Positions 1-64,000 of a stretch of DNA of 64,000 nt are shown one piece after another. The notes below the pieces were generated by a model. That model was not told where the DNA came from and did not search any database. It saw only the letters and a list, made by a program, of their open reading frames with translations. Origin of the DNA: Eledone cirrhosa (lineage: Eukaryota); NCBI GenBank assembly GCA_964016885.1, contig OZ024742.1, forward strand, positions 347,386,001 through 347,450,000, read 5' to 3'. The position numbers and the translations under genes are program-made. How positions within the stretch are numbered: position 1 is the stretch's first letter; every line of letters starts with the position of its first letter.

Positions 1-3000
1 GTGGTGGAGGTGTTGGCTATGTCAGTGGTGGTGGAGATGTTGGCTGTGGTGGAGGTGTTGGCTATGTCGGTGGTGGTGGAGATGTTGGCTGTGGTGGAGG
101 TGTTGGCTATGTCAGTGGTGGTGGTGGAGATGTTGGCTGTGTTGGAGGTGTTGGCTATGTCAGTGGTGGTGGTGGAGATGTTGGCTGTGGTGGAGGTGTT
201 GGCTATGTCAGTGGTGGTGGTGGAGATGTTGGCTGTGGTGGAGGTGTTGGCTATGTCAGTGGTGGTGGTGGAGATGTTGGCTGTGGTGGAGGTGTTGGCT
301 ATGTCGGTGGTGGTGGAGATGTTGGCTGTGGTGGAGGTGTTGGTTATGTCAGTGGTGGTGGAGATGTTGGCTGTGGTGGAGGTGTTGGCTATGTCAGTGG
401 TGGTGGTGGAGATGTTGGCTGTGGTGGAGGTGTTGGCTATGTCAGTAGTGGTGGAGATGTTGGCTGTGGTGGAGGTGTTGGCTATGTCAGTGGTGGTGGT
501 GGAGATGTTGGCTGTGGTGGAGGTGTTGGCTATGTCGGTGGTGGTGGAGATGTTGGCTGTGGTGGAGGTGTTGGCTATGTCAGTGGTGGTGGTGGAGATG
601 TTGGCTGTGGTGGAGGTGTTGGCTATGTCAGTGGTGGTGGTGGAGATGTTGGCTGTGGTGGAGGTGTTGGCTGTGGTGGTGGTGGTGGAGATGTTGGCTG
701 TGGTGGAGGTGTTGGCTATGTCAGTAGTGGTGGTGGAGATGTTGGCTGTGGTGGAGGTGTTGGCTATGTCAGTAGTGGTGGTGGAGATGTTGGCTGTGGT
801 GGAGGTGTTGGCTATGTCAGTGGTGGTGGTGGAGATGTTGGCTGTGGTGGAGGTGTTGGCTATGTCAGTGGTGGTGGTGGAGATGTTGGCTGTGGTGGAG
901 GTGTTGGCTGTGGTGGTGGTGGTGGAGATGTTGGCTGTGGTGGAGGTGTTGGCTATGTCAGTGGTGGTGGTGGAGATGTTGGCTGTGGTGGAGGTGTTGG
1001 CTGTGGTGGTGGTGGTGGAGATGTTGGCTGTGGTGGAGGTGTTGGCTATGTCAGTAGTGGTGGTGGAGATGTTGGCTGTGGTGGAGGTGTTGGCTATGTC
1101 AGTAGTGGTGGTGGAGATGTTGGCTGTGGTGGAGGTGTTGGCTATGTCAGTGGTGGTGGAGATGTTGGCTGTGGTGGAGGTGTTGGCTATGTCAGTGGTG
1201 GTGGTGGAGATGTTGGCTGTGGTGGAGGTGTTGGCTATGTCAGTGGTGGTGGAGATGTTGGCTGTGGTGGAGGTGTTGGCTATGTCAGTGGTGGTGGTGG
1301 TGGTGGAGATGTTGGCTGTGGAGGAGGTGTTGGCTATGTCAGTGGTGGTGGTGGAGATGTTGGCTGTGGTGGAGGTGTTAGCTATGTCAGTGGTGGTGGT
1401 GGAGATGTTGGCTGTGGTGGAGGTGTTGGCTATGTCAGTGGTGGTGGAGATGTTGGCTGTGGTGGAGGTGTTGGCTATGTCAGTGGTGGTGGTGGTGGTG
1501 GAGATGTTGGCTGTGGAGGAGGTGTTGGCTATGTCAGTGGTGGTGGTGGAGATGTTGGCTGTGGTGGAGGTGTTAGCTATGTCAATGGTGGTGGAGATGT
1601 TGGCTGTGGTGGAGGTGTTGGCTATGTCACTGGTGGTGGTGGAGATGTTGGCTGTGGTGGAGGTGTTGGCTATGTCAGTGGTGGTGGTGGAGATGTTGGC
1701 TGTGGTGGAGGTGTTGGCTATGTCAGTGGTGGTGGAGATGTTGGCTGTGGTGGAGGTGTTGGCTATGTCAGTGGTGGTGGTGGAGATGTTGGCTGTGGTG
1801 AAGGTGTTGGCTATGTCAGTGGTGATGGTGGAGATGTTGGCTGTGGTGGAGGTGTTGGCTATGTCAGTGGTGGTGGTGGAGATGTTGGCTGTGGTGGAGG
1901 TGTTGGCTATGTCAGTGGTGGTGGAGATGTTGGCTGTGGTGGAGGTGTTGGCTATGTCAGTGGTGGTGGTGGAGATGTTGGCTGTGGTGGAGGTGTTGGC
2001 TATGTCAGTGGTGGTGGTGGTGATGTTGGCTGTGGTGGAGGTGTTGGCTATGTCAGTGGTGGTGGTGGAGATGTTGGCTGTGGTGGAGGTGTTGGCTATG
2101 TCAGTGGTGGTGGTGGAGATGTTGGCTATATCAGTGATGGTGGAGATGTTGGCTGTGGTGGAGGTGTTGGCTATGTCAGTGGTGGTGGTGGTGGAGATGT
2201 TGGCTGTGGTGGAGGTGTTGGCTATGTCAGTGGTGGTGGTGGAGATGTTGGCTGTGGTGGAGGTGTTGGCTATGTCAGTGGTGGTGGTGGAGATGTTGGC
2301 TGTGGTGGAGGTGTTGGCTATGTCAGTGGTGGTGGTGGAGATGTTGGCTGTGGTGGAGGTGTTGGCTATGTCAGTGGTGGTGGAGATGTTGGCTGTGGTG
2401 GAGGTGTTGGCTATGTCAGTGGTGATGGAGATGTTGGCTGTGGTGGAGGTGTTGGCTATGTCAGTGGTGGTGGTGGAGATGTTGGCTGTGGTGGAGGTGT
2501 TGGCTATGTCAGTGGTGGTGGTGGAGATGTTGGCTGTGGTGGAGGTGTTGGCTATGTCAGTGGTGGTGGTGGAGATGTTGGCTGTGGTGGAGGTGTTGGC
2601 TATGTCAGTGGTGGTGGAGATGTTGGCTGTGGTGGAGGTGTTGGCTATGTCAGTGGTGATGGAGATGTTGGCTGTGGTGGAGGTGTTGGCTATGTCAGTG
2701 GTGGTGGTGGTGGAGATGTTGGCTGTGGTGGAGGTGTTGGCTATGTCAGTGGTGGTGGTGGAGATGTTGGCTGTGGTGGAGGTGTTGGCTATGTCAGTGG
2801 TGGTGGTGGAGATGTTGGCTGTGGTGGAGGTGTTGGCTATGTCAGTGGTGGTGGTGGAGATGTTGGCTGTGGTGGAGGTGTTGGCTATGTCAGTGGTGGT
2901 GGTGGAGATGTTGGCTGTGGTGGAGGTGTTGGCTATGTCAGTGGTGATGGAGATGTTGGCTGTGGTGGAGGTGTTGGCTATGTCAGTGGTGGTGGTGGAG

Positions 3001-6000
3001 ATGTTGGCTGTGGTGGAGGTGTTGGCTATCTCAGTGGTGGTGGTGGAGATGTTGGCTGTGGTGGAGGTGTTGGCTATGTCAGTGGTGGTGGAGATGTTGG
3101 CTGTGGTGGAGGTGTTGGCTATGTCAGTAGTGGTGGTGGAGATGTTGGCTGTGGTGGAGGTGTTGGCTATCTCAGTGGTGGTGGTGGAGATGTTGGCTGT
3201 GGTGGAGGTGTTGGCTATGTCAGTGGTGGTGGTGGAGATGTTGGCTGTAGTGGAGGTGTTGGCTATGTCAGTGGTGGTGGAGATGTTGGCTGTGGTGGAG
3301 GTGTTGGCTATGTCAGTGGTGTTGGTGGAGATGTTGGCTGTGGTGGAGGTGTTGGCTATGTCAGTAGTGGTGGTGGAGATGTTGGCTGTGGTGGAGGTGT
3401 TGGCTATGTCAGTGGTGGTGGTGGAGATGTTGGCTGTGTTGGAGGTGTTGGCTATGTCAGTGGTGGTGGTGGAGATGTTGGCTGTGGTGGAGGTGTTGGC
3501 TATGTCAGTGGTGGTGGTGGAGATGTTGGCTGTGGTGGAGGTGTTGGCTATGTCAGTGGTGGTGGTGGAGATGTTGGCTGTGGTGGTGGTGTTGGCTATG
3601 TCAGTGGTGGTGGTGGAGATGTTGGCTGTGGTGGAGGTGTTGGCTATGTCAGTGGTGGTGGGGATGTTGGCTGTGGTGGAGGTGTTGGCTATGTCAGTAG
3701 TGGTGGAGATGTTGGCTGTGGTGGAGGTGTTGGCTATGTCAGTGGTGGTGGAGATGTTGGCTGTGGTGGAGGTGTTGGCTATGTCAGTGGTGGTGGTGGA
3801 GATGTTGGCTGTGGTGGAGGTGTTGGCTATGTCAGTGGTGGTGGTGGAGATGTTGGCTGTGGTGGAGGTGTTGGCTATGTCAGTGGTGGTGGAGATGTTG
3901 GCTGTGGTGGAGGTGTTGGCTATGTCAGTGGTGGTGGAGATGTTGGCTGTGGTGGAGGTGTTGGCTACGTCAGTGGTGGTGGTGGAGATGTTGGCTGTGG
4001 TGGAGGTGTTGGCTATGTCAGTGGTGGTGGTGGTGGAGATGTTGGCTGTGGTGAAGGTGTTGGCTATGTCAGTAGTAGTGGTGGAGATGTTGGCTGTGGT
4101 GGAGGTGTTGGCTATGTCAGTGGTGGTGGAGATGTTGGCTGTGGTGGAGGTGTTGGCTATGTCAGTGGTGGTGGTGGAGATGTTGGCTGTGGTGGAGGTG
4201 TTGGCTATGTCAGTGGTGGTGGTGGAGATGTTGGCTGTGGTGGAGGTGTTGGCTATGTCAGTGGTGGTGGTGGAGATGTTGGCTGTGGTGGAGGTGTTGG
4301 CTATGTCAGTGGTGGTGGAGATGTTGGCTGTGGTGGAGGTGTTGGCTATGTCAGTGGTGGTGGAGATGTTGGCTGTGGTGGAGGTGTTGGCTATGTCGGT
4401 GGTGGTGGTGGAGATGTTGGCTGTGGTGGAGGTGTTGGCTATGTCAGTGGTGGTGGAGATGTTGGCTGTGGTGGAGGTGTTGGCTATGTCAGTGGTGGTG
4501 GTGGTGGAGATGTTGGCTGTGGTGGAGGTGTTGGCTATGTCAGTGGTGGTGGAGATGTTGGCTGTGGTGGAGGTGTTGGCTATGTCAGTGGTGGTGGAGA
4601 TGTTGGCTGTGGAGGAGGTGTTGGCTATGTCAGTGGTGGTGGTGGAGATGTTGGCTGTGGTGGAGGTGTTGGCTATGTCAGTAGTGGTGGTGGAGATGTT
4701 GGCTGTGGTGGAGGTGTTGGCTATGTCAGTGGTGGTGGTGGTGGAGATGTTGGCTGTTGTGGAGGTGTTGGCTATGTCAGTAGTGGTGGAGATGTTGGCT
4801 GTGGTGGAGGTGTTGGCTATGTCAGTGGTGGTGGAGATGTTGGCTGTGGTGGAGGTGTTGGCTATGTCAGTGGTGGTGGTGGAGATGTTGGCTGTGGTGG
4901 AGATGTTGGCTATGTCAGTGGTGGTGGTCGAGATGGTGGCTGTGGTGGAGGTGTTGGCTATGTCAGTGGTGGTGGTGGTGGAGATGTTGGCTGTTGTGGA
5001 GGTGTTGGCTATGTCAGTAGTGGTGGAGATGTTGGCTGTGGTGGAGGTGTTGGCTATGTCAGTGGTGGTGGTGGAGATGTTGGCTGTGGTGGAGATGTTG
5101 GCTATGTCAGTGGTGGTGGTCGAGATGGTGGCTGTGGTGGAGGTGTTGGCTATGTCAGTGGTGGTGGTGGTGGAGATGTTGGCTGTTGTGGAGGTGTTGG
5201 CTATGTCAGTAGTGGTGGAGATGTTGGCTGTGGTGGAGGTGTTGGCTATATCAGTAGTGGTGGTGGAGATGTTGGCTGTGGTGGAGGTGTTGGCTATGTC
5301 AGTAGTGGTGGAGATGTTGGCTGTGGTGGAGGTGTTGGCTATATCAGTGGTGGTGGTGGAGATGTTGGCTGTGGTGGAGGTGTTGGCTATGTCAGTGGTG
5401 GTGGTGGAGATGTTGGCTGTGGTGGAGGTGTTGGCTATGTCAGTGGTGGTGGTGATGTTGGCTGTGGTGGAGGTGTTGGCTATGTCAGTGGTGGTGGTGG
5501 TGGAGATGTTGGCTGTGGTGGAGGTGTTGGCTATGTCAGTGGTGGTGGTGGAGATGTTGGCTGTGGTGGAGGTGTTGGCTATGTCAGTGGTGGTGGTGGA
5601 GATGTTGGCTGTGGTGGAGGTGTTGGCTATGTCAGTGGTGGTGGTGGAGTTGTTGGCTGTGGTGGAGGTGTTGGCTATGTCAGTAGTCGTGGTGGAGATG
5701 TTGGCTGTGGTGGAGGTGTTGGCTATGTCGGTGGTGGTGGTGGAGATGTTGGCTGTGGTGGAGGTGTAGGCTATGTCAGTGGTGGTGGTGGAGATGTTGG
5801 CTGTGGTGGAGGTGTTGGCTATGTCAGTGATGGTGGTGGAGATGTTGGCTGTGGTGGAGGTGTTGGCTATGTCAGTGGTGGTGGTGGAGATGTTGGCTGT
5901 GGTGGAGGTGTTGGCTATGTCAGTGGTGGTGGAGATGTTGGCTGTGGTGGAGGTGTTGGCTATGTCAGTGGTGGTGGTGGAGATGTTGGCTGTGGTGGAG

Positions 6001-9000
6001 GTGTTGGCTATGTCAGTGGTGGTGGTGGAGATGTTGGCTGTGGTGGAGGTGTTGGCTATGTCAGTGGTGGTGGTGATGTTGGCTGTGGTGGAGGTGTTGG
6101 CTATGTCAGTGGTGGTGGTGGTGGAGATGTTGGCTGTGGTGGAGGTGTTGGCTATGTCAGTGGTGGTGGTGGAGATGTTGGCTGTGGTGGAGGTGTTGGC
6201 TATGTCAGTGGTGGTGGTGGAGATGTTGGCTGTGGTGGAGGTGTTGGCTATGTCAGTGGTGGTGGTGATGTTGGCTGTGGTGGAGGTGTTGGCTATGTCA
6301 GTGGTGGTGGTGGTGGAGATGTTGGCTGTGGTGGAGGTGTTGGCTATGTCAGTGGTGGTGGTGGAGATGTTGGCTGTGGTGGAGGTGTTGGCTATGTCAG
6401 TGGTGGTGGTGGAGATGTTGGCTGTGGTGGAGGTGTTGGCTATGTCAGTGGTGGTGGTAGAGATGTTGGCTGTGGTGGAGGTGTTGGCTATGTCAGTGAT
6501 GGTGGTGGAGATGTTGGCTGTGGTGGAGGTGTTGGCTATGTCAGTGGTGGTGGTGGAGATGTTGGCTGTGGTGGAGGTGTTGGCTATGTCAGTGGTGGTG
6601 GAGATGTTGGCTGTGGTGGAGGTGTTGGCTATGTCAGTGGTGGTGGTGGAGATGTTGGCTGTGGTGGAGGTGTTGGCTATGTCAGTGGTGGTGGTGGAGA
6701 TGTTGGCTGTGGTGGAGGTGTTGGCTATGTCAGTGGTGGTGGTGGAGATGTTGGCTGTGGTGGAGGTGTTGGCTATGTCAGTGGTGGTGGAGATGTTGGC
6801 TGTGGTGGAGGTGTTGGCTATGTCAGTGGTGGTGGAGATGTTGGCTGTGGTGGAGGTGTTGGCTATGTCGGTGGTGGTGGTGGAGATGTTGGCTGTGGTG
6901 GAGGTGTTGGCTATGTCAGTGGTGGTGGAGATGTTGGCTGTGGTGGAGGTGTTGGCTATGTCAGTGGTGGTGGAGATGTTGGCTGTGGTGGAGGTGTTGG
7001 CTATGTCAGTGGTGGTGGTGGAGATGTTGGCTGTGGTGGAGGTGTTGGCTATGTCAGTGGTGGTGGTGGAGATGTTGGCTGTGGTGGAGGTGTTGGCTAT
7101 GTCAGTGGTGGTGGTGGAGATATGGGCTGTGGTGGAGGTGTTGGCTATGTCAGTGGTGGTGGTGGAGATGTTGGCTGTGGTGGAGGTGTTGGCTATGTCA
7201 GTGGTGGTGGTGGAGATGTTGGCTGTAGTGGAGGTGTTGGCTATGTCAGTAGTGGTGGTGGAGATGTTGGCTGTAGTGGAGGTGTTGTCTATGTCAGTAG
7301 TGGTGGTGGAGATGTTGGCTGTGGTGGAGGTGTTGGCTATGTCAGTGGTGGTGGAGATGTTGGCTGTGGTGGAGGTGTTGGCTATGTCAGTGGTGGTGGT
7401 GGAGATGTTGGCTGTGGTGGAGGTGTTGGCTATGTCAGTGGTTGTGGTGGAGATGTTGGCTGTGGTGGAGGTGTTGGCTATGTCAGTGGTGGTGGTGGAG
7501 ATGTTGGCTGTGGTGGAGGTGTTGGCTATGTCAGTGGTGGTGGTGGAGATGTTGGCTGTGGTGGAGGTGTTGGCTAAGTCAGTGGTGGTGGTGGAGATGT
7601 TGGCTGTGGTGGAGGTGTTGGCTATGTCAGTGGTGGTGGAGATGTTGGCTGTGGTGGAGGTGTTGGCTATGTCAGTGGTGGTGGTGGAGATGTTGGCTGT
7701 GGTGGAGGTGTTAACTATGTCAGTGGTGCTGGAGATGTTGGCTGTGGTGGAGGTGTTGGCTATGTCAGTGGTGGTGGTGGAGATGTTGGCTGTGGTGGAG
7801 GTGTTGGCTATGTCAGTGGTGGTGGTGGAGATGTTGGCTGTGGTGGAGATGTTGGCTATGTCAGTGGTGGTGGTGGAGATGTTGGCTGTGGTGGAGATGT
7901 TGGCTATGTCAGTGGTGGTGGTCGAGATGGTGGCTGTGGTGGAGGTGTTGGCTATGTCAGTGGTGGTGGTGGTGGAGATGTTGGCTGTTGTGGAGGTGTT
8001 GGCTATGTCAGTAGTGGTGGAGATGTTGGCTGTGGTGGAGGTGTTGGCTATATCAGTAGTGGTGGTGGAGATGTTGGCTGTGGTGGAGGTGTTGGCTATG
8101 TCAGTAGTGGTGGAGATGTTGGCTGTGGTGGAGGTGTTGGCTATGTCAGTGGTGGTGGTGGAGATGTTGGCTGTGGTGGAGGTGTTGGCTATGTCAGTGG
8201 TGGTGGTGATGTTGGCTGTGGTGGAGGTGTTGGCTATGTCAGTGGTGGTGGTGGTGGAGATGTTGGCTGTTGTGGAGGTGTTGGCTATGTCAGTGGTGGT
8301 GGTGGAGATGTTGGCTGTGGTGGAGGTGTTGGCTATGTCAGTGGTGGTGGTGGAGTTGTTGGCTGTGGTGGAGGTGTTGGCTATGTCAGTGGTGGTGGAG
8401 ATGTTGGCTGTGGTGGAGGTGTTGGCTATGTCAGTGGTGGTGGAGATGTTGGCTGTGGTGGAGGTGTTGGCTATGTCAGTGGTGATGGAGATGTTGGCTG
8501 TGGTGGAGGTGTTGGCTATGTCAGTGGTGGTGGTGGAGATGTTGGCTGTGGTGGAGGTGTTGGCTATGTCAGTGGTGGTGGTGGAGATGTTGGCTGTGCT
8601 GGAGGTGTTGGCTATGTCAGTGATGGTGGTGGAGATGTTGGCTGTGGTGGAGGTGTTGGCTATGTCAGTGGTGGTGGTGGAGATGTTGGCTGTGGTGGAG
8701 GTGTTGGCTATGTCAGTGGTGGTGGAGATGTTGGCTGTGGTGGAGGTGTTGGCTATGTCAGTGGTGGTGGTGGAGATGTTGGCTGTGGTGGAGGTGTTGG
8801 CTATGTCAGTGGTGGTGGTGGAGATGTTGGCTGTGGTGGAGGTGTTGGCTATGTCAGTGGTGGTGGTGGAGATGTTGGCTGTGGTGGAGGTGTTGGCTAT
8901 GTCAGTGGTGGTGGAGATGTTGGCTGTGGTGGAGGTGTTGGCTATGTCAGTGGTGGTGGAGATGTTGGCTGTGGTGGAGGTGTTGGCTATGTCGGTGGTG

Positions 9001-12000
9001 GTGGTGGAGATGTTGGCTGTGGTGGAGGTGTTGGCTATGTCAGTGGTGGTGGAGATGTTGGCTGTGGTGGAGGTGTTGGCTATGTCAGTGGTGGTGGTGG
9101 AGATGTTGGCTGTGGTGGAGGTGTTGGCTATGTCAGTGGTGGTGGTGGAGATGTTGGCTGTGGTGGAGGTGTTGGCTATGTCAGTGGTGGTGGTGGAGAT
9201 GTTGGCTGTGGTGGAGGTGTTGGCTATGTCAGTGGTGGTGGAGATGTTGGCTGTGGTGGAGGTGTTGGCTATGTCAGTGGTGGTGGAGATGTTGGCTGTG
9301 GTGGAGGTGTTGGCTATGTCGGTGGTGGTGGTGGAGATGTTGGCTGTGGTGGAGGTGTTGGCTATGTCAGTGGTGGTGGTGGAGATGTTGGCTGTGCTGG
9401 AGGTGTTGGCTATGTCAGTGATGGTGGTGGAGATGTTGGCTGTGGTGGAGGTGTTGGCTATGTCAGTGGTGGTGGTGGAGATGTTGGCTGTGGTGGAGGT
9501 GTTGGCTATGTCAGTGGTGGTGGAGATGTTGGCTATGGTGGAGGTGTTGGCTATGTCAGTGGTGGTGGTGGAGATGTTGGCTGTGGTGGAGGTGTTGGCT
9601 ATGTCAGTGGTGGTGGTGGAGATGTTGGCTGTGGTGGAGGTGTTGGCTATGTCAGTGGTGGTGGTGGAGATGTTGGCTGTGGTGGAGGTGTTGGCTATGT
9701 CAGTGGTGGTGGAGATGTTGGCTGTGGTGGAGGTGTTGGCTATGTCAGTGGTGGTGGAGATGTTGGCTGTGGTGGAGGTGTTGGCTATGTCGGTGGTGGT
9801 GGTGGAGATGTTGGCTGTGGTGGAGGTGTTGGCTATGTCAGTGGTGGTGGAGATGTTGGCTGTGGTGGAGGTGTTGGCTATGTCAGTGGTGGTGGTGGAG
9901 ATGTTGGCTGTGGTGGAGGTGTTGGCTATGTCAGTGGTGGTGGTGGAGATGTTGGCTGTGGTGGAGGTGTTGGCTATGTCAGTGGTGGTGGTGGAGATGT
10001 TGGCTGTGGTGGAGGTGTTGGCTATGTCAGTGGTGGTGGTGGAGATGTTGGCTGTAGTGGAGGTGTTGGCTATGTCAGTAGTGGTGGTGGAGATGTTGGC
10101 TGTAGTGGAGGTGTTGGCTATGTCAGTAGTGGTGGTGGAGATGTTGGCTGTGGTGGAGGTGTTGGCTATGTCAGTGGTGGTGGAGATGTTGGCTGTGGTG
10201 GAGGTGTTGGCTATGTCAGTGGTGGTGGTGGAGATGTTGGCTGTGGTGGAGGTGTTGGCTATGTCAGTGGTGGTGGTGGAGATGTTGGCTGTGGTGGAGG
10301 TGTTGGCTATGTCAGTAGTGGTGGTGGAGATGTTGGCTGTGGTGGAGGTGTTGGCTATGTCAGTGGTGGTGGAGATGTTGGCTGTGGTGGAGGTGTTGGC
10401 TATATCAGTGGTTGTGGTGGAGATGTTGGCTGTGGTGGAGGTGTTGGCTATGTCAGTGGTGGTGGTGGAGATGTTGGCTGTGGTGGAGGTGTTGGCTATG
10501 TCAGTGGTGGTGGTGGAGATGTTGGCTGTGGTGGAGGTGTTGGCTATGTCAGTGGTGGTGGTGGAGATGTTGGCTGTGGTGGAGGTGTTGGCTATGTCAG
10601 TGGTGGTGGAGATGTTGGCTGTGGTGGAGGTATTGGCTATGTCGGTGGTGGTGGTGGAGATGTTGGCTGTGGTGGAGGTGTTGGCTATGTCAGTGGTGGT
10701 GGAGATGTTGGCTGTGGTGGAGGTGTTGGCTATGTCAGTGGTGGTGGAGATGTTGGCTGTGGTGGAGATGTTGGCTATGTCAGTGGTGGTGGTGGAGATG
10801 TTGGCTGTGGTGGAGGTGTTGGCTATGTCAGTGGTGGTGGTGGAGATGTTGGCTGTGGTGGAGGTGTTGGCTATGTCAGTGGTGGTGGTGGAGATATGGG
10901 CTGTGGTGGAGGTGTTGGCTATGTCAGTGGTGGTGGTGGAGATGTTGGCTGTGGTGGAGGTGTTGGCTATGTCAGTGGTGGTGGTGGAGATGTTGGCTGT
11001 AGTGGAGGTGTTGGCTATGTCAGTAGTGGTGGTGGAGATGTTGGCTGTAGTGGAGGTGTTGGCTATGTCAGTAGTGGTGGTGGAGATGTTGGCTGTGGTG
11101 GAGGTGTTGGCTATGTCAGTGGTGGTGGAGATGTTGGCTGTGGTGGAGGTGTTGGCTATGTCAGTGGTGGTGGTGGAGATGTTGGCTGTGGTGGAGGTGT
11201 TGGCTATGTCAGTGGTTGTGGTGGAGATGTTGGCTGTGGTGGAGGTGTTGGCTATGTCAGTGGTGGTGGTGGAGATGTTGGCTGTGGTGGAGGTGTTGGC
11301 TATGTCAGTAGTGGTGGTGGAGATGTTGGCTGTGGTGGAGGTGTTGGCTATGTCAGTGGTGGTGGAGATGTTGGCTGTGGTGGAGGTGTTGGCTATATCA
11401 GTGGTTGTGGTGGAGATGTTGGCTGTGGTGGAGGTGTTGGCTATGTCAGTGGTGGTGGTGGAGATGTTGGCTGTGGTGGAGGTGTTGGCTATGTCAGTGG
11501 TGGTGGTGGAGATGTTGGCTGTGGTGGAGGTGTTGGCTATGTCAGTGGTGGTGGTGGAGATGTTGGCTGTGGTGGAGGTGTTGGCTATGTCAGTGGTGGT
11601 GGAGATGTTGGCTGTGGTGGAGGTATTGGCTATGTCGGTGGTGGTGGTGGAGATGTTGGCTGTGGTGGAGGTGTTGGCTATGTCAGTGGTGGTGGAGATG
11701 TTGGCTGTGGTGGAGGTGTTGGCTATGTCAGTGGTGGTGGAGATGTTGGCTGTGGTGGAGGTGTTGGCTATGTCAGTGGTGGTGGTGGAGATGTTGGCTG
11801 TGGTGGAGGTGTTGGCTATGTCAGTGGTGGTGGTGGAGATGTTGGCTGTGGTGGAGGTGTTGGCTATGTCAGTGGTGGTGGTGGAGATATGGGCTGTGGT
11901 GGAGGTGTTGGCTATGTCAGTGGTGGTGGTGGAGATGTTGGCTGTAGTGGAGGTGTTGGCTATGTCAGTAGTGGTGGTGGAGATGTTGGCTGTAGTGGAG

Positions 12001-15000
12001 GTGTTGGCTATGTCAGTAGTGGTGGTGGAGATGTTGGCTGTGGTGGAGGTGTTGGCTATGTCAGTGGTGGTGGAGATGTTGGCTGTGGTGGAGGTGTTGG
12101 CTATGTCAGTGGTGGTGGTGGAGATGTTGGCTGTGGTGGAGGTGTTGGCTATGTCAGTGGTGGTGGTGGAGATGTTGGCTGTGGTGGAGGTGTTGGCTAT
12201 GTCAGTGGTGGTGGTGGAGATGTTGGCTTTGGTGGAGGTGTTGGCTATGTCAGTGGTGGTGGTGGAGATGTTGGCTGTGGTGGAGGTGTTGGCTATGTCA
12301 GTGGTGGTGGTGGAGATGTTGGCTGTGGTGGAGGTGTTGGCTATGTCAGTGGTGGTGGAGATGTTGGCTGTGGTGGAGGTGTTGGCTATGTCAGTGGTGG
12401 TGGTGGAGATGTTGGCTGTGGTGGAGGTGTTAACTATGTCAGTGGTGCTGGAGATGTTGGCTGTGGTGGAGGTGTTGGCTATGTCAGTGGTGGTGGTGGA
12501 GATGTTGGCTGTGGTGGAGGTGTTGGCTATGTCAGTGGTGGTGGTGGAGATGTTGGCTGTGGTGGAGATGTTGGCTGTGGTGGAGATGTTGGCTATGTCA
12601 GTGGTGGTGGTGGAGATGTTGGCTGTGGTGGAGATGTTGGCTATGTCAGTGGTGGTGGTCGAGATGGTGGCTGTGGTGGAGGTGTTGGCTATGTCAGTGG
12701 TGGTGGTGGTGGAGATGTTGGCTGTTGTGGAGGTGTTGGCTATGTCAGTAGTGGTGGAGATGTTGGCTGTGGTGGAGGTGTTGGCTATATCAGTAGTGGT
12801 GGTGGAGATGTTGGCTGTGGTGGAGGTGTTGGCTATGTCAGTAGTGGTGGAGATGTTGGCTGTGGTGGAGGTGTTGGCTATGTCAGTGGTGGTGGTGGAG
12901 ATGTTGGCTGTGGTGGAGGTGTTGGCTATGTCAGTGGTGGTGGTGATGTTGGCTGTGGTGGAGGTGTTGGCTATGTCAGTGGTGGTGGTGGTGGAGATGT
13001 TGGCTGTTGTGGAGGTGTTGGCTATGTCAGTGGTGGTGGTGGAGATGTTGGCTGTGGTGGAGGTGTTGGCTATGTCAGTGGTGGTGGTGGAGTTGTTGGC
13101 TGTGGTGGAGGTGTTGGCTATGTCAGTGGTGGTGGAGATGTTGGCTGTGGTGGAGGTGTTGGCTATGTCAGTGGTGGTGGAGATGTTGGCTGTGGTGGAG
13201 GTGTTGGCTATGTCAGTGGTGATGGAGATGTTGGCTGTGGTGGAGGTGTTGGCTATGTCAGTGGTGGTGGTGGAGATGTTGGCTGTGGTGGAGGTGTTGG
13301 CTATGTCGGTGGTGGTGGTGGAGATGTTGGCTGTGGTGGAGGTGTTGGCTATGTCAGTGGTGGTGGTGGAGATGTTGGCTGTGGTGGAGGTGTTGGCTAT
13401 GTCAGTGGTGGTGGAGATGTTGGCTGTGGTGGAGGTGTTGGCTATGTCAGTGGTGGTGGTGGAGATGTTGGCTGTGGTGGAGGTGTTGGCTATGTCAGTG
13501 GTGGTGGTGGAGATGTTGGCTGTGGTGGAGGTGTTGGCTATGTCAGTGGTGGTGGTGGAGATGTTGGCTGTGGTGGAGGTGTTGGCTATGTCAGTGGTGG
13601 TGGTGGAGATGTTGGCTGTGGTGGAGGTGTTGGCTATGTCAGTGGTGGTGGAGATGTTGGCTGTGGTGGAGGTGTTGGCTATGTCAGTGGTGGTGGAGAT
13701 GTTGGCTGTGGTGGAGGTGTTGGCTATGTCGGTGGTGGTGGTGGAGATGTTGGCTGTGGTGGAGGTGTTGGCTATGTCAGTGGTGGTGGTGGAGATGTTG
13801 GCTGTGCTGGAGGTGTTGGCTATGTCAGTGATGGTGGTGGAGATGTTGGCTGTGGTGGAGGTGTTGGCTATGTCAGTGGTGGTGGTGGAGATGTTGGCTG
13901 TGGTGGAGGTGTTGGCTATGTCAGTGGTGGTGGAGATGTTGGCTGTGGTGGAGGTGTTGGCTATGTCAGTGGTGGTGGTGGAGATGTTGGCTGTGGTGGA
14001 GGTGTTGGCTATGTCAGTGGTGGTGGTGGAGATGTTGGCTGTGGTGGAGGTGTTGGCTATGTCAGTGGTGGTGGAGATGTTGGCTGTGGTGGAGGTGTTG
14101 GCTATGTCAGTGGTGGTGGAGATGTTGGCTGTGGTGGAGGTGTTGGCTATGTCGGTGGTGGTGGTGGAGATGTTGGCTGTGGTGGAGGTGTTGGCTATGT
14201 CAGTGGTGGTGGAGATGTTGGCTGTGGTGGAGGTGTTGGCTATGTCAGTGGTGGTGGTGGAGATGTTGGCTGTGGTGGAGGTGTTGGCTATGTCAGTGGT
14301 GGTGGTGGAGATGTTGGCTGTGGTGGAGGTGTTGGCTATGTCAGTGGTGGTGGTGGAGATGTTGGCTGTGGTGGAGGTGTTGGCTATGTCAGTGGTGGTG
14401 GAGATGTTGGCTGTGGTGGAGGTGTTGGCTATGTCAGTGGTGGTGGAGATGTTGGCTGTGGTGGAGGTGTTGGCTATGTCGGTGGTGGTGGTGGAGATGT
14501 TGGCTGTGGTGGAGGTGTTGGCTATGTCAGTGGTGGTGGTGGAGATGTTGGCTGTGCTGGAGGTGTTGGCTATGTCAGTGATGGTGGTGGAGATGTTGGC
14601 TGTGGTGGAGGTGTTGGCTATGTCAGTGGTGGTGGTGGAGATGTTGGCTGTGGTGGAGGTGTTGGCTATGTCAGTGGTGGTGGAGATGTTGGCTGTGGTG
14701 GAGGTGTTGGCTATGTCAGTGGTGGTGGTGGAGATGTTGGCTGTGGTGGAGGTGTTGGCTATGTCAGTGGTGGTGGTGGAGATGTTGGCTGTGGTGGAGG
14801 TGTTGGCTATGTCAGTGGTGGTGGTGGAGATGTTGGCTGTGGTGGAGGTGTTGGCTATGTCAGTGGTGGTGGAGATGTTGGCTGTGGTGGAGGTGTTGGC
14901 TATGTCAGTGGTGGTGGAGATGTTGGCTGTGGTGGAGGTGTTGGCTATGTCGGTGGTGGTGGTGGAGATGTTGGCTGTGGTGGAGGTGTTGGCTATGTCA

Positions 15001-17202
15001 GTGGTGGTGGAGATGTTGGCTGTGGTGGAGGTGTTGGCTATGTCAGTGGTGGTGGTGGAGATGTTGGCTGTGGTGGAGGTGTTGGCTATGTCAGTGGTGG
15101 TGGTGGAGATGTTGGCTGTGGTGGAGGTGTTGGCTATGTCAGTGGTGGTGGTGGAGATGTTGGCTGTGGTGGAGGTGTTGGCTATGTCAGTGGTGGTGGT
15201 GGAGATGTTGGCTGTAGTGGAGGTGTTGGCTATGTCAGTAGTGGTGGTGGAGATGTTGGCTGTAGTGGAGGTGTTGGCTATGTCAGTAGTGGTGGTGGAG
15301 ATGTTGGCTGTGGTGGAGGTGTTGGCTATGTCAGTGGTGGTGGAGATGTTGGCTGTGGTGGAGGTGTTGGCTATGTCAGTGGTGGTGGTGGAGATGTTGG
15401 CTGTGGTGGAGGTGTTGGCTATGTCAGTGGTGGTGGTGGAGATGTTGGCTGTGGTGGAGGTGTTGGCTATGTCAGTAGTGGTGGTGGAGATGTTGGCTGT
15501 GGTGGAGGTGTTGGCTATGTCAGTGGTGGTGGAGATGTTGGCTGTGGTGGAGGTGTTGGCTATATCAGTGGTTGTGGTGGAGATGTTGGCTGTGGTGGAG
15601 GTGTTGGCTATGTCAGTGGTGGTGGTGGAGATGTTGGCTGTGGTGGAGGTGTTGGCTATGTCAGTGGTGGTGGTGGAGATGTTGGCTGTGGTGGAGGTGT
15701 TGGCTATGTCAGTGGTGGTGGTGGAGATGTTGGCTGTGGTGGAGGTGTTGGCTATGTCAGTGGTGGTGGAGATGTTGGCTGTGGTGGAGGTATTGGCTAT
15801 GTCAGTGGTGGTGGTGGAGATGTTGGCTGTAGTGGAGGTGTTGGTTATGTCAGTGGTGGTGGTGGAGATGTTGGCTGTGGTGGAGGTGTTGGCTATGTCA
15901 GTGGTGGTGGAGATGTTGGCTGTGGTGGAGGTGTTGGCTATGTCAGTGGTGGTGGTGGAGATGTTGGCTGTGGTGGAGGTGTTGGCTATGTCAGTGGTGG
16001 TGGTGGAGATGTTGGCTGTGGTGGAGGTGTTGGCTATGTCAGTAGTGGTGGTGGAGATGTTGGCTGTGGTGGAGGTGTTGACTATGTCAGTGGTGGTGGT
16101 GGAGATGTTGGCTGTGGTGGAGGTGTTGGCTATGTCAGTGGTGGTGGTGGAGATGTTGGCTGTGGTGGAGGTGTTGGCTATGTCAGTGGTGGTGGTGGAG
16201 ATGTTGGCTGTGGTGGAGGTGTTGGCTATGTCAGTGGTGATGGAGATGTTGGCTGTGGTGGAGGTGTTGGCTATGTCAGTGGTGGTGGTGGAGATGTTGG
16301 CTGTGGTGGAGGTGTTGGCTATGTCAGTGGTGGTGGTGGAGATGTTGGCTGTGGTGGAGGTGTTGGCTATGTCAGTGGTGGTGGAGATGTTGGCTGTGGT
16401 GGAGGTGTTGGCTATGTCAGTGGTGGTGGAGATGTTGGCTGTGGTGGAGGTGTTGGCTATGTCAGTGGTGGTGGTGGAGATGTTGGCTGTGGTGGAGGTG
16501 TTGGCTATGTCAGTGGTGGTGGTGGAGATGTTGGCTGTGGTGGAGGTGTTGGCTATGTCAGTGGTGGTGGTGGAGATGTTGGCTGTGGTGGAGGTGTTGG
16601 CTATGTCAGTGGTGGTGGAGATGTTGGCTGTGATGGAGGTGTTGGCTATGTCAGTGGTGGTGGAGATGTTGGCTGTGGTGGAGGTGTTGGCTATGTCGGT
16701 GGTGGTGGTGGAGATGTTGGCTGTGGTGGAGGTGTTGGCTATGTCAGTGGTGGTGGTGGAGATGTTGGCTGTGCTGGAGGTGTTGGCTATGTCAGTGGTG
16801 GTGGTGGAGATGTTGGCTGTGGTGGAGGTGTTGGCTATGTCAGTGGTGGTGGTGGAGATGTTGGCTGTGGTGGAGGTGTTGGCTATGTCAGTAGTGGTGG
16901 AGATGTTGGCTGTGGTGGAGGTGTTGGCTATGTCAGTGGTGGTGGAGATGTTGGCTGTGGTGGAGGTGTTGGCTATGTCAGTGGTGGTGGTGGAGATGTT
17001 GGCTGTGGTGGAGGTGTTGGCTATGTCAGTGGTGGTGGTGGAGATGTTGGCTGTGGTGGAGGTGTTGGCTATGTCAGTGGTGGTGGTGGAGATGTTGGCT
17101 GTGGTGGAGGTGTTGGCTATGTCAGTGGTGGTGGAGATGTTGGCTGTGGTGGAGGTGTTGGCTATGTCAGTGGTGGTGGTGGAGATGTTGGCTATGTCAG
17201 TA
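1..17202. repeat. Giant tandem satellite 1, 45/48/51-bp monomer GTGGTGGAGGTGTTGGCT-ATGTCA-(GTG)n-GAGATGTTGGCT, roughly 360 copies, truncated by window start
   Basis: Directly visible. The monomer is built from two 18-bp subrepeats (GTGGTGGAGGTGTTGGCT / GTGGTGGAGATGTTGGCT) plus an ATGTCA(GTG)n spacer. The length variation I saw is all in multiples of 3 bp. The array ends abruptly at ~17202. Confidence 0.99.
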
Positions 17203-17447
17203 CTCCAGATATTTCCTCTGTATGTAGTAAAAAACTCTCCGAAAAGCTGGACAGCAGAAGGTTTTCAGAGAAGAACCCCTTCTCCCCTCTCAAACAAGTG
17301 TTTCAGCCCTTAACTTCTTATACTCTAAGAGAGCCTGGCTACATCCAGGACTATGACTCCTCGGTGCCCTTCTTCTAACCCCTTTTAACCACTTCAATAC
17401 TGGAGACTTGTATATTTAAACTGTTTGGAGATTCTGTTCTTCTATAA

Positions 17448-17621
17448 CAGTGGTTCCCAAAGTGTGTTCCATGAAACCAAAGGGTTCTGCAAAAGAGGGT
17501 CTGGCATTCCGTGAAAATATATTTATATTACAACCATATAACAGTATTAGACTTTGGGGTTCCCCAAAAAAGTTTCTGAACCAAAAAGGGTTCCAAGTTT
17601 GAAAAAGTTTGGGAAACCCTG
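17448..17621. mobile_element. hAT (Charlie/MER5-like) non-autonomous MITE
   Basis: Terminal inverted repeats CAGTGGTTCCCAAA ... TTTGGGAAACCCTG; flanked by an 8-bp target duplication TTCTATAA (17440-17447) / TTCTATAT (17622-17629), 7/8 identical. Confidence 0.8.
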
Positions 17622-17673
17622 TTCTATATTATAGTGACAACTATGAAATAATGTTTAGTTTTGTAGAACTTAC

Positions 17674-17751
17674 CACTTTGTATACCAAATGTTTCATCTA
17701 AGATTCCTTCATACGTTAACTGGAAAGACAGAGGTGTCACAAAATCGACAT
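17674..17751 (-). CDS. VPS33B: VPS33B-like coding exon (6th visible): (D)VDFVTPLSFQLTYEGILDETFGIQS(G)
   Basis: 78 bp; ctttcag acceptor and gtaagt donor; G+AT junction gives Asp, completing the Sec1/Munc18 motif DRDVDFVTP..QLTYEG.LDE.F. Confidence 0.93.
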
Positions 17752-17998
17752 CTGAAAGGTAAATATAGATTCTATAAATGCAACAGTCCACAGAAAATAA
17801 CAACAACAAATGTTTTAAGGCCATTTCCCCTGCCAAAATAGGGGTTAGTATGTGGGCCCCATAAATAACAAGTTTCTCCATTTTACCTTATTCTCAGCAT
17901 CCACCCGCACCAAACCAATAACTTATTTCCTCCTCCAACGACCATGTTTATCCAGTTCGAAATAGGTACACTGTATCTCTGTATGTTGTAAGAGGCAA

Positions 17999-18388
17999 CT
18001 ATCTTTAACAGTGTAAATACAGTGTGTATCTTTAACAGTGTAAATACAGTGTCTATCTTTAACAGTGTAAATACAGTGTCTATATTTAACAGTGTTAATA
18101 CAGTGTCTATCTTTAACAGTGTTAATACAGTGTAAATCTTTAACAGTGTAAATACAGTGTCTATCTTTAACAGTGTTAATACAGTGTCTATCTTTAACAG
18201 TGTAAATACAGTGTCTATCTTTAACAAACAGTGTAAATATAGTGTTATCTTTAACAGTGTAAATACAGTGTTATCTTTAACAGTGTAAATACATTGTCTA
18301 TCTTTAACAGTGTTAATGCAGTGTTATCTTTAACAAACAGTGTAAATACAGTGTTATCTTTAACAGTGTAAATAAAGTGTAAATATTT
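17999..18388. repeat. 27-bp intronic minisatellite ATCTTTAACAGTGTAAATACAGTGTCT, about 14 copies
   Basis: Directly visible tandem array; explains the LLKIDTVFT repeat in the 17883..18227 ORF; abuts the donor of the 18391-18484 exon. Confidence 0.95.
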
Positions 18389-18390
18389 AC

Positions 18391-18484
18391 CTCTGTCTAT
18401 GATAAATAGCTTCCCAACCTCAAAGTCTTCTTCTTCAGTCTTCTGATGGTATTCTGTCATTGATAACATCATCTCATGTACCTT
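18391..18484 (-). CDS. VPS33B: VPS33B-like coding exon (5th visible): KVHEMMLSMTEYHQKTEEEDFEVGKLFIIDR
   Basis: 94 bp; tgacag acceptor and gtaaat donor; phase 0 in, phase 1 out; EVGKLFIIDR resembles vertebrate VPS33B EIGHIFLLDR as recalled. An alternative tandem acceptor 3 nt downstream is possible. Confidence 0.88.
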
Positions 18485-18710
18485 CTGTCATCAGAAGTAA
18501 AGAAAGAACAAAACAACGTTACCATATTTATTATGAAACACATTATGATTTTCAAATGATTTTGAAAATAATCAAGAATTTCAAGGGATTTAGTAATATA
18601 AGTAATTTTCTCATTAGTTATCTGGTGTTTGGAACAGAATACTTGTGATACCTGGCCGAAACTGTTGCTGGTTCTATGAAACAAAACCAACAATTTTAAA
18701 GGGTTTCTAT

Positions 18711-19105
18711 TTAACCCTTTAGCATTTAAACTGGCCGTATCTGGCCAGAATTCTCTACCACTTTCTGTTCAAACTGGCTGTAACTGACCACTCATACTGA
18801 TGTTGAGGTATTGTTCTCATAATAAATGTAAATACTAAAGGATTAAATTAAAATCTTTCAAAATAATTTTCATATAAGAACCATATGTTAAGTTACCCTC
18901 TATGTAATGAAATAATAATTTTAGTAAATTACTGAAAATACTTCAATAATTAATTAAAATAGTATATCTCATTAGCGATATAGTCATGAAAAGGTAAGCA
19001 TAACTTATGATGGAAGGTTTTTAGATAAATATAAACACTAAAAAAGACAGCTTTGTATCATAAAACCGGGGGCAGTTTCAGGTGGCTTGGTATTAAAGGG
19101 GTTAA
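18711..19105. mobile_element. piggyBac-type non-autonomous element (TTAA-flanked MITE)
   Basis: Begins TTAA-CCCTTTAGCATTTAAAC and ends TATTAAAGGGG-TTAA; the left ~120 bp is homologous to 20679-20780. Confidence 0.6.
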
Positions 19106-19737
19106 GTTATATCGATGAGGTTACTATTGATTAATGAATACTGTGGAGTGCACAAGGTACAAAATTCTGCTTGCTCTGTCTGCCTGGTGACTAACAGGCT
19201 CCACTTCTACTTCACAGGTGGTGGAAGAGTTAGTTAACCATTGTAAAAATCAGTGTTCCAACAATATGCAACTATCTAAATTTCAAAAACTATATAACTC
19301 ACAAGAACCCAGTTTAGAATAGGTACACCACCTTATCCCTGTATGTTGCAAGAGGTAATTAAAAGGGTTGGATTGAAGAAGGGCATCTGATTGTAAAATC
19401 TTGCTTCAAAAAGGACACCATGTCATAAGTCCTGTATGGCTAACAACTGTTAGCCATAAATGTTCTTAAAATGCTTGTTGTTGTAAAGTGGAAGATAAGG
19501 GGAGAATGAAAGAGAGGATGAGAGACATGAAGAAGAAAAAAAGAGAGATTCAAAGATTATTTCTAGTAAATTCACAAAAATCTTTAAAAATAAAGGAAAC
19601 TTTGATTTTTTTTTGTTTTTGTTAGATTTACAGACATGGCTGTACTCCGGGGTTGTATTGCACACAGGAATGTATCTCCATCAGTTTCCATGATGAGTGT
19701 TCCAGTAGTTTAATCAAGCCACTGTACACTCATGAGA

Positions 19738-20016
19738 TTAACATACAAGTGGCTGAGCATTTCACCAGACACATGTGCCCTTAACGTAATTTTCAGAGAG
19801 ATTCAGCATGAGACATGGTGTGACAAGGCTGGCTTTTTGAATTACAAATTCAGTCCATCCAATGGGCTTCCAAACAGTTTCCATCTACCCAGTTTCACTC
19901 ACAAGACATAAGTGAACAGCAGGTTATGGTAGGAAACATTTGCTCAAGATGTCATACAGTGGGATTGAACCTGGGATCTAATGATTGTGAAGTAAACTCC
20001 TTAACCATCTGGTCAT
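19738..20016. mobile_element. Two adjacent degenerate SINE-like fragments
   Basis: 19738-19847 is homologous to 25410-25500 (gtggct.agcatttc..cagacac.tgt.ccttaacgta...gattcagcatga..gtgtgacaa.gctgg); 19960-19975 reads as a B-box-like GGTTCAATCCC on the minus strand. Confidence 0.5.
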
Positions 20017-20132
20017 TATATACAATTATGTAAACTGTTCCAATATTTTTAGCTTCAGAAAGAGGGGTTTGTTTTATACTGAAGTTATATTACACAGAAA
20101 CAAATGTGTTAGATGGGAAATATATTGGTTAC

Positions 20133-20237
20133 CTTTGCTGCTCTACCAATGCCACACACAAATGGTATTTGTCTATAGACTGATTGGAAATGAACCAGAG
20201 ATTTTGCTACAGTGTTTAACCAGGTGTAATCATTATG
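20133..20237 (-). CDS. VPS33B: VPS33B-like coding exon (4th visible): HNDYTWLNTVAKSLVHFQSVYRQIPFVCGIGRAAK
   Basis: 105 bp, phase 0/0; ttttatttttcag acceptor and gtaacc donor; WLNTVAKSL and GIGRAAK resemble VPS33B (WINTVAQAL, GIGRCAK) rather than VPS33A. Not listed in the ORF track. Confidence 0.92.
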
Positions 20238-20424
20238 CTGAAAAATAAAACAACATCAGTTAATTTTCCTGAGTTTATTCCATTCATTAAACAACTGACT
20301 GACTACTTCGTTAATATTCAAAAATGGAAAAGGAAGGGAAAGGCAAGGGCTCTAGGGTCCCAGAATGTGAAGGTGATGGGCTCTGGGCCTAGGGCATGGC
20401 AGTGTTGGGGCTGTGCCCCATGGA

Positions 20425-20625
20425 CAAGACTGCAAAAGCATTTCCACGGACTATGGCCAGTGACATCCGCTACAACAGCCACCCCACCTCACAGGGCTCC
20501 TTCTTCAAACAGGTTGCCAACATTCTGATCTTGTGGAGGAGCTCAGCAATACGGGGTCCAAGTACGCCAGAGGTCATGAGGGAGACCAGTGCGAAGAGGA
20601 AGCTGCCGGACAATCCTCAGTATTT
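20425..20625 (-). mobile_element. Degenerate C-terminal fragment of a CRE-like (restriction-endonuclease-type) non-LTR retrotransposon ORF
   Basis: Minus strand translates KY*GLSGSFLFALVSLMTSGVLGPRIAELLHKIRMLATCLKKEPCEVGWLL*RMSLAIVRGNAFAVL, matching the recalled KY..L...F.P...ET.G..GP...WL.QR.SLAI.RGNA signature; two in-frame stops. Confidence 0.7.
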
Positions 20626-20678
20626 GTTTTATTTCTTAACTCTTAACATCCTGCAATGATTTAGCTGAACATATTGAA

Positions 20679-21113
20679 TTAAATAGCATTTAAACCGGCT
20701 ATATCCGACCAGAATTCTCTCACCTCTTTCTGTTCAAACCGGCTGCTCATACTTATGTTAAGGTATTGTTCTCAAAATAAATAATTGTTTCTACGTTAGG
20801 CACAAGGCCAGCAATTACCCAGTGCATTACTGGTACTTTATTTTATCGACCCCGTAAGGATGAAAGGCAAAGTTAACCGCAGCGGGATTTGAACTCAGAT
20901 CGTAAAGGGACGTAACTATCTTTGTCTTTCATCCTTACGGGGTCGATAAAATAAAGTACCAGTAATGCACTGGGTAATTGCTGGCCTTGTACCTAACGTA
21001 GAAACAATTATTTATTTTGAGAAAAATACCTTAACATAAGTATGAGCAGCCGGTTTGAACAGAAAGAGGTGAGAGAATTCTGGTCGGATATAGCCGGTTT
21101 AAATGCTATTTAA
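20679..21113. repeat. Long inverted repeat: 194-bp arms (20679-20872, 20920-21113) with a 47-bp spacer
   Basis: The arms are reverse complements with about 3 mismatches by eye; each arm is a composite of the piggyBac-like MITE end and a SINE fragment. Confidence 0.95.
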
Positions 21114-21167
21114 CATAAATAGTATCAAAAAATAAATAATATCAAAATCTCATAGATTCGATATTAT

Positions 21168-21604
21168 GTGAGATATTATTTGAGATAAAGTGTTTACCGT
21201 GAAATACAATAGTATATATAGAGTAATGTAAATGGCATGTGAGATATTATGTGAAATAAAGTGTTTACCGTGAAATACAATAGTATATATAGAGTAATGT
21301 AAATGTTATGTGAGATATTATGTGAAATAAAGTGTTTACCGTGAAATACAATAGTATATATAAAGTAATGTAAATGTTATGTGAGATATTATGTGAAATA
21401 AAGTGTTTACCGTGAAATACAATAGTATATATAGAGTAATGTAAATGGCATGTGAGATATTATGTGAAATAAAGTGTTTACCGTGAAATACAATAGTATA
21501 TATAGAGTAATGTAAATGGCATGTGAGATATTATGTGAGATAATTATGTGAAATAAAGTGTTTACCGTGAAATACAATAGTATATATAGAGTAATGTAAA
21601 TGCT
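21168..21604. repeat. 71-bp AT-rich tandem repeat, about 6 copies
   Basis: Unit GAGATATTATGTGAAATAAAGTGTTTACCGTGAAATACAATAGTATATATAGAGTAATGTAAATG... recurs at 21241, 21312, 21383 and 21454; ends in AAATGCTAACGGGTTAA (to 21614), resembling the MITE right end. Confidence 0.93.
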
Positions 21605-21888
21605 AACGGGTTAATATTCAAATGTTTCTAGTGCCGTTACAAGGACAGATTATTGTGAAAATTTACACTACTATCTCTTATCATCTTGTAATCATTTTGG
21701 AGAAAATATCTAGAAATAGGTTTGCTAATTCAAATGTTTATAGCATCTTTACAATTGGACAAGTCATGGTGAAAATTTGCAGTATTAGAGTAAAGACTTC
21801 AATATTTAATGTGTTGCACTTTTCAAGAATGTGGTTTCGTGTGGTACAGGACGTTAAGAGTTAATTCATAATGTATGTATACATGTAC

Positions 21889-21962
21889 GTGTGTGTACAT
21901 TGAATGTGTATGTGTGTGTGTATGTGCATATATGTGCGTGTGAGCATGTGTGTATACGTGTT
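21889..21962. repeat. Degenerate (TG/TA)n microsatellite
   Basis: Directly visible alternating purine-pyrimidine tract. Confidence 0.8.
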
Positions 21963-22021
21963 TGTTTAATTTCTGTACTGTCAATGTGAAACAAGAAATG
22001 TAGAGATTGTAGTGAACTTAC

Positions 22022-22162
22022 TAAATAGAATCTTGGCAGGAAATCAGACAATTCCAAAGACAAAACATCTCTGTCAAGAGGTATCAAATCTAAAATGAAC
22101 TCTTCCACGGTAACATAGCCGAAGACCCCTTCTCTCTCTAACACTTCCTCACAAACGTTCAG
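22022..22162 (-). CDS. VPS33B: VPS33B-like coding exon (3rd visible): LNVCEEVLEREGVFGYVTVEEFILDLIPLDRDVLSLELSDFLPRFYL
   Basis: 141 bp, phase 0/0; tctttcag acceptor and gtaagt donor; CE.VLE.EG..G.V and L.PLD.D.LS.E motifs of VPS33B. Confidence 0.95.
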
Positions 22163-22374
22163 CTGAAAGAAGATATATATATATATATGAATTCTACCAT
22201 GTAACGAATAGTTGACTTCACCTATTATAGGCTTTCTGATGAAGTGTAATAAATAATTAAGTATTGCATATGATTGAACAATATATATTGTAGTCAGCAT
22301 ATGTAGACAATTATAATAGACACAGAAACATATGTTAAAGCAACTAAATTACTAATCTCCTGTAATATTTGCTT

Positions 22375-22404
22375 ATATATATATAGATATATATATATAT
22401 ATAT

Positions 22405-22458
<54 letters not shown>
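22375..22458. repeat. (TA)n microsatellite
   Basis: Directly visible; further short (TA)n, (CAT)n and (GAT)n tracts at 22506-22660. Confidence 0.97.
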
Positions 22459-22463
<5 letters not shown>

Positions 22464-22757
22464 TTGACATGGCCTGGACCAATACAGGCCGAAACCTATC
22501 AAAGTTATATACATATATATCATCATCATCGATGTTTATATATATATATATATTTATAAAGGTAATTGTCTCTAACACTTAGACATCTCAATGAAAGGAT
22601 AAGATATATTAATAAATTATCTACTCAGATGATGATGATGATGGTGATGATGATGAGATGTATACAAAAAGGAAATAGAAACAACAAAGCAAACAATACA
22701 GTACTATGAAGAAATATATTAGTTTAACGTTTGATATAGTAGAATAAAAGTATTTAT

Positions 22758-22782
22758 GTTTCGGACACTAGTCCTTCATCAG
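22758..22782 (-). ncRNA. Degenerate minimal hammerhead-ribozyme-like motif (Penelope-like-element type)
   Basis: Minus strand reads CTGATGA-A-GGAC-tagt-GTCC-GAAAC: conserved core with an intact stem II, but stems I and III are poorly formed. Confidence 0.45.
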
Positions 22783-23022
22783 AAGATAGAATGAGAAATA
22801 AAAGATGAAATAGAAAAATAAAGAGTAGTAAGAGGAAGGAAAGGAGAAAATATTTTTTGAGAAAAAGCATGTGTATATTGAATCAGCCATAGTAGTCAAT
22901 TAAGCTTGGCTGAAAATTTTGTTGGAGCCCTTGTGTATTATTTGCGGAACTTGTAATCCTTTCATTACCAGATTTCTCATAAAAGACACTGTCTATGATT
23001 TTCAAATAGTTTTTAAAATAAT

Positions 23023-23465
23023 GATGTCTAGTATAGGCACAAGGCCAGTAACTTTGGGGAGGGGAAAGTCGATTAAATCGACCCCAGTACGTTACTGGTG
23101 CTTTATTTTATCGACCCCATAAGGATGAAAGGCAAAGTTTACCTCGGCGGGATTTGAACTCAGACTGTAGACGACTGTAACTCTTTGCCACAAAGCATGG
23201 TGTCCGACTCTCTACCGATACTGCCAATCCACCGCCCTAGCATGGTGTCCGACTCTCTACTGATACTGCCAATCCACCGCCCTAGCATGGTGTCCGACTC
23301 TCTACCGATACTGCCAATCCACCACCCTAACATGGTGTCCGACTCTCTACCGATACTGCCAATCCACCGCCCTAGCATGGTGTCCGACTCTCTACCGATA
23401 CTGCCAATCCACCGCCCTAGCATGGTGTCCGACTCTCTACCGATACTGCCAATCCACCGCCCTCT
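23023..23465 (-). mobile_element. tRNA-derived SINE with 17-bp target-site duplication and internally amplified 5' end
   Basis: Minus strand has A-box-like TGGCAGTATCGG and B-box-like GAGTTCAAATCC; flanked by ATAGTTTTTAAAATAAT at 23006-23022 and 23466-23482; homologous copies at 20784-20918, 24122-24328 and 24329-24522. Confidence 0.85.
23194..23463. repeat. 45-bp tandem repeat x6 (AGCATGGTGTCCGACTCTCTACCGATACTGCCAATCCACCGCCCT)
   Basis: Six nearly identical copies; the unit is the SINE 5' segment, present once (partially) in the other SINE copies. Confidence 0.96.
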
Positions 23466-23759
23466 ATAGTTTTTAAAATAATAAAAAGTTTGAGGGATTA
23501 AATAATATAACTAACATTCTAGTTATTAAACTAGTGCCTGGAATATAACTTAACAAAGGTTCTTACATAAAATTAAGATGGAACATCTTAAGCCAAACAG
23601 TTTTATATATTGTAGAACCTGGGGAAGGGTGCAGGTAGTTTTGTAGGGCCATTGGCTGGAAACTTAATCCAGGCCTTTACATATTGTTTATGCAAACAAA
23701 AAAATTCATTTTGGACAACTTAAATACAGTAAGGGCCCTTGGCTGAATATTTGATCAAA

Positions 23760-23962
23760 GTGGTAGTGCTGGTGCCATGATGAAATCACCCAATACACTG
23801 TAAAGTGGTAGTGCTGGTATCACTATAAAATACATCCAGTACACTGTAAAGTGATAGTGTAGGTATCACTATAAAATGATAGTGGTGGTAGTGGTTGTGG
23901 TGGTGGTGGTGATAGTTGTGGTAGTGGTGGTGGTGGTGGTGGTGGTGGCAGTGGCTGTGGTG
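23760..23962. repeat. About 2.5 copies of a ~45-bp unit followed by a degenerate (GGT)n microsatellite
   Basis: tacactgtaaagtg.tagtg..ggtatcactataaaat recurs in 23760-23880; GGT tract at 23881-23962. Confidence 0.75.
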
Positions 23963-23994
23963 ACCAACTCTTTATTTCAATGGAAAATACTTAC

Positions 23995-24112
23995 TTTGCG
24001 AGGTGTCATTAATATTCGATATGACCTTTTCTGATCTAAACTTTTCTCACAATTAATTTGCCTTGCAATGTGTTCCATCATTTCAATTCGGGGTCGAACA
24101 ATGTACAGCCGT
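23995..24112 (-). CDS. VPS33B: VPS33B-like coding exon (2nd visible): (Q)RLYIVRPRIEMMEHIARQINCEKSLDQKRSYRILMTPRK
   Basis: 118 bp; tattttag acceptor and gtaagt donor; CA+A junction gives Gln; VRPRI..M..IA motif of the VPS33 family. Confidence 0.94.
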
Positions 24113-24121
24113 CTAAAATAG

Positions 24122-24522
24122 ATAATAATAATGATTTCTAGTATGGGCACAAGGCCAGTAATTTGGGGGAAGGACAAAGTCGATTAAACCGACCCCAGTA
24201 CGTTACTGGTGCTTTATTTTATTGACCTCGTGAGGATGAAAGGCGAAGCTAACCTCGGCGGGATTGGAACTCAGAACATAAAGGGCAGCAACTATATGCC
24301 ACAAAGCATGGTGTCCGACACTCTACTGATAATAATAATAATAATTGTTTCTACTTTTGGCACAAGGCCAGCAATTACCCAGTACATTACTGGTACTTTA
24401 TTTTATCAACCCCGTAAGGATGAAAGGTAAAGTTAACCTTGGCGGGATTTGAACTCAGAATGGAAAGGGCCATAACTCTATACGTCAAAGCATGGCGTCC
24501 GACCCTCTACCGATACAGCCAA
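24122..24522 (-). mobile_element. Two head-to-tail copies of the tRNA-derived SINE (24122-24328, 24329-24522) with (ATT)n tails
   Basis: Homologous to 23023-23240; B-box-like motifs at ~24260-24272 and ~24445-24456; the second copy shares an internal deletion with the 20784-20918 copy. Confidence 0.8.
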
Positions 24523-24744
24523 TAATAATGAAATTAAATGTGTGCAAATCCCACATTACACTGCTTACAACACAGAACATTATAATAGTAATAATATATT
24601 TTACTGACTTTCGCTGAGGAACCCAATAAAAAAGGGAGGGGGAAGATTTTAAAAATAGGGGTCAAATTTTACATGCAATTGAGTTTTATACAAGTGTATA
24701 CAGCAATGTAATTATAAGATGAAAAATAGAAAACTGGTATTTAC

Positions 24745-24809
24745 TGGTTGCATCCAGGCAATGCTTTCTGTGTTGGATCAAATTTAAATATTTTGGCAAC
24801 TCCATGGGC
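24745..24809 (-). CDS. VPS33B: VPS33B-like coding exon (1st visible, internal): AHGVAKIFKFDPTQKALPGCN(Q)
   Basis: 65 bp; atctttcag acceptor and gtaaat donor; phase 2 out matches the next exon; HGV.KIFK resembles VPS33 (H.V.K..K). No start codon, so upstream exons must lie elsewhere. Confidence 0.88.
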
Positions 24810-24902
24810 CTGAAAGATAAATACATGTAGAAAACCAGTTTATATATATATATATAAATCTGTGTGTGTGTGTGTGTAAACTTACCAAACCCTATTTGTT
24901 TT

Positions 24903-25163
24903 CATCATCATCATCATCATCGTTTAATGTCTATTTTCCACGCTAGCATGGGTTTAGACGGGAGTTGTCCTACTTGAGGCAAGATTGGTCGGGTGACCAT
25001 GTCTCGCTTGTATAGGACTGTCTAGCAGGTTTTCTACGGTTGGATGTCCTTCCTAACACCAACCACGTTTACAGTGTGGACTGGGAGGTTTTTACTGTTT
25101 TACCTACATGGCCACATTACAGTGTGGACTGTGTACTTTTTGTCGTGGCACCTACACGACCTC
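24903..25163. mobile_element. Dispersed SINE/LINE-tail-like repeat fragment with (CAT)n end
   Basis: (CAT)n followed by cgtttaatgtctattttccacgctagcatgggtt, similar to 25684-25730 (the end of the RTE remnant); family not firmly assignable. Confidence 0.45.
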
Positions 25164-25342
25164 ATATATATATATATAGTTATGTAATAAACAACATAAG
25201 ATAATAAATTCATTTACCAGTGGTTTCTTGAAGACAGATATTTATATCTGTCTTCAGTCATCAGAACGAATAAAAAAAAAAAATAAATAAAAAAACGTCC
25301 TTGTTATCTTATTTCACTATATAATATATATTATATATATAT

Positions 25343-25373
<31 letters not shown>

Positions 25374-25375
25374 GA

Positions 25376-25625
25376 CCATTGAATTACAGGTACAGTCGAT
25401 CTTATAGTGTAGGTGGCTAAGTATTTCACAGACACGTGTATCCTTAACGTAGTTCTCAGTATGATTCAGCATGACAGTGTGTGACAAAGCTGGACCATTG
25501 AACTCCTTTTTTGATTTTTGCCAACTAAGTGAACTGGAACAATGTGAAATAAAGTGTCTTGCTCAAAAAGACAATGTGCTGCAGGGACAATTCCATGCAG
25601 CACATTGTCTTTTTGAGCAAGACAC
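25376..25625. mobile_element. Degenerate SINE-like repeat
   Basis: Shares ~100 bp of homology with 19738-19847. Confidence 0.5.
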
Positions 25626-25683
25626 TTTATTCACAACCACAAGGAAGAAAGCCAAACATCTTAATCACTAAGTCATCTTCCTG

Positions 25684-25962
25684 CATCATACTTTTACATC
25701 CATTTTCCCATAATTGCATGGGTTGGACAGTTTCTTTCCATCTCCTGCGTTCCTTTGACATCTCAACATGTTGAAATCCACCCTAACCACCTCTGCCCAG
25801 CTTTTCTTTGCTCTTCTTCTACTACAGTTTCCTTTCACTGAGCTCTCTTGGTCTCTTCATCCAGAAATCATCATCCATATGCATAACAAGTCCATACCAG
25901 TGTAATCATCTCACTTACATGTCATATTTAATTCCTCTTATACCAAGTTATTCCTTCAGCTC
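25684..25962 (-). mobile_element. 3' remnant of an RTE-clade LINE
   Basis: Minus strand reads ELKE*LGIRGIKYDM*VR*LHWYGLVMHMDD and further on RRRAKKSWAEVVRVDFNML, matching the recalled RTE ORF C-terminal signature ELR..LGI......RRLRWYGHV.RM...GRPRKTW.EVV..D; multiple stops. Confidence 0.72.
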
Positions 25963-28900
25963 ATCACATCTCTATATCAGTCTTCTCTCACCCCATCACA
26001 TCTCTATATCACACTCTTCTCTCACCCCATCACATCTCTATATCACAGTCTTCTCTCACCCCATCACATCTCTATATCACAGTCTTCTCTCACCCCATCA
26101 CAACTCTATAACACAGTCTTCTCTCATCCCATCACATCTCTATATCAGTCTTCTCTCACCCCATCACATCTCTATATCACAGTCTTCTCTCACCCCATCA
26201 CATCTCTATATCACAGTCTTCTCTCACCCCATCACATCTCAATATCAGTCTTCTCTCACCCCATCACATCTCTATATCACAGTCTTCTCTCACCCCATCA
26301 CATCTCTATATAAGTCTTCTCTCATCCCATCACATCTCTATATCAGTCTTCTCTCACCCCATCACATCTCTATATCACAGTCTTCTCTCACCTCATCACA
26401 TCTCTATATCACAGTCTTCTCTCACTCCATCACATCTCTATATCACAGTCTTCTCTCACCCCATCACATCTCTATATCAGTCTTCTCTCACCCCATCACA
26501 TCTCTATATCACAGTCGTCTCTCATCCCATCACATCTCTATATCAGTCTTCTCTCACCCCATCACATCTCTATATCAGTCTTCTCTCACCCCATCACATC
26601 TATATATCACAGTCTTCTCTCATCCCATCTCATCTCTATATCAGTCTTCTCTCACCCCATCACATTTCTATATCAGTCTTCTCTCATCCCATCACATCTC
26701 TATAAAACAGTCTTCGCTCACCCCATCACATCTCTATATCACAGTCTTCTCTCACCCCATCACATCTCTATATCAGTCTTCTCTCATCCCATCACATCTC
26801 TATATCACAGTCTTCTCTCACCCCATCACATCTCTATAACACAGTCTTCTCTCATCCCATCTCATCTCTATATCAGTCTTCTCTCACCCCATCACATCTC
26901 TATATCACAGTGTTCTCTCATCCCATCTCATCTCTATATCAGTCTTCTCTCACCCCATCACATCTCTATATCACAGTCTTCTCTCACCCCATCACATCTC
27001 CATATCACAGTCTTCACTCACCCCATCACATCTCTATATCACAGTCTTCTCTCATCCCATCACATCTCTATAACAGTCTTCTCTCACCCCATCACATCTC
27101 TATATCACAGTCTTCTCTCATCCCATCACATCTCTATATCACAGTCTTCTCTCATCCCATCTCATCTCTATATCAGTCTTCTCTCACCCCATCACATCTC
27201 TATATCACAGTCTTCTCTCATCCCATCACATCTCCATGTCACAGTCATCTCTCACCCCATCACATCTCTATGTAAGTCTTCTCTCATCCCATCACATCTC
27301 TATAACACAGTCTTCTCTCACCTCATCACATCTCTATATCACAGTCTTCTCTCACTCCATCACATCTCTATATTAGTCTTCTCTCACCCCATCACATCTC
27401 TATATCACAGTCTTCTCTCACCCCATCACATCTCTATATCACAGTCTTCTCTCACCTCATCACATCTCTATAACACAGTCTTCTCTCACCCCATCACATC
27501 TCTATAACACAGTCTTCTCTCACCCCATCACATCTATATAACACAGTCTTCTTTCATCCCATCACATCTCTATATCACAGTCTTCTCTCACCCCGTCACA
27601 TCTCTATATCACAGTCTTCTCTCATCCCATCTCATCTCTGTATCAGTCTTCTCTCACCCCATCACATCTCTATAACACAGTCTTCTCTCACCCCATCAAA
27701 TCTCTATATCACAGTCTTCTCTCACCCCATCACATCTCTATATCACAGTCTTCTCTCATCCCATCTCATCTCTATATCAGTCTTCTCTCATCCCATCACA
27801 TCTCTATAACACAGTCTTCTCTCACCCCATCACATCTCTATATCACAGTCTTCTCTCATCCCATCACATCTCTATATCACAGTCTTCTCTCACCCCATCA
27901 CATCTCTATATCACAGTCTTCTCTCACCCCATCACATCTATATAACACAGTCTTCTTTCATCCCATCACATCTCTATATCACAGTCTTCTCTCACCCCAT
28001 CACATCTCTATATCACAGTCTTCTCTCATCCCATCTCATCTCTATATCAGTCTTCTCTCACCCCATCACATCTCTATAACACAGTCTTCTCTCACCCCAT
28101 CACATCTCTATATCACAGTCTTCTCTCACCCCATCACATCTCTATATCAGTCTTCTCTCATCCCATCACATCTCTATAAAACAGTCTTCTCTCACCCCAT
28201 CACATCTCTATATCACAGTCTTCTCTCACCCCATCACATCTCTATATCAGTCTTCTCTCATCCCATCACATCTCTATATCACAGTCTTCTCTCACCCCAT
28301 CACATCTCTATAACACAGTCTTCTCTCATCCCATCTCATCTCTATATCAGTCTTCTCTCACCCCATCACATCTCTATATCACAGTGTTCTCTCATCCCAT
28401 CTCATCTCTATATCAGTCTTCTCTCACCCCATCACATCTCTATATCACAGTCTTCTCTCACCCCATCGCATCTCTATAACACAGTCTTCTCTCATCCCAT
28501 CTCATCTCTATATCAGTCTTCTCTCACCCCATCACATCTCTATATCACAGTCTTCTCTCATCCCATCACATCTCCATGTCACAGTCATCTCTCACCCCAT
28601 CACATCTCTATGTAAGTCTTCTCTCATCCCATCACATCTCTATAACACAGTCTTCTCTCACCTCATCACATCTCTATATCACAGTCTTCTCTCACTCCAT
28701 CACATCTCTATATTAGTCTTCTCTCACCCCATCACATCTCTATATCACAGTCTTCTCTCACCCCATCACATCTCTATATCACAGTCTTCTCTCACCTCAT
28801 CACATCTCTATAACACAGTCTTCTCTCACCCCATCACATCTCTATAACACAGTCTTCTCTCACCCCATCACATCTATATAACACAGTCTTCTTTCATCCC

Positions 28901-31900
28901 ATCACATCTCTATATCACAGTCTTCTCTCACCCCATCACATCTCTATATCACAGTCTTCTCTCATCCCATCTCATCTCTGTATCAGTCTTCTCTCACCCC
29001 ATCACATCTCTATAACACAGTCTTCTCTCACCCCATCAAATCTCTATATCACAGTCTTCTCTCACCCCATCACATCTCTATATCACAGTCTTCTCTCATC
29101 CCATCTCATCTCTATATCAGTCTTCTCTCATCCCATCACATCTCTATATCAGTCTTCTCTCACCCCATCACATCTCTATATCACAGTCTTCTCTCACCCC
29201 ATCACATCTCTATATCACAGTCTTCTCTCACCCCATCACATCTCAATATCAGTCTTCTCTCACCCCATCACATCTCTATATCACAGTCTTCTCTCACCCC
29301 ATCACAACTCTATAACACAGTCTTCTCTCATCCCATCACATCTCTATATCAGTCTTCTCTCACCCCATCACATCTCTATATCACAGTCTTCTCTCACCCC
29401 ATCACATCTCTATATCACAGTCTTCTCTCACCCCATCACATCTCAATATCAGTCTTCTCTCACCCCATCACATCTCTATATCACAGTCTTCTCTCACCCC
29501 ATCACATCTCTATATAAGTCTTCTCTCATCCCATCACATCTCTATATCAGTCTTCTCTCACCCCATCACATCTCTATATCACAGTCTTCTCTCACCTCAT
29601 CACATCTCTATATCACAGTCTTCTCTCACTCCATCACATCTCTATATCACAGTCTTCTCTCACCCCATCACATCTCTATATCAGTCTTCTCTCACCCCAT
29701 CACATCTCTATATCACAGTCGTCTCTCATCCCATCACATCTCTATATCAGTCTTCTCTCACCCCATCACATCTCTATATCAGTCTTCTCTCACCCCATCA
29801 CATCTATATATCACAGTCTTCTCTCATCCCATCTCATCTCTATATCAGACTTCTCTCACCCCATCACATTTCTATATCAGTCTTCTCTCATCCCATCACA
29901 TCTCTATAAAACAGTCTTCGCTCACCCCATCACATCTCTATATCACAGTCTTCTCTCACCCCATCACATCTCTATATCAGTCTTCTCTCATCCCATCACA
30001 TCTCTATATCACAGTCTTCTCTCACCCCATCACATCTCTATAACACAGTCTTCTCTCATCCCATCTCATCTCTATATCAGTCTTCTCTCACCCCATCACA
30101 TCTCTATATCACAGTGTTCTCTCATCCCATCTCATCTCTATATCAGTCTTCTCTCACCCCATCACATCTCTATATCACAGTCTTCTCTCACCCCATCACA
30201 TCTCCATATCACAGTCTTCACTCACCCCATCACATCTCTATATCACAGTCTTCTCTCATCCCATCACATCTCTATAACAGTCTTCTCTCACCCCATCACA
30301 TCTCTATATCACAGTCTTCTCTCATCCCATCACATCTCTATATCACAGTCTTCTCTCATCCCATCTCATCTCTATATCAGTCTTCTCTCACCCCATCACA
30401 TCTCTATATCACAGTCTTCTCTCATCCCATCACATCTCCATGTCACAGTCATCTCTCACCCCATCACATCTCTATGTAAGTCTTCTCTCATCCCATCACA
30501 TCTCTATAACACAGTCTTCTCTCACCTCATCACATCTCTATATCACAGTCTTCTCTCACTCCATCACATCTCTATATTAGTCTTCTCTCACCCCATCACA
30601 TCTCTATATCACAGTCTTCTCTCACCCCATCACATCTCTATATCACAGTCTTCTCTCACCTCATCACATCTCTATAACACAGTCTTCTCTCACCCCATCA
30701 CATCTCTATAACACAGTCTTCTCTCACCCCATCACATCTATATAACACAGTCTTCTTTCATCCCATCACATCTCTATATCACAGTCTTCTCTCACCCCAT
30801 CACATCTCTATATCACAGTCTTCTCTCATCCCATCTCATCTCTGTATCAGTCTTCTCTCACCCCATCACATCTCTATAACACAGTCTTCTCTCACCCCAT
30901 CAAATCTCTATATCACAGTCTTCTCTCACCCCATCACATCTCTATATCACAGTCTTCTCTCATCCCATCTCATCTCTATATCAGTCTTCTCTCATCCCAT
31001 CACATCTCTATAACACAGTCTTCTCTCACCCCATCACATCTCTATATCACAGTCTTCTCTCATCCCATCACATCTCTATATCACAGTCTTCTCTCACCCC
31101 ATCACATCTCTATATCACAGTCTTCTCTCACCCCATCACATCTATATAACACAGTCTTCTTTCATCCCATCACATCTCTATATCACAGTCTTCTCTCACC
31201 CCATCACATCTCTATATCACAGTCTTCTCTCATCCCATCTCATCTCTATATCAGTCTTCTCTCACCCCATCACATCTCTATAACACAGTCTTCTCTCACC
31301 CCATCACATCTCTATATCACAGTCTTCTCTCACCCCATCACATCTCTATATCAGTCTTCTCTCATCCCATCACATCTCTATAAAACAGTCTTCTCTCACC
31401 CCATCACATCTCTATATCACAGTCTTCTCTCACCCCATCACATCTCTATATCAGTCTTCTCTCATCCCATCACATCTCTATATCACAGTCTTCTCTCACC
31501 CCATCACATCTCTATAACACAGTCTTCTCTCATCCCATCTCATCTCTATATCAGTCTTCTCTCACCCCATCACATCTCTATATCACAGTCTTCTCTCATC
31601 CCATCACATCTCCATGTCACAGTCATCTCTCACCCCATCACATCTCTATGTAAGTCTTCTCTCATCCCATCACATCTCTATAACACAGTCTTCTCTCACC
31701 TCATCACATCTCTATATCACAGTCTTCTCTCACTCCATCACATCTCTATATTAGTCTTCTCTCACCCCATCACATCTCTATATCACAGTCTTCTCTCACC
31801 CCATCACATCTCTATATCACAGTCTTCTCTCACCTCATCACATCTCTATAACACAGTCTTCTCTCACCCCATCACATCTCTATAACACAGTCTTCTCTCA

Positions 31901-34900
31901 CCCCATCACATCTATATAACACAGTCTTCTTTCATCCCATCACATCTCTATATCACAGTCTTCTCTCACCCCATCACATCTCTATATCACAGTCTTCTCT
32001 CATCCCATCTCATCTCTGTATCAGTCTTCTCTCACCCCATCACATCTCTATAACACAGTCTTCTCTCACCCCATCAAATCTCTATATCACAGTCTTCTCT
32101 CACCCCATCACATCTCTATATCACAGTCTTCTCTCATCCCATCTCATCTCTATATCAGTCTTCTCTCATCCCATCACATCTCTATAACACAGTCTTCTCT
32201 CACCCCATCACATCTCTATATCACAGTCTTCTCTCATCCCATCACATCTCTATATCACAGTCTTCTCTCACCCCATCACATCTCTATATCACAGTCTTCT
32301 CTCACCCCATCACATCTATATAACACAGTCTTCTTTCATCCCATCACATCTCTATATCACAGTCTTCTCTCACCCCATCACATCTCTATATCACAGTCTT
32401 CTCTCATCCCATCTCATCTCTATATCAGTCTTCTCTCACCCCATCACATCTCTATAACACAGTCTTCTCTCACCCCATCACATCTCTATATCACAGTCTT
32501 CTCTCACCCCATCACATCTCTATATCAGTCTTCTCTCATCCCATCACATCTCTATAAAACAGTCTTCTCTCACCCCATCACATCTCTATATCACAGTCTT
32601 CTCTCACCCCATCACATCTCTATATCAGTCTTCTCTCATCCCATCACATCTCTATATCACAGTCTTCTCTCACCCCATCACATCTCTATAACACAGTCTT
32701 CTCTCATCCCATCTCATCTCTATATCAGTCTTCTCTCACCCCATCACATCTCTATATCACAGTGTTCTCTCATCCCATCTCATCTCTATATCAGTCTTCT
32801 CTCACCCCATCACATCTCTATATCACAGTCTTCTCTCACCCCATCGCATCTCTATAACACAGTCTTCTCTCATCCCATCTCATCTCTATATCAGTCTTCT
32901 CTCACCCCATCACATATCTATATCACAGTCTTCTCTCATCCCATCTCATCTCTATAAAACAGTCTTCTCTCACCCCATCACATCTCTATATCACAGTCTT
33001 CTCTCACCCCATCACGTCTCTATATCAGTCTTCTCTCACCCCATCACATCTCTATATCACAGTCTTCTCTCACCCCATCACATCTCTATATAAGTCTTCT
33101 CTCATCCCATCACATCTCTATATCAGTCTTCTCTCACCCCATCACATCTCTATATCACAGTCTTCTCTCACCTCATCACATCTCTATATCACAGTCTTCT
33201 CTCACTCCATCACATCTCTATATCACAGTCTTCTCTCACCCCATCACATCTCTATATCAGTCTTCTCTCACCCCATCACATCTCTATATCACAGTCTTCT
33301 CTCATCCCATCACATCTCTATATCAGTCTTCTCTCACCCCATCACATCTCTATATCAGTCTTCTCTCACCCCATCACATCTATATATCACAGTCTTCTCT
33401 CATCCCATCTCATCTCTATATCAGTCTTCTCTCACCCCATCACATTTCTATATCAGTCTTCTCTCATCCCATCACATCTCTATAAAACAGTCTTCGCTCA
33501 CCCCATCACATCTCTATATCACAGTCTTCTCTCACCCCATCACATCTCTATATCAGTCTTCTCTCATCCCATCACATCTCTATATCACAGTCTTCTCTCA
33601 CCCCATCGCATCTCTATAACACAGTCTTCTCTCATCCCATCTCATCTCTATATCGGTCTTCTCTCACCCCATCACATATCTATATCACAGTCTTCTCTCA
33701 TCCCATCTCATCTCTATAAAACAGTCTTCTCTCACCCCATCACATCTCTATATCACAGTCTTCTCTCACCCCATCACGTCTCTATATCAGTCTTCTCTCA
33801 CCCCATCACATCTCTATATCACAGTCTTCTCTCACCCCATCACATCTCTATATAAGTCTTCTCTCATCCCATCACATCTCTATATCAGTATTATCTCACC
33901 CCATCACATCTCTATATCACAGTCTTCTCTCACCTCATCACATCTCTATATCACAGTCTTCTCTCACTCCATCACATCTCTATATCACAGTCTTCTCTCA
34001 CCCCATCACATCTCTATATCACAGTCTTCTCTCACCCCATCACATCTCTATATCAGTCTTCTCTCACCCCATCACATCTCTATATCACAGTCTTCTCTCA
34101 TCCCATCACATCTCTATATCAGTCTTCTCTCACCCCATCACATCTCTATATCAGTCTTCTCTCACCCCATCACATCTATATATCACAGTCTTCTCTCATC
34201 CCATCTCATCTCTATATCAGTCTTCTCTCACCCCATCACATTTCTATATCAGTCTTCTCTCATCCCATCACATCTCTATAAAACAGTCTTCGCTCACCCC
34301 ATCACATCTCTATATCACAGTCTTCTCTCACCCCATCACATCTCTATATCAGTCTTCTCTCATCCCATCACATCTCTATATCACAGTCTTCTCTCACCCA
34401 TCACATCTCTATAACACAGTCTTCTCTCATCCCATCTCATCTCTATATCAGTCTTCTCTCACCCCATCACATCTCTATATCACAGTGTTCTCTCATCCCA
34501 TCTCATCTCTATATCAGTCTTCTCTCACCCCATCACATCTCTATATCACAGTCTTCTCTCACCCCATCACATCTCCATATCACAGTCTTCACTCACCTCA
34601 TCACATCTCTATATCACAGTCTTCTCTCATCCCATCACATCTCTATAACAGTCTTCTCTCACCCCATCACATCTCTATATCACAGTCTTCTCTCATCCCA
34701 TCACATCTCTATATCACAGTCTTCTCTCATCCCATCTCATCTCTATATCAGTCTTCTCTCACCCCATCACATCTCTATATCACAGTCTTCTCTCATCCCA
34801 TCACATCTCCATGTCACAGTCTTCTCTCACCCCATCACATCTCTATGTAAGTCTTCTCTCATCCCATCACATCTCTATAACACAGTCTTCTCTCACCTCA

Positions 34901-37900
34901 TCACATCTCTATATCACAGTCTTCTCTCACTCCATCACATCTCTATATTAGTCTTCTCTCATCCCATCACATCTCTATAACACAGTCTTCTCTCACCCCA
35001 TCACATCTCTATATCACAGTCTTCTCTCATCCCATCACATCTCTATATCACAGTCTTCTCTCACCCCATCACATCTCTATATCACAGTCTTCTCTCACCT
35101 CATCACATCTCTATAACACAGTCTTCTCTCACCCCATCACATCTCTATAACACAGTCTTCTCTCACCCCATCACATCTATATAACACAGTCTTCTTTCAT
35201 CCCATCACATCTCTTCTATATCAGTCTTCTCTCACCCCATCACATCTCTATATCACAGTCTTCTCTCATCCCATCTCATCTCTATATCAGTCTTCTCTCA
35301 CCCCATCACATCTCTATAACACAGTCTTCTCTCACCCCATCACATCTCTATATCACAGTCTTCTCTCACCCCATCACATCTCTATATCAGTCTTCTCTCA
35401 TCCCATCACATCTCTATTAAACAGTCTTCTCTCACCCCATCACATCTCTATATCACAATCTTCTCTCACCCCATCACATCTCTATATCAGTCTTCTCTCA
35501 TCCCATCACATCTCTATATCACAGTCTTCTCTCACCCCATCACATCTCTATAACACAGTCTTCTCTCATCCCATCTCATCTCTATATCAGTCTTCTCTCA
35601 CCCCATCACATCTCTATATCACAGTGTTCTCTCATCCCATCTCATCTCTATATCAGTCTTCTCTCACCCCATCACATCTCTATATCACAGTCTTCTCTCA
35701 CCCCATCGCATCTCTATAACACAGTCTTCTCTCATCCCATCTCATCTCTATATCAGTCTTCTCTCACCCCATCACATATCTATATCACAGTCTTCTCTCA
35801 TCCCATCTCATCTCTATAAAACAGTCTTCTCTCACCCCATCACATCTCTATATCACAGTCTTCTCTCACCCCATCACATCTCTATATCAGTCTTCTCTCA
35901 CCCCATCACATCTCTATATCACAGTCTTCTCTCATCCCATCACCTCTCTATAACAGTCTTCTCTCACCCCATCATATCTCTATATCACAGTCTTCTCTCA
36001 TCCCATCACATCTCTATATCACAGTCTTCTCTAATCCCATCTCATCTCTATATCAGTCTTCTCTCACCCCATCACATCTCTATATCACAGTCTTCTCTCA
36101 CCCCATCACATCTCTATGTAAGTCTTCTCTCATCCCATCACATCTCTATAACACAGTCTTCTCTCACCCCATCACATCTCTATATCACAGTCTTCTCTCA
36201 ACCCATCACATCTCTATATCACAGTCTTCTCTCACCTTATCACATCTCTATAACACAGTCTTCTCTCACCCCATCACATCTCTATAACACAGTCTTCTCT
36301 GACCCCATCACATCTATATAACACAGTCTTCTTTCATCCCATCACATCTCTATATCACAGTCTTCTCTCACCCCATCACATCTCTATATCACAGTCTTCT
36401 CTCATCCCATCTCATCTCTATATCAGTCTTCTCTCATCCCATCACATCTCTATAACACAGTCTTCTCTCACCCCATCACATCTCTATAACACAGTCTTCT
36501 CTCATCCCATCACATCTCTATAACAAAGTCTTCTCTCACCTCATCACATCTCTATAAAAGTCTTCTCTCACCCCATCACATCTCTATATCAGTCTTCTCT
36601 CATCCCATCTCATCTCTATATCAGTCTTCTCTCACCCCATCACATCTCTATATCACAGTCTTCTCTCACCCCATCACATCTCTATAACACAGTCTTCTCT
36701 CATCCCATCTCATCTCTATATCAGTCTTCTCTCACCCCATCACATATCTATATCACAGTCTTCTCTCATCCCATCTCATCTCTATAAAACAGTCTTCTCT
36801 CACCCCATCACATCTCTATATCACAGTCTTCTCTCACCCCATCACATCTCTATATCAGTCTTCTTTCACCCCATCACATCTCTATAACACAGTCTTCTCT
36901 CATCCCATCTCATCTCTATATCAGTCTTCATTCACCCCATCACATCTCTATATCACAGTCTTCTCTCACCCCATCACATCTCTATAACACAGTCTTCTCT
37001 CATCCCATCTCATCTCTATATCAGTCTTCTCTCACCCCATCACATATCTATATCACAGTCTTCTCTCATCCCATCTCATCTCTATAAAACAGTCTTCTCT
37101 CACCCCATCACATCTCTATATCACAGTCTTCTCTCACCCCATCACATCTCTATATCAGTCTTCTCTCACCCCATCACATCTCTATATCACAGTCTTCTCT
37201 CATCCCATCACATCTCTATATCACAGTCTTCTCTCACCTCATCACATATCTATATCACAGTCTTCTCTCATCCCATCACATCTCTATATCAGTCTTCTCT
37301 CACCCCACCACATCTCTATATCACAGACTTCTCTCATCCCATCTCATCTCTATATCAGTCTTCTCTCACCCCACCACATCTCTATATCACAGTCTTCTCT
37401 CACCCCATCACATCTCTATCTAAGTCTTCTCTCATCCCTTCACATCTCTATAACACAGTCTTCTCTCACCTCATCACATCTCTATATCACAGTCTTCTCT
37501 CACTCCATCACATCTCTATATTAGTCTTCTCTCACCCCATCACATCTCTATATCACAGTCTTCTCTCACCCCATCACATCTCTATATCACATTCTTCTCT
37601 CACCTCATCACATCTCTATAACACAGTCTTCTCTCACCCCATCACATCTCTATAACACAGTCTTCTTTCATCCCATCACATCTCTATATCACAGTCTTCT
37701 CTCACCCCATCACATCTCTATATCACAGTCTTCTCTCATCCCATCTCATCTCTATATCAGTCTTCTCTCACCCCATCATATCTCTATATCACAGTCTTCT
37801 CTCACCCCATCACCTCTCTATAATACAGTCTTCTCTCACCCCATCATATCTCTATAACACAGTCTTCTCTCATCCCATCACATCTCTATAACACAGACTT

Positions 37901-40900
37901 CTCTCACCTCATCACATCTCTATATCACAGTGTTCTCTCACCCCATCACATTTCTATAACACAGACTTCTCTCACCTCATCACATCTCTATATCACAGTC
38001 TTCTGTTACCCCATAACATCTCTATATCACAGTCTTCTCTCACTCCATCACATCTCTATAACACAGTCTTCTCTCACCTCATCACATCTCTATATCACAG
38101 TCTTCTCTCACCCCATCACATCTCCATATCACAGTCTTCTCTCACTCCATCACATCTCTATGTAAGTCTTCTCTCACCCCATCACATCTCTATAACACAG
38201 ACTTCTCTCACCTCATCACATCTCTATATCAGTTTTCTGTCACCCCATAACATCTCTATATCACAGTCTTCTCTCACTCCATCACATCTCTATAACACAG
38301 TCTTCTCTCACCTCATCACATCTCTATAACACAGTCTTCTCTCACCCCATCACATCTCTATATCACAGTCTTCTCTCACCCCATAACATCTCTATATCAC
38401 AGTCTTCTCTCACTCCATCACATCTCTATATCAGTTTTCTCTCACCCCATCACATCTATATATCACAGTCTTCTCTCATCCCATCTCATCTCTATATCAG
38501 TAATCTCTCACCCCATCACATCTCTATATCAGTCTTCTCTCATCCCATCACATCTCTATAAAACAGTCTTCGCTCACCCCATCACATCTCTATATCACAG
38601 TGTTCTCTCATCCCATCTCATCTCTATATCAGTAATCTCTCACCCCATCACATCTCTATAACACAGTCTTCTCTCATCCCATCTCATCTCTATATCAGTC
38701 TTCTCTCACCCCATCACATCTCTATATCACAGTGTTCTCTCATCCCATCTCATCTCTATATCAGTCTTCTCTCACCCCATCACATCTCTATATCACAGTC
38801 TTCTCTCACCCCATCACATCTCCATATCACAGTCTTCTCTCACCCCATCACATCTCTATATCACAGTCTTCTCTCATCCCATCACATCTCTATAACAGTC
38901 TTCTCTCACCCCATCACATCTCTATATCATAGTCTTCTCTCATCCCATCACATCTCTATATCACAGTCTTCTCTCATCCCATCTCATCTCTATATCAGTC
39001 TTCTCTCACCCCATCACATCTCTATATCACAGTCTTCTCTCATCCCATCACATCTCCATATCACAGTCTTCTCTCACCCCATCACATCTCTATGTAAGTC
39101 TTCTCTCATCCCATCACATCTGTATAACACAGTCTTCTCTCACCTCATCACATCTCTATATCACAGTCTTCTCTCACTCCATCACATCTCTATATTAGTC
39201 TTCTCTCACCCCATCACATCTCTATATCACAGTCTTCTCTCACCCCATCACATCTCTATATCACAGTCTTCTCTCACCTCATCACATCTCTATAACACAG
39301 TCTTCTCTCACCCCATAACATCTCTATAACACAGTCTTCTCTCACCCCATCACATCTATATAACACAGTATTCTTTCATCCCATCACATCTCTATATCAC
39401 AGTCTTCTCTCACCCCATCACATCTCTATATCACAGTCTTCTCTCATCCCATCTCATCTCTGTATCAGTCTTCTCTCACCCCATCACATCTCTATAACAC
39501 AGTCTTCTCTAACCCCATCACATCTCTATATCACAGTCTTCTCTCACCCCATCACATCTCTATATAACAGTCTTCTCTCATCCCATCTCATCTCTATATC
39601 AGTCTTCTCTCGTCCCATCACATCTCTATAACACAGTCTTCTCTCACCCCATCACATCTCTATATCACAGTCTTCTCTCACCCCATCACATCTCTATATC
39701 ACAGTCTTCTCTCACCCCCATCACATCTCTATATCACAGTCATCTCTCACCTCATCACATCAATATAACACAGACTTCTCTCACCCCATCACATCTCTAT
39801 AACACAGTCTTCTCTCACCCCATCACATCTATATAACACAGTCTTCTTTCATCCCATCACATCTCTATATCACAGTCCTCTCTCACCCCATCACATCTCT
39901 ATATCACAGTCTTCTCTCATCCCATCTCATCTCTATATCAGTCTTCTCTCACCCCATCACATCTCTATAACACAGTCTTCTCTCACCCCATAACATCTCT
40001 ATATCACAGTCTTCTCTCACTCCATCACATCTCTATATCAGTTTTCTTTCACCCCATCACATCTATATATCACAGTCTTCTCTCATCCCATCTCATCTCT
40101 ATATCAGTCATCTCTCACCCCATCACATCTCTATATCAGTCTTCTCTCATCCCATCACATCTCTATAAAACAGTCTTCGCTCACCCCATCACATCTCTAT
40201 ATCACAGTCTTCACTCACCCCATCACATCTCAATATCAGTCTTCTCTCATCCCATCACATCTCTATATCACAGACTTCTCTCACCCCATCACATCTCTAT
40301 AACACAGTCTTCTCTCATCCCATCTCATCTCTATATCAGTCTTCTCTCACCCCATTACATCTCTATATCACAGTGTTCTCTCATCCCATCTCATCTCTAT
40401 ATCAGTCTTCTCTCACCCCATCACATCTCTATATCACAGTCTTCTCTCACCCCATCACATCTCCATATCACAGTCTTCTCTCACCCCATCACATCTCTAT
40501 ATCACAGTCTTCTCTCATCCCATCACATCTCTATAACAGTCTTCTCTCACCCCATCACATCTCTATATCATAGTCTTCTCTCATCCCATCACATGTCTAT
40601 ATCACAGTCTTCTCTCATCCCATCTCATCTCTATATCAGTCTTCTCTCACCCTATCACATCTCTATATCACAGTCTTCTCTCATCCCATCACATCTCCAT
40701 ATCACAGTCTTCTCTCACCCCATCACATCTCTATGTAAGTCTTCTCTCATCCCATCACATCTCTATAACACAGTCTTCTCTCACCTCATCACATCTCTAT
40801 ATCACAGTCTTCTCTCACTCCATCACATCTCTATATTAGTCTTCTCTCACCCCATCACATCTCTATATCACAGTCTTCTCTCACCCCATCACATCTCTAT

Positions 40901-43900
40901 ATCACAGTCTTCTCTCACCTCATCACATCTCTATAACACAGTCTTCTCTCACCCCATCACATCTCTATAACACAGTCTTCTCTCACCCCATCACATCTAT
41001 ATAACACAGTATTCTTTCATCCCATCACATCTCTATATCACAGTCTTCTCTCACCCCATCACATCTCTATATCACAGTCTTCTCTCATCCCATCTCATCT
41101 CTGTATCAGTCTTCTCTCACCCCATCACATCTCTATATCACAGTCTTCTCTCATCCCATCTCATCTCTATAAAACAGTCTTCTCTCACCCCATCACATCT
41201 CTATATCACAGTCTTCTCTCACCCCATCACATCTCTATATCAGTCTTCTTTCACCCCATCACATCTCTATAACACAGTCTTCTCTCATCCCATCTCATCT
41301 CTATATCAGTCTTCTCTCACCCCATCACATCTCTATATCACAGTCTTCTCTCACCCCATCACATCTCTATAACACAGTCTTCTCTCATCCCATCTCATCT
41401 CTATATCAGTCTTCTCTCACCCCATCACATATCTATATCACAGTCTTCTCTCATCCCATCTCATCTCTATAAAACAGTCTTCTCTAACCCCATCACATCT
41501 CTATATCACAGTCTTCTCTCACCCCATCACATCTCTATATCACAGTCTTCTCTCATCCCATCTCATCTCTATATCAGTCTTCTCTCGTCCCATCATATCT
41601 CTATAACACAGTCTTCTCTCACCCCATCACATCTCTATATCACAGTCTTCTCTCACCCCATCACATCTCTATATCACAGTCTTCTCTCACCCCCATCACA
41701 TCTCTATATCACAGTCTTCTCTCACCTCATCACATCAATATAACACAGTCTTCACTCACCCCATCACATCTCTATAACACAGTCTTCTCTCACCCCATCA
41801 CATCTATATAACACAGTCTTCTTTCATCCCATCACATCTCTATATCACAGTCCTCTCTCACCCCATCACATCTCTATATCACAGTCTTCTCTCATCCCAT
41901 CTCATCTCTATATCAGTCTTCTCTCACCCCATCACATCTCTATAACACAGTCTTCTCTCACCCCATCACATCTATATAACACAGTCTTCTTTCATCCCAT
42001 CACATCTCTATATCACAGTCTTCTCTCACCCCATCACATCTCTATATCACAGTCTTCTCTCATCCCATCTCATCTCTGTATCAGTCTTCTCTCACCCCAT
42101 CACATCTCTATAACACAGTCTTCTCTCACCCCATCACATCTCTATATCACAGTCTTCTCTCACCCCATCACATCTCTATATCACAGTCTTCTCTCATCCC
42201 ATCTCATCTCTATATCAGTCTTCTCTCATCCCATCACATCTCTATAACACAGTCTTCTCTCACCCCATCACATCTCTATATCACAGTCTTCTCTCACCCC
42301 ATCACATCTCTATATCACAGTCTTCTCTCAGCCCATCACATCTCTATATCACAGTCTTCTCTCACCTCATCACATCTCTATAACACAGTCTTCTCTCACT
42401 CCATCACATCTCTATAACACATTCTTCTCTCACCCCATCACATCTATATAACACAGTCTTCTTTCATCCCATCACATCTCTATATCACAGTCTTCTCTCA
42501 TCCCATCTCATCTCTATATCAGTCTTCTCTCACCCCATCACATCTCTATAACACAGTCTTCTCTCACCCCATCACATCTCTATATCACAGTCTTCTCTCA
42601 CCCCATCACATCTCTATATCAGTCTTCTCTCATCCCATCACATCTCTATAAAACAGTCTTCGCTCACCCCATCACATCTCTATATCACAGTCTTCTCTCA
42701 CCCCATCACATCTCTATATCAGTCTTCTCTCATCCCATCACATCTCTATAACACAGGGTTCTCTCATCCCATCTCATCTCTATATCAGTCTTCTCTCACC
42801 CCATCACATCTCTATATCACAGTGTTCTCTCATCCCATCTCATCTCTATATCAGTCTTCTCTCACCCCATCACATATCTATATCACAGTCTTCTCTCATC
42901 CCATCTCATCTCTATAAAACAGTCTTCTCTCACCCCATCACATCTCTATATCACAGTCTTCTCTCACCCCATCACATCTCTATATCAGTCTTCTCTCACC
43001 CCATCACATCTCTATATCACAGTCTTCTCTCATCCCATCACCTCTCTATAACAGTCTTCTCTCACCCCATCACATCTCTATATCACAGTCTTCTCTCATC
43101 CCATCACATCTCTATATCACAGTCTTCTCTCACCCCATCACATCTCTATATCAGTCTTCTCTCACCCCATCACATCTCTATATCACAGTCTTCTCTCATC
43201 CCATCACCTCTCTATAACAGTCTTCTCTCACCCCATCACATCTCTATATCACAGTCTTCTCTCATCCCATCACATCTCCATATCACAGTCGTCTCTCACC
43301 CCATCACATCTCTATGTAAGTCTTCTCTCGTCCAATCACATCTCTATAACACAGTCTTCTCTCACCTCATCACATCTCTATATCACAGTCTTCTCTCACT
43401 CCATCACATCTCTATATTAGTCTTCTCTCACCCCATCACATCTCTATATCACAGTCTTCTCTCACCCCATCACATCTCTATATCACAGTCTTCTCTCACC
43501 TCATCACATCTCTATAACACAGTCTTCTCTCACCCCATCACATCTCTATAACACAGTCTTCTCTCACCCCATCACATCTATATAACACAGTCTTCTTTCA
43601 TCCCATCACATCTCTATATCACAGTCTTCTCTCACCCCATCACATCTCTATATCACAGTCTTCTCTCACCCCATCACATCTCTATATTAGTCTTCTCTCA
43701 TCCCATCACATCTCTATAACACAGTCTTCTCTCACCCCATCACATCTCTATAACACAGTCTTCTCTCATCCCATCACATCTCTATAACAAAGTCTTCTCT
43801 CACCTCATCACATCTCTATAAAAGTCTTCTCTCACCTCATCACATCTCTATAAAAGTCTTCTTTCACCCCATCATATCTCTATATCACAGTCTTCTCTCA

Positions 43901-46900
43901 CCCCATCACATCTCTTCTATATCAGTCTTCTCTCACCCCATCACATCTCTATATCACAGTCTTCTCTCATCCAATCACATCTCTATATCAGTCTTCTCTC
44001 ACCCCATCACATCTCTATATCAGTCTTCTCTCACCCCATCACATCTCTATATCAGTCTTCTCTCACCCCATCACATCTCTATATCACAGTCTTCTCTCAC
44101 CCCATCACATCTCTATAACACAGTCTTCTCTCATCCCATCTCATCTCTATATCAGTCTTCTGTCACCCCATCACATCTCTATATCACAGTCTTCTCTCAC
44201 CCCATCACATCTCTATATCAGTCTTCTCTCACCCCATCACATCTCTATATCACAGTCTTCTCTCATCCCATCACATCTCTATATCACAGTCTTCTCTCAC
44301 CTCATCACATCTCTATAAAAGTCTTCTCTCACCCCATCACATCTCTATATCAGTCTTCTCTCACCCCATCACATCTCTATATCACAGTCTTCTCTCACCC
44401 CATCACATCTCTATAACACAGTCTTCTCTCATCCCATCTCATCTCTATATCAGTCTTCTCTCACCCCATCACATATCTATATCACAGTCTTCTCTCATCC
44501 CATCTCATCTCTATAAAACAGTCTTCTCTCACCCCATCACATCTCTATATCACAGTCTTCTCTCACCCCATCACATCTCTATATCAGTCTTCTTTCACCC
44601 CATCACATCTCTATAACACAGTCTTCTCTCATCCCATCTCATCTCTATATCAGTCTTCTCTCACCCCATCACATCTCTATATCACAGTCTTCTCTCACCC
44701 CATCACATCTCTATAACACAGTCTTCTCTCATCCCATCTCATCTCTATATCAGTCTTCTCTCACCCCATCACATATCTATATCACAGTCTTCTCTCATCC
44801 CATCTCATCTCTATAAAACAGTCTTCTCTCACCCCATCACATCTCTATATCACAGTCTTCTCTCACCCCATCACATCTCTATATCAGTCTTCTCTCACCC
44901 CATCACATCTCTATATCACAGTCTTCTCTCATCCCATCACATCTCTATATCACAGTCTTCTCTCACCTCATCACATATCTATATCACAGTCTTCTCTCAT
45001 CCCATCTCATCTCTATATCAGTCTTCTCTCACCCCACCACATCTCTATATCACAGTCTTCTCTCACCCCATCACATCTCTATGTAAGTCTTCTCTCATCC
45101 CTTCACATCTCTATAACACAGTCTTCTCTCACCTCATCACATCTCTATATCACAGTCTTCTCTCACTCCATCACATCTCTATATTAGTCTTCTCTCACGC
45201 CATCACATCTCTATATCACAGTCTTCTCTCACCCCATCACATCTCTATATCACATTCTTCTCTCACCTCATCACATCTCTATAACACAGTCTTCTCTCAC
45301 CCCATCACATCTCTATAACACAGTCTTCTTTCATCCCATCACATCTCTATATCACAGTCTTCTCTCACCCCATCACATCTCTATATCACAGTCTTCTCTC
45401 ATCCCATCTCATCTCTATATCAGTCTTCTCTCACCCCATCATATCTCTATATCACAGTCTTCTCTCACCCCATCACCTCTCTATAATACAGTCTTCTCTC
45501 ACCCCATCATATCTCAATAACACAGTCTTCTCTCATCCCATCACATCTCTATAACACAGACTTCTCTCACCTCATCACATCTCTATATCACAGTGTTCTC
45601 TCACCCCATCACATTTCTATAACACAGACTTCTCTCACCTCATCACATCTCTATATCACAGTCTTCTGTCACCCCATAACATCTCTATATCACAGTCTTC
45701 TCTCACTCCATCACATCTCTATAACACAGTATTCTCTCACCTCATCACATCTCTATATCACAGTCTTCTCTCACCCCATCACATCTCCATATCACAGTCT
45801 TCTCTCACTCCATCACATCTCTATGTAAGTCTTCTCTCACCCCATCACATCTCTATAACACAGACTTCTCTCACCTCATCACATCTCTATATCAGTTTTC
45901 TGTCACCCCATAACATCACTATATCACAGTCTTCTCTCACTCCATCACATCTCTATAACACAGTCTTCTCTCACCTCATCACATCTCTATAACACAGTCT
46001 TCTCTCACCCCATCACATCTCTATATCACAGTCTTCTCTCACCCCATAACATCTCTATATCACAGTCTTCTCTCACTCCATCACATCTCTATATCAGTTT
46101 TCTCTCACCCCATCACATCTATATATCACAGTCTTCTCTCATCCCATCTCATCTCTATATCAGTCATCTCTCACCCCATCACATCTCTATATCAGTCTGC
46201 TCTCATCCCATCACATCTCTATAAAACAGTCTTCGCTCACCCCATCACATCTCTATATCACAGTCTTCACTCACCCCATCACATCTCAATATCAGTCTTC
46301 ACTCATCCCATCACATCTCTATATCACAGTCTTCTCTCACCCCATCACATCTTTATAACACAGTCTTCTCTCATCCCATCTCATCTCTATATCAGTCTTC
46401 TCTCACCCCATCACATCTCTATATCACAGTGTTCTCTCATCCCATCTCATCTCTATATCAGTCATCTCTCACCCCATCACATCTCTATATCAGTCTTCTC
46501 TCATCCCATCACATCTCTATAAAACAGTCTTCGCTCACCCCATCACATCTCTATATCACAGTCTTCACTCACCCCATCACATCTCAATATCAGTCTTCTC
46601 TCATCCCATCACATCTCTATATCACAGACTTCTCTCACCCCATCACATCTCTATAACACAGTCTTCTCTCATCCCATCTCATCTCTATATCAGTCTTCTC
46701 TCACCCCATTACATCTCTATATCACAGTGTTCTCTCATCCCATCTCATCTCTATATCAGTCTTCTCTCACCCCATCACATCTCTATATCACAGTCTTCTC
46801 TCACCCCATCACATCTCCATATCACAGTCTTCTCTCACCCCATCACATCTCTATATCACAGTCTTCTCTCATCCCATCACATCTCTATAACAGTCTTCTC

Positions 46901-49900
46901 TCACCCCATCACATCTCTATATCATAGTCTTCTCTCATCCCATCACATGTCTATATCACAGTCTTCTCTCATCCCATCTCATCTCTATATCAGTCTTCTC
47001 TCACCCCATCACATCTCTATATCACAGTCTTCTCTCATCCCATCACATCTCCATATCACAGTCTTCTCTCACCCCATCACATCTCTATGTAAGTCTTCTC
47101 TCATCCCATCACATCTCTATAACACAGTCTTCTCTCACCTCATCACATCTCTATATCACAGTCTTCTCTCACTCCATCACATCTCTATATTAGTCTTCTC
47201 TCACCCCATCACATCTCTATATCACAGTCTTCTCTCACCCCATCACATCTCTATATCACAGTCTTCTCTCACCTCATCACATCTCTATAACACAGTCTTC
47301 TCTCACCCCATCACATCTCTATAACACAGTCTTCTCTCACCCCATCACATCTCTATATCACAGTCTTCTCTCACCCCATCACATCTCTATATCACAGTCT
47401 TCTCTCACCCCCACCACATCTCTATATCACAGTCTTCTCTCACCTCATCACATCAATATAACACAGTCTTCTCTCACCCCATCACATCTCTATAACACAG
47501 TCTTCTCTCACCCCATCACATCTATATAACACAGTCTTCTTTCATCCCATCACATCTCTATATCACAGTCTTCTCTCATCCCATCTCATCTCTATAAAAC
47601 AGTCTTCTCTAACCCCATCACATCTCTATATCACAGTCTTCTCTCACCCCATCACATCTCTATATCACAGTCTTCTCTCATCCCATCTCATCTCTATATC
47701 AGTCTTCTCTCACCCCATCACATCTCTATATCACAGTCTTCTCTCACCCCATCACATCTCTATAACACAGTCTTCTCTCATCCCATCTCATCTCTATATC
47801 AGTCTTCTCTCACCCCATCACATATCTATATCACAGTCTTCTCTCATCCCATCTCATCTCTATAAAACAGTCTTCTCTAACCCCATCACATCTCTATATC
47901 ACAGTCTTCTCTCACCCCATCACATCTCTATATCACAGTCTTCTCTCATCCCATCTCATCTCTATATCAGTCTTCTCTCGTCCCATCATATCTCTATAAC
48001 ACAGTCTTCTCTCACCCCATCACATCTCTATATCACAGTCTTCTCTCACCCCATCACATCTCTATATCACAGTCTTCTCTCACCCCCATCACATCTCTAT
48101 ATCACAGTCTTCTCTCACCTCATCACATCAATATAACACAGTCTTCTCTCACCCCATCACATCTCTATAACACAGTCTTCTCTCACCCCATCACATCTAT
48201 ATAACACAGTCTTCTTTCATCCCATCACATCTCTATATCACAGTCCTCTCTCACCCCATCACATCTCTATATCACAGTCTTCTCTCATCCCATCTCATCT
48301 CTATATCAGTCTTCTCTCACCCCATCACATCTCTATAACACAGTCTTCTCTCACCCCATCACATCTATATAACACAGTCTTCTTTCATCCCATCACATCT
48401 CTATATCACAGTCTTCTCTCACCCCATCACATCTCTATATCACAGTCTTCTCTCATCCCATCTCATCTCTGTATCAGTCTTCTCTCACCCCATCACATCT
48501 CTATAACACAGTCTTCTCTCACCCCATCACATCTCTATATCACAGTCTTCTCTCACCCCATCACATCTCTATATCACAGTCTTCTCTCATCCCATCTCAT
48601 CTCTATATCAGTCTTCTCTCATCCCATCACATCTCTATAACACAGTCTTCTCTCACCCCATCACATCTCTATATCACAGTCTTCTCTCACCCCATCACAT
48701 CTCTATATCACAGTCTTCTCTCAGCCCATCACATCTCTATATCACAGTCTTCTCTCACCTCATCACATCTCTATAACACAGTCTTCTCTCACTCCATCAC
48801 ATCTCTATAACACATTCTTCTCTCACCCCATCACATCTATATAACACAGTCTTCTTTCATCCCATCACATCTCTATATCACAGTCTTCTCTCATCCCATC
48901 TCATCTCTATATCAGTCTTCTCTCACCCCATCACATCTCTATAACACAGTCTTCTCTCACCCCATCACATCTCTATATCACAGTCTTCTCTCACCCCATC
49001 ACATCTCTATATCAGTCTTCTCTCATCCCATCACATCTCTATAAAACAGTCTTCGCTCACCCCATCACATCTCTATATCACAGTCTTCTCTCACCCCATC
49101 ACATCTCTATATCAGTCTTCTCTCATCCCATCACATCTCTATAACACAGTGTTCTCTCATCCCATCTCATCTCTATATCAGTCTTCTCTCACCCCATCAC
49201 ATCTCTATATCACAGTGTTCTCTCATCCCATCTCATCTCTATATCAGTCTTCTCTCACCCCATCACATATCTATATCACAGTCTTCTCTCATCCCATCTC
49301 ATCTCTATAAAACAGTCTTCTCTCACCCCATCACATCTCTATATCACAGTCTTCTCTCACCCCATCACATCTCTATATCAGTCTTCTCTCACCCCATCAC
49401 ATCTCTATATCACAGTCTTCTCTCATCCCATCACCTCTCTATAACAGTCTTCTCTCACCCCATCACATCTCTATATCACAGTCTTCTCTCATCCCATCAC
49501 ATCTCTATATCACAGTCTTCTCTCACCCCATCACATCTCTATATCAGTCTTCTCTCACCCCATCACATCTCTATATCACAGTCTTCTCTCATCCCATCAC
49601 CTCTCTATAACAGTCTTCTCTCACCCCATCACATCTCTATATCACAGTCTTCTCTCATCCCATCACATCTCCATATCACAGTCGTCTCTCACCCCATCAC
49701 ATCTCTATGTAAGTCTTCTCTCGTCCAATCACATCTCTATAACACAGTCTTCTCTCACCTCATCACATCTCTATATCACAGTCTTCTCTCACTCCATCAC
49801 ATCTCTATATTAGTCTTCTCTCACCCCATCACATCTCTATATCACAGTCTTCTCTCACCCCATCACATCTCTATATCACAGTCTTCTCTCACCTCATCAC

Positions 49901-52900
49901 ATCTCTATAACACAGTCTTCTCTCACCCCATCACATCTCTATAACACAGTCTTCTCTCACCCCATCACATCTATATAACACAGTCTTCTTTCATCCCATC
50001 ACATCTCTATATCACAGTCTTCTCTCACCCCATCACATCTCTATATCACAGTCTTCTCTCACCCCATCACATCTCTATATTAGTCTTCTCTCATCCCATC
50101 ACATCTCTATAACACAGTCTTCTCTCACCCCATCACATCTCTATAACACAGTCTTCTCTCATCCCATCACATCTCTATAACAAAGTCTTCTCTCACCTCA
50201 TCACATCTCTATAAAAGTCTTCTCTCACCTCATCACATCTCTATAAAAGTCTTCTTTCACCCCATCATATCTCTATATCACAGTCTTCTCTCACCCCATC
50301 ACATCTCTTCTATATCAGTCTTCTCTCACCCCATCACATCTCTATATCACAGTCTTCTCTCATCCAATCACATCTCTATATCAGTCTTCTCTCACCCCAT
50401 CACATCTCTATATCAGTCTTCTCTCACCCCATCACATCTCTATATCAGTCTTCTCTCACCCCATCACATCTCTATATCACAGTCTTCTCTCACCCCATCA
50501 CATCTCTATAACACAGTCTTCTCTCATCCCATCTCATCTCTATATCAGTCTTCTGTCACCCCATCACATCTCTATATCACAGTCTTCTCTCACCCCATCA
50601 CATCTCTATATCAGTCTTCTCTCACCCCATCACATCTCTATATCACAGTCTTCTCTCATCCCATCACATCTCTATATCACAGTCTTCTCTCACCTCATCA
50701 CATCTCTATAAAAGTCTTCTCTCACCCCATCACATCTCTATATCAGTCTTCTCTCACCCCATCACATCTCTATATCACAGTCTTCTCTCACCCCATCACA
50801 TCTCTATAACACAGTCTTCTCTCATCCCATCTCATCTCTATATCAGTCTTCTCTCACCCCATCACATATCTATATCACAGTCTTCTCTCATCCCATCTCA
50901 TCTCTATAAAACAGTCTTCTCTCACCCCATCACATCTCTATATCACAGTCTTCTCTCACCCCATCACATCTCTATATCAGTCTTCTTTCACCCCATCACA
51001 TCTCTATAACACAGTCTTCTCTCATCCCATCTCATCTCTATATCAGTCTTCTCTCACCCCATCACATCTCTATATCACAGTCTTCTCTCACCCCATCACA
51101 TCTCTATAACACAGTCTTCTCTCATCCCATCTCATCTCTATATCAGTCTTCTCTCACCCCATCACATATCTATATCACAGTCTTCTCTCATCCCATCTCA
51201 TCTCTATAAAACAGTCTTCTCTCACCCCATCACATCTCTATATCACAGTCTTCTCTCACCCCATCACATCTCTATATCAGTCTTCTCTCACCCCATCACA
51301 TCTCTATATCACAGTCTTCTCTCATCCCATCACATCTCTATATCACAGTCTTCTCTCACCTCATCACATATCTATATCACAGTCTTCTCTCATCCCATCT
51401 CATCTCTATATCAGTCTTCTCTCACCCCACCACATCTCTATATCACAGTCTTCTCTCACCCCATCACATCTCTATGTAAGTCTTCTCTCATCCCTTCACA
51501 TCTCTATAACACAGTCTTCTCTCACCTCATCACATCTCTATATCACAGTCTTCTCTCACTCCATCACATCTCTATATTAGTCTTCTCTCACCCCATCACA
51601 TCTCTATATCACAGTCTTCTCTCACCCCATCACATCTCTATATCACATTCTTCTCTCACCTCATCACATCTCTATAACACAGTCTTCTCTCACCCCATCA
51701 CATCTCTATAACACAGTCTTCTTTCATCCCATCACATCTCTATATCACAGTCTTCTCTCACCCCATCACATCTCTATATCACAGTCTTCTCTCATCCCAT
51801 CTCATCTCTATATCAGTCTTCTCTCACCCCATCATATCTCTATATCACAGTCTTCTCTCACCCCATCACCTCTCTATAATACAGTCTTCTCTCACCCCAT
51901 CATATCTCTATAACACAGTCTTCTCTCATCCCATCACATCTCTATAACACAGACTTCTCTCACCTCATCACATCTCTATATCACAGTGTTCTCTCACCCC
52001 ATCACATTTCTATAACACAGACTTCTCTCACCTCATCACATCTCTATATCACAGTCTTCTGTCACCCCATAACATCTCTATATCACAGTCTTCTCTCACT
52101 CCATCACATCTCTATAACACAGTATTCTCTCACCTCATCACATCTCTATATCACAGTCTTCTCTCACCCCATCACATCTCCATATCACAGTCTTCTCTCA
52201 CTCCATCACATCTCTATGTAAGTCTTCTCTCACCCCATCACATCTCTATAACACAGACTTCTCTCACCCCATCACATCTATATAACACAGTCTTCTTTCA
52301 TCCCATCACATCTCTATATCACAGTCTTCTCTCACCCCATCACATCTCTATATCACAGTCTTCTCTCATCCCATCTCATCTCTGTATCAGTCTTCTCTCA
52401 CCCCATCACATCTCTATAACACAGTCTTCTCTCACCCCATCACATCTCTATATCACAGTCTTCTCTCACCCCATCACATCTCTATATCACAGTCTTCTCT
52501 CATCCCATCTCATCTCTATATCAGTCTTCTCTCATCCCATCACATCTCTATAACACAGTCTTCTCTCACCCCATCACATCTCTATATCACAGTCTTCTCT
52601 CACCCCATCACATCTCTATATCACAGTCTTCTCTCAGCCCATCACATCTCTATATCACAGTCTTCTCTCACCTCATCACATCTCTATAACACAGTCTTCT
52701 CTCACTCCATCACATCTCTATAACACATTCTTCTCTCACCCCATCACATCTATATAACACAGTCTTCTTTCATCCCATCACATCTCTATATCACAGTCTT
52801 CTCTCATCCCATCTCATCTCTATATCAGTCTTCTCTCACCCCATCACATCTCTATATCACAGTCTTCTCTCACCCCATCACATCTCTATATCAGTCTTCT

Positions 52901-55900
52901 CTCATCCCATCACATCTCTATAAAACAGTCTTCGCTCACCCCATCACATCTCTATATCACAGTCTTCTCTCACCCCATCACATCTCTATATCAGTCTTCT
53001 CTCATCCCATCACATCTCTATAACACAGTGTTCTCTCATCCCATCTCATCTCTATATCAGTCTTCTCTCACCCCATCACATCTCTATATCACAGTGTTCT
53101 CTCATCCCATCTCATCTCTATATCAGTCTTCTCTCACCCCATCACATATCTATATCACAGTCTTCTCTCATCCCATCTCATCTCTATAAAACAGTCTTCT
53201 CTCACCCCATCACATCTCTATATCACAGTCTTCTCTCACCCCATCACATCTCTATATCAGTCTTCTCTCACCCCATCACATCTCTATATCACAGTCTTCT
53301 CTCATCCCATCACCTCTCTATAACAGTCTTCTCTCACCCCATCACATCTCTATATCACAGTCTTCTCTCATCCCATCACATCTCTATATCACAGTCTTCT
53401 CTCACCCCATCACATCTCTATATCAGTCTTCTCTCACCCCATCACATCTCTATATCACAGTCTTCTCTCATCCCATCACCTCTCTATAACAGTCTTCTCT
53501 CACCCCATCACATCTCTATATCACAGTCTTCTCTCATCCCATCACATCTCCATATCACAGTCGTCTCTCACCCCATCACATCTCTATGTAAGTCTTCTCT
53601 CGTCCAATCACATCTCTATAACACAGTCTTCTCTCACCTCATCACATCTCTATATCACAGTCTTCTCTCACTCCATCACATCTCTATATTAGTCTTCTCT
53701 CACCCCATCACATCTCTATATCACAGTCTTCTCTCACCCCATCACATCTCTATATCACAGTCTTCTCTCACCTCATCACATCTCTATAACACAGTCTTCT
53801 CTCACCCCATCACATCTCTATAACACAGTCTTCTTTCACCCCATCACATCTATATAACACAGTCTTCTTTCATCCCATCACATCTCTATATCACAGTCTT
53901 CTCTCACCCCATCACATCTCTATATCACAGTCTTCTCTCACCCCATCACATCTCTATATTAGTCTTCTCTCATCCCATCACATCTCTATAACACAGTCTT
54001 CTCTCACCCCATCACATCTCTATAACACAGTCTTCTCTCATCCCATCACATCTCTATAACAAAGTCTTCTCTCACCTCATCACATCTCTATAAAAGTCTT
54101 CTCTCACCTCATCACATCTCTATAAAAGTCTTCTTTCACCCCATCATATCTCTATATCACAGTCTTCTCTCACCCCATCACATCTCTTCTATATCAGTCT
54201 TCTCTCACCCCATCACATCTCTATATCACAGTCTTCTCTCATCCAATCACATCTCTATATCAGTCTTCTCTCACCCCATCACATCTCTATATCAGTCTTC
54301 TCTCACCCCATCACATCTCTATATCAGTCTTCTCTCACCCCATCACATCTCTATATCACAGTCTTCTCTCACCCCATCACATCTCTATAACACAGTCTTC
54401 TCTCATCCCATCTCATCTCTATATCAGTCTTCTGTCACCCCATCACATCTCTATATCACAGTCTTCTCTCACCCCATCACATCTCTATATCAGTCTTCTC
54501 TCACCCCATCACATCTCTATATCACAGTCTTCTCTCATCCCATCACATCTCTATATCACAGTCTTCTCTCACCTCATCACATCTCTATAAAAGTCTTCTC
54601 TCACCCCATCACATCTCTATATCAGTCTTCTCTCACCCCATCACATCTCTATATCACAGTCTTCTCTCACCCCATCACATCTCTATAACACAGTCTTCTC
54701 TCATCCCATCTCATCTCTATATCAGTCTTCTCTCACCCCATCACATATCTATATCACAGTCTTCTCTGATCCCATCTCATCTCTATAAAACAGTCTTCTC
54801 TCACCCCATCACATCTCTATATCACAGTCTTCTCTCACCCCATCACATCTCTATATCAGTCTTCTTTCACCCCATCACATCTCTATAACACAGTCTTCTC
54901 TCATCCCATCTCATCTCTATATCAGTCTTCTCTCACCCCATCACATCTCTATATCACAGTCTTCTCTCACCCCATCACATCTCTATAACACAGTCTTCTC
55001 TCATCCCATCTCATCTCTATATCAGTCTTCTCTCACCCCATCACATATCTATATCACAGTCTTCTCTCATCCCATCTCATCTCTATAAAACAGTCTTCTC
55101 TCACCCCATCACATCTCTATATCACAGTCTTCTCTCACCCCATCACATCTCTATATCAGTCTTCTCTCACCCCATCACATCTCTATATCACAGTCTTCTC
55201 TCATCCCATCACATCTCTATATCACAGTCTTCTCTCACCTCATCACATATCTATATCACAGTCTTCTCTCATCCCATCTCATCTCTATATCAGTCTTCTC
55301 TCACCCCACCACATCTCTATATCACAGTCTTCTCTCACCCCATCACATCTCTATGTAAGTCTTCTCTCATCCCTTCACATCTCTATAACACAGTCTTCTC
55401 TCACCTCATCACATCTCTATATCACAGTCTTCTCTCACTCCATCACATCTCTATATTAGTCTTCTCTCACCCCATCACATCTCTATATCACAGTCTTCTC
55501 TCACCCCATCACATCTCTATATCACATTCTTCTCTCACCTCATCACATCTCTATAACACAGTCTTCTCTCACCCCATCACATCTCTATAACACAGTCTTC
55601 TTTCATCCCATCACATCTCTATATCACAGTCTTCTCTCACCCCATCACATCTCTATATCACAGTCTTCTCTCATCCCATCTCATCTCTATATCAGTCTTC
55701 TCTCACCCCATCATATCTCTATATCACAGTCTTCTCTCACCCCATCACCTCTCTATAATACAGTCTTCTCTCACCCCATCATATCTCTATAACACAGTCT
55801 TCTCTCATCCCATCACATCTCTATAACACAGACTTCTCTCACCTCATCACATCTCTATATCACAGTGTTCTCTCACCCCATCACATTTCTATAACACAGA

Positions 55901-58900
55901 CTTCTCTCACCTCATCACATCTCTATATCACAGTCTTCTGTCACCCCATAACATCTCTATATCACAGTCTTCTCTCACTCCATCACATCTCTATAACACA
56001 GTATTCTCTCACCTCATCACATCTCTATATCACAGTCTTCTCTCACCCCATCACATCTCCATATCACAGTCTTCTCTCACTCCATCACATCTCTATGTAA
56101 GTCTTCTCTCACCCCATCACATCTCTATAACACAGACTTCTCTCACCTCATCACATCTCTATATCAGTTTTCTGTCACCCCATAACATCACTATATCACA
56201 GTCTTCTCTCACTCCATCACATCTCTATAACACAGTCTTCTCTCACCTCATCACATCTCTATAACACAGTCTTCTCTCACCCCATCACATCTCTATATCA
56301 CAGTCTTCTCTCACCCCATAACATCTCTATATCACAGTCTTCTCTCACTCCATCACATCTCTATATCAGTTTTCTCTCACCCCATCACATCTATATATCA
56401 CAGTCTTCTCTCATCCCATCTCATCTCTATATCAGTCATCTCTCACCCCATCACATCTCTATATCAGTCTGCTCTCATCCCATCACATCTCTATAAAACA
56501 GTCTTCGCTCACCCCATCACATCTCTATATCACAGTCTTCACTCACCCCATCACATCTCAATATCAGTCTTCACTCATCCCATCACATCTCTATATCACA
56601 GTCTTCTCTCACCCCATCACATCTTTATAACACAGTCTTCTCTCATCCCATCTCATCTCTATATCAGTCTTCTCTCACCCCATCACATCTCTATATCACA
56701 GTGTTCTCTCATCCCATCTCATCTCTATATCAGTCATCTCTCACCCCATCACATCTCTATATCAGTCTTCTCTCATCCCATCACATCTCTATAAAACAGT
56801 CTTCGCTCACCCCATCACATCTCTATAACACAGTCTTCTCTCATCCCATCTCATCTCTATATCAGTCTTCTGTCACCCCATCACATCTCTATATCACAGT
56901 CTTCTCTCACCCCATCACATCTCTATATCAGTCTTCTCTCACCCCATCACATCTCTATATCACAGTCTTCTCTCATCCCATCACATCTCTATATCACAGT
57001 CTTCTCTCACCTCATCACATCTCTATAAAAGTCTTCTCTCACCCCATCACATCTCTATATCAGTCTTCTCTCACCCCATCACATCTCTATATCACAGTCT
57101 TCTCTCACCCCATCACATCTCTATAACACAGTCTTCTCTCATCCCATCTCATCTCTATATCAGTCTTCTCTCACCCCATCACATATCTATATCACAGTCT
57201 TCTCTGATCCCATCTCATCTCTATAAAACAGTCTTCTCTCACCCCATCACATCTCTATATCACAGTCTTCTCTCACCCCATCACATCTCTATATCAGTCT
57301 TCTTTCACCCCATCACATCTCTATAACACAGTCTTCTCTCATCCCATCTCATCTCTATATCAGTCTTCTCTCACCCCATCACATCTCTATATCACAGTCT
57401 TCTCTCACCCCATCACATCTCTATAACACAGTCTTCTCTCATCCCATCTCATCTCTATATCAGTCTTCTCTCACCCCATCACATATCTATATCACAGTCT
57501 TCTCTCATCCCATCTCATCTCTATAAAACAGTCTTCTCTCACCCCATCACATCTCTATATCACAGTCTTCTCTCACCCCATCACATCTCTATATCAGTCT
57601 TCTCTCACCCCATCACATCTCTATATCACAGTCTTCTCTCATCCCATCACATCTCTATATCACAGTCTTCTCTCACCTCATCACATATCTATATCACAGT
57701 CTTCTCTCATCCCATCTCATCTCTATATCAGTCTTCTCTCACCCCACCACATCTCTATATCACAGTCTTCTCTCACCCCATCACATCTCTATGTAAGTCT
57801 TCTCTCATCCCTTCACATCTCTATAACACAGTCTTCTCTCACCTCATCACATCTCTATATCACAGTCTTCTCTCACTCCATCACATCTCTATATTAGTCT
57901 TCTCTCACCCCATCACATCTCTATATCACAGTCTTCTCTCACCCCATCACATCTCTATATCACATTCTTCTCTCACCTCATCACATCTCTATAACACAGT
58001 CTTCTCTCACCCCATCACATCTCTATAACACAGTCTTCTTTCATCCCATCACATCTCTATATCACAGTCTTCTCTCACCCCATCACATCTCTATATCACA
58101 GTCTTCTCTCATCCCATCTCATCTCTATATCAGTCTTCTCTCACCCCATCATATCTCTATATCACAGTCTTCTCTCACCCCATCACCTCTCTATAATACA
58201 GTCTTCTCTCACCCCATCATATCTCTATAACACAGTCTTCTCTCATCCCATCACATCTCTATAACACAGACTTCTCTCACCTCATCACATCTCTATATCA
58301 CAGTGTTCTCTCACCCCATCACATTTCTATAACACAGACTTCTCTCACCTCATCACATCTCTATATCACAGTCTTCTGTCACCCCATAACATCTCTATAT
58401 CACAGTCTTCTCTCACTCCATCACATCTCTATAACACAGTATTCTCTCACCTCATCACATCTCTATATCACAGTCTTCTCTCACCCCATCACATCTCCAT
58501 ATCACAGTCTTCTCTCACTCCATCACATCTCTATGTAAGTCTTCTCTCACCCCATCACATCTCTATAACACAGACTTCTCTCACCTCATCACATCTCTAT
58601 ATCAGTTTTCTGTCACCCCATAACATCACTATATCACAGTCTTCTCTCACTCCATCACATCTCTATAACACAGTCTTCTCTCACCTCATCACATCTCTAT
58701 AACACAGTCTTCTCTCACCCCATCACATCTCTATATCACAGTCTTCTCTCACCCCATAACATCTCTATATCACAGTCTTCTCTCACTCCATCACATCTCT
58801 ATATCAGTTTTCTCTCACCCCATCACATCTATATATCACAGTCTTCTCTCATCCCATCTCATCTCTATATCAGTCATCTCTCACCCCATCACATCTCTAT

Positions 58901-61900
58901 ATCAGTCTGCTCTCATCCCATCACATCTCTATAAAACAGTCTTCGCTCACCCCATCACATCTCTATATCACAGTCTTCACTCACCCCATCACATCTCAAT
59001 ATCAGTCTTCACTCATCCCATCACATCTCTATATCACAGTCTTCTCTCACCCCATCACATCTTTATAACACAGTCTTCTCTCATCCCATCTCATCTCTAT
59101 ATCAGTCTTCTCTCACCCCATCACATCTCTATATCACAGTGTTCTCTCATCCCATCTCATCTCTATATCAGTCATCTCTCACCCCATCACATCTCTATAT
59201 CAGTCTTCTCTCATCCCATCACATCTCTATAAAACAGTCTTCGCTCACCCCATCACATCTCTATATCACAGTCTTCACTCACCCCATCACATCTCAATAT
59301 CAGTCTTCTCTCATCCCATCACATCTCTATATCACAGACTTCTCTCACCCCATCACATCTCTATAACACAGTCTTCTCTCATCCCATCTCATCTCTATAT
59401 CAGTCTTCTCTCACCCCATTACATCTCTATATCACAGTGTTCTCTCATCCCATCTCATCTCTATATCAGTCTTCTCTCACCCCATCACATCTCTATATCA
59501 CAGTCTTCTCTCACCCCATCACATCTCCATATCACAGTCTTCTCTCACCCCATCACATCTCTATATCACAGTCTTCTCTCATCCCATCACATCTCTATAA
59601 CAGTCTTCTCTCACCCCATCACATCTCTATATCATAGTCTTCTCTCATCCCATCACATGTCTATATCACAGTCTTCTCTCATCCCATCTCATCTCTATAT
59701 CAGTCTTCTCTCACCCCATCACATCTCTATATCACAGTCTTCTCTCATCCCATCACATCTCCATATCACAGTCTTCTCTCACCCCATCACATCTCTATGT
59801 AAGTCTTCTCTCATCCCATCACATCTCTATAACACAGTCTTCTCTCACCTCATCACATCTCTATATCACAGTCTTCTCTCACTCCATCACATCTCTATAT
59901 TAGTCTTCTCTCACCCCATCACATCTCTATATCACAGTCTTCTCTCACCCCATCACATCTCTATATCACAGTCTTCTCTCACCTCATCACATCTCTATAA
60001 CACAGTCTTCTCTCACCCCATCACATCTCTATAACACAGTCTTCTCTCACCCCATCACATCTCTATATCACAGTCTTCTCTCACCCCATCACATCTCTAT
60101 ATCACAGTCTTCTCTCACCCCCACCACATCTCTATATCACAGTCTTCTCTCACCTCATCACATCAATATAACACAGTCTTCTCTCACCCCATCACATCTC
60201 TATAACACAGTCTTCTCTCACCCCATCACATCTATATAACACAGTCTTCTTTCATCCCATCACATCTCTATATCACAGTCCTCTCTCACCCCATCACATC
60301 TCTATATCACAGTCTTCTCTCATCCAATCTCATCTCTATATCAGTCTTCTCTCACCCCATCACATCTCTATAACACAGTCTTCTCTCACCCCATCACATC
60401 TCTATATCACAGTCTTCTCTCACCTCATCACATCTCTATTACACAGTCTTCTCTCACCCCATCACATCTCTATAACACAGTCTTCTCTCACCCCATCACA
60501 TCTATATAACACAGTCTTCTTTCATCCCATCACATCTCTATATCACAGTCTTCTCTCACCCCATCACATCTCTATATCACAGTCTTCTCTCATCCCATCT
60601 CATCTCTGTATCAGTCTTCTCTCACCCCATCACATCTCTATAACACAGTCTTCTCTCACCCCATCACATCTCTATATCACAGTCTTCTCTCACCCCATCA
60701 CATCTCTATATCACAGTCTTCTCTCATCCCATCTCATCTCTATATCAGTCTTCTCTCACCCCATCACATCTCTATAACACAGTCTTCTCTCACCCCATCA
60801 CATCTCTATATCACAGTCTTCTCTCACCCCATCACATCTCTATATCAGTCTTCTCTCATCCCATCACATCTCTATAAAACAGTCTTCGCTCACCCCATCA
60901 CATCTCTATATCACAGTCTTCTCTCACCCCATCACATCTCTATATCAGTCTTCTCTCATCCCATCACATCTCTATATCACAGTCTTCTCTCACCCCATCA
61001 CATCTCTATATCAGTCTTCTCTCACCCCATCACATATCTATATCACAGTCTTCTCTCATCCCATCTCATCTCTATAAAACAGTCTTCTCTCACCCCATCA
61101 CATCTCTATATCACAGTCTTCTCTCACCCCATCACATCTCTATATCAGTCTTCTCTCACCCCATCACATCTCTATATCACAGTCTTCTCTCATCCCATCA
61201 CCTCTCTATAACAGTCTTCTCTCACCCCATCACATCTCTATATCACAGTCTTCTCTCATCCCATCACATCTCTATATCACAGTCTTCTCTAATCCCATCT
61301 CATCTCTATATCAGTCTTCTCTCACCCCATCACATCTCTATATCACAGTCTTCTCTCATCCCATCACATCTCCATATCACAGTCGTCTCTCACCCCATCA
61401 CATCTCTATGTAAGTCTTCTCTCGTCCCATCACATCTCTATAACACAGTCTACTCTCACCTCATCACATCTCTATATCACAGTCTTCTCTCACTCCATCA
61501 CATCTCTATATTAGTCTTCTCTCACCCCATCACATCTCTATATCACAGTCTTCTCTCACCCCATCACATCTCTATATCACAGTCTTCTCTCACCTCATCA
61601 CATCTCTATAACACAGTCTTCTCTCACCCCATCACATCTCTATAACACAGTCTTCTCTCACCCCATCACATCTATATAACACAGTCTTCTTTCATCCCAT
61701 CACATCTCTATATCACAGTCTTCTCTCACCCCATCACATCTCTATATCACAGTCTTCTCTCATCCCATCACATCTCCATATCACAGTCGTCTCTCACCCC
61801 ATCACATCTCTATGTAAGTCTTCTCTCGTCCAATCACATCTCTATAACACAGTCTTCTCTCACATCATTACATCTCTATATCACAGTCTTCTCTCACTCC

Positions 61901-64000
61901 ATCACATCTCTATATTAGTCTTCTCTCACCCCATCACATCTCTATATCACAGTCTTCTCTCACCCCATCACATCTCTATATCACAGTCTTCTCTCACCTC
62001 ATCACATCTCTATAACACAGTCTTCTCTCACCCCATCACATCTCTATAACACAGTCTTCTCTCACCCCATCACATCTATATAACACAGTCTTCTTTCATC
62101 CCATCACATCTCTATATCACAGTCTTCTCTCACCCCATCACATCTCTATATCACAGTCTTCTCTCATCCCATCTCATCTCTATATCAGTCTTCTCTCATC
62201 CCATCACATCTCTATAACACAGTCTTCTCTCACCCCATCACATCTCTATAACACAGTCTTCTCTCATCCCATCACATCTCTATAACAAAGTCTTCTCTCA
62301 CCTCATCACATGTCTATAAAAGTCTTCTCTCACCTCATCACATCTCTATAAAAGTCTTCTCTCACCCCATCATATCTCTATATCACAGTCTTCTCTCACC
62401 CCATCACATCTCTTCTATATCAGTCTTCTCTCACCCCATCACATCTCTATATCAAAGTCTTCTCTCATCCAATCACATCTCTATATCAGTCTTCTCTCAC
62501 CCCATCACATCTCTATATCAGTCTTCTCTCACCCCATCACATCTCTATATCAGTCTTCTCTCACCCCATCTCATCTCTATATCACAGTCTTCTCTCACCC
62601 CATCACATCTCTATAACACAGTCTTCTCTCATCCCATCTCATCTCTATATCAGTCTTCTCTCACCCCATCACATCTCTATATCACAGTCTTCTCTCATCC
62701 CATCACATCTCTATATCACAGTCTTCTCTCACCTCATCACATCTCTATAAAAGTCTTCTCTCATCCCATCACATCTCTATATCAGTCTTCTCTCACCCCA
62801 TCACATCTCTATATCACAGTCTTCTCTCACCCCATCACATCTCTATAACACAGTCTTCTCTCATCCCATCTCATCTCTATATCAGTCTTCTCTCACCCCA
62901 TCACATATCTATATCACAGTCTTCTCTCATCCCATCTCATCTCTATAAAACAGTCTTCTCTCACCCCATCACATCTCTATATCACAGTCTTCTCTCACCC
63001 CATCACATCTCTATATCAGTCTTCTATCACCCCATCACATCTCTATAACACAGTCTTCTCTCATCCCATCTCATCTCTATATCAGTCTTCTCTCACCCCA
63101 TCACATCTCTATATCACAGTCTTCTCTCACCCCATCACATCTCTATAACACAGTCTTCTCTCATCCCATCTCATCTCTATATCAGTCTTCTCTCACCCCA
63201 TCACATATCTATATCACAGTCTTCTCTCATCCCATCTCATCTCTATAAAACAGTCTTCTCTCACCCCATCACATCTCTATATCACAGTCTTCTCTCACCC
63301 CATCACATCTCTATATCAGTCTTCTCTCACCCCATCACATCTCTATATCACAGTCTTCTCTCATCCCATCACATCTCTATATCACAGTCTTCTCTCACCT
63401 CATCACATATCTATATCACAGTCTTCTCTCATCCCATCTCATCTCTATATCAGTCTTCTCTCACCCCACCACATCTCTATATCACAGTCTTCTCTCACCC
63501 CATCACATCTCTATGTAAGTCTTCTCTCATCCCTTCACATCTCTATAACACAGTCTTCTCTCACCTCATCACATCTCTATATCACAGTCTTCTCTCACTC
63601 CATCACATCTATATATTAGTCTTCTCTCACCCCATCACATCTCTATATCACAGTCTTCTCTCACCCCATCACATCTCTATATCACATTCTTCTCTCACCT
63701 CATCACATCTCTATAACACAGTCTTCTCTCACCCCATCACATCTCTATAACACAGTCTTCTTTCATCCCATCACATCTCTATATCACAGTCTTCTCTCAC
63801 CCCATCACATCTCTATATCACAGTCTTCTCTCATCCCATCTCATCTCTATATCAGTCTTCTCTCACCCCATCATATCTCTATATCACAGTCTTCTCTCAC
63901 CCCATCACCTCTCTATAATACAGTCTTCTCTCACCCCATCATATCTCTATAACACAGTCTTCTCTCATCCCATCACATCTCTATAACACAGACTTCTCTC
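25960..64000. repeat. Giant tandem satellite 2, 34-bp monomer AGTCTTCTCTCACCCCATCACATCTCTATATCAC with a frequent 32-bp variant, over 1100 copies, truncated by window end
   Basis: Directly visible for 38 kb with no unique insertion seen; recurring variant blocks indicate higher-order duplications. Confidence 0.99.

What the first reader, a model, noticed from the sequence alone, without database searches (positions are those of the whole stretch)
1..64000. Conserved trafficking gene (VPS33B-like) whose exon island is flanked by two satellite-filled giant introns
Seen: six intact, phase-compatible internal exons (601 coding nt) within 7 kb, with no start exon or downstream exon visible. The flanking sequence is more than 38 kb and more than 17 kb of pure satellite. 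Known: VPS33B is a Sec1/Munc18 protein much longer than the ~200 aa seen here, and satellite-filled giant introns are best described for Drosophila Y-linked fertility genes, which need special factors for transcription and splicing. Inference: Pol II must transcribe two different homogeneous satellite arrays to make this probably broadly expressed mRNA, which suggests satellite-driven intron gigantism in a housekeeping gene.
Basis: partly seen in the sequence, partly recalled or inferred. Interest (0 to 1): 0.75.

Follow-up and report, generated by a model that had tools for sequence, protein, structure and literature searches.

The report
Octopod VPS33B intron swollen by minisatellite
An intact octopus-group trafficking gene (VPS33B) has a 171,000-base intron that is 99% one 34-base repeat found nowhere else in the genome and present only about once in a related species; the repeat likely grew in place from a scrap of a jumping gene, a joined transcript shows the exons on either side spliced together correctly, and similar private repeat blocks crowd this whole chromosome region, so this is likely tolerated local overgrowth rather than a special device.

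Summary
Real, and now anatomically resolved. The six exons (601 nt) are exons 3-8 of a complete 19-exon VPS33B gene (600 aa, 91.5% identical to Octopus bimaculoides VPS33B) spanning 254 kb with no assembly gap. Only one flanking intron is giant: intron 2 is 171,087 bp, 99% a 34/32-bp array of about 5,080 units; intron 8 is 19.8 kb (48-bp array); intron 16 holds a third array. All exact copies of the 34- and 48-bp units in the 3-Gb genome lie at this locus. A public contig from the same species joins exons 1-2-3 exactly; a related species has about one unit at this spot. The unit matches a 33-nt piece of the resident LINE and abuts a decayed LINE remnant. It is not special to this gene: 16 of 40 probes in distal C3 are wholly tandem array (15 different units) against 5 of 60 genome-wide, and other housekeeping genes carry intronic arrays. 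The scan noted the same pattern in several other genes of this genome. Closest in print: chicken 'sequence stuttering', here about 60-100 times longer; not Drosophila-type megabase intron gigantism.

The parts
1..17200 (.). 48-bp (45/48/51) minisatellite array, about 403 units, 19.2 kb in all (starts about 2 kb left of the window); fills intron 8; degenerate (GGT)n at its far edge
   Evidence: all 278 exact 41-mer matches in the genome are here
17674..17751 (-). VPS33B exon 8 (78 nt); next exon lies 19,845 bp on, 2.2 kb left of the window
   Evidence: Pfam Sec1 E 5.2e-05
18391..18484 (-). VPS33B exon 7 (94 nt)
20133..20237 (-). VPS33B exon 6 (105 nt)
22022..22162 (-). VPS33B exon 5 (141 nt)
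23995..24112 (-). VPS33B exon 4 (118 nt)
24745..24809 (-). VPS33B exon 3 (65 nt); joined to exon 2 (window position 195,977-195,897) in a contig of run X5
25660..25961 (-). decayed 3' fragment of the resident RT/endonuclease LINE, in the gene's sense, directly abutting the array
   Evidence: 62-68% identical best hits; hits in 30 loci incl. itself; alignment to LINE copies; family has RVT_1 and Exo_endo_phos
25962..64000 (.). left 38 kb of the 169,794-bp array of 34/32-bp units (about 5,080 units, 390 distinct monomers) filling intron 2
   Evidence: all 980 exact 34-mers and all 957 exact 21-mers in the genome are in this array
17999..18380 (.). small 27-bp x14 array in intron 7
21166..21543 (.). 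small 71-bp x5 array, unit shared with dispersed repeats
23194..23463 (.). small 45-bp x6 array behind a SINE-like repeat; the same unit family forms a 30-kb-scale array in a myosin locus on C6

Best explanation
This is an intact VPS33B gene whose intron 2 holds a private 170-kb minisatellite that likely grew in place, recently and without function, from a 34-base duplicated piece of a dead LINE retrotransposon, and whose exons 1-3 are found correctly spliced. Steps: (1, shown) a LINE 3' fragment sits in intron 2 and one segment of it matches the repeat unit; (2, shown) a relative has about one unit between exon 2 and the same LINE remnant; (3, inferred) in this lineage the unit was multiplied about 5,000-fold by repeated kilobase-scale tandem duplication (unequal exchange or repair slippage), leaving domains of variants and exact duplicate blocks up to 6 kb; (4, inferred) Pol II reads through, and the intron is removed in one step by ordinary exon definition, which the array does not disturb because on the sense strand it has no AATAAA/ATTAAA, no pyrimidine-tract acceptor and no YAG|GT ratchet site; (5, shown as pattern, cause inferred) the gene is hit three times because it lies in a chromosome domain where such arrays fill roughly 40% of probes.
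For: Complete ORF, 18 of 18 introns GT-AG, 91.5% identity to O. bimaculoides VPS33B. Spliced contig exon 1|2|3 with 0 mismatches in both 30-nt loose ends. Organism B: one 371-nt contig at single-copy depth (21.5; 15-23 elsewhere) runs exon 2 - 136 nt - 39 nt of unit - LINE flank matching window 25883-25912 with 2 mismatches; it is the only one of its records laid on the stretch, against 56 for the same-species run X1. Unit privacy: 980 of 980 and 278 of 278 exact matches local. LINE origin: best copy 28 of 30 aligned bases plus a 3-nt gap; mean and maximum score over 27 LINE copies reached by 0 of 100 shuffles; best placement at the same motif in 15 of 27 copies. An 80-bp array in the VPS33A-like paralog derives from the same LINE segment (88% over 99 nt). 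Array structure: local variant domains, longest exact duplicate 5,957 bp, mean 3.9% difference from the majority unit. Depth on the unit up to 45,257 against 2-10 on single-copy contigs, the order expected for thousands of copies (rough only). Signals in the array, sense strand: 0 A[AT]TAAA, 0 acceptors, 0 YAGGT. Region: 16 of 40 5-kb probes in C3:333-378.5 Mb wholly array vs 5 of 60 systematic samples, Fisher p 0.0003.
Against: The spliced contig is one record (depth 6.5) from another sample whose library type is not on record and whose array length is unknown; intron 8 splicing was not tested. One relative cannot polarise gain against loss. In a blind blastn the 34-bp dimer hit dispersed DNA only weakly (1 locus, E 0.039; 38 of 410 shuffled queries also hit at least one locus), so the LINE origin rests on a targeted, after-the-fact test and on adjacency. 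The 56-bp unit of intron 16 is not private (864 genome matches, 104 here) and no source was found for it. The sense strand carries 3,747 donor-like RGTRAG sites, so the array is not free of splice signals. 171 kb is far above the largest gap (62.7 kb) among 21 other housekeeping loci with several exon hits, so this intron is in the upper tail even here. Run X6 (organism C) holds the unit at low depth without exon 2; unexplained.
Confidence: 0.78

Rival explanations
1. The array is real but has been put to use or has forced an adaptation: its thousands of donor-like sites bind U1 snRNP and protect the long transcript, or dedicated RNA-binding factors are needed, as for Drosophila Y-loop genes.
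For: 3,747 RGTRAG sites on the sense strand and none on the antisense strand; GTGAGA is a true donor at exons 12 and 18 of this gene. 0 of 6 intronic arrays examined have A[AT]TAAA on the host sense strand. An array contig is present in the transcript-like run X5 at depth 58.8.
Against: The relative manages with about one unit; each array has a different unit and two arrays in the VPS33A-like gene lie in opposite orientations; a short unit lacks a given hexamer by chance most of the time, so 0 of 6 is weak; the X5 array contig could be genomic carry-over and has no strand.
Confidence: 0.12
2. The array exists but the assembler inflated it or joined two haplotypes, so the true intron is much shorter than 171 kb.
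For: 41% of the array is covered by exact duplicates of 2 kb or more; variant content shifts near window positions 101 kb and 126-131 kb; no long read was available to lay.
Against: No gap; no exact repeat reaches 6 kb and the similarity matrix shows no doubled half; several markers run across the shifts; short-read depth on the unit is thousands of times single-copy depth; a short-read contig runs over the 25961 junction (records 8 and 16), though X1/X2 may be the assembled individual.
Confidence: 0.07
3. The gene is expressed in two pieces and joined by trans-splicing, or the spliced contig comes from an allele or processed copy without the array, so the array need not be transcribed.
Against: Exons are colinear on one strand with ordinary cis signals; the genome search found no intronless copy; array sequence is present in X5.
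Confidence: 0.03

Closest known systems
'Sequence stuttering' in introns of chicken dot-chromosome genes (Hron et al. 2026, PMC12954441; abstract and first parts of two Results sections and Discussion read)
   Same: Locally born repeats of tens of bases expand inside single introns, leave exons intact, differ between related species, hit several introns of a gene and cluster in particular chromosome regions.
   Different: Their example intron is 1.6-2.9 kb, this one 171 kb; their regions are GC-rich and lack interspersed repeats, this one is AT-rich and full of SINE/LINE copies, one of which seeds the unit; no exon-derived units seen here; length variation within the species could not be tested.
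Drosophila Y-loop genes kl-3, kl-5 (intron gigantism; PMC6508621 and PMC11207136, passages read)
   Same: An intact gene whose intron is almost wholly tandem repeat and would have to be transcribed through it.
   Different: Megabases of simple satellites, Y-linked, spermatocyte programme of about 90 h needing Blanks and Heph; here 171 kb, a private 34-bp unit, a trafficking gene, arrays 79% of the locus, size not conserved in a relative.
Transposon-derived satellites (Vondrak et al. 2019, PMC7004042; abstract and outline seen)
   Same: A short repeat that stems from a retrotransposon occasionally expands into a long array, mainly in favourable chromosome regions.
   Different: There the seeds are tandem arrays already inside LTR elements of a plant and expand in primary constrictions; here the seed is a coding-region segment of a decayed non-LTR element inside an intron of an expressed gene.
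VPS33B (Sec1/Munc18 family, Pfam PF00995)
   Same: 600-aa product 91.5% and 87.5% identical to proteins named VPS33B in O. bimaculoides and Argonauta hians.
   Different: Nothing unusual in the protein; only the intron sizes.

Membership tests
VPS33B (Sec1/Munc18) | Full-length similarity to annotated VPS33B and Sec1 domain | tested here: met
   91.5% over 601 columns to P0003, 87.5% to P0001; 3 of 6 window exons hit PF00995, each below the curated cut-off because short
VPS33B (Sec1/Munc18) | Intact reading frame, canonical splice sites, single locus | tested here: met
   1,803 nt, one terminal stop, 18 GT-AG introns; 19 of 21 genome hits at this locus, 2 at a 35-46% paralog on C25
VPS33B (Sec1/Munc18) | Broad expression | not testable with these tools
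   One spliced contig in one run; 'ubiquitously expressed' is from the listing of a paper on the human gene (PMC12904430)
Drosophila-type intron gigantism | Megabase introns of simple satellite making up over 99% of the locus | tested here: not met
   Largest intron 171 kb; arrays 79% of the 254-kb locus; 34-56-bp units
Drosophila-type intron gigantism | Intronic repeat is transcribed | tested here: inconclusive
   64-nt array contig at depth 58.8 in X5; strand and DNA carry-over unknown
Drosophila-type intron gigantism | Dedicated RNA-binding factors required; germline-specific timing | not testable with these tools
   needs experiments
Drosophila-type intron gigantism | Large intron size kept between species while sequence turns over | tested here: not met
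   Organism B bridges the array site with about one unit in a 371-nt contig
Sequence stuttering (Hron 2026) | Locally born repeat of tens to hundreds of bases confined to one intron, exons intact | tested here: met
   (34- and 48-bp units; the 56-bp unit is not private)
Sequence stuttering (Hron 2026) | Independent expansion in related species; regional clustering | tested here: met
   one relative; 16 of 40 vs 5 of 60 probes
Sequence stuttering (Hron 2026) | Extensive length variation within the species | not testable with these tools
   no long reads of other individuals were offered
Sequence stuttering (Hron 2026) | Occasional exon-derived units; GC-rich region without interspersed repeats | tested here: not met
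   tblastn hits in the arrays only at E 0.99 or worse; island GC 28-43% with abundant SINE/LINE copies
Transposon-derived tandem repeat | Unit homologous to a transposon segment and array contiguous with a remnant of that element | tested here: met
   blind blastn of the unit alone is weak

The most novel reading that the evidence does not exclude
This octopod lineage has a chromosome-domain-wide instability in which scraps of resident LINEs and SINEs seed private minisatellites that expand thousands-fold within the time two related species diverge by a few percent, stretching housekeeping introns past 100 kb; which seeds survive in introns is filtered by RNA processing (no poly(A) signal, no acceptor, donor-rich sense strand), giving a natural, many-times-replicated experiment on how ordinary cells transcribe and splice giant repeat introns without a special programme.
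Probability: 0.3. Interest if true: 0.75.

Novelty: new variant of a known kind. Interest (0 to 1): 0.5.

Why it matters
It gives a dated before-and-after case of a giant repeat intron: about one unit in one species, about 5,000 in another, with the seed identified and correct splicing seen. How giant repeat introns arise and whether they need special machinery is open even in Drosophila (PMC6508621, passages). A trafficking gene that tolerates a 130-fold intron expansion (1.3 kb without the array) with no ratchet sites argues that ordinary machinery can suffice up to this size. It also warns that cephalopod gene models and genome-size accounts from short reads miss such arrays (about 7% of sampled chromosome bases lie in arrays of 5 kb or more). 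For VPS33B itself nothing new follows.

Tried and rejected
Orphan or duplicated fragment: rejected, all 19 exons are colinear on C3. Dispersed or centromeric satellite family: rejected for the 34- and 48-bp units, not for the 56-bp unit. Mucin-like giant exon: the 48-bp array gives a 5,997-codon Thr-rich open frame on the sense strand, but it has no Met, none of 144 single substitutions in that frame makes a stop, length variants are almost all multiples of 3, and the array holds 5 GT dinucleotides and no donor consensus: a by-product of a triplet-derived unit. Recursive splicing inside the array: no YAG|GT there. Doubled haplotype: no matching half in the similarity matrix. (whole island, four DNA-like runs) was swamped by SINE copies and told little beyond identity of the island and one junction-crossing contig. 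One search listed no holder on record as RNA; that blank is no evidence either way. Run X6 (organism C): unit present at low depth, exon 2 absent, mixed identities; trace DNA of the focal species or a smaller array cannot be told apart; left open. My first gene model had three exon borders off by a few bases; corrected. The Fisher test used 8 of 20 through a miscount; the right count is 9 of 20. Blind blastn of 41 array rows against masked samples gave clear dispersed-repeat sources for some units (45-, 48-, 68-, 80-, 143-bp) and none for many. Literature searches for such arrays in cephalopods (listings only) and passages of PMC13652810 gave nothing on it; subscription journals are mostly outside the library and no supplements were read. 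No folding or complex prediction was run, as the protein is ordinary.
Full report
Observation. The window is 17.2 kb of a 48-bp repeat, an 8.8-kb island and 38 kb of a 34-bp repeat. The island holds six minus-strand exons with AG/GT borders, 601 nt in all. One exon found three proteins among 27 candidates, two named VPS33B from octopods; 3 of 6 exons hit Pfam Sec1 weakly. The animal is therefore an octopod by protein similarity.

The whole gene. The window is G000:C3:347,386,001-347,450,000. O. bimaculoides VPS33B gave 21 matches, 19 at this locus and 2 at a distant paralog on C25. From 200 kb of neighbouring DNA the gene has 19 coding exons, 1,803 nt, 600 aa, one terminal stop, 18 GT-AG introns and 91.5% identity to the O. 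bimaculoides protein. It spans 253.7 kb with no N in 264 kb. Median intron 1.5 kb. Intron 2 is 171,087 bp with a 169,794-bp array; intron 8 is 19,845 bp with a 19.2-kb array; intron 16 is 39,397 bp with a 12.6-kb array of a 56-bp unit plus LINEs and microsatellites. So one flanking intron is giant and the other is merely large.

Is it expressed and spliced? Run X5 (same species label, another sample, library not on record) has a 196-nt contig that covers exon 2 exactly and goes on into exon 3 on one side and exon 1 on the other; both 30-nt loose ends match with 0 mismatches. No intronless copy is in the assembly, so this is most simply cDNA. It is one contig at depth 6.5, and that animal's array length is unknown. 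X5 also has a 64-nt array contig at depth 58.8; strand and DNA carry-over cannot be told.

Is the array real? There is no gap; variants form local domains; the longest exact duplicate is 5,957 bp; no half is doubled. Summed contig depth on the unit reaches 45,257 in X1 against 2-10 on single-copy contigs; the assembled array supplies 3,200-5,000 near-matching 31-mers per full unit position, so the order agrees, though the tool warns that this depth is no copy number and X1 may be the assembled animal. Exact length needs long reads.

Where did it come from? All 980 exact 34-mers and all 957 exact 21-mers in 3.0 Gb lie in this array; all 278 exact 41-mers of the 48-bp unit lie in intron 8. These are private minisatellites. 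The 56-bp unit is not: 104 of 864 matches are here. The 300 bp next to the big array are a decayed LINE 3' end (hits in 30 loci) of a family with reverse transcriptase and endonuclease domains (the label RTE-like is my recall). The unit aligns to the segment of that LINE that codes ERRLRWYGHVM in the reference copy: 28 of 30 bases with a 3-nt gap in the best of 27 copies, 0 of 100 shuffles reaching the mean or the maximum, and 15 of 27 best placements at that motif. This test was targeted; a blind blastn was weak. Two 80-bp arrays in the VPS33A-like gene come from the same LINE segment, so the segment has seeded arrays at least twice. The 48-bp unit grades into degenerate (GGT)n at its edge and probably grew from a triplet microsatellite (inference).

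When? Organism B differs at 5 of 81 bases in exon 2. One contig of 371 nt at single-copy depth runs from exon 2 through 136 nt, 39 nt of the unit and into sequence matching window 25883-25912 with 2 mismatches; it is the only record of that run laid on the stretch. B thus has about one unit where this genome has about 5,080. Units differ by 3.9% from the majority on average. Recent gain here is the simpler reading; one relative cannot prove the direction, and run X6 is ambiguous.

How is it tolerated? On the sense strand the 170-kb array has no AATAAA or ATTAAA, no pyrimidine-tract acceptor and no YAG|GT site, but 3,747 donor-like RGTRAG sites; the 48-bp array has almost no GT at all. Neither can form a cryptic exon or end the transcript by itself, and recursive splicing has no foothold in the array, so one-step removal by exon definition is the likely route (inference). 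At recalled Pol II rates of 2-4 kb per minute the intron would add about one hour. Whether the donor-like sites help (U1 protection, recalled) or harm is untested.

Is it special? No. In 60 evenly spaced 10-kb samples over 19 large contigs (2.53 of 3.0 Gb), 5 hold arrays of 5 kb or more, 7.1% of bases; 1 of 19 earlier samples did too and extends over at least 210 kb. Around the gene, 9 of 20 5-kb probes in C3:345.3-349.5 Mb and 7 of 20 further probes in 333-378.5 Mb are wholly array, with 15 different units; 16 of 40 against 5 of 60, p 0.0003. Among 21 CCT, Sec1 and adaptin loci with several exon hits the largest gap was 62.7 kb; of 6 genes whose larger gaps were read, 2 hold arrays over 4 kb (chosen for size, so biased). 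Of 20 probes in gaps of 5 myosin loci, 5 are wholly array (that the C3 hits are one gene was not checked). VPS33B's intron is thus in the upper tail of a common, regionally dense process. Earlier notes of this scan report the same in VPS15, LHPP, SRA1, a polycystin, unc79 and APLF of this genome; they are unchecked and not counted as support.

Comparison. It works like chicken sequence stuttering (PMC12954441; abstract and parts of Results and Discussion read) at about 60-100 times the length of their example, with a transposon-derived seed as in PMC7004042 (abstract). It fails the size and conservation features of Drosophila intron gigantism (PMC6508621, PMC11207136; passages). Five searches (listings only) showed no paper describing this in cephalopods; the library lacks most subscription journals and supplements were not read.

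Verdict. Real; a well-documented, probably neutral runaway minisatellite in an intact gene; new variant of a known kind. The single locus is of middling interest (0.5); the genome-wide process, if RNA-processing filters on it can be shown, would deserve more.

Noticed in passing
window 17264 down to 726 bases left of the window, minus strand: 5,997-codon Thr-rich open frame without Met inside the 48-bp array; plus-strand frames of 3,810 (Val-rich) and 3,207 (Gly-rich) codons. Likely to be mis-called as mucin or glycine-rich genes by annotation pipelines.
   Followed up: yes
window 20679-21113: Inverted repeat with 197-nt arms, 98% complementary, 41-nt spacer, built from two opposed SINE-like copies in intron 5; would form a long hairpin in the pre-mRNA, a candidate RNA-editing substrate.
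   Followed up: no
G000:C25:8,953,960-8,966,687 (L135-L136): VPS33A-like paralog carries two arrays (4.3 and 7.0 kb) of an 80-bp unit in opposite orientations, from the same LINE segment as the 34-bp unit.
   Followed up: partly
G000:C6:99.966-99.998 Mb (L151-L153) and window 23194-23463: The 45-bp SINE-associated unit stands 6 times in the window and fills probes over about 30 kb in a myosin locus.
   Followed up: partly
L015:1773-1811: The 39-bp spacer between exon 2 and the array draws summed depth up to 76,910 in X1 and none in X4, X5, X6: it resembles another abundant repeat of this species that was not among my samples.
   Followed up: partly
G000:C3:347,338,711-347,351,333 (L017-L018): 56-bp array in intron 16; 760 further exact matches lie elsewhere in the genome, places not listed.
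   Followed up: partly
G000:C2:250.87 Mb, C4:130.2-130.4 Mb, C18:9.90-10.11 Mb: A 7-bp repeat shared by C2 and C4 (on C4 in both orientations over 200 kb) and a 16-bp array of at least 210 kb on C18; candidates for centromeric satellites.
   Followed up: no
G000:C3:346.5-349.5 Mb and 358-378.5 Mb: Mosaic of many different long minisatellites; the inner dense block could mark a former chromosome end in this very large chromosome (untested).
   Followed up: partly
L020:108-3955 (intron 16): Near full-length LINE with endonuclease, reverse transcriptase and a PHD-like hit, broken by frameshifts.
   Followed up: partly
P0003 residues 113-120: The O. bimaculoides model lacks the first residues of exon 5 that this genome and Argonauta have, possibly an annotation or assembly error there.
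   Followed up: no
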